This document shows, in pieces, positions 1 through 64,000 of a stretch of DNA of 64,000 bases. This DNA comes from Mytilus trossulus. Its lineage: Eukaryota. Below the pieces are notes generated by a model. That model was not told where the DNA came from. It did not search any database and worked only from the letters and a program-made list of their open reading frames with translations. Positions within the stretch are counted from its first letter, which is position 1. The number at the start of each line of letters is the position of its first letter. The translations under genes and the position numbers were made by a program. Where the stretch lies: NCBI RefSeq assembly GCF_036588685.1, contig NC_086381.1, positions 41,106,001 to 41,170,000 on the forward strand, written 5' to 3'.

Positions 1-448
1 ACAAGAATGTGTCCAAAGTACACGGATGCCCCTCTCGCACTATCATTTTCCATGATCAATGGACCATGAAATTGGATAAAAAATATAGTTAGGCATTAAA
101 ATTAGAAAGATAATATCATAGGGAACATGTGTTCTAAGTTTCAAGTTGATTGGAGTTCAACTTCATCAAAAACTACCTTGACCAAGAACTTTAACCTGAA
201 ACATGAACTTTCATTTTCTCTGTTCAGTGGACCGCGAAATTGGGGTCAAAAGTTTAATTTCGCTTTAAAATCAGAAAGATCATATCATAAGGAACATGTG
301 TACTAAGTTTCAAGTTGATTGGACTTCAACTTCATCAAAAACTACCTTGACCAAAAACTTTAACCTGAAGCGGGACAGACGGACGGACGAACGAACGCAC
401 AGACCAGAAAACATAATGCCTCTCTACTATCGTAGGTGGGGCATAAAA
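1..448 (+). mobile_element. Non-autonomous Helentron/pearl-like element, family 1
   Basis: acaagaatgtgtcc start, two ~170-bp tandem cores, (ggac/gaac)n microsatellite, terminal hairpin atgcc.ctctac..gtaggtggggcat. Further copies at 12382 and 14511. Confidence 0.75.
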
Positions 449-1045
449 ATGTGTTTTTCTTCGTAGATCTTACTTTACTGAACATTCTTGCTGCTTACAA
501 TTATCTCTATCTATAATGAACTTGCCCCAGAGGTGACAGAGGAAAATATTTTGTAAAAATTTACAAAATTTTTGAAATTTGTTAAAAGTTGACTATAAAG
601 GGCAATAAAGGTCAATTGGCCATTTTGGTCATGCTTGACGTATTTGTAGTTCTTACTTTGCTTAACATTATTGCTGTTTACAGTTTATCTCTATCTAGAA
701 TAATATTCAAGATAATAACAAAAGCTACAAAATTTTCTTAAAATTACAAATTCAGGGGCAGCAACCCAACAGCAAGTTGCCTAATTGGTCTGAAAATTTC
801 AGGGCAGATAGATCTTGACCGAATGAACAATTTTATCCACGATCAGATTTTCTCTTAATGCTTTGGTTTCAGAGATATGAGCCAAAAACAGCATTATACG
901 CTCTGTTATATCTTTAGCCATGTCGGCCATCTTGGTTTGTGGGCGGGGTCATAGGACACATTTTAAACTAGATACACTAATGATGATTGTGGACAAATTT
1001 GGTTCAATTTGTCTTAGTAGTTTTAAAGTAGAAAATTTTTATACT
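449..1045 (+). mobile_element. Partial copy of Helentron-like family 2
   Basis: Aligns with internal cores of 33399..34585 (gactataaagggcaata, ttcaggggcagcaacccaac). Confidence 0.7.
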
Positions 1046-1279
1046 CAAATTTTAATTTTTATTGTGTTAATTTATAAGTATCATTTGTTAATGGAGAATC
1101 TGAAATCACAAAGATACTGAACTCTGACTGATGAAAACTCAAAATGAAAAGTTCCTAATTAAATGGCAAAATCTCAAGCTCAAACACATCAAATGAGTCA
1201 TATTCCTGAATTCTGACTTAGTACAGGCATTTTCTTATGTGGAAAATAGTGGATTGAATTAATGGATAATGTAAAATCA

Positions 1280-1537
1280 CACCCTAATTTGGCATAAAAA
1301 CCAAACCAACACATTAAACATTACTGAGAACCTACTTTGTCAGACACTCTTAAATTTATATCTTATTACAAAATCTGGTATCTGATGAATCTTAACTGAT
1401 GGTTTGACAACAATTCAAAAGTAGAATTATCAATGATAGATCAACCCAATATACAAGGACGTGAAAGTTTAACTTCAGAGGTGAAATGAATATTCAGTAA
1501 CTAGTCGTAAAATCAACTCAAAATTATAGAAACAAAG
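1280..1537 (+). promoter_or_regulatory. Putative promoter and non-coding first exon of A1 (donor after 1537, spliced to acceptor at 2316)
   Basis: Alignable with 27340..27632 upstream of A2 (CCAAT, ttcagaggt.aa.tgaata, tagaaac.aag|gtaag), while the flanks are not. The ATG exon begins right after ttccag. Confidence 0.55.
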
Positions 1538-2073
1538 GTAAGGGACATTTTTACTTCATCTTTTTTTAATTAATTTGTTTTATTAAGATTAATTTTCGAG
1601 TTTATATATTTGCATTTGCTGAGATGTGTAGAAATTGTGTATTCGCAATTAAAATAATGAAATGTTTCAAGTTTTGAAAGACAATCAATACAGCTTATGA
1701 TTCAGTTCTGTGATAGCATTCATCTAGGGATATAATACTTGATTTTATCTTTTTTCATCATTTATTTATAAAATATAGTAAATTAATAATGATGAAGTAT
1801 TTTACCCCCATAATTAAAGAAAAGAAGTTTATATATCAATGTGTTGCTACATTGACAATCTTAACTGTGTCAATTCAGTAATACCTTCAAAAATTGTTGC
1901 TATGTTTTATCATTGAGAAAAATGGGACAGTATATATATCAGGTTTACATTAACAAAAACTTATAATTTCAGTAGTGTAAATGTTTTAAATTACATTAAA
2001 CAAATTCTTCTTTTTTTACAAGTAATCACTAATTCATAATAATAAATGAACCAATAATAATTTCTGACTTTAC

Positions 2074-2238
2074 AGAGGGGGGATTGGAGGGGTCCTGATC
2101 CTGAAATCCTAGGGTCCCAAATGTAAATAAATTTAAATCCCGAAAAAAATATTCCCAAATCCCAAAAGGATCAATCCTGAAATCCTGAGCTTAAAATCAC
2201 TGATCCCGGAGTCCCGATAACGGTCATATCCCCCCTCT
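2074..2238. mobile_element. MITE in the putative A1 5'UTR intron
   Basis: TIR agaggggggat / atcccccctct, TSD ttac, internal atccc/atcct repeats. Confidence 0.7.
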
Positions 2239-2326
2239 TTACACTGTATCAACATTCAGAATATAAAATACTTCAAAAGATCATAAGATCATTCTCCTAT
2301 TTGTTTTAAATTCCAGATCTGCAATC

Positions 2327-5300
2327 ATGTTTAAAGTCAAATATAACTACAAAGCCTCCATAGATACAGCCATTAACCTTTCTGTCGGAGATAAGATATC
2401 GAATGTTGAAGATCTTGGTAATGGTTGGTCAATGGGACATAATGTGTCAAGTGGAAAAACAGGAACATTTCCAACTAGTTATATTGCCAAAAACTTGACC
2501 TTCAAAGACAAGGTCAAAAGAATGTCAAGGGTAAGGAAGACCACTGACCAACTAGAGATAATGTATAAAGCCATATCTGCATACCAAGCTGACACAGATA
2601 CAGATATCAACCTTTGCGTTGGAGATACCATATCAAACGTTGAAGATGTCGGTAATGGTTGGTCAATGGGACATAATAAGTCAAGTGGGAAAACAGGAAC
2701 ATTTCCAACTAGTTATATTGCCAAAAACTTGACATTAAAAGACAAGGTCAAAAGAATGTCAATGGCGAAGAAGGCGACTGAAACACTAGAAATTAAGTTG
2801 AAAAACAAGAGTGAAGATACAGAGACTTTGGTTCCTCGGATCAAGGCCAAAATTCCTGATCATGTCTTACAAAGAAGACTTACTCGTGTTCCTGAACATT
2901 CTAATATTGTACAGAACAAAATTTCTAAAATTGTTCCAAAGCCAGTCAAATCCTTTGTCAACAGCAGCCGTGGAGATCACAGGATCGTGAAAGGCATCTT
3001 TGGGATATTTGGAGGTTTTATTGCCTGTGGAATCCTGTTTGTTCTCTTGAGATACAGTAATGAGTATTCTCTACAAATATCTTGCTACATAACAATAGGA
3101 TTTTCCCTCCCTATATGTGCAGCATTAGCCATTTCTACACACATGAGATGTATCTTTTTACTAATGGTTCCCAACCTGTTCACTGGAAAAGGACGAGCTG
3201 TATTCATGTCCATTATATTTGCCATGTTACTTGCTGGTCCCGTAGTAAACATTGTATACAATGCAGAGCAAGCATCGCAATCTATGGCCTGCACCCAGGA
3301 ACTGATCTATAACCAGACTTCCATCCTCAGAGGTCAACTAGAAGAACCAATTAGATTAATAGAAAGGAGAATTTATGAAGGCCTTGTCAAAATGAGGAAC
3401 ATTGCACATTCCATCAAAAATGCTATTGCACCAGTTACTAATGCAGTAAAAGTTTTTGCCGATGGTCTCAACACAGCTAAAAATGCACTAAAAAATGCAG
3501 CTAAGGTATTAGTTTTATTTACTTTGCATCATCTTTGCAGGTTAAAAAAAACCAACAGAATTTGTCTTTGCTTTAATTAACTCAATTTATTTTTTGTAAT
3601 TGATAAACACATTGCATTTTCATAGATATTTTAGTCTAGTGTTTTTTACATTCACAAAAGCAACAGAAAATTTGTATTTCTTTCAGCTCTTGAATTTGAG
3701 ATTCAATGTCACCTATAACACAAAACAAGCCAGAAAACTATAGTATTTCATGAAATAAATAATGGTTCCTTCAGTCTTAATTATATAAAACACAGGCAAA
3801 CTAAGTTTAAATAAATTGTTACCATATTTCTTCTAACTGTTTATATCATTTATCAGAGGATAATTCATTGGAAACATTTTCCTGTATTTAATTCCCCTCC
3901 CGTTTAACTGTATTTCTGTGCTTTCTATCTTTCCTTCCAATTAAATACATTTCCAAAGTTTCTAATTTTCCATCCCTGTTAATTGCATTTCTTAGCTTTC
4001 TATTTCTTCCTCTCCATTACAAGTATTTCAAAGCTTTTGATTTTTTTCCCTTCCTTAGTAGAATAGTTCCCTAGCTTCCTTTTTTTCTCTCCCCCACTCT
4101 ATTACCAGTAAAAGTTCTTTGTCTCCTCATTACCAGTAAAAGTTCTATTTCTGCTCTTTACCAGAAAAGTTCTTTTTCTGCTCTTTACCAGTAAAAGTTC
4201 TTTTTCTGCTCTTTACCAGTAAAAGTTCTATTTCTCCTCATTAACAGTAAAAGTTCTTTTTCTGCTCATTACCAGTGAAAGTTCTTTTTCTGCTCATTAC
4301 CAGTGCAAGTTCTTTTTCTGCTCTTTATCAGTAAAAGTTTTTTTATTGCTCTTTACCAGTAAAAGTTCTTTTTCTGCTCATTACCAGTGAAAGTTCTTTT
4401 TCTGCTCTTTACCAGTGAAAGTTCTTTTTCTGCTCTTTACCAGTGAAAGTTCTTTTTCTGCTCTTTACCAGTAAAAGTTCTTTTTCTGCTCTTTACCAGT
4501 AAAAGTTCTTTTTCTGCTCTTTACCAGTAAAAGTTCTTTTTCGGCTCATTACCAGTGAAAGTTCTTTTTCTGCTCTTTACCATTAAAAGTTCTTTTTCTG
4601 CTCTTTACCAGTAAAAGTTCTTTTTCTGCTCATTACCAGTGAAAGTTCTTTTTCTGCTCTTTACCAGTAAAAGTTCTTTTTCTGCTCTTTACCAGTAAAA
4701 GTTCTTTTTCTGCTCATTACCAGTGAAAGTTCTTTTTCTGCTCATTACCAGTGAAAGTTCTTTTTCTGCTCTTTACCAGTAAAAGTTCTTTTTCTGCTCT
4801 TTACCAGTGAAAGTTCTATTTCTGTTCTTTACCAGTAAAAGTTCTTTTTCTGCTCTTTACCAGTGAAAGTTCTTTTTCTGCTCTTTACCAGTGAAAGTTC
4901 TATTTCTGCTCTTTACCAGTAAAAGTTCTTTTTCTGTTCTTTACCAGTAAAAGTTCTTTTTCTGCTCATTACCAGTAAAAGTTCTATTTCTCCTCATTAC
5001 CAGTAAAAGTTCTTTTTCTGCTCTTTACCAGTGAAAGTTCTTTTTCTGCTCTTTACCAGTAAAAGTTCTTTTTCTGCTCTTTACCAGAAAAGTTCTTTTT
5101 CTGCTCATTACCAGTGAAAGTTCTATTTCTGTTCTTTACCAGTGAAAGTTCTTTTTCTGCTCTTTACCAGTGAAAGTTCTATTTCTGCTCTTTACCAGTG
5201 AAAGTTCTTTTTCTGCTCATTACCAGTGAAAGTTCTATTTCTGTTCTTTACCAGTAAAAGTTCTTTTTCTGCTCTTTACCAGTAAAAGTTCCTTTTCTGC

Positions 5301-7881
5301 TCATAACCAGTAAAAGTTCTTTTTCTGCTCTTTACCAGTAAAAGTTCTTTTTTCTCCTCATTTATCAAATTTGCAACCTATTTATTTTTTCCACTATCAC
5401 ATGTATTCAATGATTTCTTTTTTATTCTCCCATTTTCATATATTTCTACTTTGTTATTGCCTTCATGTTAAATGATTTTTTCTCTTTATAATGATTTTAA
5501 TACTTTGCATTTTCCCTAGGAATGTAGTAGAGGAGTGGAAAAAGCCCAGTTTGAATGTGAGAGGGGAATAAACTATGCTAAAAATAAGTGTGAAGAAGAC
5601 CTGAGAAGGGCAGACCCTTCAAATAAAGTCATCAAATTTGGTAAAGACGTAGCCAGAACTGGGGAAGACGTAGTGAGGAAAATAGAAAGAACTGGGGATA
5701 ACATTGTGAGGTCGCTAGGAAGGATTTTTGGGAAAAAAAGGAAAAGAAGGAGGGCTATGACAGAGGAAGAGAAAAATGCAATAGAGTTAGCTAAACAGCT
5801 GATGGAACAAGAAACACCATTACAAAGATATGGTGATTACCTTAACTCTAACAATGATGAAACAATAACCAATAACACCAGACTGCATAACCAACATGCA
5901 CTGAAAAGGTAGGTTAGAGAATAAACATACAGAGCATGCACTGAAATGGTAGGGATAGATTATACAAATAAATGTACCTTGATCTATAACGTTTTTCTAT
6001 TATAAATTGGTACTTCGATTTGTCTCATTGGAACTCATGCCACATCTTCATATATCTATAATTAACATGCACTGAAATGATAGGTTAGATAAAAAAAAAA
6101 ATCATCAACATGTGGTAAAATGGTAGGAGAATAAACATAAACCCCATGCATGCACTGAAATGGTAAGTTAGAGACAAACATAAGCAGCATGCTCTGAAAA
6201 AGTAAGTTCAAGAGAACAAACATAAACACCATGCACTTAGAGTTTCAATTCAGACAGAATAAACACATATAGGTATGAAGAAAAAAACACTAGTAAACGT
6301 CATGCAACATTTATTCTTTACCCTGAATGAATTTTTTTTCCAATACCCACCAACAAAAGTTGTTTTGATTTAGGGCATTTAAAGGACCAATTTATTAACT
6401 CTGCCACATTGTTTGTACAGAGTTAAGACATTTGCCTGTTGCCTTTATTATATAATTTTACCCCCTCTTTGTTTGGTTTAAGTGTTTTTTAAAGTATGCA
6501 TCAAAGAGCAAAACACAACAAAATGTAAAAAAATAAGAACTTTACTGTACAGTAAATTACAGTACTTCTTTGATTAATGATGGATATTTGTTTCCTTTGT
6601 AGGTCAAGGAGAGGTTTTTTGCATCATTTATGTATTGTTCTAGACATTGGGGCAGTTTGTAAAGTTGTCCAAGTAGGAACGTATGTTGCCTGTACACCTC
6701 TAAAATTCATAGCGCATATCATAGAAGTAGCTAATAATGAGATAAATTCCTTCTTAGATGGGATCACCTCCTTCTTCTCATTCGATTTTGAAGGAGGTTT
6801 TGATGCCGATGGGAAAATCAATTCCTCAAAAACAGCAGCACAAATCATTTCCCAAGTTAAAGCAGACATACAGTCTAGAACTAAATGGATTCTAACAGTA
6901 TCTGGTATAGTCAGTAACGTTCTTGTCATCACTCTATTGTTATTATTTCTTAAGTCAATCTTCTATCTTAAGAAGTTTCTCAGTAAGGATCGTTATGACA
7001 ATATCTACATTTCAAAGGCTTTTAAGACTTACGACCAGCAATGCAAGGCACAGGGAAAACCATCAGTTTTACCGCTGAAGAGAAAAGAATGCAGAAACTA
7101 CGCTGACACTCGGTCACCATGGCTATCATCAAAAGAAATAGATCATGCTAAAACTGGTATTACTAAAATTGGAATTCATATCTTGATAGCTACTGTTATA
7201 ATTTTCTTTGACTATGTTCTTTACTTTGTTTTAAAGCTTATTGATCGCTTTGGTAACCTGAATATAAATATCGGTGGCAACAGTTCCCTGAGTGTATCTG
7301 TAGAGGGCAGTGGATTTATTTCAGCATTTCTGAGAGCGTTCCTAGGCACTGTTGAATTAGATTCTGACTTTGGTGTTGAGTTTAACCTAACAACTTGTAT
7401 CCCAACTCCCAGTAAACCAGATGATGATAATATTTACAAGTTTAGTTTCCTTTACTTCTTTGCATTTGTGTTCCTTATAATGCAGGCTTATGGTTTACGT
7501 TTACGAAGGAAAATTGTCACATTCTTCTATCCAGAGCGAGATATTGAGAGGATAAAATATCTTCATGAGAAAATACGACACCAGAGAAAATCTCTGATGA
7601 ATTGGTTGACCCAGCATGTAATATCTAGAAACAAGCAATTCCATACGGAAAATCGTATATCTTTCCGCGGATGGATGGAATACCGATGTCCAATATTTGC
7701 TAATTGCTTTTGCCCTTGTCTTACATATAAGACATGCATTAGCTGTGAAAATAAGGATGGCGGTAAAATTCGCTTCCATCAATGTGATAAATGTCAATCT
7801 AATTACTGTGAGGAATGTTTTGGAGATATGAATTACATTTGTCTTGTTTGTAAAACTGAAACAAACATATCTAAACCTTAG
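2327..7881 (+). CDS. Gene A1: tandem-SH3 + DC-STAMP domain multi-pass membrane protein with C-terminal RING-like Cys8 domain (DCST1/DCST2/Sneaky-like); join(2327..3505,5520..5908,6603..7881), 948 aa
   Basis: Canonical GT-AG junctions keep frame (AAG|gtatta...ccctag|GAA, phase 0; AG|gtaggt...ttgtag|G, phase 2). Two SH3 motifs (GD.I.NV...GW..G....GKTGTFPTSYI). DC-STAMP-family motifs RC..LL.VP.LF.GKGR, GP..NI..N, S..C..EL, DRYDNIYI, LPL, LRRKI..FFYPERD.ERI. C-terminal CxxC...CxxC....CxxC.......CxxC. Confidence 0.9.
4100..5362 (+). repeat. 28-bp minisatellite (~45 copies) in A1 intron
   Basis: Unit ctttaccagt[a/g]aaagttctttttctgct. Confidence 0.95.
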
Positions 7882-8082
7882 TCTAATACATGTATATAGC
7901 AACATTCTGTCATGAATGCAGATCTTGAAGTGTAAATAATAAATATAATTTTTATAAACCTGTTATATTTTTTAACAAAAAATGTACTTTGAAAAATAAA
8001 AATTTGTAGAGAAATTGTTCTTTCTCTTTTAATAATAGCAAACCAATAGTACAATTAACTACCAGACAGTGCATTTAATCAA

Positions 8083-8246
8083 GAAATTATTCTTTCATGC
8101 CATGCTCTATGCTAATTTTAACATGGGTAGGCATTATATTTGTTAATATCTTAAAACTGAGTGTTAGTGAGGTATTAAATGTTTACAAATATAATGCATA
8201 CCCATGTTAAAATGAGCATAAAGCATGGCATGATAGAATTATTTCC
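8083..8246. repeat. Fold-back inverted repeat (~60-bp arms) downstream of A1
   Basis: tcatgccatgctctatgctaattttaacatgggtaggcattatatttg pairs with caaatataatgcatacccatgttaaaatgagcataaagcatggcatga. Confidence 0.75.
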
Positions 8247-9780
8247 ATTCTAAAAGGAATATTTTGAACTTCTGTACTTCGAAGCGGCCCTAAAGAAGTC
8301 ATTCGAAATGTCGCCATTTTATTTTGATGAACAAAAACAGTTTAGGACAATCAGCAGTTCATCAATAAAAAAAGAACAAAAACATTTTAAACTTACTTTT
8401 AGAATGTTTTAATTTAATTTCCTAGCGAGCAACACCAACAAAAATGTCCATTTTGATATCTGGCATTTTTCAAAATTCATATGACGTTGCAATTTCAATT
8501 GTGACGTCAATCATGTGCAGCCAGCCCATGTTCTATTCAATTAGAACATGGCTTTGTACCCAAAGCTAAAGAAGAACGTCATATTAGAACTCAATTTGAA
8601 ACATACCAACTTACCAAACAATAGACACTGTATTTGACCAATTAATAAGGGTGAGAGGATGGGACAAAAACACAAAATCAAAATATTCTTTAGACAGTTT
8701 TCAACCTGCATTCTTATAATCTCATTGGACATAATATCATATAAAAGATGAAGTATGATTGCCAATGAGACAAATATCCAACAAAAACCAAATGATTAAG
8801 ATGTCAACAACCATAGATCACCAGTTAGCCTTCAACAATGAGCAAAACTCATTCAGCAGAGTTTGCCTAAAAAAAAACATATTGATAAAATGTGAATTTA
8901 ATCAATATAATGAAAGATGTTCTGAGATTCTATCAGACAGAGCGTATAGTTATGCTGATTTTGTAGATCAAATTACCACTTCATAGGTCAGTGTGAGTTT
9001 GGTTGGTTTTCTAAGAATTGATAAATTTTCTAATCTGATTCTTTATCTCATTTCCTGGGAAGAATTTAAGGGAAAAGAGCCATTTCCTACAGGCAAAGCA
9101 GTTGCGGTTTCAGTTTGTAATCTGGATTTGTTTTCTCAATTCATTTATGACTTTTGAACAGCTGTTTACTACTGGTGCCTTTATCTATTTCTATTTCCAT
9201 GTTATTTGGTAATGCAGCAGAAGATTTATTTTCTCTTTTATTTGGGGTTTTTATCCTCTGAACCACAAATAAGAGACATTTTATTTTTAAAGAAAAAGGT
9301 ATTCTGTGATGCATTGTGGGTAATACTTTTAGCAGAATACATCAAAACTTTTCAATATCCTGACAATCACCTAACAAAAAAGGAAAACACTTTATGTAAA
9401 TTTTACGCATTGGAAGTGCATTTAACTTCATCAGGAGTGCACAATGCCATAGATTTAAGAGAATATATTTCCTAAACAATGGAAATTCAGCCAGTGGCGT
9501 GACATTATTTTCATTTTAGGTACCAAAACAAAATCTCCCATAATTCTGGATAAGTTTTGAAACAGCTTATTGGTAGATTTTGCCAAGTGCCAACAGGAGT
9601 GATGGAAGTACATTTAGATTGCTAAATACAGGTCTCCTCAAAAGTTGATGCTAATGTCCTTGAATGTACTGATTGCATGGCACTCATCCTCATATTTTAT
9701 TGCATAGATTAACTTTGTCGTATTTGGCACAACATTTTGGATTTTGGATCCTCAATGCTCTTCAACTTTGAACTTGTTTG

Positions 9781-10020
9781 GGCCACACTTAAAAATATTT
9801 TGGTTTGCCCAAAGGTTGAGACAGTGGGAGGTAGGTAGGTATTTCTTTTTTTTCTTCTTCAAAAAAAGAAATTGAAGTATGATATCAGATGTTTATTAGT
9901 CTTCATGCCTATTTGATTGAAAAAAAAATCTTCAAATCAGGACAATAAAAGAATTTGAGTAGGCAGCTTTTTTCTGGGTAGGTAGCGTTTGGGCAAACAA
10001 ACCTATTACTTATTATGGCC
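9781..10020. mobile_element. MITE-like insert inside the retrozyme-like repeat
   Basis: ggcca...tggcc ends with subterminal inverted gtttgcccaaa / tttgggcaaac. Confidence 0.55.
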
Positions 10021-10049
10021 TTGGCTTTATAAATATTTTGTTGATATGA

Positions 10050-10093
10050 GCGTCACTGATGAGTCTTATGTAGACAAAACGCACGACTGGTGT
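10050..10093 (+). ncRNA. Degenerate type I hammerhead ribozyme within a retrozyme-like dispersed repeat (~9700..10130)
   Basis: Helix I GCGTCA/TGGTGT; core CTGATGA; helix II GTCT-tatgt-AGAC; AAAAC in place of GAAAC; GAC in place of the GTC cleavage triplet. Predicted inactive. Confidence 0.7.
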
Positions 10094-12381
10094 ACTACAT
10101 CATAATCCTGGTACCTTTAATAACTATTAATGACATTTTCTCAAATGTTGTGTTGTCCCTTTATGTTACTCATCTTATTTTGTCCCTCTTGATGAGTTAA
10201 GTCTAATGAGGGATGCTTTGTGATTTTTGTAATTGTAGTTCAGTGATCAGGGTTGACTCCAACAAAGAACATGTTTATGTCTGGCACTTAGACCTTGTAT
10301 GGGACATCAAATTGGAATTACAAGATATCTAAATGTAAAGCAATGTGAAGTCATAATTGGACCATTACAATCTGGTGCCCAATGGATTTTTTTCTTTCAA
10401 ATTGTAAATTTTCTTGTTTTTATCAGAAAACAGAAATTCAAAAGTTTATAAATTTTCTGTGGCACAAGCAAATGACCAGGAAATAGATATAAACAGCTTA
10501 TAGTCTATCGGGAATGGCTCTTTTCCTTTAAGTATTCCTCAGGAAATAGATATAAACAGCTTATAGTCTATAGGGAATGACTCTTTTCCTGCAAGTCTTC
10601 CTCAGGAAATGAGATTAACATGATAAAGTTCCCAAAATTTGTCCATTTTCTAGAAAAATAATGCAACATACAATCAAGTTTAAATTAATTACTTCATATA
10701 CAAAATTTGTGTATCAGAAAAACAGATTATTATCTTACTAAAATCTGAGAACAACCAGTATGGTGGTTAAATGGACATGATTTTTTTACTTTTGATCAAT
10801 TTAAGGCTTTTTTAATTTAAAGCTGACTATTATATAGTTTTGAATTTTATTGAAGACAAAGTAAATTATATGTACAATTCCAATCCCCCTTCCCCTTTTG
10901 CGATTATTTGGGGTTTACCTGTCAATTTAAAAATTTTCAATTTAAAGTGTGCTGTTTCAGTGAATAAATACAATAGCTAGTTTTCTTTTTGGAATTTATT
11001 CAATGGAACCTTTACATCTCTCAATTTTTAGTTACACAAAATAATAAAATCCTACTGAATAAAGAAAACATGTACCAACACTCAATAATGACACACATTT
11101 TAAGAGCTAAAATAATTGATTCCACAATTATGCCAAATACAGCCAAATATAAGACAACTGAAGCACAAAAATATGGATTTAATTTGCTCAGTACAGAAAA
11201 AAAGACTTGTAAAATAATTTTTAGCAGTGAATAAACGTACATACATCCAAAGTCATCCAACAACAAACAATAATAAAACATTTAAGCAAATTTTACCCAA
11301 CTATGAAATATATGTCTTGGAGACATAAATAAAGCAGTTTTGTACTATACATGAAAACTAGTGATTAATTTAATGATGTACAAAGAATGCTTTTACATAA
11401 CTCTTCAATTGAATACATTGCTATTGTCCTTTGTGTTGTTTATTCATGGATATTAAAATGTTTTTGAAATTTTGTCAGAAATCAACTTTGAATCACTGTT
11501 TACATCATTATTGAAAATATGTTTTCCACTTGTTTTGGGAGTTAACACATGTATTTTTCACCCCAAAAAAGGTGAAAAGGGTATGTGTGGGGGGTTTTGG
11601 ACTGGGCACATTGATCCTAAATTCAGCTCTGTTGTCGAGCTGACTGTTTATACAGTTATAAGTATTTAGAAGATACTTTAGTACTCTGCGTCATAGATAT
11701 GTTTCTAGTGCTATGTTTTTTTTTTAAATCTTTGTAATTGAAAGATCACACTACTAAATTTAAAGTCAAAAGTATACCCTATTTCAAGTTTGAACTTTTG
11801 AACACTGGTTTTACTACTGTTGCCTTTAAGATACAAGATGTTGACAAACAGAGGATGAGTGCCATGTCATCAGTACATTTTTAACCCTAGCATCATCTCC
11901 TGAGGGGACCTGTATTTGGTCTGTACTAGATAGATATTGGTGCCAATATCCAACATATCCTTATTTAACAGTGGCAATCTAAATGTACTACATCAATCCT
12001 GGCCAACCTTCTTTGCAGAACCTACCAATAAGCTGTTTCAAAATCCAAAGTATTATATGAGATTTCATTGTTAATTACCCTAAAATGAAAATGATATGAT
12101 GTCCTGTCATTGGCTGAACTTCCATTGTTTAAGAAGTTGTTAATGGCAAATAACAAAGTGTTGGTATATTCTCTTGAAAATATTACCCACAATTCATGAC
12201 TTTCTGAAGCAGCTTATTACATGAATTTTTAATATAATCTTTTGAATATATATGAAATATTTTTGATTGAACATTAAACATGCAAGATTCAATTCATCAA
12301 TGATAAATTCAAATATCAGCAATGAAAGATATCTAATAACTTTATGTTTAAAATTGTAAGGTTACTTGATTTGAGATAAAA

Positions 12382-12840
12382 ACAAGAATGTGTCCCCAGT
12401 ACACAGATGCCCCATCCACACTATCATTTTCTATGTTTAGTGGACCGTGAAAATGGGGGAAAACCTCCAATTTGGCATTAAAACTAGAAATATCATATCA
12501 TAGGGAACGTATAGTACTTTTCGATTTTTGATTTAACTTCAACTTCATCAAAAACTACCTTGACCAAAAACTTTAAGCTAAAACGAAAAAAGAGAAGAAC
12601 GAACAGACGTTCAAACAAGAAAACATAATAGATATAGGAAGATGTGGTGTGATTGCCATTGAGACAACTCTCCATCCAAATTACATTTTATAAAAGAAAA
12701 CCATTAAAGGTCAATGTACAGCCTTCAACACGGAGCCTTGGCTCACACCGAACAAAAAGCTATAAAGGGCCCCAAAATTACTAGTGCAAAACATGATTCA
12801 AATGGGAAAACCAACGGTCTAGTTCATAATGGGGCATAAA
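12382..12840 (+). mobile_element. Family 1 element interrupted by another dispersed repeat (~12630-12820)
   Basis: Same 5' end and core as 1..448; the terminal ggggcataaa resumes at ~12830. Confidence 0.65.
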
Positions 12841-14199
12841 AACAAAAACAATACAAGTTTATAAATTTTCGGTGGCATAATCAAATGACCAAGAAATAGA
12901 TTTGCACAGATTCAAATTCAATGGTATTTAATAATCTCACCACATACATACAAGTATAAACACAAGATAATATTAAATACACAATATAAAAATCTAGAAT
13001 GTATATGCCATTCTTAAAAGAACTATGGGAGCTAGATTATTATATACAATTTCTCACAATCTATCTGTTTCACAATCAAATGACCAGGAAATAGATATAA
13101 ACAGCTTTGTTTATAGGGAATGGCTCTTTTCCTTTTAAGTCTTCCTCAGAAAATGAGATAATGTTCCAAATATTTGTCCATTTTCTAGAAAAATAATTCA
13201 ACAAACACTCAAATTTTCTTTGAAAAATGAGATTATAACAGATCATAAAATTTCTCCTAGAAAACAACCCTACTCAGGACCGACATATTAATAAATAACT
13301 CCATAAAAAAAGTTTAGTATCAGCATAACTTCATGTGCCTTACTAGATTTTAAAATAAATCCATTATAAAATTTGTGTTTAATAAACACAAAAGTTTCAC
13401 ATTTTGTCCCCCAATTTCAAGCACTCTTGGGCAAACTAATCAGTAAGAGTTTTGGTCATAGTTGAAAGTATAGGTAACAGTGACGTACAGTTGTTACAAG
13501 CATATCATTTGGTCTTTGGTGGATTAAGTTGCTTCATTTATAAACTAACCCCATTCCCTAATCTTAACAATATCCTGTGAGTTGACAAGAATCTATGCCC
13601 AAAAACTGTCCAAGCTGATAAAAATTGGTATTTAATAGATTTTATGTACTAACTACAACCTGAAAAACAACCATTATAAAAAACTAAATTTACTTTTATG
13701 GATAATTTATGAGCTTATGAAGAATCACTATTTTTTGCATGAGGTCTTGGAATTTAAATGAAGACAAAGCTAGTTGTATGTAAAGTATAATAAGATCCTA
13801 ATAACACATCTATGAAACCATTCAAAAGAAATTTCTATCAATTAGCTATGTGGAATAAGTTTCTAAGAGAACATTTATTTGCTTATACTTTTCAATTGAG
13901 TGCTGATTTAAATTTCTGTTCATCACAGGTGACTGTCACTCCAGGACTTTTAACTAGCATTACAATAATTAATAATCTTAAACAAAACTGTAATAGCAAC
14001 CGTGCCTTGGAATTCATATCTTCCAGGAGAGTAAGTATGCTTTATTTTATCACATTGTACTTTGACTGTATTATGACTGTTGTTTATCTAAGCATATTGT
14101 TAAAATTTCTGACCAGTTGAATAGTTTGATTGGATAAATAAATTCAAGGTTGGGTCAGAATTGTGAATGAACGGAGAGAAACACTTATCAATTATTGTA

Positions 14200-14307
14200 A
14201 TGTAATTGTTTATTTCCTGAATTTCAATAGTTATAAGTATCCAAAAATATTTCCCTGAAAATGAACATTCATATCAAATATTTCTGTTGTATAAACTGCT
14301 TCTGAAG
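14200..14307 (+). promoter_or_regulatory. Putative non-coding first exon of B1 (donor after 14307, acceptor at 15523)
   Basis: Conserved with 47315..47430 (aattgt.tatttcctgaatttca...taaactgcttc.ga.g|gtaag). Confidence 0.5.
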
Positions 14308-14510
14308 GTAAGATGCTTCTCTTATTATTACCATATTATTTTCTTAAATCATTTCTATTTCATTTTATCCTTGTGAGAAAAAAAGATACGGGGTTAACAT
14401 AAAAGACAAAAAAAAAACTACCTAAAAACAAAAGCTCACCAGAGTCATATAATGACAATAATACAAATGTGAGTGATATATATTCATAATCATAGAAGTA
14501 ATGCATTTGA

Positions 14511-14999
14511 AACAAGAATGTGTCCATAGTACACGGATGCCCCACTCGCATTATCACTTTCTAAGTTCAGTGGACCATGAAATTGGTGTCGTTACTTTAA
14601 TTTGGCATTAAAATTAGAAGATCATATTATAGGTAGCATGTGTACTAAGTTTCAAGTTGATTGGACTTCTGAATAAACTTCATCAAAAACTACCTTGACC
14701 AAAAACTTTGACCTAAGCTTTGCACTATCTTTTTCTTTGATCAGTGAACTGTGAAATTTGGGTCAAAACTTCAATTTGGCATTTAAAATAGAAAGGTCAT
14801 ATCATGGGGAACATGCATACTAAATTTCAAGTTGATTGGACTTAAACTTCATCAAAAACTACCTTGACCAAAAACTTAAACCTGTAGCAGGACGAACGGA
14901 CACACAGACGAACGGTATGACGGACGAATGAATGAAAGGACGAACTGAGGCACAGACTAGAAACATAGTGCCCCTCTACTATCGTAGGTGGGACATAAA
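14511..14999 (+). mobile_element. Family 1 Helentron/pearl-like element in the putative B1 5'UTR intron
   Basis: Colinear with 1..448, including microsatellite and terminal hairpin. Confidence 0.75.
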
Positions 15000-15536
15000 A
15001 AGTGTAATTCATTGAACATTTAAAATCATGGATTATACATAACCACAAAATCTATGGAAATTGGTTTACCATGAATAATATTGAACTGAAAGGATACAAT
15101 GAGCTCCAAGAGTTCTTAGGAAGTGTTGGTGTGATCAAAAATAACAAATTGAAGGCTCATAGGAATTCCTTTACTAAAAAAGAAATATAACACAAGCAAG
15201 AAAACTTAAACCTGTGCACTTATTCTTTTAGATAAAAACATTAAAATATTTGGTTTAAACTGTCAATCTATTGATTTTTCATATCTTTTGTAAAAGGAAT
15301 AACAAGAATTCAACCAAGTTATCATTATAATGTAGTGATGTAGCTAATTTCATCTTATAAATTTTTTATAAGAAAAGTGGAGGTAGCTGGTCAAATTTGA
15401 AAAAGCTAATAATAATGAAAACAAAATGGGCAACATAATGAGTGAACATCCTTCTTCCAGAGTTGATAGCTAAACTTAGTTTGATTTGACAAAGTGGATA
15501 CAAAATTTGTTTACTTTGTACAGGTAGAAAGAAAAA

Positions 15537-18500
15537 ATGACACATGTGGAAAAAAAAGCAGGAAAATCAAATCTTCGATTTAAAGAGACAAAGGCTGAAG
15601 ACCCACCCTCATACAACGATGCCCTTAGATTTCCTGACAAACTATTCAAAAGTGACCGCCATACATTTACCTGCCTAAAGGCTATATTTGGTATCTTCTG
15701 TGGATTTTTTACTGGTGGATTACTGTTTGTTCTGCTAATCTACAGTTTTGGTTTTGCCTTGGATATAGCTGGGTATATATCTATTGGAGTGACAGCCCTA
15801 GCGTGTCTAGGTCTAGCACTATCTGTCCATGTTCGCTGTATCGTGGTATTGATGATTCCTAGTCTATTTACTGGAAGAGGAAGGGTAGCCATTTTGGCAG
15901 TTATATTTGGACTCCTATTATCAGGACCAATCAAAAACATCTCTATAAATACTTCAGAAGTATCAAGAAGTATGGCCTGTAGTACTGAACTCTTTCAGAA
16001 TCAGTCGCACACTCTCAGACAGCAGTTAAATGTACCACTAGAGCAAATTACAAATGCTCTGGACAAACACGCCAAAGATATAAAGGAAATTGGAAAACAA
16101 ATAGATAGAGCAATAAAACCAATTTATGATGCTCTTGTTGCTGTTAAAAATGGTATCGAGAAAGTGAGCAATGCACTGGATACAGCTTCACAGGTAAAAA
16201 AGTAGTCAATGGTGCACTTGATTTAGGTTCACAGGTAAACTAGTAGTCAGTGGTGCACCTGATATAGGTTCACCGGTAAAATAGTAGTCAATGGTGCACT
16301 TGATATAGGTTCACAGGTAAAATAGTAGTCAGTGGTGCACTTGATAAAGGTTCACCGGTAAAATAGTAGTCAGTGGTGCACTTGATATAGGTTCACAGGT
16401 AAAATAGTAGTCAGTGGTGCACTTGATAAAGCTTCACAAGTAAACTAGTAGTCAGTGGTGCACTTGATATAGGTTCACAGGTAAAATTATAAGTCAGTGG
16501 TGCACTTGATATAGCTTCACAGGTGAACTAGTAGTCAGTGGTGCACTTGATATAGGTTCACGGGTAAAATAGTAGTCAGTGCTGCACTTGATATAGGTTC
16601 ACAGGTAAAATAGTAGTCAGTGCTGCACTGGTTATAGGTTCACAGGTAAAATAGTAGTCTGTGGTGCACTTGATTCAGCTTCACAGGTCAAATAATTAGT
16701 CAGTGGTGTACTTGATACAGCTTCACAGGTAAACTAGTAGTCAGTGGTGCACTAGATACAGCTTCACAGGTCAAATAATTACCATAGTCAGTGGTGTACT
16801 TGATACAGCTTCACAGGTGAAATAGCAATTCAATGCGCTGAATTTATTCAGATTCACAGGGAAAATAGTTGGATATATTCACTTGTACACAACACCTGAA
16901 TGTATATGAATGTATACAGAGGCTGATGAGTATGAGAAAATATTTATGTTCTTAAATGATGGAACATATGTTGAATGTAACTAAATATGTTAGCATGTTC
17001 AGCTGTGATTTATAAATGTTAATTCTGATGAGAAAAAGTATCATTTAAAGGTAATATATGCATACCAATAATTGTGGATAATTCAGAAATGATTGTTTAA
17101 TATCTACAAGATTGGGAATAATTATTTCCCATATTCACGATACCTGTTCTTATAATAATTGTAAATACCAATTTACCAATCTGGCATGAGTAATGGATAG
17201 AAATAAAATAATATTTTTGGGTCAGTAAAGATATCATATAATATTTTTTCCAATCGGAAAAATAATTATTACATAAGATTTTTTTTCCATTTTTTACATT
17301 TTAATGAGTGATATGTCAAAATGATATACCAGTCATAAGATGAAATTTCTACCATAATGTTTATTCAAAAGATAATTTATTATGTAATGACATATCCTAT
17401 TGGGCTTTGTTTTATGTGATAAAAATTCTGAGGCATTGGTCCTTTTATTATGCTGATGGAATAAATATCCCATAACAATAATTCCAATTGGAACTTTTGT
17501 AACATAATAAATCTTTGGAATAAATATAATGACGGAACTTATATTCTGTGACATACCTTTAGTGAGAGATTTCTTATGTTTATAATTTATATATTTACAG
17601 GAGTGTGACAGAATGATGAACAAAGTGTATGATGACTGTAGAAGAGAACTCAACAAGGCTTACAGTAAATGTAGGGAGACACTTAGAAAGGCTTTAAGGT
17701 ATAAATATCATCAATCGTCCATTATGTCTGACATCAGAATCATTTGATTATTAGTTTAAACAAACAAAAGATAAAAACCGTGATTCAGCTGCTGCTTGAA
17801 ATATTGGCAAATTAACCTAGGCAGAAAAGTTAACACTGAAAATTGGTAATTATTGTAATTGACCATTGTGTAGAGGAGATTTTTTTTTTTGGCGGGGGGA
17901 TGGGCAGGGCCTCAAAATAGTTGTCAAACTTATAAGTTCTGATGGTAATGCAACTTTAAAGAAAATCTTATCCTACCCATTGTTCTATCACAAGTGGTTT
18001 CTATCAAACTAAATGAAGCAAAAATTTAAAATTGCTTTAATTTCACAGTAATTAGTATACTCTTTTTCAGATATGTTCCAGGATTAGATCAGTCTCTAGT
18101 ATACTATTTTTCAGATATGTTCCAGGATAAGATCAGTATCTAGTATACTATTTTTCAGATATGTTCCAGGATTAGATCAGTATCTAGTATACTCTTTTTC
18201 AGATATGTTCCAGGATTAGATCAGTAACTAGTATATTCTTTTACAGATATGTTCCAGAATTAGATCAGTAACTAGTATACTCTTTTACAGATATGTTCCA
18301 GAATTAGATCAGTTTCTAGTATACTCTTCATTAGATATGTTCAAGGATTAGATCAGTAACTAGTATACTCTTTTACAGATATGTTCCCGAATTAGATCAG
18401 TAATTAGTATTATCTTTTACAGATATGTTCCAGGATTAGATCAGTAACTTGTATACTCTTTTACATATATGTTCCAGGATAAGATCAGTAACTATTATAC

Positions 18501-21500
18501 TCTTTTACAGATATGTTCCAGTATGAGATCAGTAACTAGTATACTCTTTTACAGATATAATCCAGGATTAGATCAGTAACTACTATACTCTTTTACAGAT
18601 ATGTTCCAGAATTAGATCAGTAACTAGTCTACTCTTTTACAGATATGTTCCAGGATTAGATCAGTAACTAGAATACTCTTTTACAGATATGATCCAGGAT
18701 TAGATCAGTAACTAGTTTACTCTTTTACATTTATGTTCCAGGATTAGATCAGTAACTTGTATGCTCTTTTACAGATATGTTCCAGGATTAGATCAGTAAC
18801 TAGTATACTCTTTATTAGATATGTTCCAGAATTAGATCAGTAACTAGTATACTCTTTAACAGATATGTTCCAGTATTAGACCAGTAACTAGTATACTCTT
18901 CTACATATATGTTCCAGGATTAGATCAGTAACTAGTATACGCTTTATCAGATCTGTTCCAGAATTAGATCAGAAACTTGTATACTCTTTTACAGATATGT
19001 TACAGGATTAGATCAATAACTAGTATACTCTTTAACAGATATGTTCCAGGATTAGATCAGTAACTAGTATACTCTTTTACAGATATGTTCCAGAATTAGA
19101 TCAGTAACTAGTATACTCTTTTACAGATATGTTCCAGGATTCTATCAGTAACTAGTATACTCTTTATTAGATATGTTCCAGAATTATATCAGTAACTAGT
19201 ATACTCTTTAACAGATGTGTTCCAGGATTAGATCAGTAAATATTAGACATTTTTACATAAATGTTCCAGGATAAGATTGGTAACTAGTATACTCTTTATC
19301 AGATATGTTCCAGAATTAGATCAGAAACTTGTATACTCTTTTACAGATATGTTCCAGGATTAGATAAGTAACTAGATATAGTATACTCTTTTACAGATAT
19401 GTTCCAGGATTAGATAAGTAACTAGATATAGTATACTCTTTTACAGATATGTTCCAGGATTAGATCAGTAACTAGTATACTCTTTAACAGATATGTTCCA
19501 GGATTAGATCAGTAACTAGTATACTCTTTATCAGATATGTTCCATAATTAGATAAGAAACTTGTATACTCTTTTACAGATATGTTCCAGGATTAGATCAG
19601 TAACTAGAATACTCTTTTACAGAAATTGTCCAGGATTAGATCAGTAACTAGTATACATGTACTCTTTTACAGATATGTTCCAGGATTAGATCAGTAACTA
19701 GTATACTCTTTTACAGATATGTTCCAGGATTAGATCAGTAACTAGTATAGTCTTTTACAGATATGTTCCAGGATTCTATCAGTAACTAGAATACTCTTTA
19801 TTACATACATGTGAACTTCCCGACGGGAGTACAAAACTCCCGTTTTCAGGGGTCTCCTCCCGTCCTCCCGTTTAGGAGAAAAAACTCCCGTGTATGAAAT
19901 ATTTCATGAATGAAAATTTTCAGACGCCATATTTGATCATTTCTTACTACTGTTCAGGTGTAATTGACACCTGTGTTAAATTTTACCTGTACATCAAAGA
20001 AGATGTATAATTATATGGCCTCACTTGACAGCTTGGGTGTCATACATACTGGTAATCAACGATGTTTACCTCTGGCTAACTGCCGTTGTGTTAAAAAAAA
20101 AACGATGTGTATTGGGAATATTGAAATACATTTTTGTTACTTCCCTTTGTTTTATCCTGTTTTCAGTTATTTTGCTTTTAAAAATGTAAATTGTAAAAAG
20201 ACTATAAATGATTAATATTTTCATCAAATAATCATAAAAGGATGTTGATTAAATGAATTTAAATGTTTTGGGACAAATAAAAAAATATAAATTTATAAAT
20301 TAATTTTGCAATTTAGACCTCCTTTCAAGAATGAAATTGGAGTTTATATATTAAATCTGTTTAAAATGTCTTATATTTACATTGAGCTAGAAATAGCAGA
20401 ACAATATACACAGATTAAGTCTTTTTTAAGTTTTCTTCAAATATGACTTTAATAATGCTGAAAAGCCATGCAGTACCACTGTTAGTAGTGTTTGTTATTT
20501 TTATAAATCATTTATGATATTGCAAATATACATTAAGAGCTTATTTCTTTCTTATTTGTCTATACATTTACCAATGATAAGGAGATGGAGACATGAATAA
20601 AAATCTATACAGATAAGATGAATAAATCCAATGATTAATTTGCAAGCAGTGAACAATCATTTATCAAAAACAAAACAAAACAAGAAACAGATTCTTCTTA
20701 ATATTTTAATTTATTCAAATAGAAAGGCAATAAGGGTACATGTACTATAAACATATAACAATTTGATGGATATTTGAAGATAAAACACAATTTCTACATC
20801 ATATGGTTACATTTACGACAAAATTTATGTCGATAAAAAACCTCCTGATCTGAGTCCTAATCTCCTGACCAAAATTTCCAAATCTCCTGATCTGAGTTTC
20901 ACAGTCCATCACATGTATGTTATTATATATGTTCCAGAATTAGATCAATAACTAGTATACTCTTTAACAGATATGTTCCAGGATTAGATCAGTAACTATT
21001 AGACATTTTTACATAAATGTTCCATGATAAGATCATTAACTAGTATACTCTTTATCAGATATGTTCCAGAATTAGATCAGAATCTTGTATACTCTTTTAC
21101 AGATATGTTCCAGGATTAGATCAGTAACTAGTACTCTTTTACAGATATGTTCCAAGATTAGATCAGTAACTAGATATAGTATACTCTTTTACAGATATGT
21201 TCCAGGATTAGATCTGTAACTAGTATATTCTTTTACAGATATGTTCCAGGATTAGATCAGTAACTAGTATACTCTTTTACATATATGTTCCAGGATTGAA
21301 ACAGTAACTAGTATACTCTTTTTCAGGTGGGTTCCAGGTTTAGATATCACAGCAGTCTGTAATATCCTTAATATACAAAAGGTCTGTTTTATACTCAAAC
21401 CATCTTTTGTATGTTCACCAGTCAAAGCAATTGATAAGGCAGCTGAGAAACTTGCGGATTTTGCTGTCAAACTGGTCAAAGATATCGATAAATGGTTTCA

Positions 21501-22575
21501 ATTCAACGTTATCAAGAAGTCTGAGAGTGGCCAGGTGTATAATGCTACCAAAACAGCTAAAGAATTCATTGCTGAGATTGAGAAAGCTCTGACCGACAAG
21601 AAAATAACATTTACTTACATCGTGGAAATTATGAGCAAACTTTTAGCACTTTCCCTACTGTTGCTCCTAACCCAATCATTTTTTTATTTGAAAAATTATC
21701 TGGCCAAGGATGAATTTGATAACATTTACATTACTTCACAGTTTAAGGGTTATGATTCTGAAACACGAGAGAAAGGACAACAGGGCGTGTTACCTCTTCA
21801 AAAGAAGGAAAAGAAACTATACACAGATAGTACATCCTTCATGATGTCTCCAAAAGAAAGAAGTCAGAGTTTGATGGGCATATCTCAGCTCCTCCTACAC
21901 GTATTACTGAGTGCTCTCATTGTGTTCCTTAATTACGTACTGTTCTATATATTGTTCCTTGTGAACAGGTATGGCCAGGTGAATGTAGATGTCACTGGAA
22001 AAAGTAAAATAAACCTAAAGGTCAAAGGAGGACAAATGGCTGCCTTCATAAACAGTTTTATAAATGACATTAACATTGAAAACACATACGAGGCTAGTTA
22101 TAATACATCCGCATGCCTGCCAAGTCCTACGCCTCCTGATGCTACGGACATTCCAGTTCTTTGTTCAGCTTATGCAGCTGCTCTACTCCTGGTTTTACTG
22201 CAAGCTTATGGAGCAAGATACAATCGTAAAATATGTGCCTTCTACTATCCTGAACAGGAAATGGAACGTATCACTTTTCTGCAGAAGAAAATCCTTTACA
22301 ACCGCAAGGGAAGGCACACATTCATTAAACAACATGTTACTTCAATGAAGAATCAAAAAGTTGCTGAGCAGAGAATGTCTGTGAAACAACTGTTATCTGC
22401 AATATGTCCCTGCTTTGAAGTGGAAAAAACAGATCTAAAATTCTGTATGTACTGTGGAGCTAACCAAGGGTCCAGTCATACATTACAGGAATGTAAAAAC
22501 ACAAACTGCAAATCAACTTATTGTTCTGAATGTTTTAATGATTGTGGACATAGTTGTCCTATCTGTAGAAAATAA
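15537..22575 (+). CDS. Gene B1: DC-STAMP domain protein with N-terminal PPxY motif and C-terminal RING-like domain; join(15537..16193,17601..17698,21327..22575), 667 aa
   Basis: Frame-preserving junctions CAG|gtaaaa...ttacag|GAG and AG|gtataa...tttcag|G. The 98-nt middle exon (ECDRMMNKVYDDCRRELNKAYSKC) is missed by the ORF track. Motifs GRGR, GPIKNI, SMACSTEL, DEFDNIYI, FYYPEQEMERI, terminal Cys8. Intron phases (0,2) match type A genes. Confidence 0.9.
16165..16868 (+). repeat. 41-bp minisatellite (~17 copies) derived from the B1 exon/intron donor junction
   Basis: Unit gtagtcagtggtgcacttgatataggttcacaggtaaaata. The first unit overlaps the exon end (atgcactggatacagcttcacag|gtaaaa). Confidence 0.95.
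18045..21345 (+). repeat. 44-bp minisatellite (~48 copies) derived from the B1 acceptor junction, interrupted by a 1.1-kb TIR element
   Basis: Unit agtatactcttttacagatatgttccaggattagatcagtaact. The last unit is the real acceptor (tactctttttcag|gtgggttccaggtttagat). Confidence 0.95.
19804..20919. mobile_element. Non-autonomous DNA transposon (1.1 kb) inserted into the 44-bp array
   Basis: TIRs catacatgtga / tcacatgtatg; flanking ttatta duplication; subterminal ctcccg/ctcctga repeats. Confidence 0.8.
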
Positions 22576-23581
22576 CATGTTTATTGTGTTTATATTATAT
22601 ATCTGATATTTATTGGGGTTTTTTTAATATAAGATTCAGTGAAGAATACAGAATACATGTTCACCAAGATTTGTTAAAACATACAATCTTCAGTTTTCAA
22701 CTTATATATCTAGAAATGTAACAAATCTTTTTTTGAATAAACATGAAGGCAACTTGAAAAAAAGTGCAATACTTTTTTGGAAATTTATAATTTCTGTTTA
22801 ATTTTTTAACCTTTAACTAGCCAATTTGTTACAAATTTAAGACACAAGCATTTGAATCTTATCCCCTCCCACAATATACAAGGAATATTGAATAAAGAAG
22901 GATCACTCAATCTTAATTTTTAAAATTGCCAACAGCTCTTAGTGTCCAGCTATTTCAAGCTGTAATTTTGCTTATGAATATACATCAAGTATTGCTTTTA
23001 ACTATTATTAAATATTTTCATTTATCTTATTTATCTTATTTATATATTCTATTCCCTCTTGTTTTTATGTTAATGTACATCAACAAAGAAATGTGAGGTA
23101 TACACCAATGAGACGCCAGTATGTCAATGGACTACTCTCACCACAACCCTCATACAAGTGGCATATTTCACTAGCTATAAAACAAGGTTCAACCACCATT
23201 TTCTTCAGAAAATGTCTGTACAAAGTCAGGAGTATGACACCTGTGCTTTATTGATTCTGTTGGATGATAAAGTCTAATCTTTGATATAGACTTCTCTTTT
23301 TTTTTATTTACATTGGAGTTAGGTATTTCAGTTTTGCGATAAACAAAAATCCCCTTTGAGCACCATCCATATTCCACAATGTTGGCAATTTCATTAGCAC
23401 CTGTAAGCACATTTTGGTTCATCCAGTGAGCTTATGAAAGTAATGACCCTAAACTCATCCAATCATCTTCAGAGATTATTGGCAGCAACACATGGATTAT
23501 TATTTTTTATACACTTGATTCCAGAAACAGTTAAATGGCCAAGGAATAAGAAAAAACTTTTTAATGTATTGATGCAGCATC

Positions 23582-24960
23582 AGAATAAAAGAGGGACAGT
23601 CAAACTCATAAATTGAAAATAATCTGACGCCATGACTAAAAATGAAAAAGACAAACAGACAAACAATAGTACACATGACACAACATAGAAAACTAAAGAA
23701 TAAGCAACACAAACCCCACCAAAAACAAGGGGTGATCTCAAGTGCTTCAGAAGGGTAAGCAGATCCTGCTCCACATGTGGCATCCGTCGTGTTGCTAATA
23801 TTATAACAAATCCGGTAAATAGTCTTATTCGGGAGTCACATTCATGAAAAGGAAGGGGATTGAAGCTACAATGTAAGGATCATATCTGATATCATTTGTG
23901 AAACTGTTATTTCATATTGATCAACCAACTTGTGTGATGGCATCTATAAAATTTATGAAGGGATGATATCAACTTCACCATTTGGAACTTTTGGTTTTTA
24001 AAATAGTGTCCTTGTAAGCAGCAACACTCTATCATGATAGGAAATGCAAGCACGGGAATATCCTATCAATTGGGAGATATATACTTCGTATGCAGGTGTT
24101 CCTGGATTGTTGGTGGCTTAACGTCCAGTGAGGTGTTGCTGGAATGTTACTAATTAGAAATCAAAAGTTCACAATTGGAAAGCTGAAATCATCTCTTTTG
24201 TCATAAAGTTTTGTTTGCAACCAACCCTCATTGTCAATGTCTAGATGTAAGGGAATATCCTATCAATTGGGAGATATATAACTTGTATAAAGGTGTTGCT
24301 GGATTGATGGTGGCTTAACGTCCAGTGAGGTGTTGCTGGAATGTTACTAATTAGAAATGGAAAGTTCACAATTGGAAAGCTGAATTCATCTCTTTTGTCA
24401 TAAAGTTTTGTTTGCAACCTACCCTCATTGTCAATATCTAGATGTAAGTCAAGATATGAGGCCAACTTTACTGTATCTGGTGTATTCTTTATCTCTAATT
24501 AGATGGGATAGATGCATTCAACATAGTCACCAAATTTTAAATTATTTAACGAAAGACCATCATCAATAATATATAGTGGAAAGTAGAGTTAACATATATT
24601 GCTAACTTCTGTTTGATATCAGCCTCATAATAATAAAGAAACCAGTCGGCAAGAAGAGCCTGGGCACAATTGGTTTCCATTGGAATGCCAACAGTCTGTT
24701 GAAAAACGTAACAAATATGTTGTCAATCAAGAAATCAAGCATCCTGATAAAGTCAGTTTCAGAGAATTTTTTGCTTGAATCAGAGAGGTCCTTTACAAAA
24801 AAGAATTTATCCCTCTCTAAGACAAGATACTTGTGTCTACGTTGACCATTCTTTTTTTTATGAAACAGAGCAATACCAACTCTTTCAATTAGTCTTTTAG
24901 TTTGGAATGTGGAATACTTGTGTAAAGTGTAGAAAAATCAAATGTCTTAATACTATTCCA
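23582..24960 (-). pseudogene. Decayed reverse-transcriptase retroelement fragment (Penelope-like), with an internal ~200-bp duplication
   Basis: Minus-strand remnants IKTFDFSTLYTSIPH (~24905-24950), FQQTVGIPM.TNCA (~24665-24710) and SYLDLHLDIDNEGRLQTKLYDKRDEFSFPIVNFPFL. Multiple frameshifts; 24053-24250 is repeated at 24251-24447. Confidence 0.8.
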
Positions 24961-25421
24961 AGATGAAATTTATAAGTATCCACATCTGATTCACGCCACC
25001 TCTAGAATAGGCAGTTTCACAATTACTTTTAAGTCCATCTTTGATTGCTGATAAAATAGATGTACATAATTTAGAAAGAGGTTTCGTGGAGCACTTGGAA
25101 GACCCAGCAATATACCGCTGTTTGTAAGGACACTTATGCAGTTTAGGTATCCAATACAGTGGTGAAAAATCCTAATCAGGTCCAAATTAGGGCTTGGTTT
25201 ACAATGTATCTTACCTTCTATACATTTCTAAGAATATGATTGGTTACGAGATACCATGTGGAGACCATGTATATCCCATATTAGGTTAGTAAGGTTCAGT
25301 ATAAGGTTAGAAGTGGAGTTGTGTCCCTTTATAAAAACAACACGGCGGTGAGAAAAGTTGTAATTGTTGGCATTGGTTTTTGAAACAGAATTGAAGACTT
25401 GGTCACTTTTATAGGCCACTA

Positions 25422-25537
25422 GCTAGTCTAAATATCACAATATATATGGTGTCAGTAAATTTCATATGGGGGTGAGGGTGAACTTTTACCCCATATGGAA
25501 TTTACTGACCCCATATATGTGGTATTAGTTCACTAGC
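25422..25537. repeat. Palindromic MITE-like hairpin
   Basis: gctagt...gtcagtaaatttcatatgggg pairs with ccccatatggaatttactgac...actagc. Confidence 0.7.
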
Positions 25538-26168
25538 GCACTATGTAACTAATTATATGCACAATACTGAATAACTATATTTGTTTATTAGATTAAGTTT
25601 GCTAGTCTCAAATATGTTTTGTGTATCTCTTCGGAGAATTACAAGTCACTTAGTTAATTATACATAAGACCGCAACTGTTCTATAAACCCTACATATCAT
25701 TCTTTTCATCCTTTTCTGTAATGTCTCAAATTATTTTAAATAAATAATCAACCCATATTGATAAAAATGGCTTATAAAAATCTGAATTAGTTACAACTTG
25801 AAACTATGGTAAGGGAGACAACTCTGTCTGGCTTTAATGTTTTTCATTGCCATTGTATCTTAAGTTGACAACAATATAGACCAATCTGATTTTAATTTTA
25901 CTTGTCATTACACTATGATGTCATAACATGTCGAAATTCAAATAACTGACCTAAAATTTCCATTTCCCTCAAAGTTTTGTCCAAAAATTATACATGAGCC
26001 ACAAGATTATCCAAAAGGCTTTTTTGGTTATTTTTATTTCACAATTTTGCATTCAATGCAAGAAATTGGAAGTCCTAATGCCAAAATATAAGACAACATT
26101 TTAAAATTTAAATAATGATGTCCAATAGACTAAAGTACAAGAAAAAAGGCAGCAAGATACACTAGAGA

Positions 26169-27142
26169 GTTAGGTAATCAAAACAACTAGACAATGGGAG
26201 GAAACACTCTAGTTTGGGCATACAGAAACAAGAAAAATAGGAGGGTGAATAACAGTTAGGTAATCAAAACAACTAGACCATGGGAGGAAACACTCTAGTT
26301 TGGGCATTACAGAAACAAGTTAAAATAGGAGGGTGAATAACAGTTAGGTAATCAAAACAACTAGACAATAGGAGGAAACACTCTAGTTTGGGCATTACAG
26401 AAACAAGTTAAAATAGGAGGGTGAATAACAGTTAGGTAATCAAAACAACTAGACAATAGGAGGAAACTCTCTAGTTTGGGCATTACAGAAACAAGTTAAA
26501 ATAGGAGGGTGAATAACAGTTAGGTAATCAAAACAACTAGACCATGGGAGGAAACACTCTAGTTTGGGCATTACAGAAACAAGTTAAAATAGGAGGGTGA
26601 ATAACAGTTAGGTAATCAAAACAACTAGACAATAGGAGGAAACTCTCTAGTTTGGGCATTACAGAAACAAGTTAAAATAGGAGGGTGAATAACAGTTAGG
26701 TAATCAAAACAACTAGACAATAGGAGGAAACTCTCTAGTTTGGGCATTACAGAAACAAGTTAAAATAGGAGGGTGAATAACAGTTAGGTAATCAAAACAA
26801 CTAGACAATGGGAGGAAACACTCTAGTTTGGGCATTACAGAAACAAGAAAAAATAGGAGGGTGAATAACAGTTAGGTAATCAAAACAACTAGACAATAGG
26901 AGGAAACTCTCTAGTTTGGGCATTACAGAAACAAGTTAAAATAGGAGGGTGAATAACAGTTAGGTAATCAAAACAACTAGACAATAGGAGGAAACTCTCT
27001 AGTTTGGGCATTACAGAAACAAGTTAAAATAGGAGGGTGAATAACAGTTAGGTAATCAAAACAACTAGACAATGGGAGGAAACACTCTAGTTTGGACATT
27101 ACAGAAACAAGTTAAAATAGGAGGGTGAATAACAGTTAGGTG
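26169..27142 (+). repeat. 88-bp tandem repeat, ~11 near-identical copies
   Basis: Unit gttaggtaatcaaaacaactagacaataggaggaaactctctagtttgggcattacagaaacaagttaaaataggagggtgaataaca. Confidence 0.95.
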
Positions 27143-27339
27143 ATCACATAAAGAAGACAATAATGGAGGGTCAACTAGAGTTACCGTCTTGAACCTGGCT
27201 CTAATCAGCGACCTCTCAATCTTCCTTATGCAGATAGAGAAATTTTAGTTGCTATTGTTTTTATTGGCTCCTTTCATTGTATTAATTTTTAGTATCACTT
27301 ATTATCTGTAAACCTCAAAATGCCAAGGGAAAATGATAA

Positions 27340-27632
27340 CCTTATTTGGCAAAAAGTAACCAACAAAATATAGCACAGTAATGAGTAATAACTATATCAG
27401 ACTCCCTTTTCAAATTTGTAACATTTACACAACAAATACTATTTATAGAAGTTTGTATACATATATGGTGAATCTTAGACTAATTTACTAATTTTTTTTT
27501 AACAATTTGATACTTAATTTGTCAATGATGGGTCATACCAATAAAACATGACATGACAAATGAGTTCAGAGGTCAACTGAATAAGCATTTATTTATTAGC
27601 AGTAATATCCACTTAAAGTTGTAGAAACTAAG
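27340..27632 (+). promoter_or_regulatory. Putative promoter and non-coding first exon of A2 (donor after 27632, acceptor at 28596)
   Basis: Homologous to 1280..1537; strong aag|gtaagt donor. Confidence 0.55.
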
Positions 27633-28227
27633 GTAAGTTAGATTCTGTACATTATATTTCTTAAATGAATGTTTTAAATAAACTAAATCTTTATTATATC
27701 TGTATTTAAACTAAAATGTATCACTAATCAACCATTTTTTAAATATTTTTCTAAATGTCTCCTACTATAAAAAAAAAAAATCAAATCAAATTAGCATAGT
27801 TTTTATTTTATAAAAAAATAAATATAGCAGCATTACCTGTGATATTTTAAAAAGTTGTCAATTTTAAGTTCTTATAACTTTTTTTCAAATGTAGTGGCAA
27901 AATGTCCATATGGATGTCCATAAAACAGAACATTGTGTCCCCCTCACCATATATTCATGTGACTAACATATAAGACAATGTAAAAAACATGATTATATCA
28001 TTAAAGTGGAAACACATATTTATACATGATAGTCCAATGCTTTAAATATTTCCAAGTTTAATTTCTTTAATCTTTGTAATTTGTCAATTTACATTAAAAT
28101 AGATAACTATGCCAAATAAAAGTGACTTTCCCTCAGATTGGTAGAGTACAACTAAAAGTACTTTTCAAGTAGAAGTACTAGGATAAGGTTTATCTCTTTA
28201 GGAAAACTTAATCCAGCTAATACATGT

Positions 28228-28437
28228 ACTGTGGATTCATTTAATTTCGTGGGTACCAATTTTCGTGGATTATGGAAAACTTGCAAGTTCGTGGACATTT
28301 CATTTCGTGGTTTTGCTGATGTCTACATACAAGCCTATAGAAATTTTTTTATTCGTTTAACATTTAATTTCGTGGTTCACCAGTACCCACGAAAGCCACG
28401 AAAATTGGTATCCCACAAATAATAATGAATCCACAGT
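28228..28437. mobile_element. MITE in the putative A2 5'UTR intron
   Basis: Long TIRs actgtggattcatt...ttcgtgg / ccacgaa...aatgaatccacagt. Confidence 0.8.
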
Positions 28438-28606
28438 TTTAAACTTCCATATAAAGTAGGAAAAGTATAAATAAAAGAGAATTGGGTTATTCAGCAACCC
28501 AATGACACAGTAGTCAATCTCCTATTTTTTTCTGAATAAATAAATAAATATTTTAAGAGATAATAAGATCATCCATCTTGATGTTTTATATTCCAGGTCC
28601 GCAATC

Positions 28607-31600
28607 ATGTATAAAGTCATATTTACATACCCGGCCTCCACGGATACAGACATAAACCTTTGTGTGGGAGATACTGTATCAAACGTTGAAGATGTTGGTA
28701 ACGGCTGGTCAATGGGACATAATAGGTCCACTGGTAAAACTGGCACATTTCCAACTAATTTCATTGTTAGGAAATTGTCATTCAAAGACAAGGTCAAAAG
28801 AATGTCAATGGCAAAAAAGATGACTGACGAATTAGTCCTCATGTCCAAAAACAAGAGTGAAAGTACAGAAACTTTGGTTCCACGAAACAAGGCCAAAATT
28901 CCTGATGATATCTTACAAAAAAGACTTTCTCATGTTCCTGGACATTCAAATATCATAGGTGTCAGACTTCCTAAACTGGTTCCAAAGCCAGTCAAATCCT
29001 TTGGAAAGAACTTTGTCAACAGCAGCCGTGGAGATCACAGGATCGTAAAAGGTATCTTTGGGATATTTGGAGGTTTTATTGCCTGTGGAATCCTGTTTGT
29101 TCTCTTGAGATACAGTTATGAGTATTCTCTACAAATCTCTTGCTACATAACACTAGGATTTTCCCTCCCTATATGTGCAGCATTAGCCGTGTCTACACAC
29201 ATGAGATGTATCTTTTTACTAATGGTTCCCAACTTGTTCACTGGAAAGGGACGGACTGTATTCATGTCCATTATATTCGCCCTGTTACTTGCTGGTCCTG
29301 TAGTAAACATTGTCTACAATGCAGAGCAAGCATCGCAATCAATGGCCTGCACCCAGGAACTGATCTATAACCAGACTTCCATTCTTAGAGGTCAACTAGA
29401 AGAACCAATCAGATTAATAGAGAGGAGAATTTATGAAGGCCTTGTCAAACTGAGGAACATTGCAAATTCTATCAAAAATACTATAGCACCAGTTACTGAT
29501 GCAGTAAAGGCTTTTGCTAATGGTCTCAATGCAGCTAAAAATGCACTAGAAAATGCAGCAAAGGTAACTTTTATTTACTTTAGTGAACCTCATTGATTGG
29601 AGGATCTTTGCATTTTAAGAAAAAGAGAAATGGAATAGTATTTGTCTATTTTTTATTCACAAAAAGCTTGTTAGGAAGTAGAACTGATAAACTTTTAAAC
29701 ATATATATAAATATAAGCATTGTGTATAAGATTTATAGCATTTGTTAGCTGAACTTTGGTCAGAGAATGGAAATGAAAAATAAATCAGCATTTTTTCCAT
29801 TTGTACAGAAGCATGACTGAATTTATCTTGGCTATGATAGGGGAATACAAATCATAACTTTAAGATACCAAAATATCAGCAAATGTATATAAAAAAACAT
29901 ATCATTATCATTTTTAAGATAACATCTAAGTTCTATCATATGATGACATACACTTCTTTTTTTTCCCCCCTTTCAAAACTTTCACTTTACAATTTATTTC
30001 CTAGGAATGTAGTAATGGTATTAATACTGCCCAGTCTAAATGTGAGACAGGAATAAACAATGCTAAATCTGAGTGTGAAAAAGCTCTCAAATCTGTTGAC
30101 CCTACAAAGGATATTATCAACTTTGGGAAAGATGTAGCCAATACTGGGGAATCAATAGGAAATGGTTTGCGTAGATTGTTTGGGAAAAAAAGGAAAAGAA
30201 GGAGAGCTATTACAAAGGAAGAGAAAAATGCAATAGAGTTAGCTAAACAGTTGATTGGGCAAGAATCACCCTTACAAAGATATGATATCTATCTAAAATC
30301 TAAGAATACTGAGATGATAACCAATAACACCCGACTGCATAAACAGCATTCACTGAAAAGGTAGGTTAGTCTTGAGAATAAACATAAACCACAATCCCTT
30401 ATAAAGTAGATTAGATAATAAACATGAACAACATACACTGAAATGTTAAGTTAGAATTACACAAGATTGCAACTAAAATGATACAAACAATGAAAAAATG
30501 GCTTCAAAGTTTGCTAAACAAAATAAAAATGTCTCATAATATAAGTTGAATAACAGTATTTCAGTTTAATAATGATGAACATTTAATTTTCCTTGTAGGT
30601 CAAAAAGAGGTGTTTTGCATAAGATATGTGTGGTTCTTGACATTGATGATGTTTGTAAAGTTGTCCAAGTAGCCAATGTACTTGTCTGTAAGCCTATAAA
30701 ATTCATATCCACTGTCATAGAAGGTGCAAATACTGCAGTTAATTCTGTCCTTAATGAAATCATCTCCTTCTTTTATTTTGACTTTGATGGAGATATTAGT
30801 GCAAATGGGAATATCAATTCCTCAAAAACAGCAGCACAAATCATATCCCAAGTTAAAGATGACATACAGTCTAGAACTAAATGGATTCTAACAGTATCTG
30901 GTATAGTCAGTAACATTCTCGTCATCACTCTATTGTTATTATTTCTAAAGTCAATCTTCTATCTTAAGAAGTTTCTCAGTAAGGATCGCTATGACAATAT
31001 CTACATTTCAAAGGCTTTTAAGACTTACGACCAGCAATGCAAGGCACAGGGAAAACCATCAGTTTTACCGCTGAAGAGAAAAGAATGCAGAAACTACGCT
31101 GACACTCGGTCACCATGGCTATCATCGAAAGAAATAGATCATGCTAAAACTGGTATTACTAAAATTGGAATTCATCTCTTGATAGCAACTGTAATCATTT
31201 TCTTTGACTATGTTCTTTATTTTGTTCTGATGCTTATTGATCGCTATGGTAATCTGAATATAAAAATCGGTGGCAACAGTTACCTGAATGTATCAGTAGA
31301 GGGCAGTGGATTTATTTCAGCATTTTTAAGAGCTTTCCTAAGCACTATCGAATTGGATTCAGACTTTGGAGTAGAGTTTAACCTAACAACTTGTATCCCA
31401 ACTCCCAGTAAACCAGATGACAATAATATCTACAAGTTTAGTTTTCTTTATTTCTTTGCATTTGTGTTCCTTATAATGCAGGCTTATGGTTTACGTTTAC
31501 GAAGGAAAATTGTCACATTCTTCTATCCAGAGCGAGATATTGAGAGGATAAAATATCTTTATGAGAAAATACGACACCAGAGAAAATCTCTGTTGAATTG

Positions 31601-31880
31601 GTTGACCCAGCATGTCATATCTCGGAACAAGCAATTCCATATGGAAAATCGTATAACTTTCCGTGGATGGATGGAATACCGATGTCCCATATTTGCTAAA
31701 TATTTCTGCCCTTGTCTACCTAAATATAACAGATGTATCAGCTGTGAAAATAAGGAAGATGGGAGAATTCGCTTCCATCAATGTGATAAATGTCAATCTA
31801 ATTACTGTGAGGAATGTTTTGGAGATATGAAATACATTTGTCTCATTTGTAATGCTAAATCAAACATGTCAAAAAGGTGA
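28607..31880 (+). CDS. Gene A2: single-SH3 + DC-STAMP domain protein, paralog of A1; join(28607..29563,30005..30360,30599..31880), 864 aa
   Basis: Same exon structure and phases as A1 (AAG|gtaact...tcctag|GAA; AG|gtaggt...ttgtag|G). High similarity to A1 throughout; one SH3 unit only. Confidence 0.9.
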
Positions 31881-33398
31881 CACCCCATGATTAACTATGC
31901 AACCACATGCAACATTCGGCCTTGAGCATGGATCCTTCACAAAAGTAAAGTATGTGCATTTAGTGTCATACTTATATATATATATTCTAACCAAAAAATG
32001 TACTATGATCAATAAATATGTGTGGACCAATTCTCTCTTCCTTTTAATCAAGGATCAAAAGACAATGAAATTCACTCAATGATCCTCAATAACAGACAGT
32101 GCATTCCACCTGAATAGAGACACAGCACTCACTCAATTACAGACACTGCACAAAAATAGTAACAGAAACTTCAGGTAAAAACACATCAACATGGAGACTT
32201 TGGTTTTTTTTTCTTTGTAGTTTAAAGTTTGCTTAGGTACTTCATTTGATGCCAATGAAATCATGCCAATTTTAAAGACCTTGAAGGTTGAAAAAGGGTA
32301 ACAAAAATACTAAGTATTACTTGTACCTGAACTTTTCCCTTCCAGCAATAAAAAGCTTGTGTGATTTCTCAATTTGGGATCACAGGATATGTAAATACAT
32401 AGCGAGGTAAAATCAAGTAAGGGGTATTAAATCTGACACCCATTATACATCAAAGAACCGTAGCAAGAACATCTGTGGGATCTGTATTTTCCTGACTTGA
32501 TACTGACATTGTCTTATGTAGAAAATGGTGAATTTAACCTGGTTTTATATCTAGCTAAAACTCTCACTTGAAAGACAATCGTATAAAGTTACTTTGTAGT
32601 GAAAAAGATGCGTGAACAAAACAAACAGGCTTTATAGGTAAAAATGTCCAAAATAGGGGTACAGGAGTAGACATTGTGTTATTATCATGATCACAATAAA
32701 AAAAAACCAGACATGTAATAAAGAAACCAAAAAGGCATATAGAAAAAGCCCATTAACAAAAATGAATTTGTCTCTGTTTAAATTTGTAAGGTCTTTAATT
32801 TGTATTTAAGAAATTAATAAAATACAAAATTTAATTAATATCCTGTTACAGGAAACAATACAATAGAAATACTTCAACACAGGAGTATTTTAACTAGTTG
32901 TATCCGTAGGAAATGTCTTCTTTCCTCAGGAAAGATTCACATAGTTAAAGAAAATCTATATCATTTTCGGTAAGGAGATTGTCTTTAAGGAAAAAAACCA
33001 AACAACCTGCTAGCCATGATATGAATTGATCACTTCCATAACCTATAATTATCAGAAATATGCATTACCTTATGATATGCCACTGCTGGTGGACATTACC
33101 CTCCCCTCCACATACATAATATAACAAGGCCAGTTATGTCGACACTCTTAGACTTATGACATGAAATATTATACTTTCATATTCTGAAAAGTCAGTATTT
33201 ATAAGAACACTTAAGAGAAGTTTCTCTTCCCAAAGTTATATATTGGCTTTTTCATTTTTAGCATAACATTTTGGAATTGTATTATATTTGAAGTTTCAAT
33301 TAGTATTATTTCAGCACCACTGGTGAGTCTTTTGTAGACAAAAGTACATTTGGTGCACTTATTTACAAGCCTGATATCTTTGGTAAGTCTTTTGTAAA

Positions 33399-34585
33399 AA
33401 CAAGAGGCTCTCAAGAGCCTGAATCGCTCACCTTAATTTTTTTGGTTAAATCTCTCATCAATGATTATTTTGGCTTTTCAATTTAATCCAATGTTCTTTG
33501 AATTGTCCTATTTTCTTCAACAGCCAAAAAAAAAATCATTTTCTCCTATGTTCTATTTCAGCCATAGGAGCTATGGTTCTTGACATACAACAAGGAAATA
33601 AAATATAAAATTTATACTAGATACTCTGAAACTCATTTAGCCTAAGTTTGGCTAAAATTGATACAGCAGTTTCAAAGGAGAAGATTTTTTAAAGTAAGTC
33701 AACATGATGAACAAATTGTGAAAAAAGTCTTTAAAGGGCAATAACTCCTTAAGGGGTCAATTGACAATTTTGGTCATGTTGACTTATTTGAAGCTCTTAC
33801 TTTGCTGAACATTATTGCTGTTTACAGTTTATCTGTATCTATAATAATATTCAAGATAATAAACAAAAACAGCAAAATTTCCGTAAAATTATCAATTCAG
33901 GGGCAGCAACCCAACAACAGGTTGTCTGATTCATCTGAAAATTTTAGAGCAGATAGATCTTGACCTGATAAACATGATACCCATGTCAGATTTGCTCTAA
34001 ATGCTTTGGTTTTTGAGTTATAAGCCAAAAACTGCATTTGACCCCTATGTTCTATTTTTAGCAATGGCGACCATGTTTGTTGATAGATCATAACTTCGGA
34101 TACACTTTATAAACTAGATACCCTAAGGAACATTCAGTTAAAGTTTGGAAGTATTTGGCCCAGTAGTTTCAGAGGAGAAGATTTTTGTAAAAGATTACTA
34201 AGATTTACGAAAAATGGTTAAAAATTGACTATAAAGGGCAATAACTCCTAAAGGGGTCAACTGACCATTTCGGTCATGTTGACTTATTTGTAAATCTTAC
34301 TTTGCTGAACATTATTGCTGTTTACAGTTTATCTCTATCTATAATAATATTCAAGATAATAACCAAAAACAGCAAAATTTCCTTAAAATTACCAATTCAG
34401 GGGCAGCAACCCAACAAAGGGTTGTCTGATTCATCTGAAAACATTCAGTTAAAGTTTGGAAGTATTTGGCCAAGTAGTTTCAGAGGAGAAGATTCTTGAA
34501 ATAGTTTACGACGACAGACGACGGATGACAACGGACGCCAAGTGATGGCATAAGCTCACTTGGCCCTTCGGGCCAGGTGAGCTAA
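33399..34585 (+). mobile_element. Helentron-like non-autonomous element, family 2, inserted in the 61-bp satellite
   Basis: aacaagaggctctcaagagcctga start, internal duplicated cores, (gac)n microsatellite, terminal hairpin agctcacttggcccttcgggccaggtgagct. Confidence 0.75.
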
Positions 34586-36149
34586 AAATAAATTTGGTGC
34601 ACTAAATTATAAGCCTGATATCTATGGTTAGTCCTATGAAGGTAAAAAGTACATTTAGTGCAATAAATCATAAGCCTCAAATCTTTGGTGAGTCTTGTAG
34701 ACAAAAAGTACATTTGGTGCATTAAATCATTTATAAGCCTGATATCTTTGGTTAGTCATTTGTTGACAACAAGTACATTTGGTGCACTAAATCATAAGCC
34801 TGGTATCTTTGGTGAATCTTTTGTAGACAAAAAGTACATATGGTGCATTAAATCATAAGCCTGATATCTTTGGTTAGTCATTTATTGACAAAAATTATAA
34901 GCCTGGTATCTTTGGCGAGTCATTTGTAGACAAAAGAACATTTGATGCTCTTAATTATAAGCCTGATATCTGTTCTGAGGTTTTTGTACACAAAAAGTAT
35001 GTTTGGTGTACAAAATCATAAGACTGATATCTTTGGTTAGTATTTGGAAACAAAAAGAACATTTGAAGTGCTTAATTATAAGCCAGGTATCTTTGGTTAG
35101 TTTTTTGTAGACAAAAAGGACATTTGGTGTTCTAAATTATAAGCCAGGTATCTTTGGTTATTCTTTTGTAGACAAAAAGTACATTGGGTGCACTAAATTA
35201 TAAGCTTGGCTTCTTTGGCGAGTCTTTTGTAGACCAACAGTACATTGGGTATACTAAATTATAAGCCTGATATCTTTGGTTAGTCTATTGTAAACAAAAA
35301 GAACATTTGGAGTACTAAATTATAAGCCTGGTATCTTTGGTGAGTCTTTTGTAGACAAAAAGTACATTTGATGCACTAAATTATAAGCCAGGTATCTTTG
35401 GTTAGTCTATTGTAAACAAACAGAACATTTGGAGTACTAAATTATAAGCCTGGTATCTTTTTTGAGTCTTTTGTAGACAAAAAGTACATTTGATGCACTA
35501 AATTATAAGCCAGGTATCTTTGGTTAGTCTATTGTAGACAAAAAGAACATTTGATGCACTAAATTATACACCTGGTATCTGTGGTGAGTCTTTTGTAGAC
35601 AAAAAATACATTTGGAGTACTAAATTATAAGCCTGGTATCTTTGGTGAGTCTTTTGTACACAAAAAGAACATTTGGTGTACTAAATTATAAGCCTGGCAT
35701 CTTTGGTGAGTCTTTTGTACACAAAAAGCATATTTGGAGTACTAAATTATAAGCCTGGTATCTTTGGTGAGTCTTTTGTAGAGAAAAAGTACATTTGGAG
35801 TACTAAATTATAAGCCTGGTATCTTTGGTGAGTCTTTTGTACACAAAAAGTACATTTGGAGTACTAAATTATAAGCCTGGTATCTTTGGTGAGTCTTTTG
35901 TACACAAAAAGTACATTTGGAGTACTAAATAATAAGCCTGGTATCTTTGGTGAGTCTTTTGTAGACAAAAAGTACATTTGGAGTACTAAATTATAAGCCT
36001 GGTATCTTTTGTGAGTCTTTTGTACACAAAAAGTACGTTTGGAGTACTAAATTATAAGCTTGATATCTTTGGCGAGTCTTTTGTAGAAAAAAAGAACATT
36101 TGGTGCTCTAAATTATAAGCCCATACCCGTAGCCAGGGGGGGTTCGGAC

Positions 36150-39100
36150 TGTTAACTACTGTGTTTTCTATTATTTTGTTTATATTATTTTCAGGTACAT
36201 GTTACTTGGTGGGTTTAGTTTATAGTTTAGTAAAGACATTAGAATAGACAATAGAATTATATTGAAGCCATAAATAGCCAATCAACAGTGGTAGCAGAGC
36301 TTATAAAGATGGCAACAGCACCTAGTTACAAGAACCCACCAGGTTTGACCAAAGATAAAAGTTATCAACAATGGAAAAATGAAGTTAAAATGTGGCAACT
36401 CGTGACCGATCTTGACAAGAAGAAGAGAGGTTTGGCTTTAGCTTTGTCGCTACAAGGAAAACCAAGGGAAGTAGCCCTAGAAGTAGATCCCACTGATTTA
36501 AATGTTGATGAAGGAGTAGATAAGCTGATAACTGAGTTGGACAAGCTTTTTGAGAAGGATAAAATAGATCAGGCTTATGCTGCATATACTGTATTTGATA
36601 AGTTCCACAGAATAGATGATTTAAGCATGTCTGATTATATCATTGAGTTTGAGCAGAGATACAATAAATGTAAGAAATATGAAATGGTACTCCCAGATGC
36701 AATTTTAGCTTTTAAACTTCTTGACAATGCTGGGTTAAGTCAAAGTAATCGTCAGCTGGCATTAACTGCATGTTCTGACCTTAAATTCGACACAATGAAA
36801 TCTGCTTTGAATAGGATATTTGCATCAAAATCTCAAAATTTTCCTGGAGAACAAGACTCTGTTGTAACTGTTAAAGAAGAATCAGCTTTTGTCAGTGATG
36901 GGTATTATCAGAGAGGTCGAAGTTCAAGAAGAAATTTTCCTCGTAATCGAGCTGATAGATCAACCAACTCTAGTAGACTTAAGACAAAAATGAATCCAGT
37001 CTTTAATGGAAATGTCTCAAGATGTAAAATATGTGATTCCAAATTTCATTGGGTCAAGGATTGTCCTCACAAGCAGCTCGATGTGAATTTAACAGAACAT
37101 GAGAGTGATGAGTTAAATGAAATTGTAAATATAACATTATTAACCTCTGCACAAGAATTTAAGCCTCTAACAGTGTTTGTCGCAGAAGCCTACAATGCTG
37201 CAGTTATTGATACTGCATGTTCCAAGACAGTGTGTGGTTCTAAATGGTTATATGAATTTGTAGAATCACTTGATCCAGGACTTGATCAACTTACTTGTAA
37301 TGAAAGTCATGTACCATTCAAATTTGGTGATGGACAAACAGTATATTCATATCAGAAAGTGAAAATTCCAGCACTAATTGGGTCAGTTAAGTGCTCAATT
37401 GAAACAGAAGTGGTGGATTGTGAAATACCGTTATTGTTAAGTAAAACCTCTCTGAAAAGAGCAAGCACTATCCTAGATCTCAGAAATGACAAGGTTACCA
37501 TGTTTGGACAGTTAGTGGATGTAAACCTAACTTCAAGTGGTCATTACTGTATCAACATTAAAGACAAGCAATGCACGAACAGAAATAAGAATGAGAGTGA
37601 GGAGGTTTTGATCATTGACACAAAATTACCTTTTAAGAAGAAAAAGGAGATTCTTTTAAAGTTGCATAAGCAGTTTGGACATGCATCATCAGATAAACTT
37701 TTATCCCTGTTACAAAGTGCTGGTTCTGTTGATTCTGAAACAAAGACCATTCTTAAAGATATCTGCACAAAGTGTTTAATTTGCCATAAGTTCAAGCATC
37801 CAAAAGCTAAACCAGTGGTTGCCTTTTCACATGCAAATGATTTCAATCAAATTGTGGCAATGGACCTTCATGAAATTGACCATAACTTTTATTATCTACA
37901 TGTTATTGACTTATTCAGCAGATTGAGTGCAGCTGCAATCATCAGAAGAAAGGACTCTAAAGTCATTGTAGATAAGTTCATGCAGATATGGGTGGGCGTT
38001 TATGGAGCACCTGAAGTTGGTGTTTACACAGATAATGGAGGTGAATTTAATTCACAGATATTTAGAGACATGGCAGAAAACTTAAACATGTCAGTTAAAA
38101 CAACAGCAGGATATAGTCCTTGGTCCAATGGTGTAGTAGAAAGACAAAACGCAACGCTTACAGAAACAATCAATAAAATGAGAGAAAGCTCTAACCTTTC
38201 ATGGGAGACTTCCGTCAGTTGGGCAGTCCATGCTAAGAACAGTTTGTTGAATGTCTATGGCTACAGTCCATATCAAATAGTTTTTGGAAGGAACCCAAAC
38301 ATGCCAACGTCTATAGTTAACAAGCCTCCTGCATTAGAAGGTACAACAATTAGTAATATTATGGGAAAGCATTTAGTTGGCTTACATGAAGCTAGAAAAG
38401 CATTTATTGCCGCAGAATCCTCTGAGAAAGTAAGAAGGGCACTACGTAAGCAAATCCGGCCTTCAGGAGAAAAATTCAAAAATGGTGACAAAGTTTTCTT
38501 CCTCCGAGACAATCAGTGGAAAGGACCAGGCTGGGTAATTGGTCAAGATAACGTAGTTGTTTTTGTAAGATATGGAGGTACATATGTCCGTGTACATGAA
38601 AGTAGATTAAAAAGAGACATTGATGTTGAAGGAAAACAAAAGATTATTCATAAGCATACAGCAAAGTCAACTCCTGTGCGTAAGCCTCAAGCTGCAACAT
38701 ATAACAACACTGAACCAGATCATGACTTAGTATACTATGAGAGTGACGATGAAGAGCCTCATCAAAATGATACTGAGAATGATGAAAATCAAGAAAATGT
38801 TGAAGAATCTGCAGACGAAAGTGCTGATCAAGATGATAGTCATGCTGGTAGCTTGAATGGTAGTTTGAATGGTGAAGATGGTCATGAATCTGAAGGGAGA
38901 GACAGTTTTGATTTGGAAAATCCGGCAGATAATGATATACATGAGGAAAGTATGGAACATAATCCTGAGTCCCAGGAAAATGATTGTATGAAATTAAAGA
39001 AGGATCAGATAGTGAATTTTAAAATCCCTGGTGAAAATGACACAAGAGAAGCAATAATTTTAGGCAGGGCAGGAAAAGCTACAACTGTTAAAAAGAGCTG

Positions 39101-40976
39101 GTACAATATAGAATACAATCAGCCAGAAAATATGAGAGGTGATCAGATATCAATTGATCTAAGAACAGTCAATGATTTGAAAGTTGTTAACCAGTCAGAT
39201 GAAATGAATGAAGATGTATTTTTAAGCGATATTGATTTTACTGAGGCTAGAGAGGCAGAACTGGATAACTGGAGAAAGCACAATGTTTTTGAAGAAGTTG
39301 AAGACAATGGTCAAAACTGTATTTCAACAAGATGGGTTTACACTATGAAAGAATTAGAGAACGAATTTCATAGAAAAGCTAGATTGGTAGCAAAAGGTTT
39401 TGAAGAAGACAGTCTAGATGAAATACCAAAGAATTCACCAACATGTGAAAAGCAGTCTCTACGACTAATTTTATCAATTATTGCTAGTAAAAGATGGTCA
39501 ATTAATTCTGTGGACATTAAAACTGCTTTTCTTCAAGGAGAGAAAATGCAAAGAGAAGTCTACTTGAGACCTCCTAAAGAAGTTAAAGCAACTGGTAAAG
39601 TCTGGCGCCTTAACAAATGTGTATATGGTCTTGTTGATGCATCCTTAAAGTGGTATGAAAAAGTTAAAGCAACATTGCTAGATTGTGGAGGAACAGTGTC
39701 CAAAATTGATTCAGCAGTTTTTTATTGGTATAATGAAAAAGGTTTGACTGGTGTCCTAGCAGTTCATGTAGATGACTTTCTTTGGGCAGGATCCAGTACC
39801 TTTGAGAAAAGTGTTGTGTCCAGAATTAGGGATATGTTCAAGGTAGGGAAAGAATCCTGTGAGTCTTTCAAATATTTAGGTCTTGACCTCAGCCAAGAAA
39901 ATGAAACTATTGTTCTCAGCCAGCAAGACTATGTCAGAATGTTGAAGACTGTTTCAATAGATAAAGACAGAGTTAAAACATCTCCTCTTTCATCATCAGA
40001 ACAGACACTATTGAGGTCAAAAATAGGACAATTATTATGGTTAGCAAGACAAACACGTCCAGACATTGCGTTTGATGTTGCTGCTATTTCATCAAAAATT
40101 AAGTCTAGCACTATTGAAGATCTAAAGAAAGTCAATAAAATAATTAGGAAGGTGCAAAACGATCCCGTTTCACTGCAATTCCAGAATCTTGGACATGATG
40201 TGAAATTTATGTTGTTCAGTGATGCATCATTTGGAAATCTTCCAGATGGTGGAAGTCAGGGTGGTTATGTTGTGTTTTTGATGGGCGATGATGGTAAAGT
40301 GAAACCCTATCACTTGGCAGTCTAAGAAATTAAGAAGGGTTGTACGTAGTACTTTGGCAAGTGAAGCCTTGGCCTTAGCTGATGGTGTGGACTGTGTTAT
40401 ATCTTTAGCAGCTCTGTTTAAGGAATTAATGCACAATGAGAACGATTTGATGCATACTCCAGTAGATTGTTTCGTTGACAACAAAGACCTTTATCATGCA
40501 ATATACTCTGATAAACCTGTTGGAGAAAAGAGATTGAGGGTGGAGATCAATGCAATAAAGCAATTACTTCAAGGTGGAGAGCTTAAAGAAGTTAAATGGA
40601 TTCAGACAAATGAACAAATCGCCAATGTTCTTACAAAGCATGGTGCTTCTGGACAAGACATCTTACGTTGTTTTGAAAAAGGACTTTTGAATTCAAGCCT
40701 TTTGTAATTAGTGCAACTGACAATAAAAAAAAGGAGAAAAGATCAGATAAATACTTGATACTATGACATTTTAATTGCCTTCATTTTTATTTTTATTTGG
40801 ACATTAACATTTCTAGTGAAAAGAGAAAAGGATTAGATTGTTAACTACTGTGTTTTCTATTATTTTGTTTATATTATTTTCAGGTACATGTTACTTGGTG
40901 GGTTTAGTTTATAGTTTAGTAAAGACATTAGAATAGACAATAGAATTATATTGAAGCCATAAATAGCCAATCAACA
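36150..40976 (+). mobile_element. Full-length Ty1/copia LTR retrotransposon, GalEa-clade-like
   Basis: Identical 138-bp LTRs (36150..36287, 40839..40976; TGTT...AACA). 5-bp TSD CGGAC. PBS TGGTAGCAGAGC (complementary to the initiator Met tRNA 3' end). PPT gaaaagagaaaagga before the 3' LTR. Domain order Gag-PR-IN-RT-RH. Confidence 0.95.
36309..40707 (+). CDS. Gag-Pol polyprotein of the copia element, with one +1 frameshift at ~40302-40304 in RNase H
   Basis: Zn knuckle CKICDSKFHWVKDC; protease AVIDTAC; integrase HKQFGH..C..C, MDL, TDNGGEF, VER; RT KARLVAKGF, VDIKTAFLQG, HVDD; RNase H SDAS. Removing one A from gtgaaaccct restores NPITWQSKKLRRVVRSTLASEALAL and joins ORF 40354..40707. Confidence 0.9.
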
Positions 40977-41200
40977 CGGACGACCCCCCCTTGAAAACAA
41001 AAGTCAATGTTCTGTTCGAATTGTGACTGTTAAAAACAAGTTTGTGAGTCCAATGAACCCCCCTTTGGAAATTCCTGGCTACGGGCCTGAAGCCTGGTAT
41101 CTTTGGTGAGTCTTTTGTACACAAAAAGAACATTTGGTGTACTAAATTATAAGCCTGGTATCTTCGGTGATTCTTTGGTAGACAAAAAGGCCATTTGGAG

Positions 41201-41396
41201 TGTCAACGTATATTTGTTCCATCTGGAAACTTTATTATAAACAATGTCATAATACTTGTACCTGTTGGAACAAATATTCTATAATATTTAGTCCATTAGG
41301 AACATCTACTGTAATATTTATTCCTGTGGAAATAATATTCCAGAATAGTTTTTCCATTTGGAACTTATATTATAAAGGAACTTTTATTCCGTGACA
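41201..41396. mobile_element. ~200-bp TGTCA...TGACA element (duplicated at 44495..44690)
   Basis: Short terminal inverted repeats; interrupts a satellite monomer; third copy at 50238..50448. Confidence 0.8.
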
Positions 41397-44245
41397 CTTA
41401 ATTATAAGCCAGGTATCTTTGGTGAGTCTTTTGTAGACAAAAAGGACATTTGGAGTACTAAATTATAAGCCTGGTATCTTTGGTGAGTCTTTTGTAGACA
41501 AAAAGCATGTTTGGAGTACTAAATTATAAGCCAGGTATCTTTGGTGAGTCTTTTGTAGACAAAAAGCATGTTTGGAGTACTAAATTATAAGCCTGGTATC
41601 TTTGGTGAGTCTTTTGTAGACAAAAAGCATGTTTGGAGTACTAAGTTATAAGCCTGGTACCTTTGGTGAGTCTTTAGTAGACAAAAAGTACATTTGGAGT
41701 ACTAAATTATGAGCCTGGTATCTTTGGTGAGTCTTTTGTACACAAAAAGCATGTTTGGAGTACTAAACTATAAGCCTGGTATCTTTGGTGAGTCTTTTGT
41801 TGACAAAAATTACATTTGGAGAACTAAATTATAAGCCTGGTATCTTTGGTGAGTCTTTTGTAGACAAAAAGCATGTTTGGAGTACTAAATTATAAGCCAG
41901 GTATCTTTGGTGAGTCTTTTGTAGACAAAAAGCATGTTTGGAGTACTAAATTATAAGCCTGGTATCTTTGGTGAGTCTTTTGTAGACAAAAAGCATGTTT
42001 GGAGTACTAAATTATAAGCCTGGTATCTTTGGTGAGTCTTTTGTAGACAAAAAGTACATTTGGAGTACTAAATTATGAGCCTGGTATCTTTTGTGAGTCT
42101 TTTGTACACAAAAAGCATGTTTGGAGTACTTAATTATAAGCCTGGTATCTTTGGTGAGTCTTTTGTTGACAAAAAGTACATTTGGAGTGCTAAATTATAA
42201 GCCTGGTATCTTTGGTGAGTCTTTTGTACACAAAAAGCATGTTTGGAGTACTAAATTATAAGCCTGGTATCTTTGGTGAGTCTTTTGTAGACAAAAAGTA
42301 CATTTGGAGTACTAAATTATAAGCCTGGTATCTTTGGTGAGTCTTTTTTAGACAAAAAGTACATTTGGAGTACTAAATTATAAGCCTGGTATATTTGGTG
42401 AGTCTTTTGTAGACAAAAAGGACATTTGGAGTACTAAATTATAAGCCTGATATCTTTGGTGAGCCTTTTGTAGACAAAAGGCATGTTTGGTGTACTAAAT
42501 TATAAGCCTGGTACCTTTGATAACTATCATCCTAATTTAAGTATTCTGACAAAGGGACAACAAAGAAATATATTTCTGTAAAAGTTGGCTATATATAGTA
42601 TGTATTCCAACTAAATAGTTTACGACGACAGACGACGACAGACGACGGATGACGACGGACGCCAAGTGATGGCATAAGCTCACTTGGCCCTTCGGGCCAG
42701 GTGAGCTAAAAATAAATTTGGTGCACTAAATTATAAGCCTGATATCTATGGTTAGTCCTATGAAGGTAAAAAGTACATTTAGTGCAATAAATCATAAGCC
42801 TCAAATCTTTGGTGAGTCTTGTAGACAAAAAGTACATTTGGTGCATTAAATCATTTATAAGCCTGATATCTTTGGTTAGTCATTTGTTGACAACAAGTAC
42901 ATTTGGTGCACTAAATCATAAGCCTGGTATCTTTGGTGAATCTTTTGTAGACAAAAAGTACATATGGTGCATTAAATCATAAGCCTGATATCTTTGGTTA
43001 GTCATTTATTGACAAAAATTATAAGCCTGGTATCTTTGGCGAGTCATTTGTAGACAAAAGAACATTTGATGCTCTTAATTATAAGCCTGATATCTGTTCT
43101 GAGGTTTTTGTAGACAAAAAGTATGTTTGGTGTACAAAATCATAAGACTGATATCTTTGGTTAGTATTTGGAAACAAAAAGAACATTTGAAGTGCTTAAT
43201 TATAAGCCAGGTATCTTTGGTTAGTTTTTTGTAGACAAAAAGGACATTTGGTGTTCTAAATTATAAGCCAGGTATCTTTGGTTATTCTTTTGTAGACAAA
43301 AAGTACATTGGGTGCACTAAATTATAAGCTTGGCTTCTTTGGCGAGTCTTTTGTAGACCAAAAGTACATTGGGTATACTAAATTATAAGCCTGATATCTT
43401 TGGTTAGTCTATTGTAAACAAAAAGAACATTTGGAGTACTAAATTATAAGCCTGGTATCTTTGGTGAGTCTTTTGTAGACAAAAAGTACATTTGATGCAC
43501 TAAATTATAAGCCAGGTATCTTTGGTTAGTCTATTGTAAACAAACAGAACATTTGGAGTACTAAATTATAAGCCTGGTATCTTTTTTGAGTCTTTTGTAG
43601 ACAAAAAGTACATTTGATGCACTAAATTATAAGCCAGGTATCTTTGGTTAGTCTATTGTAGACAAAAAGAACATTTGATGCACTAAATTATACACCTGGT
43701 ATCTGTGGTGAGTCTTTTGTAGACAAAAAATACATTTGGAGTACTAAATTATAAGCCTGGTATCTTTGGTGAGTCTTTTGTACACAAAAAGAACATTTGG
43801 TGTACTAAATTATAAGCCTGGCATCTTTGGTGAGTCTTTTGTACACAAAAAGCATATTTGGAGTACTAAATTATAAGCCTGGTATCTTTAGTGAGTCTTT
43901 TGTAGAGAAAAAGTACATTTGGAGTACTAAATTATAAGCCTGGTATCTTTGGTGAGTCTTTTGTACACAAAAAGTACATTTGGAGTACTAAATTATAAGC
44001 CTGGTATCTTTGGTGAGTCTTTTGTACACAAAAAGTACATTTGGAGTACTAAATAATAAGCCTGGTATCTTTGGTGAGTCTTTTGTAGACAAAAAGTACA
44101 TTTGGAGTACTAAATTATAAGCCTGGTATCTTTTGTGAGTCTTTTGTACACAAAAAGTACGTTTGGAGTACTAAATTATAAGCTTGATATCTTTGGCGAG
44201 TCTTTTGTAGAAAAAAAGAACATTTGGTGCTCTAAATTATAAGCC

Positions 44246-44383
44246 CATACCCGTAGCCAGGGGGGGTTCGGACGACCCCCCCCCTTGAAAACAAAAGTCA
44301 ATGTTCTGTTCGAATTGTGACTGTTAAAAACAAGTTTGTGAGTCCAATGAACCCCCCTTTGGAAATTCCTGGCTACGGGCCTG
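44246..44383. mobile_element. MITE (138 bp), intact copy; the copy at 36122..41089 is split by the copia element
   Basis: TIRs catacccgtagccagg / cctggctacgggcctg; apparent TSD aagcc. Confidence 0.85.
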
Positions 44384-46011
44384 AAGCCTGGTATCTTTGG
44401 TGAGTCTTTTGTACACAAAAAGAACATTTGGTGTACTAAATTATAAGCCTGGTATCTTCGGTGATTCTTTTGTAGACAAAAAGGCCATTTGGAGTGTCAA
44501 CGTATATTTGTTCCATCTGGAAACTTTATTATAAACAATGTCATAATACTTGTACCTGTTGGAACAAATATTCTATAATATTTAGTCCATTAGGAACATC
44601 TACTGTAATATTTATTCCTGTGGAAATAATATTCCAGAATAGTTTTTCCATTTGGAACTTATATTATAAAGGAACTTTTATTCCGTGACACTTAATTATA
44701 AGCCAGGTATCTTTGGTGAGTCTTTTGTAGACAAAAAGGACATTTGGAGTACTAAATTATAAGCCTGGTATCTTTGGTGAGTCTTTTGTAGACAAAAAGC
44801 ATGTTTGGAGTACTAAATTATAAGCCAGGTATCTTTGGTGAGTCTTTTGTAGACAAAAAGCATGTTTGGAGTACTAAATTATAAGCCTGGTATCTTTGGT
44901 GAGTCTTTAGTAGACAAAAAGTACATTTGGAGTACTAAATTATGAGCCTGGTATCTTTGGTGAGTCTTTTGTACACAAAAAGCATGTTTGGAGTACTAAA
45001 CTATAAGCCTGGTATCTTTGGTGAGTCTTTTGTTGACATAAAGTACATTTGGAGAACTAACTTATAAGCCTGGTATCTTTGGTGAGTCTTTTGTGGACAA
45101 AAAGCATGTTTGGAGTACTAAATTATAAGCCAGGTATCTTTGGTGAGTCTTTTGTAGACAAAAAGCATGTTTGGAGTACTAAATTATAAGCCTGGTATCT
45201 TTGGTGAGTCTTTTGTAGTCAAAAAGCATGTTTGGAGTACTAAATTATAAGCCTGGTATCTTTGGTGAGTCTTTTGTAGACAAAAAGTACATTTTGAGTA
45301 CTAAATTATGAGCCTGGTATCTTTGGTGAGTCTTTTGTACACAAAAAGCATGTTTGGAGTACTAAATTATAAGCCTGGTATCTTTGGTGAGTCTTTTGTT
45401 GACAAAAAGTACATTTGGAGTGCTAAATTATAAGCCTGGTATCTTTGGTGAGTCTTTTGTACACAAAAAGCATGTTTGGAGTACTAAATTATAAGCCTGG
45501 TATCTTTGGTGAGTCTTTTGTAGACAAAAAGTACATTTGGAGTACTAAATTATAAGCCTGGTATCTTTGGTGAGTCTTTTTTAGACAAAAAGTACATTTG
45601 GAGTACTAAATTATAAGCCTGGTATCTTTGGTGAGTCTTTTGTAGACAAAAAGGACATTTGGAGTACTAAATTATAAGCCTGATATCTTTGGTGAGCCTT
45701 TTGTAGACAAAAGGCATGTTTGGTGTACTAAATTATAAGCCTGGTACCTTTGATAACTATCATCCTAATTTAAGTATTCTGACAAAGGGACAACAAAGAA
45801 ATATATTTCTGTAAAAGTTGGCTATATATAGTATGTATTCCAACTAAATAATATGTGTTACATTGACATAAATTATTACAATAAAATATCAAATATTTTT
45901 TCCTGGTGATAATTCATTACAAATATATTTGTGAACTGTTTAGGCAATTTTTACATAAAGTTTAACTTTGTCTGATGAATTGTTTTTGAACAGTAATATC
46001 TCTAAAAAAAA

Positions 46012-47028
46012 ACTAGATATCATTGAGATGGAAGCCATCTCTGCGAGCCCCGCTGTCAATAACGTTGGGTAAATAAATATAGTGTGAATCAAAATTGTAA
46101 GCGATGGACAGACCAACAGACAGACAGACCTTTGATCTAGGAAGTTGTACATACATCATGACACACCCTCTGGTGTTGGTTAAAATGGATGTCAAGTATA
46201 ATATTTGAAATCAAAACGGTTCCCAAGATATAGAGCGGACACAATCTTCAACTCAGGACACAGGGTTGTCAACTAAAACCAAAGTTTTTTTTTCCTTGAC
46301 CTTTGACCTAGGAAGTTGTACATTCATCATGACACGGTTGATGATGGTGGTTAAAATGGATGTCAAGTATAAACTTTGAAATCATAAAGGTTATCCAGAT
46401 ATGGAGCGGACACGATCTTTACCACAGGACACAGGGTTGTCAACTGAAACCAAAGTTTTTGACCTTGACCTTTGACCTAGGCAGTTGTACATACATCAGT
46501 TGTACATACACCATGATCACCCTCTGGTGTTGGTTAATAAACATGTTAAGTATTAAGTATAATATCAGAACGGTTATCTAGATATGTAGCGGACACGATC
46601 TTCATCACAGGACAAGGGGTTGTCAACTGAAACAAAGTTTTTGACCTTGACCTTTGACCTAGGAAGTTGTACATACATCATGACACACCCTCTGGAGTTG
46701 GTTAAAATGGATGTCAAGTATAAACTTTAACATCATAAGGGTTCTCAAGATATAGAGCGGACACGATCATCACCACAGGACACAGGGTTGTCAACTGAAA
46801 CCAAAGTTTTTTTACCTTGACCTTTGACCTAGAAAGTTGTACATACATCATGACACGCCCTCTGGTGGTGGTTAATAAACATGTAAAGTATAAAGTATGA
46901 AATCATAATGGTTTTCTAGATATGGAGTGGACACAAAGTTAAAGTGTTACGGACGGACGGACAGACAGACGGACGGACGGACAGACTGATCACTATAGGG
47001 CGACCCGACTTTTAGTCAGGGCCCTAAT
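46012..47028 (+). mobile_element. Helentron/pearl-like element, family 3, with ~5 tandem cores of ~170-190 bp
   Basis: Repeated gaccttgacctttgacctaggaagttgtacatac cores, (ggac)n microsatellite, terminal hairpin tagggc...gcccta. Confidence 0.75.
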
Positions 47029-47314
47029 TTTGATTCATATTTTAATTCTGTGATATCACCTATAATAGCACATAAAAACCTGATTTTATTATCCAATTTT
47101 ATCCAGAGTACATATTAGGTTGTGTGTGAAAAAATTAACGTATGATTTCAATACAATATTAAGGATATATGGTATGAGTGCCTATTAGTAATTTTTTCCA
47201 TCATCCTGGACCAAAGAACTCATATGTGACTGTATCTTTATTTGGAATTATAATTAATATTAATTGTAATAGTGTTAATCATATCACATGACCTTATGTT
47301 ACATGGTCATTAAT

Positions 47315-47430
47315 ACAATTGTCTATTTCCTGAATTTCACTGATCATCAATATACATACACTGTTTGACTGAATATGAATATTCATATATCACATTAAAG
47401 TTTTTCCTGCAGTTTAAACTGCTTCAGATG
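47315..47430 (+). promoter_or_regulatory. Putative first exon of B2 (donor after 47430)
   Basis: Homologous to 14200..14307; atg|gtaagc donor. Confidence 0.5.
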
Positions 47431-48076
47431 GTAAGCTGATTATTTTATTATTTTATTTTTTATAAAATATCATTTTATTTGATTTTGTCTTACCAAAAAG
47501 AGATAAGGGTATAACATAAAGCAATTTACCAGATAGGGACAGTTATAGAAATCTTAAATCATATATACAAGTGAGTAATATGGCAAGCTGTAAAGATTAA
47601 ATGGTTATTGCTTGCATGCTTAACATTTACTGGAATATGAAAGCTTGATAAAGTATAGATATTTCGTGGATGTATAGATTCCCACACTGCAAAAGGGTAT
47701 TACTATATTTCTATATTTCTGCCAAGAACAGATATTTAAGTAGTGAGAAAAAATATTTTTCTCTCAACGATCAAGAAATGTGAAAATAGCACAAAAATTG
47801 GAAAAAAGTCATTCTTGTACTGACATAACTCATTTTAGAAAGGTATGCAAAAGATATATATCCAAAGTAGAAAGAAATTGAAAAAAAGTAAAGGCTCTTC
47901 TTCTAAATACTTTTCATCTAATAATATATCTAATAAAAATTAAAAATATTATGGTTGAGTACTTATCATTTGAAGAAACCAGAAAATCTAAAAACATAAC
48001 GCTTTTAAAAAGTTGGTTCAACTTGCAAAGAATAAATATCTTGGTTTTTTTTGCACAGACAGAAAGGAAAGTAAGA

Positions 48077-49902
48077 ATGACACATGCAGACAAAACACCA
48101 GGGAGTTCAAAACTTGAATCCATCAAGAGAAAGTCTGATGACCCACCCTCATACAATGATGCCATGAGATTTCCTGACAATTACCACAATACATTTCCTG
48201 ACAAACTATTTAAAAGTGAACGCCATACATTTACCTGCCTGAAGGCTATATTTGGTATCTTTTCTGGAATATTGACTGGTGGAATACTGTTTGTTCTGCT
48301 AATCTACAGTTTTGGTTTTGCCTTGGATATAGCTGGATATATATCTATTGGAGTGACAGCCTTAGCATGTCTAGGTCTAGCACTATCTGTCCATGTCCGC
48401 TGTATCGTGGTACTGATGATTCCTAGTCTATTTACTGGTAGAGGAAGGGTAGCCATCTTGGCAGTTATATTGGGACTCCTGTTATCAAGACCAATCAAAA
48501 ACATCTCTATAAATACTTCAGAAGTATCCAGAAGTATGGCCTGTAGTACCGAACTCTTTCAGAATCAGTCACACTCTCTCAGACAACAGCTCCAGGTACC
48601 AATAGAGCAGATTAAAGTAGCCTTGGGTAAACAGGCAGAGGATATAAAGATGTTAGGAACAGCAATAGATAAAGCCATAGAACCAATTTATAATGCTCTT
48701 GTTGCTGTTAAAAAAGGTGTCAAGTTAGTGAGTGGTGCATTGGATACTGCTTCACAGGTAAAATATTAAGCCAGTGTTGCAGTGTATTCAGATTCACAAG
48801 TAAAATTTAAGAACCTTAGTGAGCAGGCTCATATACCCCACATCCCCACATTGTCATTGGAGAAATTAAATAAGTGTAAGGAAAAAAATTGTATAAGAAA
48901 AAATATTGAATAATAATTTCCTGTCAATATCCACATCTACATGCATAGTATGTCCTTATTATTTACAAAATTTCATGAAATTCTGTTGTGTGGTTTCAGA
49001 GTAGTTGAGATGACAAACTGATGCAGAAGTACATTGAAGCAAATAAGTTCAAAGGGGTGTAACTCCTAGAAAAAAAAATGAATCAAAATTTGTTGTCGAA
49101 ATGCACATCTACGTAGTATGTCCTTTATATACAAAGTTTCATGAAATTCTGTTGTGTGGTTTGAGAGGAGTTGAGGTGACAAACTGTGGAAGTAGTACCT
49201 TAAAGCAAATAAGTTCAAACAGGTGTAACTCCTAGAAAAAAAATTGAATCATAATTTCCTGTTGGTATGCACATCTACATAGTATGTCCTTATTATCTGA
49301 AAAGGTTTCGTGAAATTCTGTTGTGTGGTTTGAGAGGAGTTGCGATGACAATCTGTTGCAGTAGTTCATTAAAGTAAATAAGTTCAAAGGGGCGTTACTC
49401 CTAGAAAAAAAATTGAATCATAATTTCCCGTCGATATGCACAACTACATAGTATGTCCTTGTTATCTGAAAAGGTCTCGTGAAAATCTGTTGTGTGGTTT
49501 GAGAGGAGTTGCGATGACAAACTGTTGCAGTAGTACACTAAAGTAAATAAGTTCAAAGGGGCATAACTCCTAGAAAAAAAATTGAATCGCAATTTCCCTT
49601 CAACATGCACAACTACATAGTATGTCCTTATTAAATGAAAAGGTTTCGTGAAATTCTGTTGTGTGGTTTGAGAGGAGTTGCGATGACAAACTGTTGCAGT
49701 AGTACGTTAAAGTAAATAAGTTCAAAGGGAAAAAAATTGAATTGCAATTTCCCGTCGATATGCACAACTACATAGTATGTCAATATTATCTGAAAAGGTT
49801 TCGTGAAATTCTGTTGAGTGGTTTGAGAGGAGTTGCGATGACAAGAAACAGGACTGACGGACGGACGGACTGACGGACGGACGGACGGACGGACTGACGG
49901 AT

Positions 49903-49956
<54 letters not shown>

Positions 49957-52500
49957 AAGTGGAAACCTGACTGCTTCACATGTAGGAGAATTATTCAGTG
50001 ATAGCCCCAGAAAAGTTATAATAGTAGATTGTGATTTTGGAAATATCATCTTGGACTTCAACATTCTTGGTATTTTAACATTTTGTACATTCATCCTGCA
50101 GTGTAAATAACAATATGTATTCAGATAAAGGCAACAGTAGTATACCGCTGTTCAAAACTCATAAATCCATGGACAAAAAACAAAAACAGGGTAACAAACT
50201 AAAACCGAGGGAAACGCATTAAATATAAGAGGAGAACTGTCACGGAATAGAAGTTCCTTCATAACATAAGTTCCAAATGGAAAAACTTTTCTGGAATATT
50301 ATTTCCACAGGAATAAATATTATAGTAGATGTTCCTAACGGAATAAATAGTATAGAATATTTGTTCCGACAGGTACAGTTATTATGACATTGTTTATAAT
50401 AAAGTTTCCACTGGAACTTCTGTTCGGTGGAACAAATATACGTTGACAGAACAACGACACAACACCGAAAGGCAACACACACAGAAACTGACCAAGCATC
50501 AGACAAAATACAACGAGAATAACAAATATAACAACAAAACCAAATACATGAATTTGGGATAGACAAGTACCGTGCCACGTCTTATCTTAATAAGTCAGAC
50601 ACATATGTATTTATTCCTACTCTATATATTTACAGGAGTGTGATAGAGTAATGAATGGTGTGTATTATGACTGTGTAAGAGAGCTCAACAAAGCATACAG
50701 TGCTTGTAAGAATACACTTAATAATGTTAAGAAGTAAGTATCATTAGTAGTACCTCATGTCTCACAGAGCTTTGATTTATTTCTCTATTGTTGAGAGTTA
50801 AACTAAGGTCATTTTCAAACTTTCCTGAACTTAGTTTCTACTTTTGTATGTATTGTATCAATATATTTTCCTACAATATTTGACCAAACTTTCATCATTT
50901 TAACTATTTTCAATATCTATATTTGCATCAGTAAATATTTTTGGTGCATAGATTAATTTCTACTTAATTCACGATGAATCAAAACAAATCTCCCCCTCTT
51001 TTTAGAAGAAAATATTCATATTCTTTTCAGTGGTAAACTCAATAGTTTTCAATGGTAAACTCAATAGTTCTCAATGGTAAACTCAATAGTTCTCAATGGT
51101 AAACTCAATAGTTCTTAATGGTAAACTCAATAGTTCTCAAGTGCACTCAATAGTTCAAAACAATGTGATTAGCCTGTATAAAAAGTTTATACATTGATTT
51201 TGGGAAAATAACAATCAGCAAAAATTACAGTAGCCATCACATTTTTTGCAGGTATGTTCCAGGATTAGATTTAACACCTATCTGTAAAATCCTTGATATA
51301 GAACAGGTCTGTGTTATAGTCAAACCATCTTTTGTATGTTCACCAGTCAAAACGCTTGATAATGCAGCTGAGAAACTAGCAGAATCTGCTGTCAATCTGG
51401 TCAAGGAAGTCAATAAATGGTTTCAACTGAACATCATCAAGAAGTCCCAGATTGACAATGTTTATAATGCTTCTAAAACAGCTAAAGAATTGATAGCGGA
51501 GGTTGATGCCGCCCTAACAGACAAGAAAATAACATTCACTTACATCGTGGAAATTATGAGCAAACTTTTAGCTCTTTCCCTTCTGTTGTTACTAACCCAA
51601 TCATTTTTTTATTTGAAAAATTATCTAGCCAAGGATGAATTTGATAACATTTACATTACTTCCCAGTTTAAGGGTTATGATTCTGAAACACGCGAGAAAG
51701 GACAACAGGGTGTGTTACCTCTTCAAAAGAAGGAAAAGAAACTATACACAGATAGTACATCCTTCATGATGTCTCCAAAAGAAAGAAGTCAGAGTTTGAT
51801 GGGCATATCTCAGCTCCTCCTACATGTGTTACTGAGTGCTCTGATTGTGTTCCTTAACTATGTACTGTTCTATATATTGTTTCTTGTAAACAGGTATGGC
51901 CAGGTGAATGTAGAGGTCACTGGAAAAAGTAAAATAAACCTAAAGGTCAAAGGAGGACAAATGGCTGCCTTAATCAACAATTTTATAAATAACATTAACA
52001 TTGAAAACACGTACGAGGCTAGTTATAATACAACTGTATGCCTGCCAAGTCCTACGCCTCCTGATGCTACGGACATTCCAGTTCTTTGTTCAGCTTACGC
52101 TGCTGCTTTACTCCTGGTTTTACTGCAAGCCTACGGAGCAAGATACAATCGTAAAATATGTGCCTTCTACTATCCTGAACAGGAAATGGAACGTATCGCT
52201 TTTCTGCAGAAGAAAATCATTTACAACCGCAAGGGAAGGCACACTTTTATTAAACAGCATGTTACTTCATTAAAAAAACAAAAGATAGCTGAGCAGAAAA
52301 TGTCTGTTAAACAAATGTTATCTGGGATATGTCCCTGCTTTAAAGTGGAACAAACAGATCTAAAATTCTGTATGAACTGTGGAGCTAACCAAGGGTCTAG
52401 TCGTACATTACAAGCATGTAAGAACACGGACTGTGATGCAACTTATTGTTTGGAATGTTTTTATGATTTTGAACGTGTTTGTCCTATCTGTAGAAAATAA
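48077..52500 (+). CDS. Gene B2: DC-STAMP domain protein, paralog of B1; join(48077..48757,50636..50733,51252..52500), 675 aa
   Basis: Junctions CAG|gtaaaa...ttacag|GAG and AA|gtaagt...ttgcag|G keep frame. Exons 2 and 3 have the same lengths as in B1 (98 and 1249 nt). The ORF-track start at 47951 lies in the upstream intron. Confidence 0.9.
48812..49952 (+). mobile_element. Helentron/pearl-like element, family 4, with 5-6 tandem ~178-bp cores, in B2 intron
   Basis: Repeated gaaattctgttgtgtggtttgagaggagttg cores, (gacg)n microsatellite, terminal hairpin ttataccc.ccgc..gcg.ggggtataa. Confidence 0.75.
50238..50448. mobile_element. Inverted copy of the TGTCA...TGACA element with 4-bp TSD, in B2 intron
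   Basis: gaac|tgtcacgg...cgttgaca|gaac; reverse complement of 41201..41396. Confidence 0.8.
51030..51156 (+). repeat. 22-bp minisatellite (~5-6 copies) in B2 intron
   Basis: Unit tggtaaactcaatagttctcaa. Confidence 0.85.
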
Positions 52501-54567
52501 TAGCACCGCTTTTATAGTATATATCTAATATCTAATTAACTTTTATAATCAAGATTTAATTAAGAATACATCCCATGATCAACAAGATATGTGTAAAACT
52601 GCTCCATCTCTATACTATATTATTATCTTCTTTTTTTTCTTTGCATTTTTCTTTCTTTTTTTTTTTTAAAGAATAATACTATCAAAAAAACTTTAGTTTA
52701 TAGCAGAAAGAAGTCTACTGTCGGAAATTCTTGTTAAGAATTATATTCTTAGACGGTGCAATCAGTTATCAAATATTTCTAAGCATTGAAACTGAAGTTA
52801 CATTTGAATTGTCTCTCTTTGTACAAGCTGTCAGATTATAAGATGCAAAGGAAGATTTTATGAAGAAAGTAGAAACAGATATTTCATTTGAATTAAATTG
52901 ATTCTATGCCTTTTTCAGATAACAAAACAAAGTATCAGATTATATTTTCAGTTCCAACCTATTGTTCTATTTCCACTTTAAAATTGAGAATAGAAATGGG
53001 GAATTTGTCAAAGAGACATCAATCAGAGCAAAGTTAAGTTCATCCTTCTGACCTGAGAGTAGTCTCAGTTCTGACTAACCCTCTATATACATGATGTTTT
53101 CCTCATGTAAAAAGGGAAACATGTAAGGATTTTTTTTTTTTATAAGCATTGTATCAAATTATTTAAACACAATTAACAATCTACATCAATAAAAGTACCT
53201 AATCTAAATTTGAGTAAAACTTAATCTAATAAATTTAAGCCTGAATCTGTGGTATGGGAGACAACTCTGTCTGGCTTAATGGTTTTTCATTGTGTTAAAA
53301 GGTGTCAACAATATGAAGCGATCTGATTGGCTGTGGATGTTTGCATGTATAAATCTGTCCTATAATTATCCACAAAGCACATGCTGTAATGTCAGAGTAG
53401 TATACACATGGAAAACCTTACCTAAATGGATTTAATCACATTATTTTTGGTGTTTATTCTTTGTTTTGTGGACTTTACGACTCCCAATAGGAACGATGAC
53501 ATGTGGGAAGCACTGTCGTGTAAGTACAACATCAATTGGAATTTAATTGGATCAATTTAAACTATTAAAAACAATCTATTTACATTAGGAAATTTTAACT
53601 ACTGTTTTGTAATTTGGTCTATAATAAAATGAAAATAAAATTCAGAAAAAAAAGACAATCAAATCATGACGAATGCTGTTAATTTAAAAAAAAAACAAAA
53701 AAAAAACATTTAATCAAAGTCACTTAACTGATACAATCAAAATTTAATTTCCTTAATTTTCCTCATAAAAAAGAAGCTAGGTTGCCAATAGGTAATTTTG
53801 GGGGGTAAAAAACATAGTTAAGTTTCAAATATTGACGAACACTTCTGAGTGTTTATCAACATGGTTAATCAAATAGTTAGATCTATTTACATCTAAATAT
53901 TTGTTTTACTTCAAAAGAGAGACAAATTAAACTGAACACTGTTCACTATGACAGAGGTTTAAAGTTCTAATAGGAATCTGAAGATTGGAAATAATGGCAG
54001 GTGATATAAGGATCTATAACTGATAATCGACAGAAAAATAAAAGAATAATATCCATATTTAGAAAAATTACAAATTATTACCATGGAAACCATAAATATA
54101 ATATTACACCTGTTATTAGTTCGCAGACTATTGATTAAATATGTATTTTATAGTTATTCCACATAAGGACTGACGAGTCTCAAGAGTGCTGATCAAACGT
54201 TCAGTTCCTTGGTAATGTTTGGATAGAACGGTTTAAAATGACACAATAACATGACATACCAAAAAAATAGGCTCCCAATTGATTTACAGTTTTCTGGATG
54301 CAAATAGAATAAATTGAAGCAATCTAAAAGTAAATATACTGTAAAATAATGACAGGACTAAGGTTAACACATTAATGTTCTAATATGCAAAACTAAAGTC
54401 TGAAGGAAACATATATCAATTCTCCTTTGAATGCATAGTTTCACATTTTGTCATGTCACTAAGGCCTTTCATAGTTCACTATATGGTATCGAGTTTCTTT
54501 ATTGTTGACAAAGACAGTATAAGGGTACATTAAGGGCATCAATGTACACTGGGTGATTATCTGTCTC

Positions 54568-54726
54568 CAGGCCTGTAGCCAGGAATTTCCAAGGGGGGGT
54601 TCGTTGGATTCACAAACTCGACTTTAACAGTCACAATTACATCAGAACATTGACTTCAACTGTGCTTATTTGTTTTCAAGGGGGGGGGGGGGGGGGTCGT
54701 TCAAATCCCCCCTGTCTACTGGTATG
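54568..54726. mobile_element. Diverged inverted copy of the same MITE family
   Basis: caggcctgtagccaggaatttccaagggggg... is the reverse complement of the 3' end of 44246..44383. Confidence 0.8.
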
Positions 54727-57700
54727 GTGTCTAAGAATCTTTTGACTTCTATCTTTTTTTATTTACCTTGGTGTTCAGTATTTTTGTCCATTGGTTCAAT
54801 TTAATCAGATGTTTTAGATATGTTTGAAGGCCTATAACAAAAAATGTCAAGTACTTTGCAATCTTTGATACTACTAGATATAAATAAATTCTCTATACAA
54901 ACCTGTCAGCCATTTCTATTCTGTCATTTTCTCATTGTTGGGATTAATGTCACTTACCTACAATAGAAAATAATAACAAGGTAAAAAACAAAAATAATAA
55001 AAAATTAATTGTTAGTCATTTAGCTGTGGTTACTAATAAGCAACATCATAATCTAAATCTTTTAAAAACTTAGGGTTAGTTTATTTCTCCATCAATATTA
55101 TAAGGGTTTAATCTGAGATTGTCTCTGTGACAGCATATCAAAATATACCATACATATAATATCAATGATAAATTCATATGAAGTTTCAGACATACGTACA
55201 CACACACAAAAAGAAATATAATTCTAAGTAAACAAAATCAAAATTTCCAGTAAACTTGAATTTACAAGCTGGAAAATTTTGACAAATGGAAAAGAAAGGA
55301 TGTGGTTTCATTTAATCAAAATTTCAACATTTTATGAAAATGACCATTCTCTAAACATTAAATTTATACTCATATATATACTAAAAAGAACAATATGATA
55401 CATGTCATTGTCTCTACTTGTCTCTACCCAGTGGATATGAATAGAAAGATTCACTATGTCATTTAAACGTATAAAATTGCATTTAGCAAGAGGTTATAGG
55501 TTCCTTTTATTTTCATCTTCCCGGCTATTCAAATTCATTTCGGCTCTGAGCATTTTTAATAAAGATTTATTGTAAATTCAGAACAGCGTGAACATAGTTA
55601 ATTCTTTTTTGAATTTTTAAAAACTACCCTTTTGTCATTCCTACATAGCTAATGACAGAATTTTTCCTTATTTTGTTTTCTTGAAAGAGTGAAACCTACC
55701 AATTGTAAATACCCAGCACCTTGCCAATTATCCGTTTCAAACAGTGCCATGCATTTTAAAGGTTTCAAACAGCACCCTGCCGATTATTGGTTTAAAACAT
55801 GACCATATGTAAATATGCTACTGAGGAAGTTAAATTACAAGTAACAAGGGAAAATTCATCTACATTCATCCATCATAGCTATATAACCAATGTCATACTT
55901 TTATTTGTTTTTCTCTCTAAATTGAATGAAAAATCAATGGCTAAAATCAACCTAATTATAGTCATACTGAAAATAAATCCACATAACACAACCACCTGGT
56001 CCTAAAAAAATTAGCTTCCTGTTGGTTGTAAATGTATGAATTTGTACGGTAAAATTTCAATTTAGCATCCGGAGTGTAGCATGAGTCTTGCTGTAGGACA
56101 TCGTACAACCCGATCATATCCCATGTATTGTATAGAGAAAATAGATTAAATTCTCAATCGATAAATAAATAGGAAAATACTCGAGAATCGTCGATCAATT
56201 TAGCGTTAACTTTAACGTTTGACTTGATTAAAGGTAACAGCATTAGGACTCTTCATTTCCGTTTTACACACTGGTATGGCTGACTTAAATTGGGAACTGA
56301 GACTTCAAAACATACTAATCAAAAACTGTTGTATGTCTTATTCTTCTTAGAGTTTAAATCATACAAAGACAACGTAACACAAAACCAATCTTTTTGTGAA
56401 AGCTTCCGTCAAATCCATGGGACTTTCTTTACTTTCATTTTTTGTTCTTTTGTTCTTGAGATGAATTTGCATGCATAAATCTATATACAACTTGGTTGAC
56501 AATAAAACCAATTTATTTTTTCATCCAATCTAATTTCAAATGCATGAAAAGTGTATAAACTTTTTCCTTTTCTTTTCCAAGTATAAAAAATTACCATTAA
56601 AAATGAGTATGCATGGAAAACTTTAAATTAATACTTAGATCAACAAGCAATTCACTTTCAATAAATCACCATAGACACATATAAATTTTAAAACTCCTCG
56701 CATTTTTTATTTGTCTATCCTATTTTTCTCAGGAGCCGCAGCAGTTTAGATGGTCAATTGTTAGTTCATGTCTTTCATACTTTTTGTTTTCATAACTCTA
56801 TTTGTTATAAATAAGCCTGTAAGTTTTATCAATTGAACTGTTTCGCATTTAAAACGACAGGGCATTTTGTAGCAAACTATACAGTATTGAATTTTATCAT
56901 TGTTGAAGGCTGTACAATGTAACCTGTACTTGCTTACATCCACTTCATTTGAACTTTGTGTATACTTGTCTCACCAGCAATCCTACCACATCACTTTATT
57001 TTTTGGTCTATAAATTATTTGTATTTGTACCAGTGTACCAATCAGCAAAATTTTGCAATGTCATATAAACATCTTGCAAAGCAAACTAAAATAACATTCA
57101 GTTCAATTGCCAACTGTAACAATAATATAAAAAATTTACTGATTTAAAAAATTACCTGATTCAGACAATATTATTTTTAAAACTTTTTTCAAAATTAGCT
57201 TTGTTTTTGCTTGGTGTGTAAATATCCTGTTGTGTCATATAAAGTTTGCATTTTTTTAAATGTCTGCTAGTTAAATTAGCTTTGTTAGGAAAACCCACAC
57301 AGGAATGAACATCGTCAGCACATATACCTATATATCAGTTAAGATAGGGAAAGTTATCATAGGGGATTCACAAATAAAATTGGGAGATTTCATTTTATGT
57401 TATAAAAATACAATAAATTTTCTGGTTATTACCTACCGGTATTTTAAACCAGACCACACAAACGGTTACATCTTAGAGATAATTTGTTCTAATTTTTATC
57501 GTGATCTTGGTGATAATTTGCTATTTTTTTTTATAGAATTTTATCCTGACTTTTAATTCACAGAAAGACAAAACGTGCAAAATGCCAGACACGATTTATC
57601 TTTAATAATAAGTTGTAAGTTCTGTTAGTATTTAACTAAATGAGAAGGAAAATGTCAGCCATCATGACTAAAAACTTAATTTAATTTGATATGATCTTTT

Positions 57701-60700
57701 GATACACTTTTTCAATATACTAATAAAGTAAGCATAGGCGCATGAGAGCCAGTGCTCTCCCTTCCTTTTGTGGGAAAAATCTGTTTGATTATATAGGGAA
57801 TCACTGAAGCATGACTGGAGCAGGCCCCCTGCCAATAAAAAGTTCTGGATCCACCATATAGGATAGCATTTTCAGCTCTAAAAAAGTAACTTCAAAGAGG
57901 TGACTTTTTTCAATCATTTAAAGTTTAATTGGAAAAAATTGAAATCATTAATTATTTAATCATCAAAACATTTATCGACTATCAAAAATAGATATTTGTA
58001 ACAGATCAGTATATATTCAAGTAAACATTGTGAAAAGGATAGGACAAATTCGGCAGAGAAATTTCTCACGAGATCTATCCATAAAAACACTTTTACTAGT
58101 AAAAGCTATATATTAGGAAAATAAAGAAGATTTGATCCAGTAGAGCTCACTGACATAACAGAAACAGGTGCCCTTTCAGATTATCGTAACAGCAAATTCA
58201 ATTATTCCATTATCTCACTTTTTACAGTCTACCGATTCCTATAAACAAATTATTACAATAGATATCAATATAGACATGATAAAAGTATAGATTCATTTAA
58301 TTCTCAGAGACTCAACAATATTTAATTTCAGTTTGATAGCACTTTCAGAAAATGGATACTTTCATTCATAAAATAATAAGTCTGTATATGAAATAAAGTA
58401 ATATATTATGAGTTCTAAGTTTTAACAAATAATTGAAATAAGGATAAATATTAAAAATACTTGATTTTTAAGACTTATCTACCCTCCCCCACCCCCTATA
58501 AACTAATATATTAGATATTCATGAATCAAGTACATGAAGTATGTATTTTAATTGACTTACCAACAACACATTTTACAATTAAAAGCAGTTGTAAAATAAA
58601 TAATAATTGTCATGACATCAGTACAACTATTTACCAAACCACTTACATAGATAGAAGAAAATTAAGTTTTATATTTAAGCCATGAAAATAATAAGAATCT
58701 GTATATGTTTGTTATCAGTGATAAGAAGAGTATTTGATGTGATTCTGGAGTGACTTAAGTATTTCTAGAGTACCAGTATCTCTCTGTTAATAATATTCAC
58801 TAATCAAATTAGACAATTATAATCAATTATTAAAATATTTTCCTTGTTTAATGGATTTCTATTGTCAAGCAAGTGAATAAATCTACACATTTAAATTCAA
58901 TTTAAAAGGGGCACCTGCTACCCTGTTATTCAATTATATATACTTTATATATCTTGTTGGTTTTAAAGATTTTTAAAGTGTGTTTTATTACAGTTAAAAG
59001 CTGTATATTTTGTTCCATTTGGTGAAGTGCTGATTAAAGCAATCTTAATATATAGTAATTAAGTATATAGTGCAATTTAAGGACAATATTCAACACTACA
59101 TTCAAATTTCCTCCCTAAAACTTAACAGAAAGGACAGAATAACAAAGCAATGTTTGTTTATCCCTCCCCTTAATCAATGTTTCTAAACATTACCAATCAC
59201 ACCCAATAATTCTCATTTAATTGTGTAAACCTTCATAAATAATCTGGATAAAATGACATAAAGATTGTGTATAAATAATGTAACATTACTTTGTATTATG
59301 TAAGGATAAATACAGCTGGATGGTAAAATGAGGATATAATCAAATTGTGTAAAGTTTAATAGAAAAAGCAGGTTCTATCTCAGTAACTTTCAGATTCATT
59401 TATTTTCTTAAGGAGAATTTAGCCCAGATGTTTGTTATAAAACTTTATCAAATGTCTATGACATCAGTGAGTGTCCTTAGTTAGCCGGCATGCCTCTCAA
59501 AATAAGAAAACAAACAGATCTTAACTATGTAAAACCAAACACACCTAAATTCATATACAATTGTCTTTTGTCTTATTGATTGTTTTTATATTTACATTTT
59601 TTTATAGATAAACATAAGCAATTTTTTTTTCGAACTCAGAGATGATTGTGCAAGTGTTAAACAGTACAATTTTTTTTGGATTTGTAACAAAGTACAAAGT
59701 TGTCCGTCTAAATGGATTAGAAATATGCACTGCAAAATTACTATATCCAATCAACGTATAAATCAAAAATTTCATAGACACAAATATATTTAAATGTTAT
59801 AATACATAAACCATTTTCAGATTATATTTTTCTAATGGGTGTTAAATGAAGTTCATCTTAAGTACAGACGTCAAGATAAACTTCAGTAAAACATTACTAA
59901 GGTCTGAAATACAATGGCATTATTAAGCTGGATCTACAGATATCTTTACAATTATTTTAAAGTCTGTCTGTAAGATATGTGTGTGGTATTAGGTTACATT
60001 TTAGTTATCTTAACCTTTGATATGGTTTAGTGTCATATATCATTTGGAAGAACACACACCACAATTATTTTAACTTGCGTTTATTTCTTATATTTGGACC
60101 AAATGCTTTTGTATTGTATGGTTTTCTAAAAGGGCTATATCTATTCCTAGTTATTTATATAAAAACCTAAACTGACCAAGTCGAAAAAATAATATCTTGA
60201 ATTTTTTATTTTTTTTATTTTATCATTTTATTCTAATTGAGACATTGACACTAATAGGTCTAACTTTAAAACACTTCCCAATAAATATCCAGGATAATTG
60301 GACACAGGTTTTGGTGACAAGAAGCACATACTACAGTTTTTGGCCTCAGCAGATTATTATAGATCTATAGTCCAAAAATAACCCAGACATGAAACCTGCA
60401 GAAATAAAGATAGGAAATCTGCATGACCTTCTTTACAAATTCAATAGAATATTATGACTGCATTGTACTGTTACACATCTAACAAAAAAATGATATTTTT
60501 ATCTCCATGTCAAGTCTAAATGAAAAAATATGGAATCTGAACGTAATTAATATCTGTCTGGAGAACAAAGAGAAGACCTTCAGTCCCTTGTTGTCCGTCT
60601 AAATGGATTAGAAATTCATTTCAGTTCATACAAATACATTGAGAGAATTATCTGAATAAAAAAATAATCTTTGTTCACACGTCGCGACGATTCTGTGAAA

Positions 60701-63700
60701 ACTATTGGAATCTCCTGACAATTAATACTTGGAAATTTACACAGATATTGTACACTGCACCATTACCACTGGGTAACTAGAGACATCGACACTTAGCATG
60801 CGTTAATGGTCCATTGTGTCACTAGTAGTAACGCCAAACTCAGTGGTTATAATACAGAGTTATTATTATGTGTTTTCAGACTTCTTATGTCAACATTATA
60901 ATATCTGATCCACATTTTTACATCAAGAGTACAGGTCATGACTTTAAAACAAATTGTTTTATACAATAGTATCAAGTTTACAGCATTATGCTACATGTTG
61001 TGGGAAATTCTTTGGAAAATTGCAACATGAAACATGAAGTACACTCGCGGGTGTTTTAACGGTGACATTTCCCAGGGTGGAGCTTCTCAATAAATAAAGC
61101 TGCCTCTAAAAAAAGAGTGCAGATTTCATATTATTAGGTGCACTTTATACATATAATAACAATGTGGTCATTATATTTGTAAATTTCATAATTTAGATAA
61201 AAATCTAAATATTTTCTGTATAAGACAACAGTGAAATACATTGTAACCAAAAGTGATTTGCATTTTAAGGTTTAATCTTTATTTTTAAAGACGTAGAACA
61301 ATTGCTACAGAAAAACACTCTAATGAAAACTTGTAATATCCTGAATCAAGCCTCCCAACAATCATCAATGTGTTTTAATTCATTCCGTTATCTTCCTGTT
61401 ATTGTTGTATATAACCTTCCGACCGATTCTATCCGCTGATTGTCTACGTTGATCTATGCTACAATCAACGTCAGTTTCTGTGACTACTGACAATTAAGAG
61501 AAATCTCCTATCATTCCAAACTATACTCCGGGAAGAACTTTGTAAATGTAACAGGACTCAATGATTGATCATATATGTGAGTTCAGTAATATACAAATCA
61601 AGTAACGGGGGATCCAAGTATAAAGATCCCATTCATTACTATACTTATAAAGGTCTGATCACAGAAATGTAGTGGTTGAATTAATCAATCTTTTTTTTCT
61701 TTGGGGGGGGGGGGGGGGGGGAGGGGAGGTAGGAGGTACCAGAAGCATTACTATTCTGAAATACTAATATGGATACTAATGGGTACTATTTACAATTGTT
61801 GTCCTATTAATCTTATTGTTACATTTTATTGTTGAACTGAAAAAGGTATTGTAGTGTTCTTTTGGTATCTATAATTCTATAATGACTTGTACTGGTATTG
61901 TAACTAGTTCTATTGATGAGTTGTTGCACAGGAACACCCTGCCTACAGCAGGAAATACAAACAAAGAAAGCAGTCATTATTTGACTTGATATTCTACCGA
62001 GCTACAAGGCATACCCTTCCTATAATATCAAGAATGGTCAGTCAATCATCTATTTATCAATACTTAGTTTATTTCCTTGGCGGGAAATAGCGGAGACAGC
62101 CTGATGGTCATTTGACTTATTATTTTGTGATTAAATCGTGTGTTTGTGCCAAACTTCCTTTACAGAAAACAGCGACCCAGGTGATACACTCTCCGTTCTA
62201 ATCACTGAGGAAATAATTACTTTCCTTTTCTTCAGTCAATTTATAGATTTACAGTAAGGAAGAAATAAGTTTTAATTAGAGAGAAAGATGACAGCCACAT
62301 GATGGTTCTACCTCCAGGTCGGAGAAATAAATTTCCAGTGGCAATTTTACATCCGATCTGTTGATGTTTTTGCTTTTTTTTCTTCGCTGCATATAGAACC
62401 TACACGCTATCTCATGACATTAGTTGCTATTTTGGGAATTGTTTTGACAGAAGAATTCAATGAAATAAAAAGTTTATGTTGCCTGAATTGTGTGTGACAT
62501 TGCATGTTATCCAGCAATGTAAAATAAGATGTTGTATATCTGGGATAAAACTATTGGTAACAAAGTGCTACATAGCTGATAACATGAATGGATTGATACG
62601 TTTAATGCTAAGAATAATCTTTCTCAAGTATCGTAAAATTAAATCCTATACATGGCCTGATAAGCATAAAATACAATAACAATTTTTTTTCTACTGCAAT
62701 ATCCTTGGTTACAAAACGTCCTTGGTAACTGTGTATCAAAGTGCATGAAGATATTTTCTTCATTTTAAATATTCTATAAGACATAGATTAATGACACTGA
62801 AAAAAGAGACCATTTTAAAACATTAAAAGATAATTTATAAATTCTGTTAGTATCAGACGCTATCTATTCCAAACTGCAACTCTAGCTTAAAGTAATAAAA
62901 TACAAAAGTCAATAATAAATATTTATAGTTTTTAGTCTGTTTATATCGAAAACAGGGAGGAATGTGACATATCAGCAGCTGGTTCCCTGTTGTTTAATAT
63001 CTATTTTGGAACCAAGGATTCCAAAGAGGAACCAACATTTTTTGTTGTTACAAGTTAACTGATTAGATGTCAAAAGCAAATGTCCAAGAAGACAACTGTA
63101 TATAAATGTTCTGATTAAGACAATAAAGCGTGTAATCTATTTTCTGCAACGTTACCGTCCTTAATCAGGCATACAACGTCTTTACAATGGATGAAATAGT
63201 ATCCCTGTTCCTAGACACTATTCTAAATCAATTTGACCTAATCTACCTCAGAAAAAGTCTGATGTTATCTCCCGTCTTAACGTCAGTTTGATGACAAAAA
63301 ATGGACAAATAAAGAGCTACGATTAATCAAAAACTATTTCTTAGAGAGCCATGGATGAATTTATGAATTCTCAAATAGATAGAAAATGATCTTCATCTCC
63401 TAGAAAGGTAAAAGTTTAATAGCTTTGTTTCGGAATCAGTTTACGATATCTGGCCAATAAAGATCCCCCATCGGACAACGTAAGATATGTTTATGAAGGT
63501 TTAAAGATGAACATGTATCAATATGTTTTAGAAATCGTCAAAATTACAATACGTACTGATCATTCCACGGATGGAAACGAGAAAGTAAAGAGAAACCATT
63601 AATTGAAAAGTTTGTTTTTGACATATAAGAAATTGGTTAAGATAGATAGGCGTAAGATTTTCGATTACATCACAACCTAAGGCTTAATGCAATATTTTCC

Positions 63701-64000
63701 AAATCATTTTTGAAATGTAACTTTTCAAAAGGTTCTGATTTTGATGTTAGCATCAATCAAACCATGTTATAATTCTCATTAATTTCCCTCCTTGACCAAT
63801 AACGTATAGATACAATATAACTTTAACTTTATTGTTCACCAAGTATTGTACCATAAATATTTAAAAGCTGAAGTCATAGCTTCATTAGATATTATGAATA
63901 TAACAATTTGTTTCCAGATATTAAATATAATTTGTACTGGTTACTCCGTCTTTTCATTGACAAATGGCGGGGGGAAACATTCAATATTATTTTGAATTCT

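What the first reader, a model, noticed from the sequence alone, without database searches (positions are those of the whole stretch)
2327..52500. Duplicated two-component DC-STAMP/DCST cassette (A1-B1, A2-B2): candidate paired cell-fusion/gamete-recognition system
Seen: four intact same-strand DC-STAMP-domain genes alternate A-B-A-B. A and B are distant paralogs with the same intron phases. The pair was duplicated as a unit: upstream 1280-1537 matches 27340-27632, and downstream ~25800-25870 matches ~53250-53310. Known: vertebrate DCST1 and DCST2 are neighbouring genes that act together in sperm-egg fusion, with Sneaky and SPE-42/SPE-49 as invertebrate relatives. Inference: A and B are obligate partners, and the locus encodes two alternative heteromers (A1/B1, A2/B2) with different extracellular specificity. 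These could act in gametes or in somatic/hemocyte fusion or recognition.
Basis: partly seen in the sequence, partly recalled or inferred. Interest (0 to 1): 0.85.

Follow-up and report, generated by a model that had tools for sequence, protein, structure and literature searches.

The report
Repeated mussel DC-STAMP-like gene pair
This stretch of a mussel (Mytilus trossulus) chromosome carries a pair of neighbouring membrane-protein genes that was copied as a block; they come from the family that includes sperm-egg fusion factors but sit on a separate mollusc branch, and whether the two work as partners is untested.

Summary
Four intact, same-strand, three-exon DC-STAMP-domain genes lie in the order A1-B1-A2-B2. 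Both types have introns at the same two positions (phases 0 and 2). The pair was copied as a unit: dS is about 0.25-0.30 overall and 0.40 in the ectodomain of both A and B, with five colinear non-coding remnants. The genome is Mytilus trossulus, and my B1 model equals a RefSeq protein exactly.

New here:
- A third unit (A0-B0 plus a stub of the next A gene) lies 113 kb upstream.
- A and B are not DCST1/DCST2 orthologues. Those are multi-exon genes on two other contigs.
- A and B are sister clades inside a mollusc branch of the family. Its ancestral form has an N-terminal SH3 domain and a stalk-tip insert flanked by two polybasic motifs. Mussel B lost both.
- AU tests reject A+DCST2 (p 1e-5) and B+DCST1 (p 0.0015).
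- All copies are under purifying selection, and the extracellular stalk diverges fastest.

A haplotig is excluded. The idea of obligate A/B partners with alternative specificities rests only on analogy.

The parts
2327..7881 (+). Gene A1 (948 aa). Coding exons 2327-3505, 5520-5908, 6603-7881. Two N-terminal SH3 domains (about 2333-2476 and 2567-2710) from an internal 234-nt duplication (2359-2547 ~ 2593-2781, 87%). DC_STAMP domain at 6994-7566. C-terminal Cys-rich RING-like finger.
15537..22575 (+). Gene B1 (667 aa). Coding exons 15537-16193, 17601-17698, 21327-22575. No SH3; short N-terminus with a PPSY motif. DC_STAMP domain and RING-like finger present.
   Evidence: The model is identical to RefSeq protein P0001.
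28607..31880 (+). Gene A2 (864 aa). Coding exons 28607-29563, 30005-30360, 30599-31880. One SH3 domain (about 28613-28756).
   Evidence: It is 94% identical over its full length to the M. galloprovincialis protein P0026, also 864 aa.
48077..52500 (+). Gene B2 (675 aa). Coding exons 48077-48757, 50636-50733, 51252-52500.
   Evidence: It is 95.6% identical to the M. edulis protein P0003.
1041..25892 (+). Duplication unit 1 (A1-B1 with flanks, about 24.9 kb). It is colinear with the upstream unit 0 at 80-93% identity, introns and intergenic DNA included. It is colinear with unit 2 in the exons plus five short non-coding remnants.
26168..27162 (.). Spacer between units 1 and 2: an 88-nt tandem array of 11 copies at 97% identity. 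The matching spacer after unit 0 has a single copy, so the array grew after the second duplication.
27325..53328 (+). Duplication unit 2 (A2-B2 with flanks, about 26 kb). Its A-B spacer is enlarged by a 61-nt satellite and a copia-type retrotransposon.
5700..6620 (+). A-type stalk-tip insert: the end of exon 2 and the first codons of exon 3, with intron 2 between them. It is bounded by two polybasic motifs, KKRKRRR and KRSKR. A2 has the equivalent at about 30150-30615. B lacks the insert.
   Evidence: The insert is disordered in the AF2 model of the A2 orthologue (pLDDT about 30).
36147..40976 (+). Ty1/copia-type LTR retrotransposon inside the A2-B2 spacer. It is a passenger, not part of the cassette. 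ORF 36288-40325; LTRs 36147-36287 and 40836-40976 are 99.3% identical.

Best explanation
SHOWN.
- The window holds two of the three copies of a two-gene unit in the Mytilus trossulus genome.
- Both genes belong to a third branch of the DC-STAMP/DCST family, found in molluscs with brachiopod and echinoderm relatives. It is distinct from DCST1 and DCST2, whose orthologues lie on other contigs.
- A and B are sister paralogues that split before mussels and scallops diverged.
- The unit was copied twice. A tandem duplication (dS about 0.3-0.4) gave A-B-A-B. Then a roughly 27.7-kb segment (A1, B1 and the 5' end of A2; dS 0.11-0.17) was copied to a site 113 kb upstream.
- The tandem duplication that gave copy types 1 and 2 predates the M. 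edulis species complex.
- All copies are under purifying selection (omega 0.3-0.4). The membrane core is nearly invariant and the extracellular stalk changes fastest.

PREDICTED FROM SEQUENCE AND MODELS.
- Each protein has six membrane helices, cytosolic N- and C-termini, a long helical extracellular stalk braced by conserved cysteines, and a cytosolic DCST1-type RING-like zinc finger.
- A keeps the ancestral extras: one or two cytosolic SH3 domains, and a disordered stalk-tip insert between two conserved furin-type polybasic motifs. Mussel B has lost both.

INFERRED MECHANISM.
- A and B assemble in the membrane as a hetero-oligomer (probability about 0.4). The family's other paralogue pairs, DCST1/DCST2 and DC-STAMP/OC-STAMP, are reported or proposed to form complexes.
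- A is cut by a proprotein convertase at the stalk tip (about 0.5) and recruits proline-rich cytosolic partners through its SH3 domain.
- The complex serves cell-cell recognition or fusion. Because canonical DCST1/2 are present, the role is more likely an added or somatic one than the core sperm-egg step. I put gametic and somatic/haemocyte at about 0.35 each.
- The joint copying of A and B needs no selection. Any segmental duplication of two adjacent genes copies both.
For: Genes and models.

Species. P0001 is 100% identical, and its contig length of 82,295,107 equals that of C9.

Third unit and stub.

Tree: in the careful IQ-TREE (40 rows) the supports are DCST1 100/100 including the C2 locus, DCST2 100/99 including the C4 locus, A clade 98/93, B clade 99/98, and A+B 95/92.

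AU tests: A+DCST2 p 1e-5; B+DCST1 p 0.0015.

Taxon names.

Substitution rates: dS and dN are congruent between A and B for every pair of units. By region, the stalk is 73% (A) and 71% (B) identical with dS 0.40 in both. The TM4-loop-TM5 block is 98-100% identical.

Topology: six hydrophobic segments. AF2 models show a stalk helix at 113-251 in B1 (pLDDT 73). In the A2 orthologue the SH3 domain has pLDDT 84-89 and the tip insert is disordered.

SH3 distribution: present in Pinctada, Crassostrea, a scallop B-clade protein, Mya, Haliotis and Lingula. Absent from the oyster DCST1 and DCST2 proteins scanned.

Polybasic motifs: conserved across the A clade, the scallop B-clade protein and Haliotis.

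Literature: DCST1/2 form a complex and depend on each other (PMC8989947). A heterodimer with a stalk-like ectodomain is predicted for them (bioRxiv 10.64898/2026.05.13.724128).
Against: - There is no direct evidence for A/B interaction, for cleavage, or for the tissue of expression.
- The scallop A-clade and B-clade genes lie on different scaffolds, so linkage is not universal.
- The scallop B-clade protein still has SH3 and the tip insert. The A/B asymmetry seen in mussels is therefore young and not a defining feature of the pair.
- PPSY in B is not conserved even within Mytilus.
- No window of the pairwise comparison shows omega clearly above 1; the maximum is 1.08 in one 60-codon window. 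Diversifying selection on specificity is therefore not shown.
- B0 has a 1-nt deletion that removes the last zinc ligands. One unit may thus be losing its B gene, which argues against strict co-dependence, unless the deletion is an assembly error.
- The placement of the mollusc branch next to OC-STAMP involves a long branch.
Confidence: 0.6

Rival explanations
1. A and B are obligate partners. Each unit encodes its own cognate heteromer (A1/B1, A2/B2, and A0/B0) with a distinct extracellular specificity, used in gamete recognition/fusion or haemocyte fusion.
For: - A and B were retained side by side and copied together twice, with congruent dS.
- In both genes the extracellular stalk is the most diverged part between units: 71-73% identity against 98-100% in the membrane core.
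- Family precedent exists for paralogue heteromers with a fast-evolving stalk tip (PMC8989947; bioRxiv 10.64898/2026.05.13.724128).
- A transcript annotated as DCST2 is induced in M. galloprovincialis haemocytes (PMC7023338), but which gene it represents is unknown.
Against: - Co-duplication follows from adjacency alone.
- The stalk omega is 0.41-0.46, so the data show relaxed or mixed constraint rather than demonstrated diversifying selection.
- The B0 finger is frameshifted.
- The scallop A-clade and B-clade genes are unlinked.
- No expression or interaction data could be obtained.
Confidence: 0.2
2. A and B act independently, as homomers or with unrelated partners. Their adjacency is only a relic of the tandem duplication that created them, and the unit copies are neutral or dosage-driven segmental duplications.
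For: - A and B are sister clades (95/92), so adjacency is the expected starting state.
- They are unlinked in the scallop.
- The heteroconch and gastropod sequences sampled fall outside the A and B clades.
- The region is rich in tandem arrays and transposons that favour rearrangement.
Against: - Both types have been kept intact under purifying selection since before the mussel-scallop split.
- The family's two other paralogue pairs are reported (DCST1/DCST2) or proposed (DC-STAMP/OC-STAMP) to act together (PMC8989947).
- In mussels the architectures have become complementary: A keeps SH3 and the tip insert, and B has neither.
Confidence: 0.35
3. A and B are the mussel orthologues of DCST2 and DCST1 (or the reverse), so the locus is the conserved sperm DCST1/2 pair, duplicated.
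For: [quoted passage not shown] The best named vertebrate hits of B exon 3 are DCST1 at 24-26% identity.
Against: - Separate multi-exon loci on C2 and C4 group with oyster and vertebrate DCST1 (100/100) and DCST2 (100/99).
- AU tests reject A+DCST2 (p 1e-5) and B+DCST1 (p 0.0015).
- A and B are each other's closest relatives.
Confidence: 0.02
4. The second pair is an assembly artefact: an allelic haplotig placed in tandem.
For: None beyond the general frequency of haplotigs in heterozygous bivalve assemblies.
Against: - dS between copies is 0.25-0.40, and introns and spacers are largely unalignable between units 1 and 2.
- A1 has two SH3 domains and A2 has one.
- Each copy has its own orthologue at 92-96% identity in sister species.
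Confidence: 0.01

Closest known systems
DCST1/DCST2 (vertebrates; Sneaky in Drosophila; SPE-42/SPE-49 in C. elegans)
   Same: - DC_STAMP domain.
- Precomputed Pfam families Dcst2 (PF26039) and zf-RING_DCST1_C (PF26037).
- Six-pass topology with a long helical extracellular stalk and a C-terminal 8-Cys finger.
- Two diverged paralogues that lie next to each other in the genome.
   Different: - A and B are not orthologous to them. The mussel has its own DCST1 (C2) and DCST2 (C4), and those two are unlinked.
- A and B are sister to each other.
- They lie in same-strand tandem rather than head-to-head.
- They have only three coding exons, against at least 11 coding segments at the C2 (DCST1) locus and at least 7 at the C4 (DCST2) locus in the same genome.
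- A carries N-terminal SH3 domain(s) and a stalk-tip insert flanked by polybasic motifs.
- Interaction and sperm expression are untested.
DC-STAMP / OC-STAMP (vertebrate osteoclast and giant-cell fusion)
   Same: - DC_STAMP domain and multi-pass topology.
- A paralogue pair proposed to act together.
- In the unrooted tree, the mollusc branch falls on the OC-STAMP side of a 95/92 split.
   Different: - OC-STAMP lacks the C-terminal RING-like finger that A and B keep.
- The OC-STAMP branch is long (1.64), so the grouping may be an artefact.
- No vertebrate DC-STAMP sequence was available to me.
[quoted passage not shown]
   Same: - Same branch, and the same SH3 plus DC_STAMP plus finger architecture (Pinctada, Crassostrea, Mya, Haliotis, Lingula).
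- The ESM Atlas holds a mollusc cluster of 80 proteins, 69% of them with SH3.
   Different: - These are automatic predictions with no study behind them. I found no paper on them.
- In this sample, only Mytilus A1-type proteins (A0 and A1 here, M. galloprovincialis P0176, M. californianus P0177) have two SH3 domains, and only the mussel-type B proteins (Mytilus and the unnamed P0007) pair loss of SH3 with loss of the tip insert.

Membership tests
DC-STAMP family (Pfam PF07782) | DC_STAMP domain match above the curated cut-off | tested here: met
   173-178 bits against a cut-off of 25, with full-length profile coverage, in all four genes. The same holds in the own-genome scan.
DC-STAMP family (Pfam PF07782) | Multi-pass membrane topology | tested here: met
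   Six hydrophobic 19-residue segments sit at matching positions in A and B. They are helical in both AF2 models. This is a prediction only.
DCST subgroup (DCST1/DCST2-like) | C-terminal cytosolic RING-like Cys-rich finger (zf-RING_DCST1_C) | tested here: met
   Precomputed PF26037 is listed for P0001 and P0026. The C-x2-C ... C ... C ... YC-x2-C ... C-x2-C pattern aligns with DCST1 tails. The local Pfam scan did not report this family.
DCST1 orthogroup | Groups with vertebrate and invertebrate DCST1 in a tree | tested here: not met
   The DCST1 clade (100/100) contains the C2 locus, not A or B. Holding B with DCST1 is rejected by the AU test (delta lnL 40.9, p 0.0015).
DCST2 orthogroup | Groups with vertebrate and invertebrate DCST2 in a tree | tested here: not met
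   The DCST2 clade (100/99) contains the C4 locus. Holding A with DCST2 is rejected by the AU test (delta lnL 59.4, p 1e-5).
DCST1/DCST2-type two-component system | The two paralogues bind each other and depend on each other for stability | not testable with these tools
   No multimer prediction is offered. The claim rests on analogy to PMC8989947.
DCST1/DCST2-type two-component system | Testis- or sperm-restricted co-expression | not tested
DCST1/DCST2-type two-component system | Neighbouring genes, head-to-head with a shared 5' region (mouse) | tested here: not met
   A and B are neighbours, but in same-strand tandem, 7.7 kb (A1-B1) and 16.2 kb (A2-B2) apart.
DC-STAMP/OC-STAMP group | Groups with vertebrate DC-STAMP/OC-STAMP in a tree | tested here: inconclusive
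   A 95/92 split puts the mollusc branch on the OC-STAMP side. However, OC-STAMP is a long branch, lacks the finger, and no DC-STAMP sequence was in hand.

The most novel reading that the evidence does not exclude
Bivalves evolved, independently of DCST1/DCST2 and DC-STAMP/OC-STAMP, a third paralogue pair of stalked DC-STAMP-family proteins that works as a heteromer. The A subunit is primed by convertase cleavage at the stalk tip and wired to the cytoskeleton or to signalling through its SH3 domain. In Mytilus, block duplication of the pair has produced alternative complexes whose diverged stalks set the specificity of cell-cell recognition, for example gamete compatibility within the hybridising M. 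edulis species complex.
Probability: 0.12. Interest if true: 0.8.

Novelty: new variant of a known kind. Interest (0 to 1): 0.45.

Why it matters
DC-STAMP-family proteins include some of the few fertilisation and cell-fusion factors shared by vertebrates and invertebrates, and DCST1/DCST2 and DC-STAMP/OC-STAMP are each reported or proposed to act as a paralogue pair.

This locus shows that molluscs have a further, unstudied branch of the family. It has its own sister pair, an SH3 domain that DCST1, DCST2 and OC-STAMP lack, and a conserved double polybasic site at the stalk tip.

If A and B do pair, that would be a third independent case of 'duplicate, then heteromerise' in this family. Three naturally diverged units within one genome would then be available for swapping experiments.

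If they do not pair, the locus is an ordinary lineage-specific tandem expansion. It also warns that the RefSeq label 'DCST2-like' in molluscs does not mean DCST2.

Tried and rejected
The only indirect clues are contig lengths. M. californianus A and B sit on one 120-Mb contig. The scallop A-clade and B-clade genes sit on scaffolds of 0.90 and 1.22 Mb.
- Solved structures: the sequence search found nothing below E 0.2. Foldseek of the B1 model against the PDB found nothing at E <= 1e-3, only generic long-helix hits.
- Homology searches: the full-length A search returned only Mytilus proteins because of the tool's word limits. Names for unnamed representatives came from cluster look-ups. P0006, P0007, P0027, P0029, P0032, P0034, P0035, P0039 and P0049 remain without a taxon.
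- AU tests on the 91-row alignment did not finish in time. They were redone on 40 rows.
- SH3-ligand idea: B N-termini have no PxxP motif, and PPSY is not conserved. I dropped the idea that the A SH3 domain binds the B tail.
- Other content of the window: ten other ORFs have no Pfam match. An Rfam gathering scan of the window gave 0 hits.
- Literature: I found no paper on this branch or on SH3-DC-STAMP fusions.
- Joined step: spliced proteins were never sent to a search tool as joined letters. Searches went exon by exon by reference, or used database ids (P0001 equals B1; P0026 is the M. galloprovincialis orthologue of A2). Exons were joined only inside local scripts, for dN/dS, hydropathy, the identity check against P0001, and local BLAST identity comparisons with database proteins. 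The C2 and C4 rows in the trees are tblastn pieces joined with X.

Full report
**What is in the window.**
The window is AT-rich (about 31-35% G+C) and has no N. Nine long ORFs stand out. Eight of them are the first and last coding exons of four plus-strand genes. The ninth belongs to a retrotransposon. Pfam finds a full-length DC_STAMP domain (173-178 bits, cut-off 25) in the last exon of each gene. It also finds SH3 domains at the start of the two A genes: two in A1 and one in A2.

I compared stop-to-stop translations between the four regions and read the junctions. This gives the same three-exon structure for all four genes, with a phase-0 intron after exon 1 and a phase-2 intron after exon 2 at aligned positions:
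- A1: 2327-3505, 5520-5908, 6603-7881 (948 aa)
- B1: 15537-16193, 17601-17698, 21327-22575 (667 aa)
- A2: 28607-29563, 30005-30360, 30599-31880 (864 aa)
- B2: 48077-48757, 50636-50733, 51252-52500 (675 aa)

None has an internal stop. [quoted passage not shown] That protein's contig length equals the length of the window's contig C9, so the genome is M. trossulus. A and B share only 32-45% amino-acid identity.

**Duplication as a unit, and a third unit.**
A1/A2 exons are 87-90% identical in nucleotides, and B1/B2 exons 88-89%. Introns and spacers of units 1 and 2 no longer align with default settings.

A Pfam scan of the whole genome finds six single-exon DC_STAMP domains, all on C9. They are the four in the window and two more 113 kb upstream. 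I fetched that region. It holds A0, which has two SH3 domains and is 93.5% identical to A1. It also holds B0, which is 86.7% identical to B1.

Unit 0 is colinear with unit 1 at 80-93% identity over about 23 kb, introns, spacers and the same intronic tandem arrays included. The colinearity runs on past B0. It continues through a single copy of the 88-nt repeat and the A2 upstream region, and reaches the first 93 nt or so of A2 exon 1. There it stops, leaving a stub that carries a TGA.

The history is therefore two steps. A tandem duplication gave A-B-A-B. Then a segment of about 27.7 kb (A1, B1 and the 5' end of A2) was copied to a site 113 kb away.

Synonymous divergence agrees between the two gene types:

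| Pair | A genes, dS | B genes, dS |
|---|---|---|
| units 1 vs 2 | 0.30 | 0.25 |
| units 0 vs 2 | 0.31 | 0.24 |
| units 0 vs 1 | 0.11 | 0.17 |

In the stalk region alone, dS between units 1 and 2 is 0.40 for both A and B.

Each window copy has its own orthologue in a sister species:
- A1 and P0176 (M. galloprovincialis): 95%
- A2 and P0026 (M. galloprovincialis): 94%
- B1 and P0002 (M. edulis): 92%
- B2 and P0003 (M. edulis): 96%

Between paralogues the identity is 81-84%. The tandem duplication that gave copy types 1 and 2 therefore predates the M. edulis species complex, and the second pair is not a haplotig. For the later A0/A1 and B0/B1 split the order relative to speciation is unresolved: A0, A1 and the M. 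galloprovincialis A1 orthologue form an open trichotomy.

**Where A and B sit in the family.**
One HMMER search with A1 exon 3 against 1.84 billion representatives gave 792 relatives. Cluster look-ups supplied names for thirty key ones. The genome also has two multi-exon DC_STAMP loci, on C2 and C4.

I built three trees of the region homologous to exon 3: FastTree with 163 rows, IQ-TREE quick with 91 rows, and IQ-TREE careful with LG+C20 PMSF and 40 rows. All three agree on the following (supports from the careful tree):
- The DCST1 clade (100/100) holds mammals, Pleurodeles, oyster DCST1 and the C2 locus.
- The DCST2 clade (100/99) holds Conger, insects, Saccostrea and the C4 locus.
- A and B belong to neither.
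- The A clade (98/93) holds Mytilus, Crassostrea virginica, Pinctada and Mizuhopecten.
- The B clade (99/98) holds Mytilus, Mizuhopecten and unnamed relatives.

In the careful tree the A and B clades are sisters (95/92); the 91-row quick tree leaves their relation unresolved. They sit inside a mollusc group with heteroconch (Mya, Potamilus) and gastropod (Haliotis, Lottia) clades. In the larger trees, brachiopod and chiton relatives lie nearby; echinoderm relatives did so only in the 163-row FastTree.

AU tests reject A+DCST2 (delta lnL 59.4, p 1e-5) and B+DCST1 (delta lnL 40.9, p 0.0015). In the unrooted tree, a 95/92 split puts the mollusc group on the same side as bird OC-STAMP and a Latimeria DC-STAMP-like protein. 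That branch is long, though, and I had no vertebrate DC-STAMP sequence, so I leave this relation open.

The true mussel DCST1 and DCST2 genes are not even linked to each other.

**Architecture.**
Both types have six hydrophobic segments at matching positions. Three are in exon 1 and three in exon 3. A loop of about 210 residues in B, or about 310 in A, lies between the third and fourth segments and carries seven conserved cysteines.

The AF2 model of B1 (pLDDT 73, pTM 0.52) makes this loop a long helical hairpin, with a helix running from 113 to 251. The model of the A2 orthologue P0026 (pLDDT 66) shows the same hairpin. It also shows a confident SH3 fold (pLDDT 84-89) and a disordered insert of about 95 residues at the hairpin tip. 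With cytosolic SH3 and finger domains, the hairpin must be extracellular. This matches the stalk-like ectodomain predicted for DCST1/2 in bioRxiv 10.64898/2026.05.13.724128. These are predictions, not measurements.

The A insert is bounded by two polybasic motifs, KKRKRRR and KRSKR. Both are kept in C. virginica, Pinctada, the scallop A-clade and B-clade proteins, and Haliotis. Mytilus B, Mya P0043 and Lingula have no insert.

N-terminal SH3 is likewise widespread on this branch. It occurs in Pinctada, Crassostrea, the scallop B-clade protein, Mya, Haliotis and Lingula. It is absent from echinoderm relatives and from oyster DCST1 and DCST2. So A keeps the ancestral architecture, and mussel B has lost both extras. 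The PPSY motif of B1 and B2 is not conserved in M. californianus, B0 or P0007. I give it no weight.

**Selection.**
Overall omega is 0.33 for A1/A2 and 0.37 for B1/B2. By region:
- The TM4-loop-TM5 block is 98-100% identical (omega 0.02-0.07).
- The stalk is the most diverged part in both genes: 73% and 71% identity, omega 0.41 and 0.46.
- dS is lower in the membrane blocks (0.11-0.20) than in the stalk (0.40). This may reflect gene conversion, but that is an inference.

Pairwise data therefore fit 'different ectodomains on a constant core'. They do not show diversifying selection.

B0 has a 1-nt deletion 30 nt before the stop that removes the last cysteines of the finger. It also shows raised omega in the stalk (0.73) and tail (0.58). 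It may be decaying, or the deletion may be an assembly error.

**Function.**
Nothing here measures function. The family precedent is:
- Mouse DCST1 and DCST2 co-precipitate.
- The zebrafish proteins depend on each other for stability.
- OC-STAMP and DC-STAMP are proposed to form a complex (PMC8989947).

That precedent, the long joint retention of two sister paralogues, and their complementary architectures in mussels make an A/B hetero-oligomer my preferred model, at about 0.4. Co-duplication is no argument for it, because adjacent genes are copied together anyway.

Against strict partnership, the scallop A-clade and B-clade genes are on different scaffolds, and B0 may be broken.

Since canonical DCST1/2 are present, a role outside the core sperm-egg step is at least as likely as a gametic one. 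A 'DCST2' transcript rises in M. galloprovincialis haemocytes after myticin C treatment (PMC7023338), but its gene is not identified.

**Limits.**
- Spliced proteins were searched exon by exon by reference or through database ids. The joined search step was left out, and exons were joined only in local scripts.

**Verdict.**
The cassette is a lineage-specific, thrice-copied pair from an unstudied SH3-bearing branch of the DC-STAMP family. It is not a DCST1/2 pair. The two-component, alternative-specificity idea remains a reasonable but untested hypothesis.

Noticed in passing
G000:C9:40989948-41007182 (A0, B0) and C9:41014074-41014181 (stub); loci L012, L016, L013, L017, L020: A third A-B unit lies 113 kb upstream of the window. 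It is followed by a relic of the next A gene: about 31 codons of the SH3 start with one TGA. This shows that a segment of about 27.7 kb (A1, B1 and the 5' end of A2) was copied.
   Followed up: yes
G000:C9:41007140-41007182 (end of B0): B0 has a 1-nt deletion 30 nt before the stop. It replaces the last C...CxxC zinc ligands with an unrelated tail. B0 also has PTSY in place of PPSY, and raised dN/dS. It is either a decaying copy or an assembly error.
   Followed up: partly
G000:C2:73304955-73315559 (+) and G000:C4:76840807-76851523 (-); loci L015/L019 and L014/L018: The canonical DCST1 (C2) and DCST2 (C4) orthologues are multi-exon genes on different contigs. They are therefore not neighbours in this mussel, unlike in vertebrates.
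   Followed up: partly
window 5700-5908 + 6603-6620 (A1); 30150-30360 + 30599-30615 (A2): Two furin-type polybasic motifs flank the disordered stalk-tip insert of A. They are conserved in oyster, pearl oyster, scallop and abalone relatives. The second motif spans the exon 2/3 junction.
   Followed up: partly
window 16172-16825; 18046-19799 and 20927-21345: Two intronic tandem arrays are built from splice-junction sequence. A 41-nt unit repeats the end of B1 exon 1 plus its GT donor. A 44-nt unit repeats the exon 3 acceptor plus its first codons. The same arrays occur in B0, so they predate the second duplication.
   Followed up: partly
window 34584-36121 and 41396-45752; 36147-40976: A 61-nt satellite is split by a Ty1/copia-type element with an intact 1345-aa ORF and 141-nt LTRs that are 99.3% identical, so the insertion is young. 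An Rfam gathering scan of the window found no RNA family, hammerhead included.
   Followed up: partly
window 457-1040, 33720-34448; L020 3906-4924 (inverted): A dispersed repeat sits at the left edge of unit 1, downstream of A2, and just after the stub that follows unit 0. It may have played a part in the rearrangements.
   Followed up: no
window 6900-7300 (A) and 21600-22000 (B), the TM4-loop-TM5 coding blocks: dS between paralogous copies drops to 0.03-0.12 in the membrane-core blocks, against 0.4-0.7 in the stalk. This suggests gene conversion between units, or constraint on synonymous sites.
   Followed up: no
window 4097-5364 (A1 intron 1), 26168-27162, 48896-49844 (B2 intron 1), 46127-46936: Further tandem arrays have periods of 28, 88, 169 and 171 nt. 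The 88-nt array has 11 copies here and a single copy in the matching spacer after unit 0.
   Followed up: partly

What the first reader, a model, noticed from the sequence alone, without database searches (positions are those of the whole stretch)
2327..2795. SH3 domains fused to a DC-STAMP protein, with copy-number variation between paralogs
Seen: A1 starts with two 78-aa (234-nt) tandem units, each containing an SH3 fold (second unit at 2561); A2 has one; B genes have none. The SH3 is in the same exon as the first TM helices, so the fusion is not a gene-model artefact. The pattern GDxIxNV...GW resembles nebulin/LASP-type SH3s, but the acidic RT-loop (DEL) is altered to TAI/TDI. Known: the characterised DCST1/2, DC-STAMP, Sneaky and SPE-42 proteins lack SH3, as far as I recall. 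Inference: a built-in cytoskeletal or signalling adaptor on a fusion-regulating membrane protein.
Basis: partly seen in the sequence, partly recalled or inferred. Interest (0 to 1): 0.8.

Follow-up and report, generated by a model that had tools for sequence, protein, structure and literature searches.

The report
SH3 domains on mussel DC-STAMP-like proteins
A mussel gene for a DC-STAMP/DCST-type membrane protein (a family needed for cell and gamete fusion in other animals) really does begin with two SH3 adaptor domains, but this fusion is an old, shared feature of molluscs and a brachiopod and is already present in public gene models.

Summary
A1 exon 1 (2327-3505) is one open frame. It holds two Pfam SH3 domains (E 5e-19) in a 234-nt tandem repeat (83% identical), followed by the first membrane helices. 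A2 has one SH3; B1 and B2 have none, even against a family-specific HMM. Spliced transcript contigs cover the exon. AlphaFold gives two confident SH3 barrels, matched by Foldseek to solved SH3 structures.

The architecture is not unique. The genome is most likely Mytilus trossulus, and A2 equals RefSeq XP_063397922.1. SH3 plus DC_STAMP proteins occur in Mytilus, Mizuhopecten, Pinctada, Mya, Haliotis, Patella and Lingula, and in an unnamed clade with long linkers.

Trees indicate that the SH3 is ancestral and that the B genes lost it. The two-SH3 state is a Mytilus-specific in-exon duplication. It is shared with a third copy, A0, upstream, and both units are under purifying selection.

I read the SH3 as a cytosolic adaptor for proline-rich partners; that function is inferred, not shown. 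I found no paper describing the fusion. It is a new variant of a known kind, of moderate interest.

The parts
2317..3505 (+). A1 exon 1. Coding starts at the ATG at 2327 (393 codons): two SH3 units, a linker and the first hydrophobic helices. The exon starts near 2317, after an AG acceptor (the upstream exon is spliced on here).
   Evidence: ORF and sequence. Joint 3505|5520 (GT..AG), and contig X1 record 1 lying on 2315-2485 only from its letter 90 onward.
2327..2560 (+). Repeat unit 1 (78 codons). The SH3-1 barrel is residues 1-55; Ala stands at the RT-loop acid position.
   Evidence: (pLDDT 85-91).
2561..2794 (+). Repeat unit 2 (78 codons). The SH3-2 barrel is residues 79-133; the RT-loop Asp is kept.
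   Evidence: (pLDDT 89-92).
2795..2980 (+). Linker predicted to be disordered, between SH3-2 and the first membrane helix.
   Evidence: pLDDT under 50 for residues 136-177 and 186-214.
2981..3505 (+). First membrane helices (model helices 219-244, 249-269, 271-284) and the start of the long helix that leads into the ectodomain.
   Evidence: Hydropathy was run on the A2 protein P0156.
5520..5908 (+). A1 exon 2 (ectodomain part).
   Evidence: GT..AG joints 3505|5520 and 5908|6603 in contigs of runs X1, X2, X4 and X14.
6603..7881 (+). A1 exon 3: DC_STAMP domain (about 6994-7566), last membrane helices, Cys-rich C-terminal tail and stop codon.
   Evidence: Pfam PF07782 E 4.2e-51 at residues 140-330 of ORF 6577..7881; joints.
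28607..29563 (+). A2 exon 1: a single SH3 (28607-28777) plus linker and first membrane helices. It is identical to residues 1-319 of RefSeq XP_063397922.1.
30005..31880 (+). A2 exons 2 and 3. Their approximate limits come from the protein match: 30005-30361 and 30597-31880.
   Evidence: tblastn of P0156, 100% identity.
15537..16202 (+). B1 first coding exon: no SH3. It has a short N-terminal tail with a PPSY motif, then the homologous membrane helices.
47951..48766 (+). B2 first coding exon: no SH3; PPSY motif present.

Best explanation
A0, A1 and A2 are tandem paralogs in a mussel genome, most likely Mytilus trossulus. They encode DC-STAMP/DCST-type multi-pass membrane proteins whose cytosolic N-terminus carries genuine SH3 domain(s). 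The SH3 was fused to this protein family before molluscs and brachiopods diverged. It has been kept in many lineages and lost repeatedly, including in the neighbouring Mytilus B genes.

In the ancestor of A0 and A1, a 234-nt in-frame tandem duplication that began 3 nt before the start codon doubled the SH3 together with its 21-residue tail. Both copies have since been kept under purifying selection. Unit 1 lost the RT-loop acidic residue, which suggests a changed ligand preference.

Inferred mechanism (not shown): a disordered linker of 60-85 residues tethers the SH3(s) to the first membrane helix on the cytosolic face. There they dock proline-rich cytosolic partners such as actin regulators, endocytic proteins or signalling proteins. 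This couples the membrane protein, and its cytosolic Cys-rich C-terminal finger, to the cortex. Two SH3s would raise valency or widen specificity.
For: SH3 identity. Pfam SH3_1 scores E 5.1e-19 with 2 stretches. phmmer against PDB sequences matched 88 distinct SH3-containing sequences at E<=0.001. AlphaFold2 of the 393-aa exon gives two beta barrels at pLDDT 85-92. Foldseek against the PDB gives 374 matches at E<=0.001 among the 500 counted; the top hits are tandem SH3s (2mox, E 2.4e-08), and single SH3s reach TMt 0.8-0.92.

Fusion is real and transcribed. It is one ORF. Contigs of 4 of 4 runs laid lie on the three exons and not on the introns, with GT..AG joints. One contig (2473-2659) bridges the boundary between the units, and another (2707-3391) runs from SH3-2 into the membrane helices.

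Conservation. Of the best 150 of 1056 phmmer hits, 48 carry one SH3 plus the homologous membrane region, and 12 of those are full length with the DC_STAMP part. Pfam confirms DC_STAMP in 12 of 12, and an SH3 family over its curated cut-off in 10 of 12. The sources name Mytilus, Mizuhopecten, Pinctada, Mya, Haliotis, Patella and Lingula. A shared signature (GNGW..G.N...G.FP) runs through all 48 SH3s.

Loss in B. In the careful tree, B1, B2 and P0023 are sister to scallop P0004, which has an SH3 (100/99). Starred branches force at least 6 changes of state. P0054 holds a decayed SH3 (E 2e-08 to the family HMM).

Selection. dN/dS is 0.30 (unit 1) and 0.25 (unit 2) between A0 and A1, and 0.15-0.43 over the other comparisons.

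Binding residues. Trp is kept in 21 of 22 rows, Pro in 22 of 22, the second ALYDY aromatic in 22 of 22, and the RT acid in 18 of 22.

Topology. P0156 has six hydrophobic segments. Cys and N-glycosylation sequons sit in the 297-aa loop, and Lys/Arg are enriched on the other side. The N- and C-termini of the relative OC-STAMP were shown experimentally to be intracellular (PMC4456411, abstract and passages). The C-terminus of DCST proteins is described as intracellular (PMC8989947, passages).
Against: No ligand, localisation or tissue is known. The run labels were coded, so I cannot say whether expression is in testis, haemocytes or elsewhere. The runs were only guessed to be RNA, except X14; the spliced joints are what argue for RNA.

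The selection estimates rest on very few differences: 5 synonymous against 5-6 non-synonymous changes per unit between A0 and A1.

The hydrophobic stretch 175-207 could be one helix or two. If the number of helices before the ectodomain were even, the SH3 would face outward. The N-in topology is therefore inferred, partly from a distant relative.

The Mytilus A proteins have no PxxP motif of their own, and I identified no partner.

Some 'losses' in other species may be truncated gene models. The full-length AlphaFold model is only moderate (mean pLDDT 67.8, pTM 0.47).
Confidence: 0.7

Rival explanations
1. The SH3 serves assembly or self-regulation of the DC-STAMP-like complex itself. It would bind a proline motif in the cytosolic tail of the partner paralog (A with B) or in its own linker (autoinhibition), rather than recruiting cytoskeletal or signalling proteins.
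For: A and B genes alternate as pairs: A0-B0, A1-B1, A2-B2. In Mytilus only A has an SH3, whereas in scallop the B-lineage protein P0004 has it and the A-lineage P0014 does not. Vertebrate Dcst1 and Dcst2 depend on each other for stability (PMC8989947, passage). Both B tails carry PPSY. In the unnamed long-linker clade, many linkers hold RxxPxxP or PxxPx[RK] motifs next to the SH3, for example in P0069, P0071, P0072, P0090 and P0095.
Against: PPxY is a WW-domain motif, not a classical SH3 ligand (recalled knowledge). The Mytilus A linkers have no PxxP at all. Proline motifs are common in disordered tails by composition alone, and I ran no control for that. No interaction data exist.
Confidence: 0.17
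2. The SH3 units are evolutionary baggage without present function. The second copy in A0 and A1 would be a neutral duplication on its way to decay, as happened in the B genes.
For: SH3 has been lost repeatedly in this family: at least 6 changes are forced by well-supported branches, and a decayed SH3 survives in P0054. Unit 1 lacks the RT-loop acid, and A1 unit 2 has Ser at the first ALYDY tyrosine position.
Against: Both units keep open frames and dN/dS well below 1 (0.25-0.30 since the A0/A1 split; 0.32-0.38 between units). The core binding residues Trp, Pro and the aromatic positions are kept in all five Mytilus units. The domain is conserved from brachiopod to bivalve. AlphaFold confidence is high for both barrels.
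Confidence: 0.06
3. The fusion is an artefact: an assembly or reading error that joins an SH3 gene to a DC-STAMP gene.
For: None was found. Tandem Repeats Finder did not list the 234-nt repeat.
Against: It is a single uninterrupted ORF. The same structure occurs at three loci of the genome. Independent transcript contigs cross the boundary between the units and the SH3-to-helix stretch. The architecture is the same in other species' models.
Confidence: 0.01

Closest known systems
DCST1/DCST2, Sneaky, SPE-42/SPE-49 (sperm DC-STAMP-domain proteins required for gamete fusion)
   Same: They share the DC_STAMP Pfam domain (E 4e-51), a multi-pass layout with a large Cys-rich ectodomain, and a cytosolic Cys-rich C-terminal finger. 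[quoted passage not shown] The genes occur as paired paralogs.
   Different: This protein has an N-terminal SH3 (one or two). The echinoderm relatives lacked it by Pfam (P0059, P0104, P0064, P0115, P0086), and an insect Sneaky (P0094) lacked it by my phmmer mapping. I did not scan vertebrate DCST1/2 or nematode SPE-42 directly. The genes here have few introns and are tandemly amplified. A function in fertilisation is not shown for these genes.
DC-STAMP / OC-STAMP (osteoclast and giant-cell fusion)
   Same: Same domain family. The N- and C-termini of OC-STAMP are experimentally intracellular and its large loop is glycosylated (PMC4456411), which fits the topology inferred here. That paper's introduction notes that osteoclast fusion also needs a separate adapter protein, Tks5; that Tks5 holds several SH3 domains is my recollection.
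   Different: In vertebrates the SH3 adaptor is a separate protein, whereas here an SH3 is built into the membrane protein. Sequence similarity is remote: no PDB sequence hit at all for exon 3.
Tandem-SH3 adaptors (SORBS1/CAP, STAC, p47phox, Grb2) and the LASP1/nebulette SH3
   Same: These are the best structural matches: 2mox tandem SH3 (E 2.4e-08), STAC1-3, p47phox, LASP1 3i35 (TMt 0.92, 33% identity) and nebulette 4f14 (TMt 0.90). LASP1 is the second-best sequence hit (E 1.5e-06).
   Different: Those are soluble adaptors. In the A1 model the two SH3s are separated by a low-confidence 23-residue spacer and show no packed super-SH3 arrangement (rmsd 9.6-19 A over the tandem matches). Sequence scores around 30 bits do not assign a subfamily.
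Public models of the same architecture, for example XP_063397922.1 (M. trossulus), UniRef A0A8B6G2T4 'SH3 domain-containing protein' (M. galloprovincialis), XP_021361157.1 (Mizuhopecten) and XP_013397132.1 (Lingula)
   Same: They have the same SH3-linker-helices-DC_STAMP order. A2 is 100% identical to the first of them.
   Different: All 48 relatives with SH3 plus membrane region among the 150 listed hits have a single SH3. Two units were seen only in A0, A1 and the 153-aa fragment P0003, which is 91% identical to A1.

Membership tests
SH3 domain (Pfam PF00018 / clan SH3) | Match to the family HMM above the curated cut-off | tested here: met
   SH3_1 scores 68 bits against a cut-off of 22.9, with 2 stretches. 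SH3_9 scores 65.7 against 30.
SH3 domain (Pfam PF00018 / clan SH3) | Five-stranded beta-barrel fold | tested here: met
   The AlphaFold2 model has strands at 2-4, 23-31, 34-39, 44-49, 53-55 and again at 80-133, at pLDDT 85-92. Foldseek matches solved SH3s at TMt 0.8-0.92 and rmsd 0.8-2.3 A. This is a prediction, not a solved structure.
SH3 domain (Pfam PF00018 / clan SH3) | Conserved peptide-binding residues: ALYDY aromatics, RT-loop acid, Trp, and Pro/Tyr of the 3-10 helix. The list of positions is recalled from the SH3 literature and placed using the LASP1 alignment. | tested here: met
   Trp, Pro and the second aromatic are present in all five Mytilus units. The RT acid is present in unit 2 and in A2 but is Ala in unit 1 of A0 and A1. 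The first ALYDY Tyr is Ser in A1 unit 2.
SH3 domain (Pfam PF00018 / clan SH3) | Binding of PxxP-type ligands | not testable with these tools
   This needs peptide arrays or pull-downs.
DC-STAMP / DCST family (Pfam PF07782) | DC_STAMP domain above the cut-off | tested here: met
   174 bits against a cut-off of 25, over positions 1-191 of the 191-position profile. The own-genome scan finds six such exons in the C9 cluster.
DC-STAMP / DCST family (Pfam PF07782) | Multi-pass membrane protein with intracellular termini | tested here: inconclusive
   P0156 (= A2) has six hydrophobic segments, and the distribution of Cys, sequons and Lys/Arg fits N-in/C-in. The segment 175-207 is ambiguous, and no experimental topology exists.
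DC-STAMP / DCST family (Pfam PF07782) | C-terminal Cys-rich non-canonical RING finger (described in PMC8989947, passages) | tested here: inconclusive
   There are 11 Cys in the C-terminal 126 residues of P0156. C817 and C820 are at least 90% conserved in the 40-row alignment. Pfam reported no RING family. I did not check the 'six invariant cysteines' one by one.
DC-STAMP / DCST family (Pfam PF07782) | Role in cell-cell or gamete fusion | not testable with these tools
   No tissue labels were available for the runs. One paper lists a 'DCST2' contig up-regulated 3.23-fold in M. galloprovincialis haemocytes (PMC7023338, passages); which paralog it is remains unknown.
   LASP1 and nebulette give the best TMt and rmsd among the single domains listed, and they rank 2nd and 7th by sequence. 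Yeast Bzz1 ranks first, and Src-family entries fill most of the list. All scores are about 26-33 bits.

The most novel reading that the evidence does not exclude
DC-STAMP-like proteins of lophotrochozoans work as A/B heteromers that need just one built-in SH3 adaptor per pair. After the A/B duplication, the SH3 was kept in only one partner: A in Mytilus, and the B-lineage protein in scallop. In broadcast-spawning molluscs this SH3 would anchor the fusion-related membrane complex to the actin machinery of the sperm acrosomal process. In Mytilus that process is a preformed actin bundle ending on the acrosomal membrane (PMC2114433, abstract seen in the listing). The doubled SH3 of A0 and A1 would then be a recent tuning of that coupling.
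Probability: 0.12. Interest if true: 0.75.

Novelty: new variant of a known kind. Interest (0 to 1): 0.45.

Why it matters
DCST1/2, Sneaky and SPE-42/49 are the only sperm fertilisation factors reported as shared between vertebrates and invertebrates (PMC8830517, passages). What they do inside the cell is unknown. A natural version that carries a standard, easily assayed protein-interaction module on its cytosolic tail gives a direct handle: find the SH3 ligands and one finds what the family is wired to. In vertebrate osteoclast fusion an adapter protein (Tks5) is a separate, required component (PMC4456411, introduction passage). A built-in SH3 here would suggest that the link between STAMP-type proteins and SH3 adaptors is old and general.

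The locus also gives a clean small case of domain gain, in-exon duplication and repeated loss within one tandem gene family. The weight of the finding is limited. The architecture is already in public gene models, and nothing functional is known for any member.

Tried and rejected
Tandem Repeats Finder did not list the 234-nt repeat, probably because two copies fall below its reporting; the repeat finder did list it.

I looked for a hidden or decayed SH3 upstream of B1 and B2 with a family HMM at --max. Nothing scored below E 1.2, so a 'missed exon' in B is rejected within this window.

I tried to name the taxon of the long-linker SH3 clade (about 20 clusters of 550-1017 aa ORFs) and failed.
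- The cluster look-up gave no names.
- The word-index protein search with P0069 returned 5 proteins, all unnamed.

A PDB sequence search with exon 3 found no solved relative of the DC_STAMP part (0 hits).

The literature searches went as follows.
- 'DC-STAMP' / 'SH3 domain' / 'DCST1': 77 papers held at least 2 terms and 15 were listed. The only two listed with 'SH3 domain' are cancer gene-list papers.
- 'DC-STAMP' / 'Mytilus' / 'sperm'.
- A badly designed six-term search returned only general mollusc papers.
- 'DC-STAMP' + 'mollus': 10 papers, 9 listed, none on architecture.
- The review PMC8830517 has 0 occurrences of 'SH3'.

So 'not described' means not found in these searches of open-access text. 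Subscription journals, InterPro/CDART architecture tables and supplementary files were not searchable here. The supplements of PMC7023338 might show which DCST2-like contig was up-regulated.

I considered an extracellular SH3 and think it unlikely, for the topology reasons given, but it is not excluded. I did not rank expression from depth, because all the runs are contigs. I did not run a Foldseek search with the full-length model.

Exons were searched apart, and the full-length fold used the public protein P0156 (= A2).
Full report
WHAT IS IN THE SEQUENCE

The window carries four genes of the DC-STAMP family on the + strand, in the order A1, B1, A2, B2. A copia-like retrotransposon ORF lies between A2 and B2.

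A1 begins with an ATG at 2327, inside a 417-aa open frame. The frame leaves the exon at 3505 (AAG|GT). The first 156 codons are two 78-codon units. The repeat finder gives 2 copies of 234 nt at 2324-2557 and 2558-2791, 83% identical; in codon register the units are 2327-2560 and 2561-2794. Tandem Repeats Finder did not report this period.

Pfam scores the exon with SH3_1 at E 5.1e-19 (two stretches), SH3_9 at 3.3e-18 and SH3_2 at 2.8e-07. The third exon scores DC_STAMP at 4.2e-51.

A2 (28607-29563) has one unit. A family-specific SH3 HMM that I built from 48 relatives, run unfiltered on all six frames, finds three domains in the window and nothing else below E 1.2. B1 and B2 therefore have none.

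THE FUSION IS NOT AN ARTEFACT

The SH3 units, the linker and the first hydrophobic helices share one ORF.

I laid the contigs of four public runs on 2000-7990. They cover 2315-3505, 5518-5908 and 6601-7944 and leave the introns essentially empty. They show GT..AG joints at 3505|5520 and 5908|6603. These contigs are therefore spliced RNA, although three of the four runs were only guessed to be RNA.

One contig (2473-2659) crosses the boundary between the units. Another (2707-3391) runs from SH3-2 into the helices. A third lies on 2315-2485 only from its 90th letter, so an upstream exon is spliced to an acceptor about ten bases before the ATG.

By my arithmetic, A1 has exons of 393 codons, 129 codons plus 2 nt, and 1 nt plus 425 codons, about 948 residues in all.

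WHOSE GENOME, AND WHAT IS ALREADY PUBLIC

The window lies on a contig of 82,295,107 bases. [quoted passage not shown] That 864-residue protein is 100% identical to the three A2 exons in the window. So the genome is most likely M. trossulus, and A2 with its SH3 is already a RefSeq model.

MORE COPIES IN THE GENOME

A scan of the genome itself finds six DC_STAMP exons in this part of the chromosome, plus multi-exon family members on two other contigs.

The A2 first exon matches three A-type and three B-type first exons. The third A gene, A0, lies about 118 kb upstream and also has two units. A remnant at C9:41014074-41014181 keeps the promoter-proximal sequence and 36 codons, then breaks off at a TGA.

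ORDER OF EVENTS

Unit 1 of A0 and A1 are 95% identical to each other, and so are the two units 2 (96%). Unit 1 against unit 2 is 80-83%. The single A2 unit is 77-81% identical to all of them.

Nei-Gojobori estimates give:
- dS about 0.11 for A0 against A1;
- dS 0.39-0.49 between the two units;
- dS 0.60-0.79 for A2 against either unit.

The single-SH3 state is therefore the older one. The in-exon duplication happened in the common ancestor of A0 and A1, and the gene duplication that made A0 and A1 came later. All 48 relatives in other species that have an SH3 plus the membrane region have just one SH3. Two units were seen only in A0, A1 and the fragment P0003, which is 91% identical to A1.

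dN/dS is 0.30 and 0.25 for the two units since the A0/A1 split, and 0.15-0.43 elsewhere. This points to constraint on both copies, but the counts are small (5 synonymous and 5-6 non-synonymous differences).

One odd point: the membrane part of the same exon has dS of only 0.18 between A1 and A2, against 0.70 for the SH3 part. This suggests gene conversion of the membrane part.

HOW WIDESPREAD IS THE ARCHITECTURE

I ran phmmer with the A2 first exon against 1.84 billion cluster representatives. It gave 1056 proteins at E<=0.001, of which the best 150 are listed.

My mapping of three query pieces onto those 150 shows:
- 48 have one SH3 followed by the homologous membrane region;
- 12 of those are full length and include the DC_STAMP part.

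Pfam confirms DC_STAMP in 12 of 12. An SH3 family reaches its curated cut-off in 10 of 12; P0088 is weak, and P0016 has none at E<=0.001, although phmmer and the family HMM both see its SH3.

The sources name Mytilus galloprovincialis, M. edulis and M. trossulus, Mizuhopecten yessoensis, Pinctada imbricata, Mya arenaria, Haliotis asinina, H. cracherodii and H. rufescens, Patella vulgata and the brachiopod Lingula anatina. UniRef calls several of them 'SH3 domain-containing protein'.

A further well-supported clade holds 21 unnamed ORFs from unannotated assemblies. Nineteen of them have an SH3, a linker of about 350 residues and then the membrane region. I could not name its taxon. Its SH3s share the family signature GNGW..G.N...G.FP, which argues for a single origin of the fusion.

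Outside these groups, five relatives lack SH3 by Pfam: three are named by their sources as echinoderms (Diadema, Antedon, Acanthaster) and two are unnamed proteins that group with them. A wasp Sneaky lacks it by my mapping.

GAIN OR LOSS IN THE B GENES

I built a careful maximum-likelihood tree of the exon-3 part. It has 40 rows; I left out four long-branch rows (P0103, P0129, P0139, P0142) and the double protein P0079.

The tree puts B1 and B2 with an unnamed relative, and then with scallop P0004, which has an SH3 (support 100/99). The A genes group with two Pinctada SH3 proteins and an SH3-less scallop protein (98/95). SH3-bearing gastropod proteins branch below both groups, within a mollusc clade of 23 rows (94/96). 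Well-supported branches force at least 6 changes of the SH3 state; the quick tree with all 44 rows agreed.

Because the SH3s share one signature, repeated loss is the simpler reading. P0054, which was scored as SH3-less, still holds a decayed SH3 (E 2e-08). Some losses may instead be truncated gene models. The position of the Lingula proteins relative to the echinoderm ones is unresolved (42/61).

STRUCTURE AND TOPOLOGY

I ran AlphaFold2 on the A1 first exon with a 22-row alignment. It gives two barrels at pLDDT 85-92 (residues 1-55 and 79-133), low confidence for the spacer (64-76) and the linker (136-214), and then helices.

Foldseek matches solved tandem SH3s (SORBS1 2mox at E 2.4e-08, then STAC and p47phox) and single SH3s. 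LASP1 (TMt 0.92, rmsd 0.8 A) and nebulette (TMt 0.90) are the tightest. By sequence, yeast Bzz1 and LASP1 lead at about 32 bits.

The full-length model of P0156 is moderate (mean pLDDT 67.8, pTM 0.47). It again shows a confident SH3, a disordered stretch at residues 57-136 and a helical membrane core.

Hydropathy gives six hydrophobic segments. The 297-residue loop holds 7 Cys and 3 sequons. Lys and Arg cluster on the opposite face, and the C-terminal tail has 11 Cys. This fits N-in/C-in. It also agrees with the experimentally intracellular termini of OC-STAMP (PMC4456411, abstract and passages) and with the intracellular C-terminal finger described for DCST proteins (PMC8989947, passages). 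The segment 175-207 is ambiguous, so the cytosolic location of the SH3 is inferred, not shown.

BINDING SITE

I took the positions from the LASP1 alignment printed; which positions contact ligands is recalled knowledge. Across 22 aligned family members the counts are:
- Trp in 21 of 22;
- Pro in 22 of 22;
- the second ALYDY aromatic in 22 of 22;
- the RT-loop acid in 18 of 22.

A1 unit 2 has Ser at the first ALYDY tyrosine, where A0 has Tyr.

WHAT IT MOST LIKELY DOES

Shown:
- a real, transcribed, conserved SH3 lies at the N-terminus of a DC-STAMP-type membrane protein;
- it is doubled in two Mytilus paralogs.

Inferred:
- the SH3 faces the cytosol on a flexible tether and recruits proline-rich partners;
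- the doubling raises valency or adds a second specificity.

Neither the biological setting (gamete fusion, as for DCST1/2, or somatic cell fusion) nor the partners are known. One paper lists a 'DCST2' contig up-regulated 3.23-fold in M. galloprovincialis haemocytes treated with myticin C (PMC7023338, passages), so a somatic role cannot be dismissed.

A rival reading is that the SH3 binds the partner paralog or its own linker. This is suggested by the A/B pairing, by the apparently reciprocal retention of the SH3 in mussel and scallop, and by PxxP-rich linkers in the long-linker clade. The Mytilus A linkers, however, have no PxxP, and the PPSY of the B tails is a WW-type motif rather than an SH3-type one (recalled).

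NOVELTY AND SCORE

The domain combination exists in public models of at least seven genera from two phyla, so it is not a discovery of this window. I found no paper that describes it. The searches were made, and the review has no 'SH3'. These covered open-access full text only; supplements and InterPro were not available.

What I found in no paper is the reading as a whole: the fusion is ancestral in this clade, it has been lost repeatedly including in the adjacent B genes, and Mytilus has a recent in-exon doubling under constraint. I class it as a new variant of a known kind, with interest 0.45.

Earlier notes of this scan on the same window describe the A/B cassette and other features. They did not change my reading.

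Noticed in passing
L005:4074-4181 (G000:C9:41014074-41014181): This is a remnant of an A-type first exon. The upstream region and the first 36 codons are 78% identical to A2 at protein level. The frame then hits TGA and similarity ends, probably a truncated extra copy between the A0-B0 and A1-B1 pairs.
   Followed up: partly
L004:1948-6171 (G000:C9:40989948-40994171): A third A gene (A0) has two SH3 units and the same three-exon layout. A B-type first exon lies at about C9:40998042 and a B-type DC_STAMP exon at about C9:41006298 (taken as B0). The cluster is therefore three A-B pairs, not two.
   Followed up: partly
window 2327-3505 versus 28607-29563: Divergence within one exon is mosaic. The SH3 part of A1 against A2 has dS of about 0.70, while the membrane part has dS of about 0.18. 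This suggests gene conversion of the membrane part between paralogs.
   Followed up: partly
window 15537-15690 and 47951-48250: Both B proteins carry a PPSY (PPxY-type) motif in their short N-terminal tails (B1 residue 23, B2 residue 65). PPxY is a WW-domain/NEDD4-type docking motif by recalled knowledge.
   Followed up: no
window 2000-2240 and 6000-6199: Transcript-contig depth is very high here, with many loose ends and short irregular skips. This behaves like a dispersed short repeat (MITE-like) sitting just upstream of A1 exon 1 and inside intron 2.
   Followed up: no
window 5654-5688: One contig of run X4 skips 33 bases (11 codons) inside A1 exon 2, with non-canonical ends AG..AA. It is more likely an allelic or paralog length difference than splicing. 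Another odd joint, 3506 to 5727 (TA..TT), appears in X1.
   Followed up: no
window 36288-40707: A long ORF of 1345 aa, plus a 117-aa continuation, has gag/integrase/reverse-transcriptase-like wording of a copia-type retrotransposon. It lies between A2 and B2. I only listed it.
   Followed up: no
P0030, P0049, P0056, P0069, P0071, P0072, P0090 and others (unnamed ENA/Logan contigs): These form a separate clade of first-exon ORFs with an SH3, a linker of about 350 residues that is often rich in RxxPxxP or PxxPx[RK] motifs, and then the DC-STAMP-type membrane region. The precomputed Pfam label is PF26039. The taxon is unknown.
   Followed up: partly
P0018, P0020, P0026, P0032, P0055: These proteins of 1120-1376 residues have 8-10 tandem SH3 domains and are among the best matches to the A2 SH3. 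Their origin and relation to the fused SH3 were not examined.
   Followed up: no
P0054 residues 15-54: A mollusc-clade DC-STAMP protein that phmmer scored as SH3-less keeps a decayed SH3 (family HMM E 2e-08; FP replaced by FL). It looks like an intermediate on the way to loss.
   Followed up: partly

Follow-up and report, generated by a model that had tools for sequence, protein, structure and literature searches.

The window analysed here is a 64-kb stretch of DNA with four tandem DC-STAMP-family genes, all on the + strand and in the order A1, B1, A2, B2, and it raises the question of why the type A proteins carry two furin-type sites around an insert at the tip of a predicted stalk, and what removal of that insert would do. 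The spliced A1 gene comprises three exons with GT-AG ends, giving a product of 948 aa that is identical to the M. trossulus RefSeq protein XP_063397929.1 (P0007). Exon 1 (2327–3505, + strand, as for all gene features below) encodes two SH3 domains (2330–2491 and 2561–2722), the N-terminal membrane helices, the ascending stalk helix and a sequon NQT (3311–3319). Exon 2 (5520–5908) encodes the first three Cys of a ladder (C1–C3), an amphipathic helix, site 1 and most of the spacer, and exon 3 (6603–7881) the descending stalk, the DC_STAMP domain (PF07782) and a C-terminal RING-type Cys cluster. Paralog A2 (28607–31880; exons 28607–29563, 30005–30360 and 30599–31880; product P0016) has one SH3 domain and both sites. 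The B genes have closed tips, that of B1 (15537–22575; exons 15537–16193, 17601–17698 and 21327–22575; product P0169) being 19 aa long, without a furin motif and in a protein without SH3, and that of B2 (48077–52500; exons 48077–48757, 50636–50733 and 51252–52500) being closed as well. SH3 domains at the N-terminus of the DC-STAMP-family proteins in the window (2330–2722 and 28607–28780) thus number two in A1, one in A2 and none in B, and an N-terminal SH3 is common among mollusc and brachiopod members.

Exon 2 spans 389 nt in A1 and 356 nt in A2, as against 98 nt in the B genes, and the phase-2 intron at the tip is common to A and B. The insert corresponds to an expanded exon 2, and its absence from the B proteins, reported in the initial annotation, holds in the gene models. 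In A1, this intron (intron 2, 5909–6602) cuts the P4 Arg codon of site 2. We examined RNA-type contigs from four runs, out of 24 listed, at a likeness of 88% (one recorded as RNA and three guessed to be RNA, from three studies); the intron-2 joint was seen in all four and the intron-1 joint in two, and some of these contigs may derive from paralogs or from sister species. A joint at 3506–5727 in one run was not GT-AG, had unknown letters between its ends and was read as paralog mapping. Run X4 has an in-frame 6-nt insertion at 5726, just before site 1, which matches two extra residues in A1 of M. edulis and M. galloprovincialis. The membrane-domain regions of A1 and A2 (~6900–7600 vs ~30900–31600) share 204 of 214 residues, and those of A1/A2 and of B1/B2 (~21500–22200 vs ~51450–52150) are far closer than the stalk tips. 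Sequence comparison suggests that an A–B pair was duplicated recently, or that gene conversion took place, and that the tip has changed rapidly.

Type A is a DC-STAMP family member and not a class I fusogen. PF07782 matched A1 at 173.9 bits (cut-off 25), a C-terminal RING-type Cys cluster spans Cys901–Cys939, and PF26037 (zf-RING_DCST1_C) is precomputed on a protein with 96% identity (P0001). In two quick trees computed with the tip columns removed, proteins of the DCST1 and DCST2 types stood apart from a third group (SH-aLRT 95–96), which held A, B, other mollusc proteins, a brachiopod and echinoderms, and which OC-STAMP joined on a long branch. The placement of A and B on the same side as OC-STAMP (support 95–96) thus comes from quick trees with that long branch and without a DC-STAMP row. 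The DCST1 clade (support 100) included P0179 and the bivalve protein P0005, with A and B outside; since a bivalve DCST1-type protein groups with mammalian DCST1, A and B are not orthologs of the sperm factors, despite their database names. The DCST2 clade was separate (support 98–99), its label taken from one Atlas look-up and our own grouping, not from source names. An 80-member, mostly molluscan Atlas cluster with SH3 in 69% of its members probably corresponds to the A/B clade. Several brachiopod, sea urchin, crinoid and chiton proteins named 'DCST2-like' (P0026, P0041, P0054, P0058 and P0052) also fell outside DCST1/2, on the OC-STAMP side, and from their sequences could possibly correspond, among invertebrates, to the regulators of somatic fusion.

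Hydropathy, positive-inside counts, AlphaFold2 and homology to OC-STAMP fit a predicted multi-pass protein with cytosolic termini and a long outer loop. Six or seven membrane helices are predicted in A1 by AlphaFold2 and hydropathy, and basic residues are rich in 641–710 and after the last helix and scarce in 740–795. SH3 domains and a RING-type end imply cytosolic termini. In the AlphaFold2 models (pLDDT 72; pTM 0.57 and 0.52), a membrane bundle is followed by a long helix (residues 287–424), a low-confidence stretch (~424–527) and a return helix (540–581); the loop has low confidence in both models, is flanked by the two long helices, and includes the spacer with two short helices. Six Cys, nearly invariant in alignments, bracket the insert. 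Three form an ascending ladder (C395/C406/C417, C-x10-C-x10-C; 5523–5591), and three a hydrophobic, family-wide descending one that follows a six-residue stub (C533/C542/C553; 6613–6693). Judging from the register of the hairpin, they would pair as a ladder, with C553, C542 and C533 as the predicted partners of C395, C406 and C417, respectively. N162 of mouse OC-STAMP is reported from experiment to be glycosylated and extracellular (PMC4456411), and its motif aligns just past the Cys that matches A1 Cys322, near the sequon at N329. The OC-STAMP experiment and the model together make it very probable that the A1 loop is lumenal or extracellular, and the insert most likely sits at the membrane-distal end of a stalk outside the cell. 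Foldseek against the PDB gave no match at E ≤ 0.001 (the listed rows were essentially SH3 domains), the wide VIA search returned only SH3 domains and generic helical hairpins, and an Atlas search with the tip region (390–560) gave no usable match. A complex prediction for A2 (206–745) with B1 (106–558), run without alignments or controls, scored 0.05 and is uninformative on an A–B dimer.

The gene models confirmed the paired sites first noticed in spliced A1 and A2, with the second crossing an exon junction. Site 1 of A1 (5733–5753; residues 465–471) reads KKRKRRR followed by Ala, and site 2 (residues 523–526) reads RSRR followed by Gly, spanning the intron at 5909–6602 with its last part in 6603–6612. 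Between them lies a 55-aa spacer (5754–5908 plus 6603–6612), the predicted excised cap, between Cys417 and Cys533 of the predicted extracellular hairpin, at the place taken by a short turn in other members of the family. Among the three sequons initially assigned to the loop, NNT (residue 511; 5871–5879) is in the spacer, whereas NQT (329) and NSS (596) are elsewhere in the ectodomain. The strong divergence described around the sites likewise applies to the outer flanks, where A1 and A2 share 19 of 47 residues before site 1 and 16 of 27 after site 2, but not to the spacer (38/51). Between Mytilus species, the A1 spacer is identical at 51 of 51 (M. edulis) and 50 of 51 positions (M. galloprovincialis), as against 37–38 of 47 in the segment before site 1, which is the most changed part of A1; the A2 spacer (42/51) is less conserved than its flank (33/36). 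Site 1 is missing from one model of M. edulis (P0012).

The paired sites recur well beyond Mytilus. We measured the loop between Cys3 and Cys4 in the 48 parsable proteins among the 150 best representatives (102 were omitted as fragments or for lacking the pattern used by the script), and found two classes, 39 short loops (8–32 aa) and nine long ones (50–104 aa). The motif R-X-[K/R]-R was present in all nine long loops, in none of the 39 short loops, and nowhere in the remaining 1785 ectodomain residues of the long-loop proteins. Six of the nine had two strict sites, which shuffled loops matched at rates of 0.0003–0.09. With cluster members added, 26 of the 29 full-length proteins with long loops (13 of them from Mytilus) had two strict sites, as did seven of ten lineages, with one relaxed site in each of the other three. 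Nine genera of bivalves and gastropods have paired sites (Mytilus, Mizuhopecten, Pecten, Argopecten, Crassostrea, Pinctada, Haliotis, Patella and Lottia), the conservation in orthologs that the initial reading of proteolytic priming called for. Sampling was incomplete, as a profile search yielded only seven proteins among 8000 scored candidates, three of them new. The spacers are 16–76 aa long and unalignable between lineages.

The residues around the sites point to a protease. P2' is hydrophobic at 16 of 21 sites (background 0.33), a pattern that fits the preference of furin, and P1' is S, A, G or D at 18 of 21 (loop background 0.33), although the lineages share ancestry and binomial figures would overstate their independence. 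Furin is reported to favour small P1' residues (PMC3281273). The paired sites are not due to chance. Two points speak against cleavage: in two lineages the gap from site 2 to Cys4 is only two residues, which may hinder access of the protease, and hydrophobic residues come before site 1, in a flank that PiTou scores for accessibility. The paired sites are absent from B, from a Mya-type clade and from two abalone paralogs, so the cap must be dispensable in close relatives. Long loops occur in the gastropod and bivalve branches of one mollusc clade (support 98–99), with B nested among long-loop bivalve proteins; for these sequences, one early gain and several losses is the simplest reading, and repeated gains are also possible. 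Scallop spacers have in common a pair of Cys and a Trp-rich motif, and a Cys pair is also found in the spacer of Patella (P0021, P0199, P0200 and P0032 for the two groups together); by their sequences, some excised peptides may be disulfide loops.

We propose that type A has a predicted extracellular helical-hairpin stalk with a spacer inserted at its tip, which a furin-like convertase would excise in the Golgi or at the cell surface. What remains would be a protein of two disulfide-clamped chains, its tip now uncapped and likely to engage the membrane of a neighbouring cell or a partner there. Proteolytic priming with disulfide-linked halves, put forward in the initial annotation, is now a likely prediction and much better supported, because the sites recur in orthologs, the OC-STAMP loop is extracellular and the six Cys bracket the insert. 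Motif, P1'/P2' pattern, predicted disorder and conservation together argue with good confidence for cleavage at site 1 and, a little less firmly, make cleavage at both sites probable. The halves would very likely stay together after the cut, since both are membrane-anchored and a three-rung Cys ladder brackets it. Whether the spacer acts as an inhibitory cap, as in ENaC, is evenly balanced, and we give the whole model of activation by a convertase-removed cap a predicted chance of about one half. Removal of the spacer would expose, or at least could uncover, the hydrophobic C4–C6 arm, and would turn the amphipathic helix ahead of site 1 into a free but tethered C-terminus. The SH3 domains would connect type A to the cytoskeleton or to trafficking.

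Work on relatives gives context to this proposal. For DCST1/2, a stalk-like ectodomain is predicted, with a hydrophobic tip that TMEM81 keeps covered before activation and that afterwards inserts in the target membrane, according to the SPARK preprint (10.64898/2026.05.13.724128), and the A1 insert is located at the very tip which that preprint singles out. DC-STAMP-family proteins are described as required for fusion, and DCST1/2 as insufficient for it in HEK293T cells (bioRxiv 2021.04.18.440256). As for the role of type A, our guess by family is regulated somatic cell–cell adhesion or fusion, e.g., of hemocytes or in wound repair, and not the sperm role of DCST1/2. In mussel hemocytes, a 3.23-fold rise of a DC-STAMP-domain contig is reported following myticin C (PMC7023338); the contig may belong to any paralog and serves as a lead only.

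By comparison of the sequences, the lineage-specific feature is the segment before site 1. In A1 this amphipathic segment (5628–5732) is built of ~11-residue repeats, ends in Ile-Phe-Gly and would become a free, stalk-tethered C-terminus after cleavage. Its amphipathic character, already remarked upon in the initial annotation, was upheld, with a hydrophobic moment of 0.66 that none of 5000 shuffles reached; the stalk helix itself has 0.4–0.5, so the segment may only pack on protein. Across lineages the segment has 10–49 residues, varying in ~11-residue steps, and its 18-mer proved amphipathic (p < 0.02) for 8 of the 12 rows and not significantly so for the other four. A large hydrophobic residue and Gly directly precede the basic run in 7 of 11 lineages. 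Gly ahead of two basic residues is described as the signal for amidation (PMC6313938); A1 has it, as do 7 of the 11 lineages (Gly background 0.083). The boldest reading would make type A a protease-primed mollusc fusogen on a DC-STAMP scaffold, whose amidated amphipathic C-terminal helix inserts in the opposing membrane: furin would remove the cap, a carboxypeptidase and PAM would amidate the end before site 1, and the fusion peptide would lie at a new C-terminus on a disulfide-clamped stalk, the reverse of viral class I. We consider this unlikely. The net charge of the segment is not conserved (–6 to +3) and the models leave it unfolded (pLDDT < 50), for which reasons its membrane insertion is a hypothesis only; the Gly may simply be the ordinary tip-turn Gly of the family, to judge from the sequences. 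The pearl-oyster paralog P0060 has a canonical-looking tip followed immediately by Lys-Arg.

The other readings of the insert differ in what they make of the two cuts. The initial annotation compared type A with RSV F, in which, as reported, two cuts release p27, the chains are disulfide-linked and the fusion peptide lies at the second site (PMC10320223), and suggested that the cut at site 2 exposes an N-terminal, Gly-started hydrophobic fusion peptide. Residues 527–545 of A1 are indeed hydrophobic (Kyte–Doolittle 1.69). However, only 2–8 residues separate site 2 from the conserved Cys4, as against the 15–40 residues given for viral fusion peptides (PMC10377500), Gly is the P1' residue in only five of the ten lineages, the other five having S, A, Q or F, and the C4–C6 arm is at least as hydrophobic in relatives that cannot be cleaved (mean 0.81 in short-loop members vs 0.68 in long-loop ones). 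Given the short stub and the family-wide hydrophobic arm, no free N-terminal fusion peptide would be made, and this part of the annotation is not supported. Class I viral-type fusogens are, moreover, single-pass proteins, whereas type A is predicted to be multi-pass, and we regard the RSV F reading as very improbable. What type A shares with RSV F are the two furin-type sites and, by prediction, an excised peptide and disulfide-linked chains; it differs in having both halves membrane-anchored and in the opposite polarity, as its candidate membrane-active element is the new C-terminus. The double cleavage of ENaC is the better analogy. In ENaC alpha and gamma (GRIP domain), cutting at paired extracellular polybasic tracts is reported to set free an inhibitory tract while both ends of the protein stay anchored (10.1101/2020.10.19.344341), and ENaC resembles type A in its paired polybasic tracts around an embedded tract, its cytosolic termini and, in that account, pairs that evolve together. 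ENaC is, in contrast, an ion channel of an unrelated family, and its cleavage and inhibition have been shown, whereas those of type A are predicted.

Cleavage without any insertion of the tip in a membrane, serving maturation, trafficking, turnover or a protein-binding surface, would fit all the cleavage evidence equally well. It would also fit the variable charge and amphipathicity before site 1 and the ~11-residue repeat, which matches the spacing of the stalk Cys as a coiled-coil extension would. One site would suffice for such a purpose, yet two are kept in the seven strict lineages and in relaxed form in the other three, and the insert sits at the end that the SPARK preprint proposes to contact membranes; we find this reading somewhat doubtful. 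That the spacer, once cut out, works as a signalling or defence peptide in its own right is improbable. The near-identity of the A1 spacer among Mytilus species, set against its changing flank, and the Cys pairs and Trp-rich motif of scallop and Patella spacers would suit such a peptide, but the spacers of different lineages are alike in neither sequence nor length, the A2 spacer changes more than its flank, and an inhibitory cap would be equally constrained within a lineage. Alternatively, the basic runs could remain uncut and bind polyanions (heparan sulfate or acidic lipids) on an extended, flexible tip. Site 1, with up to seven basic residues, is longer than furin requires, as such binding might explain; binding of charge would not, however, select the small P1' and hydrophobic P2' residues and the fixed distance of site 2 from Cys4, which together are the signature of a protease, and we rate this alternative as quite improbable.

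Type A combines features of two sets of relatives. It resembles DC-STAMP and OC-STAMP, the regulators of osteoclast and giant-cell fusion, in PF07782 and, by prediction, in the multi-pass layout with the long loop outside, and differs from them in its N-terminal SH3, six-Cys stalk and dual-site insert. The three-Cys C-x10-C-x10-C stalk, the hydrophobic descending arm and the C-terminal RING-type Cys cluster are shared with the sperm factors DCST1/DCST2 (the SPARK core), SPE-42/SPE-49 and Sneaky. Unlike type A, whose tip carries the insert, DCST1/2-type proteins have short closed turns without furin motifs, and A and B are outside both of their clades. The shield proposed for DCST1/2 in the SPARK preprint is a separate protein, TMEM81, whereas that of type A would be a built-in spacer.

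How DC-STAMP, OC-STAMP and DCST1/2 promote fusion is an open question, for which molluscs provide an apparent protease-removable element at the stalk tip beside natural paralogs, the B proteins, that do without it. Comparison of A with B, together with simple site mutants, would offer an on/off switch to test the tip model. The A/B branch is also an invertebrate branch outside DCST1/2, against the claim in a 2021 preprint (bioRxiv 2021.04.18.440256) that invertebrates have solely DCST1/2. A literature search, mostly judged from listings, gave no report of furin-type cleavage in the DC-STAMP family, and the word furin is absent from the main text of the SPARK preprint; supplementary trees or figures of the SPARK or DCST1/2 papers may already include the A/B clade. 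Type A is a new and probably protease-primed variant of a known family, and if cleavage were only a matter of maturation, its value would drop to that of an unreported processing step.

The introns of these genes contain tandem repeats whose units copy splice junctions of the very same genes. One unit, of 44 bp, copies the B1 exon-3 acceptor and is present in ~49 copies (18046–19799 and 20927–21345), and ~16 copies of a 41-bp unit repeat the B1 exon-1 donor (16172–16825). Four degenerate copies of the A1 exon-2 donor lie at 5935–6237; the donor copies in A1 were not used as alternative splice sites in the four runs checked. Most of A1 intron 1 is filled by a 28-bp minisatellite (4097–5352, ~45 copies). 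Between A2 and B2, an LTR-retrotransposon-like polyprotein (36255–40707, in two frames with a break near 40310) with integrase (rve) and RVT_2 domains, which from its domain order we take to be Copia-type, is embedded in a 61-bp satellite array.

Follow-up and report, generated by a model that had tools for sequence, protein, structure and literature searches.

What keeps the membrane core of a duplicated gene alike while the adjoining cysteine-rich ectodomain diverges, and what such a protein might recognise, are the questions raised by a locus of Mytilus trossulus at which two linked genes, here called A and B, are each present twice. The reading favoured here, to which we give a probability of roughly 55%, is that A and B, both multi-pass proteins, belong to a third branch of the DC-STAMP family, found in invertebrates, and would act jointly in a surface complex for fusion or recognition; that the A-B pair was duplicated and its membrane cores then re-homogenised by gene conversion; and that the predicted outer tip keeps diverging and, in the pair-1 copy, would be selected for new binding specificity.

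The window (the whole stretch of DNA analysed, 64,000 nucleotides) contains four three-exon genes, all on the + strand and lying head to tail in the order A1, B1 (pair 1), A2, B2 (pair 2), as detailed in Table 1. All four have GT-AG introns and open frames, and their spliced products match annotated M. trossulus proteins letter for letter (4/4), that of B2 (675 aa) being the C-terminal 675 aa of P0038. Sequence of the locus was present in 24 public runs from 16 studies among the matches listed, none recorded as RNA; of the four runs aligned to 5400-16165, three had the A1 intron 5909-6602 joined out GT..AG. In one run (X1), a contig connects 13566-14087 with 15457 and carries 53 differences, representing either an upstream B exon or a diverged genomic copy. 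Non-coding blocks of ~70% identity with terminal GT donors lie upstream of A (1409-1582 / 27501-27676) and of B (14198-14403 / 47311-47520), and are likely to be 5′ UTR exons. Misassembly of two alleles into A1-B1 and A2-B2 was ruled out, both classes being found adjoining in M. edulis and M. galloprovincialis too.

Table 1. Positions of genes, exons, mosaic segments and minisatellites in the window.
Feature	Position	Strand	Description
A1, whole	2327-7881	+	948 aa; product = P0043 / XP_063397929
A1 coding exon 1	2327..3505	+	two SH3 domains, linker, TM1-3, start of ectodomain stalk
A1 coding exon 2	5520..5908	+	variable ectodomain, three Cys, A-specific insert with polybasic furin-like borders
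A1 exon 3, variable Cys knob and return helix (aa 524-597)	6603..6825	+	A2 differs at 58/213 nt (6603-6815)
A1 exon 3, likely conversion tract (TM4 and cytosolic loop)	6826..7179	+	dS 0.07-0.08 against A2
A1 exon 3, rest: TM5, second extracellular loop, TM6, Cys-rich RING-like tail	7180..7881	+	
B1, whole	15537-22575	+	667 aa; product = P0001 / XP_063397920
B1 coding exon 1	15537..16193	+	TM1-3, stalk; variable from 16008
B1 coding exon 2	17601..17698	+	variable, three Cys
B1 coding exon 3	21327..22575	+	variable to 21585; homogenised core 21586-22341; RING-like tail
A2	28607..31880	+	exons 28607-29563, 30005-30360, 30599-31880; 864 aa, one SH3; product = P0052
B2	48077..52500	+	exons 48077-48757, 50636-50733, 51252-52500; 675 aa from the ATG at 48077
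41-bp minisatellite from B1 exon 1 end and splice donor	16172..16825	+	12 CAG|GT sites in 16172-16870
Two 44-bp minisatellite arrays from B1 exon-3 acceptor and exon start	18046-19799, 20927-21345	+	

Between A1 and A2, the mosaic described by the original prediction was recovered, with corrections. Replacements are dense in the variable block at 6603-6815 (30599-30811 in A2), with 58 of 213 nt differing and 55% amino acid identity over 71 codons, and the cysteines there (C533, C542 and C553) are all kept; the next ~360 nt are nearly identical (nine differences in 6816-7175; 8/354 in 6826-7179, five of them silent). Introns, in A and B alike, are almost wholly unalignable, with 0/441, 91/238, 54/1878 and 0/518 nt of the copy-2 introns aligning, at 70-78% identity where remnants do align. 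The near-identical block of A is short: divergence is back at 7180-7497 (dS 0.33), 7180-7881 mostly retains the old divergence between paralogs, and the Zn tail is 77% identical. Silent divergence in A is uneven, by permutation (p 0.003-0.056 across six statistics) and by maximum likelihood (dS 0.08 versus 0.35-0.54, p = 3e-7, for regions picked after viewing the data).

The expectation that B1 and B2 repeat this pattern held for the protein and fell short at silent sites. The predicted tip is variable (66% identity over aa 158-338, encoded by 16008-16193, 17601-17698 and 21327-21585) and is followed by a core identical at 97/97 residues (aa 339-435, 21586-21876), but those 97 codons carry 11 synonymous differences (dS about 0.2), and identity falls to 74% in the tail. 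Unlike in A, silent-site heterogeneity along B was not significant (permutation p 0.08-0.51; maximum likelihood dS 0.18-0.41, p = 0.15).

Homologs from M. edulis, M. galloprovincialis, M. californianus and M. coruscus were added, and these allow a test of conversion by region-specific trees that is impossible from the window alone. In the B core (aa 339-590), copies from the edulis complex group together (support 100/99) and grouping by paralog is rejected (AU p = 0.0065), whereas in the B ectodomain paralogs group (98/99) and grouping by species is rejected (AU p = 0.022); these are protein-level trees of 11/16 B sequences, fragments and near-duplicates being excluded. Quartet sites agree, with 10 species-type and 0 paralog-type sites in the core against 6 and 13 in the ectodomain (p = 0.0004). 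In A, A1 and A2 differ from one another less than A2 differs from M. californianus in TM1-3 (5 vs 15 differences) and in the first core block around TM4 (2 vs 7), and more in the ectodomain (80 vs 30) and tail (20 vs 12). Within the tract at 6826-7179, A1 and A2 agree against M. californianus/M. coruscus at six sites, with the opposite at one. It is in these comparisons with other Mytilus species that conversion of the core in both subunits, as originally proposed, emerges most clearly, and on the sequence evidence we regard it as well supported. In B it would be a deep-level event, provided that one M. californianus sequence (P0005) is a B1-class ortholog, and the duplication of the A-B pair would predate the split from M. 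californianus. Conversion is likely to be ongoing, since species-restricted residues are shared across copies (in A, E672; in B, R485 and M564) and 2/4 pair-2 A alleles of M. edulis and M. galloprovincialis carry the tract T749/S751/S753 belonging to pair-1 A of those species.

Escape of the ectodomain from conversion needs no selection, because its codons adjoin unalignable introns, which would help to shelter these exons. Informative ectodomain codons lie almost entirely within 250 nt of an exon edge (202/211 in A, 137/146 in B), so that protein topology and intron geometry are inseparable. A neutral account, in which conversion homogenises the interiors of long exons, whose homology is held high by purifying selection, the tip escapes only through its position beside satellite-filled introns and the pair-1 B tip drifts after duplication under relaxed constraint, draws on this arrangement, on the large minisatellites in the B1 introns, on pairwise dN/dS below 1 and on the divergence of the N-terminus and tail, which likewise lie at exon ends. 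Silent divergence, however, is alike near and far from exon edges (44/268 vs 54/422 in A; 41/260 vs 34/283 in B; p = 0.22 for both pairs), seven cysteines and the reading frames are kept even in fast lineages, and the B2-class ectodomain varies no more than the protein outside it, indicating that the B ectodomain is not inherently loose. We consider geometry with relaxed constraint unlikely, compared with conversion of the core beside a tip under selection.

The intervals between coding exons and genes are themselves rich in repeats. The 44-bp arrays contain 31 exact decoy acceptors, all of which reach stops within 30 codons; their acceptor unit encodes a B2-like exon start, YVPGLD, where the actual B1 exon now starts WVPGLD, so the array preserves the older sequence. 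Further tandem arrays occupy 4097-5352 (28 bp x45, A1 intron 1) and 26168-27146 (88 bp x11, upstream of A2). Between A2 and B2, a Copia-type LTR retrotransposon (36147-40976; RVT_2 and integrase, with a frame break near the end of RNase H) sits inside a 61-bp satellite array (34584-45752), and its insertion is recent, the 141-bp LTRs being 99.3% identical.

Diversifying selection over the whole ectodomain, the other half of the original prediction, was not borne out by comparison of paralogs. In A, dN/dS was 0.48 (0.33-0.70) by counting and 0.38 by maximum likelihood (below 1 at p = 5e-6); in B it was 0.61 (0.39-0.96) and 0.55 (below 1 at p = 0.014). Acceleration was instead confined to one class of B. 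Between M. trossulus and M. edulis, a species pair about 3.5 million years old (PMC7045717), 34/181 ectodomain residues differ in the B1 class and 7/181 in the B2 class (p = 0.001), a roughly five-fold excess, with the rest of the protein alike in the two classes (19/486 vs 22/493); between M. californianus and M. coruscus, the B2-class ectodomain differs at 3/181 residues, against 25/474 elsewhere. Minimum replacement load per nonsynonymous site was 0.10 in the B1 class versus 0.017 in the B2 class. Seven of seven ectodomain cysteines are invariant in eight B and nine A sequences. A ectodomains diverge alike in both classes (23/245 and 23/234), both of them at two to three times the rate seen elsewhere in the protein. 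Asymmetry between classes is thus a feature of B only; the two subunits therefore evolve in parallel as far as the mosaic is concerned, but not in acceleration. Rough dN/dS estimates from contig pieces disagree, at about 1 for A (17 differences, at least 13 of them replacements) and about 0.3 for B (19 differences, at least nine replacements if the piece is of beta type, a third pair described below). Two scans of metagenome contigs for ortholog DNA gave 198 and 347 pattern matches, none of which was confirmed. Positive selection on the B1-class ectodomain is plausible from these protein-level comparisons.

The architecture of the proteins suggests where this variation is displayed. Pfam DC_STAMP (PF07782) scored above cut-off in 4/4 genes (E 3e-52 to 1e-50), and hydropathy, AlphaFold2 (AF2) helices and tail cysteines agree on a multi-pass topology with a C-terminal cysteine-rich RING-like tail, the cysteines of which are nearly invariant among 62-72 homologs. 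The A proteins carry SH3 domains in addition, two in A1 and one in A2; the A1 module is tandemly duplicated (2327-2793, 83% nt identity), a duplication common to all pair-1 A proteins (937-950 aa) and missing from pair-2 A. The AF2 model of B1 has a long helical stalk rising from TM3 (helices 113-213 and 218-251), a cysteine knob (260-281) and a return to TM4 (helices 286-308 and 329-378), with mean pLDDT 75.6 and only 47-80 in the variable part. From this helix layout the variable region of B1, aa 158-338, is predicted to be the membrane-distal tip. A Foldseek search for a solved structural relative gave 0 matches at E<=0.001, and a profile search yielded only weak matches of the helical stalk to influenza HA2 (best E 5e-4), which are taken as coiled-coil composition. 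A prediction of the A1+B1 complex (aa 285-826 with 110-552, run without alignments) scored 0.01 and gave no answer.

A has in addition an insert of ~56 residues between RKRR (467) and RSRR/RSKR (523), present in M. californianus too and missing from B; in A1 its borders are KKRKRRR at 5733-5753 and RSRR across the exon 2/3 junction (5907-6612). Judging by motif, furin would clip these 56 residues from A. The second polybasic site is followed by a hydrophobic stretch that starts with glycine (aa 527-551), and a Patella homolog likewise has two polybasic furin-like sites.

A third, beta pair lies outside the window in M. trossulus, encoding a 937-aa A and a 675-aa B (P0045, P0033). Annotation gives its A and B a single name, as isoforms X1 and X2, which hints at a shared exon or read-through between the two. 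Three pair-1 lineages, alpha-trossulus, alpha-edulis and beta, are about equidistant in the ectodomain (30-39/181 residues in B; 21-27 of 234-245 in A), and beta differs between M. trossulus and one M. galloprovincialis assembly by only 3+6 residues in A and 3+5 in B, fewer than the 10+9 (19) that separate the alpha A of M. edulis and M. galloprovincialis. Among the clusters listed, alpha A only was found in both M. edulis assemblies and in one M. galloprovincialis assembly, and beta A only in another M. galloprovincialis assembly. At 6634-6714, beta-type variants occur in three runs coded as different organisms, of which X1 and X2 carry beta plus another type and X16 beta only; a further piece from X2 is just two differences away from B1 across 15987-16165, compared with a minimum of 10 for the edulis reference.

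These observations could be accommodated if pair 1 were a balanced two-gene specificity locus, its three lineages being old trans-species alleles, retained in the M. trossulus assembly as apparent tandem copies, with a role in self/non-self or compatibility recognition. Against this, alpha and beta are both annotated on one chromosome-size M. trossulus contig, tandem copy-number variation and recent introgression, both common in Mytilus, give the same pattern (PMC7653742, PMC7045717), the cluster lists may be incomplete, contigs show presence rather than absence, and the beta pair lies beyond the window. Presence-absence variation is widespread in M. galloprovincialis (PMC7653742); the term DC-STAMP was not found in two supplementary files of that paper. 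The beta pair may be an alternative haplotype, with alleles, copy-number variation and introgression all fitting, and a balanced locus is a doubtful explanation, somewhat less probable than drift of the tip. An extension of it, that pair 1 is a polymorphic fusion-compatibility (allorecognition) locus at which the furin-primed hypervariable tip of a DC-STAMP-family heteromer gates cell fusion or acceptance, with ancient haplotypes that Mytilus species share through introgression or balancing selection, making the locus a candidate determinant of compatibility with grafts or transmissible cancers, is more speculative still, and we hold it to be quite improbable.

The placement of A and B in the family bears on their function. 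A search of 1.84 billion representatives returned 1158 matches, and trees were built from 154, 51 and 27 sequences (the 51-sequence tree being a quick version). Clades of DCST1 (100/100) and DCST2 (100/99) leave out A and B. Identification of A with DCST1 and B with DCST2 was tried and rejected: AU tests, which covered this pairing alone, gave p = 0.002 for A-type joined to DCST1 and p = 0.0002 for B-type joined to DCST2. Oyster, Tegillarca and Lingula have separate DCST1-clade genes. A and B fall in a third group, made up of proteins from molluscs, brachiopods and echinoderms, a number of which contain SH3; this group is weakly supported as a whole and strongly in its molluscan part (99); the A/B split is common to scallop and predates the divergence of scallop and mussel (support 96-99). 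Vertebrate OC-STAMP-like sequences are on the third-group side in the best tree (93/97), as a long branch and with alternatives at AU p 0.17-0.18, only two or three vertebrate sequences of DC-STAMP/OC-STAMP type being in the trees. The third group therefore leans, without significance, towards vertebrate DC-STAMP/OC-STAMP, and the best tree matches the published split of DCSTAMP/OCSTAMP from DCST1/DCST2 (PMC8989947).

The sperm fusion factors DCST1 and DCST2 (SPE-49/Sneaky, SPE-42) share with the mussel proteins the DC_STAMP domain, about six TM segments, a long cysteine-containing ectodomain, the C-terminal cysteine-rich RING-like tail and an arrangement as neighbouring genes, but mammalian DCST1 is only 24-26% identical to them, and the mouse genes are divergently transcribed (PMC8055269) where A and B all run head to tail on the + strand. 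Also unlike DCST1/DCST2, the mussel genes have three coding exons, A has SH3 and the polybasic-flanked insert, and the pair is duplicated with mosaic evolution. Vertebrate DC-STAMP and OC-STAMP, of the same family and thought to pair, lie on the same side of the split from DCST1+DCST2 in the best tree and are 22-27% identical to the mussel proteins, A differing in its longer ectodomain and SH3. The closest relatives are SH3-DC-STAMP proteins automatically annotated as ‘DCST2-like’, a clade directly taking in scallop, Pinctada, Mya, Dreissena, Potamilus, Mactra, Haliotis and Patella and, more loosely, Lingula and Lytechinus; in an Atlas cluster of 80 proteins, 69% have SH3. Mytilus differs from these in its two or three tandem A-B pairs, in conversion and in the fast tip.

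Concerted evolution with divergent specificity domains is known in tandem immune or gamete genes, in which, as here, a homogenised core lies beside a divergent extracellular part; the present case has this in two linked subunit genes. In the literature searched, with most subscription literature outside its scope, no function for SH3-DC-STAMP proteins, no paper on the A-B locus or the SH3-fused group and no report of such a mosaic in a fusion-protein family were found; Fig. S1A of PMC8989947 may include invertebrate sequences of this kind.

How would a complex of A and B work? The two would pair through conserved membrane and stalk-base regions and show the variable tip to another cell, the SH3 domains and RING-like tail linking the complex to ubiquitin signalling or the cytoskeleton; through conversion the cores would stay interchangeable as the tips specialise. 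DCST1 and DCST2 bind each other, in a predicted 260-Å mace-shaped heterodimer (PMC8989947, PMC11052572), and members of the family work as pairs, DC-STAMP and OC-STAMP driving osteoclast and giant-cell (phagocyte) fusion (PMC8989947). By analogy with either pair, A and B probably form a heteromer. The original prediction of recognition proteins is likewise an inference.

Sperm and egg are one setting in which such a complex might act, with M7 lysin as the model for gamete-recognition divergence. A DCST-like gamete complex, its tip diverging by sexual selection or by reinforcement in hybrid zones, would account for rapid divergence between sister species and for the DCST1/2-like architecture (Pfam Dcst2 and RING-like domains are precomputed for the matched proteins), and in animals as far apart as worm and mouse DCST1/2 function in fertilisation (PMC8989947, PMC8055269). 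A and B, however, are not DCST1/2 orthologs, other invertebrates, as noted above, have separate DCST1-clade genes, and a beta pair nearly identical in two species fits poorly with species-specific isolation. A contig named DCST2, which may or may not correspond to one of the A/B genes, is moreover up 3.2-fold in M. galloprovincialis hemocytes (PMC7023338). Because of this contig and the non-orthology to sperm genes, action in somatic cells such as hemocytes is mildly favoured over gametes, and gamete recognition appears an unlikely explanation, about on a par with drift beside the introns. A surface complex with a converted core and a selected tip is retained as the preferred reading.

A and B would thus define an overlooked third invertebrate branch of the family, labelled DCST2-like in databases, which may be the invertebrate counterpart of the regulators of osteoclast and giant-cell fusion. 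If selection is unconfirmed, the locus is a case of ordinary partial concerted evolution. DC-STAMP-family proteins are needed for cell fusion, and variation that spares the core and is heaped in the tip points to the tip as the specificity surface, for which the natural tip variants are ready-made test material. Should the pair-1 types prove to be alleles, they would represent a candidate compatibility locus in mussels, among which both hybrid zones and transmissible cancers occur.

Follow-up and report, generated by a model that had tools for sequence, protein, structure and literature searches.

What does the long tandem array near the middle of this 64-kb window (the whole stretch of DNA analysed, 64,000 nucleotides) descend from, and do its monomers still represent a ribozyme? 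A first-pass annotation had described it as satellite DNA expanded in place from the hammerhead ribozyme segment of one retrozyme copy. In the reading that we consider very likely, the array is a local minisatellite within an old copy of an abundant hammerhead-bearing repeat, probably begun at TGAT tetramers mis-paired at the level of DNA, with a ribozyme likely already decayed and monomers predicted not to cleave. The features on which this reading is based are listed in Table 1.

Table 1. Positions of the array, its insertions and the related repeat copies in the window
Feature	Position	Strand	Remarks
Dispersed copy of the parent's family (10-kb copy)	9701..10127	+	~240-bp insert at about 9781-10020; CUGANGA-type box intact at 10056-10062
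Decayed 5′ part of founder copy	33061..33313	+	Start estimated from offset in L003
Monomer 1, type I hammerhead remnant	33314..33356	+	Helix I of 6 bp, helix II of 4 bp, little left of helix III; mutations in both core boxes
Array part 1	33321..36121	+	27 profile matches; 5′-end monomers oldest, most diverged; monomer 2 split by insertion
Interspersed repeat, 1.18 kb	33401..34583	+	Inside monomer 2; internal repeats, 3′ palindrome
Short inverted-repeat element	36122..41090	.	Inserted in a monomer, 5-bp target duplication; split by LTR element
LTR retrotransposon	36150..40976	+	Integrase before reverse transcriptase (copia order); LTRs identical, 138 bp
Array part 2, block 1	41091..42527	+	21 profile matches; closes with parent family 3′ end
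Other repeat, 200 bp	41201-41399		Inside array part 2
Tandem duplicate of 34508-42617 without LTR element	42632..45850	+	46 profile matches
Terminal monomer and parent family 3′ end	45690..45760	+	Second TGAT and parental letter at monomer position 58 kept

Extent and composition of the array

The unit of the array is 61 bp long. Searching the 64-kb window with a monomer profile gave 94 matches within 33321-45750 and a single one beyond the array, at 10058-10117 (E=1.6e-11), in the dispersed 10-kb copy. Comparison of that copy with the array by blastn gave 82 matches (the best 84.5% over 71 nt, E=7e-17); since both searches returned such matches, the likeness is not due to chance. The 10-kb copy thus aligns to the array as had been claimed, and ends at 10127 in a variant of the array's terminal motif. 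The sequence first reported for the opening monomer was found letter for letter at 33314-33356; the motif said to close the array is present, its position being 45760, not 45768.

Monomers cover 5526 of the 12455 bases (44%) of the 12.5-kb interval, equivalent to ~90.6 monomer lengths, the rest being mostly the LTR retrotransposon and three other insertions. The profile matches fall into two blocks, 48 in block 1 and 46 in block 2, with ~2.9 kb of monomer sequence per block. Over 3.2 kb the blocks differ by 14 mismatches in ~3219 sites and by one 61-nt gap, and the duplication junction lies near 42612-42617 at a 5-nt microhomology. Given this near-identity of block 2 to block 1, about half of the monomers are not independent; the proposed figure of ~90 monomers is therefore right as an amount but not as the product of a single expansion, half of it coming from the block duplication. 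The LTR retrotransposon, with a 5-bp target duplication, is present in block 1 only, and an unsplit copy of the short inverted-repeat element lies at about 44246-44384. The 1.18-kb repeat in monomer 2 is presumably Helentron/HINE-like.

Mean pairwise divergence of the monomers falls from 5′ to 3′ (0.189, 0.098, 0.071; Spearman -0.52, p=0.0003), and the ~48 homogenised units show short higher-order patterns. The label 'satellite DNA' is not supported: the ~48 units, duplicated as a block and broken up by insertions, occupy a single locus, and nothing points to a family spread through the genome. A DC-STAMP-domain coding exon lies on the same strand 1.4 kb upstream of the array.

State of the ribozyme in the monomers

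Core boxes, helices and CpGs were counted in 85 near-full monomers. The CUGANGA box was found in none of them, nor was CTGANGA found on the + strand of 33314-45768, and the GAAA box was likewise seen in 0/85, its G position being A in 83 and C in 2. All five parental CpG sites (5/5) are mutated, any CpG there persisting in 2/85 monomers only. No helix I pair is formed at the junction in 80/85; two other monomers, a variant and its duplicate, form six contiguous helix I pairs with linker sequence, and the native 5′ strand of helix I is retained by monomer 1 alone. Helix III has at most one pair in 85/85, while the four pairs of helix II are complete in 41, reduced to three in 41 and to two in 3. 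The array monomers are not type I hammerheads, falling short in both boxes and in helices I, II and III. The array is predicted not to cleave itself, and the first-pass description of its monomers as catalytically dead is borne out at the level of sequence, neither core box being present in any of the 85. Their description as hammerhead units has to be given up: the junction removes C3 and the 5′ strand of helix I, and the hammerhead topology fits monomer 1 only.

That helix II is mostly retained holds as a count (whole in 41/85, at least three of four pairs in 82/85) but not in the meaning attached to it, since retention is not above background. Conservation of helix II does not exceed that of the remaining monomer sequence (3.75 vs 3.30 differences per site, p=0.23), and its covariation, measured in 36 monomers selected as ungapped from the 44 near-full ones of block 1, was reached by 43/500 shuffles. 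With conservation and covariation both at background, selection on helix II was rejected. In folding, neither a typical monomer (z 0.21) nor a dimer (z 0.09) surpasses shuffled sequences. Of helices I and II, only helix I appears in the minimum-energy fold of monomer 1 (z=-2.2); helix I of this monomer is all Watson-Crick, with four changes relative to the modern parent, all pairing-compatible, two of them CpG-type and two unexplained. Covariation among five hammerhead-like sequences was not significant (160/500 shuffles).

The Rfam hammerhead search suggested earlier for the monomers gave no match on the array. No Rfam match reached gathering score anywhere in the 64-kb window, and even with E values up to 10 allowed, none to a hammerhead was found in 33000-36200; other Rfam matches (in the 10-kb copy and in 33000-36200) were dismissed as far below gathering scores. 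A strict core pattern matched nine times in the whole window, against 4.5 expected, and never in the array.

The parent family and the birth of the array

The 10-kb copy has its GAAA box and cleavage triplet mutated, gives a weak Hammerhead_3 match in Rfam (23.1 bits, E=0.023) and is a cousin of the array's founder, not its parent. The idea that gene duplications had carried the two as paralogues received no support, no flank common to this copy and the array being found. Scans of sequence collections yielded four loci of the family outside the window (L001-L004), three in metagenome contigs and one in genome contigs, and three scans of viral collections yielded none. The records that contain these loci are bacterial or metagenomic, contamination from the host or chimeras being the probable reason, and therefore do not establish the host. 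The GAAA box, whose G had been left free in the search patterns, is present in 4/4, and both core boxes in 3/4, L004 beginning at a damaged first core box. In L001 and L002 the core boxes, the cleavage triplet and the three helices are complete, and the minimum-energy folds differ from the hammerhead fold; L003 has a complete core and a weakened helix I. A loose-end consensus from sequencing-run contigs, used in place of a genome-wide consensus and built from hundreds of contigs of the DNA runs X1 and X2, has an intact hammerhead core. With both boxes, the cleavage triplet and three helices, the parent family carries a putative type I hammerhead. Neither a family lacking an intact core nor a failure of the monomers to align, the outcomes that would have told against the first-pass reading, was found; the core is kept outside the window.

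The unit of the parent family is estimated at 330-360 nt. Head-to-tail units were found once, in L003, where they carry internal deletions; one deletion in L003 ends at the second TGAT. Most run contigs stop at the family's 3′ terminus, running into unrelated sequence. The 3′ end is also represented by 117 contigs of the RNA run X20, which show neither strand, circularity nor transcription. By description, as distinct from comparison of sequences, the parent resembles the mussel non-LTR retrozymes; it is possibly a Penelope pseudo-LTR fragment.

The array sits inside one old copy of this family, with a decayed 5′ part before it and the family 3′ end after it. At 33081-33094 the 5′ part is identical to L003 over 14 nt (0/456 control tiles exceeded 11 nt). 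When it was aligned with three queries, 0/456, 6/456 and 88/456 control tiles scored higher, and so did 0/500, 0/500 and 18/500 shuffles; nhmmer missed it with all three. The homology of this flank is modest. The suggestion that ~33070-33313 was the 5′ part of the same copy agrees with these results, the flank being a decayed part of the same family, and the proposed origin from the ribozyme segment of a repeat is supported by outside copies that keep the core and by this flank.

The ends of the unit correspond to a pair of TGATs in the parent, spaced exactly 61 nt apart in L002 and 60 in L001 (a 1-nt deletion). The majority monomer matches the TGAT-to-TGAT interval of L002 at 49/61 sites with no gap, and the crossover is located within the tetramer; only 2.6-3.2% of arbitrary parent junctions have at least 4 nt of microhomology. 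At 4 nt the TGAT microhomology, which was noticed only in hindsight, falls short of the 5-10 bp in the published model (PMC3389668). It may have been shorter still when the duplication took place, since the monomers have TGGT where the parent has TGAT.

These observations are consistent with the following course. A family unit of ~330-360 nt, recognised by homology from 33061 onward, would have been inserted by Penelope-type reverse transcription. It would then have decayed, the five CpGs and both core boxes changing before amplification, as the states common to all monomers suggest; because no monomer has the core boxes and all five CpGs are mutated, the ribozyme was likely dead before expansion. 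Derived states common to the monomers could also reflect later homogenisation. The interval from the core TGAT to the 3′-end TGAT, the position of whose junction is observed, may have been duplicated by slippage or unequal exchange, and the junction sequence would have taken the place of C3 and of the 5′ strand of helix I everywhere but in the first monomer. Growth to ~48 units, most alike at the 3′ end, was probably polar, and the array would have taken three insertions during this stage. The 3.2-kb block is duplicated in the assembly, with the LTR element in one copy, events whose biological reality and order we infer.

Known systems and alternative readings

The array has the marks of a transposable element-derived minisatellite: its unit is a sub-segment of a repeat, the parent ends flank it, and short direct repeats stand at the parent unit boundaries, though of 4 nt, under the published 5-10 bp. 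Work on Alu-derived minisatellites (PMC3389668; review PMC9659126) describes a similar course, modelled by Ahmed and Liang 2012 (PMC3389668) as starting at short direct repeats: a sub-segment bounded by direct repeats expands in place within one copy, growth is polar, and the array remains bracketed by both parental ends. Here, in contrast, the parent is hammerhead-bearing, the amplified segment is the ribozyme itself, and the direct repeat, at 4 nt, is under the 5-20 bp counted there. The Mytilus galloprovincialis non-LTR retrozymes, as described by Cervera and de la Pena 2020 (PMC7229834), are like the parent in their type I hammerhead, high copy number and unit (350-390 bp, against the 330-360 nt estimated here), and the parent is further like them in its head-to-tail continuation in L003 and its presence in a mollusc RNA run. 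The array's own repeat, in contrast, is 61 bp long and lacks both core boxes as well as helix I, which excludes it as a retrozyme unit. Parent and monomer motifs were not found in searchable open-access main texts; supplements (PMC7229834, preprints) may hold the parent sequence. According to the preprint by Li, Clavereau and Pollet (bioRxiv 10.64898/2026.07.22.740005), non-LTR retrozymes are local amplifications of the termini of Penelope-like elements, and hammerhead minisatellites have units of 51-972 bp in up to 300 copies. Local terminal amplification and unequal crossover, described for those arrays, would apply to this one too; theirs, however, require complete hammerheads in consecutive units, and their screen would miss the present array. 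With 0/85 complete hammerheads, the array is not a non-LTR retrozyme. The satellites of newts, cave crickets and schistosomes, as described in PMC7229834 and, for W-elements, PMC8490949, are also tandem DNA with hammerhead sequence, the schistosome ones including mutated, inactive copies (PMC8490949), but in those satellites a longer transcribed unit contains the hammerhead as one module, and many of the copies are able to cleave; the present unit is a piece of the ribozyme, mutated in every copy.

Rather than a functional ribozyme array, this is thus most likely an ordinary transposon-derived minisatellite whose ribozyme was dead before it grew, and it reveals no new ribozyme function. Both ingredients, minisatellites derived from transposable elements and hammerheads in tandem DNA, are already published; in the open-access literature no description was found of this array or of any dead-hammerhead minisatellite. 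Its value lies in an unusually legible minisatellite birth, a single locus showing the ancestor, the junction, the succession of decay and expansion and the insertions that followed, and in the fact that screens of hammerhead tandem repeats needing intact cores overlook dead derivatives.

A quite different origin would be at the RNA level, a 61-nt mini-retrozyme having been multimerised by rolling-circle or template-jumping reverse transcription and inserted already tandem. Retrozyme units down to 51 bp and arrays of up to 300 units are reported in the preprint cited above (bioRxiv 10.64898/2026.07.22.740005), and the array stops exactly at the family's usual 3′ end. Core-killing and CpG-type changes in every monomer, however, mean that no unit could self-cleave, divergence declines along the array instead of being uniform, and a single founder 5′ part lies ahead of it; this origin is very unlikely and already largely refuted. 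It is scarcely more probable that the array is a stray member of a genuine satellite family whose large 61-bp arrays lie elsewhere in the genome. The homogenised units with their higher-order patterns would fit such a family, as would the occurrence of the unit in contigs of X1 and X2, runs labelled as different organisms, but both founder ends are present at the array locus and the monomer motif is in no paper among the searchable main texts. Summed contig depth in X1, a hint and not a copy number, is of the order of 50-140x flank in monomer-specific bins, against >10,000x flank at the parent 3′ end, and would fit a unit confined to the array locus. Retention of the array because of some structural or regulatory function, for instance as small hairpins in the transcript of a neighbouring gene, seems extremely unlikely. 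The DC-STAMP exon, with the array downstream of it, and the persistence of at least three helix II pairs in 82/85 monomers would favour such a role; against it stand the lack of excess conservation or covariation, the shuffle-like folding and the four insertions tolerated. Most of the unique 3′ flank is also without a contig in the RNA run X20, although contigs cannot show absence; the same lack of cover over most of the unique flank in runs X12 and X20 proves nothing.

Two further possibilities concern less the minisatellite origin favoured here than what followed from it. The doubling to ~94 units may be an assembly artefact, two haplotypes with and without the LTR element having been placed in tandem, an explanation to be taken seriously even if the odds are against it. 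The 14 differences between the blocks and the LTR element are allele-like, but the junction, with its 5-nt microhomology and otherwise unrelated flanks, is as often found in real tandem duplications; the origin of the unit is unaffected either way. It is rather unlikely that the TGAT pair is a recurrent rearrangement hotspot, with many independent 61-bp arrays and matching deletions genome-wide. If it were, it would be a built-in off-switch of the ribozyme that seeds new satellites, giving serial births with a known ancestor.

Identity and anatomy of the array

The tract of 61-bp monomers is real and well explained. Its first monomer (33314-33356) reads as quoted in the first-pass annotation, as does its terminal motif, although the array stops at 45760 rather than at 45768. 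A profile of the unit gave 94 matches within 33321-45750 and a single one elsewhere in the window (10058-10117, E = 1.6e-11), in a dispersed copy at 9701-10127 (the 10-kb copy), which blastn aligned with the last monomer over 71 nt (84.5%, E = 7e-17). Rfam gave a sub-threshold hammerhead match on the 10-kb copy (E = 0.023) and none in 33000-36200, the part of the array tested. A gene of the four-exon DC-STAMP-domain cluster has its last coding exon 1.4 kb upstream of the locus. Monomers make up 44% of the 12.5-kb interval. The segment 42632-45850 repeats 34508-42617 minus the LTR element; the two differ by 14 mismatches, a gap of one monomer length and a 2-nt gap, and ∼48 monomers were thus doubled to 94; this may be a real duplication or the merging of two haplotypes.

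Features in and around the array
Feature	Position	Remarks
DC-STAMP-domain exons, four large	6574, 21268, 30579, 51169	tandem cluster, within 2267-52500
SH3-domain exons	2267, 28544	each preceding a DC-STAMP-domain exon
Related exons, no Pfam match	15528, 47882	each preceding a DC-STAMP-domain exon
Five other unrelated tandem arrays	4097-5352, 16172-16825, 18046-19799, 20927-21345, 26168-27146	periods 28, 41, 44, 44, 88
1.18-kb repeat	33401-34583	splits monomer 2
Short inverted-repeat element	36122	5-bp target duplication
LTR retrotransposon, 4.8 kb	36150-40976	inside the inverted-repeat element; 138-bp LTRs; integrase before reverse transcriptase
200-bp repeat	41201-41399	

Parent family and probable founder copy

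The parent repeat is presumably abundant in Mytilus. A search motif from the 10-kb copy, ending before the GAAA box, retrieved three metagenome loci (L001-L003), all with both core boxes (CUGANGA and GAAA); a 3′-end motif retrieved a fourth, 5′-truncated copy (L004), in which GAAA is present. The L001 and L002 segments can be drawn as type I hammerheads with a 6-bp helix I, a 4-bp helix II, a 2-bp helix III bearing a palindromic tetraloop, and a GUC triplet; their minimum-energy folds differ from this and are rod-like. The records of L001 (a marine metagenome contig, beside bacterial-looking coding sequence) and L004 (a cyanobacterial MAG contig) are probably chimeric or contaminated.

Contigs of four public runs were placed on the array 3′ end: 7947 and 4227 from DNA runs X1 and X2, 37 from a further run (X12) and 117 from an RNA run (X20), a set probably biased toward the subfamily closest to the array. 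The loose-end consensus has an intact core in X1 and X2 and is degenerate in X12 and X20 (5 and 14 contigs, respectively). X1 and X2 also contain pieces of the array locus itself, with zero differences. With the core intact in L001-L003 and in the X1/X2 consensus, the condition set earlier for rejecting a ribozyme origin, a family consensus without an intact core, does not apply, and that origin is supported. In the 10-kb copy the GAAA box and cleavage triplet are altered; judged by its sequence, it would be catalytically dead, and it is a cousin, not the source of the array.

The match of most contigs ends at 45758-45760, with unrelated sequence beyond, and this point is therefore the family's 3′ end, ∼39 nt beyond the cleavage site. 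That distance (45721-45760) is near the tail length of 30-40 bp given for Penelope-like insertions (PMC8557442). In other contigs the tail (places 45746-45760) carries short tandem duplications with periods of 33, 36 nt and more; duplications may therefore arise at the 3′ end frequently and in different ways.

The 250-nt flank on the 5′ side of monomer 1 is similar to the upstream portion of L003, in colinear order, and has a 14-nt exact match to it, while none of 456 control tiles exceeded 11 nt or reached the score. Since the other two queries ranked 6 and 88 of 456, and nhmmer missed this flank with all three, there is moderate support for its being the upstream part of a same-family founder copy. 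Offsets give an estimated founder length of ∼330 nt, or ∼360 if a deletion near the ribozyme is allowed for, near the 350-390 bp described for M. galloprovincialis retrozymes (PMC7229834).

Decay and onset of expansion

G12 of the hammerhead is the general base. Neither CUGANGA nor GAAA occurs in any of the 85 near-full monomers (9 partial profile matches were left out), and core mutations inactivate or slow cleavage (PMC8490949, citing Ruffner 1990); the monomers would thus be catalytically dead, as had been proposed. Helix II is intact in 41 of the 85 and varies like the rest (p = 0.23), with no significant covariation among monomers. All five parental CpGs are altered in the monomers, which points to decay at the DNA level; the G of GAAA is itself part of a CpG, which can explain why the 10-kb copy lost it separately. 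We infer that the ribozyme decayed before the array expanded, although later homogenisation could have spread shared mutations and so mimicked ancestral decay. Monomers become more alike along the array, their divergence being 0.19 at the 5′ end and 0.07 at the 3′ end, as in polar growth. Helix I of monomer 1 is better paired than that of the modern parent; the difference may stem from an older subfamily or be fortuitous.

The parent contains two TGAT tetramers, one within the first core box and the other close to the 3′ end; the distance between them is 61 nt in L002. The majority monomer aligns ungapped to this interval, with 49 of 61 positions identical, and switches from 3′-type to 5′-type letters inside the tetramer; ∼3% of arbitrary parent junctions have such microhomology. 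The array would have begun by duplication between the two TGAT, in keeping with a model in which TE-derived minisatellites start at short direct repeats (PMC3389668). The junction puts 3′-end sequence in place of C3 and the helix I 5′ strand, and hence the hammerhead outline is found in monomer 1 only. On the minus strand of L003 (∼235-250) the hammerhead segment is deleted up to the second TGAT, the next unit following head-to-tail: a near-reciprocal event, seen in this single case. That a recurrent hotspot generates many such arrays is improbable.

Standing and surroundings

Classification as a hammerhead array or retrozyme was rejected because the defining core fails. In its probable mode of growth, the array resembles an Alu-derived minisatellite. 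Tandem repeats bearing hammerheads have been described, with units from 51 bp, up to 300 copies and local amplification (bioRxiv 10.64898/2026.07.22.740005), and searches of open-access literature turned up neither this array nor any dead-hammerhead minisatellite; the instance therefore seems unreported, while its kind is known.

The DC-STAMP cluster alternates two paralogue types, and the nearest relatives of its proteins are 60-71% identical. The 41-bp array, a second readable minisatellite birth, starts at the end of exon 15528, whose paralogue has a two-unit counterpart (48726-48806); the region seems prone to tandem expansions. The LTR retrotransposon has copia order and is probably recent, since its LTRs are identical. 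Its coding region spans two frames (36255-40325 and 40303-40707), and the sequence past the 5′ LTR may resemble the GalEa primer-binding site.
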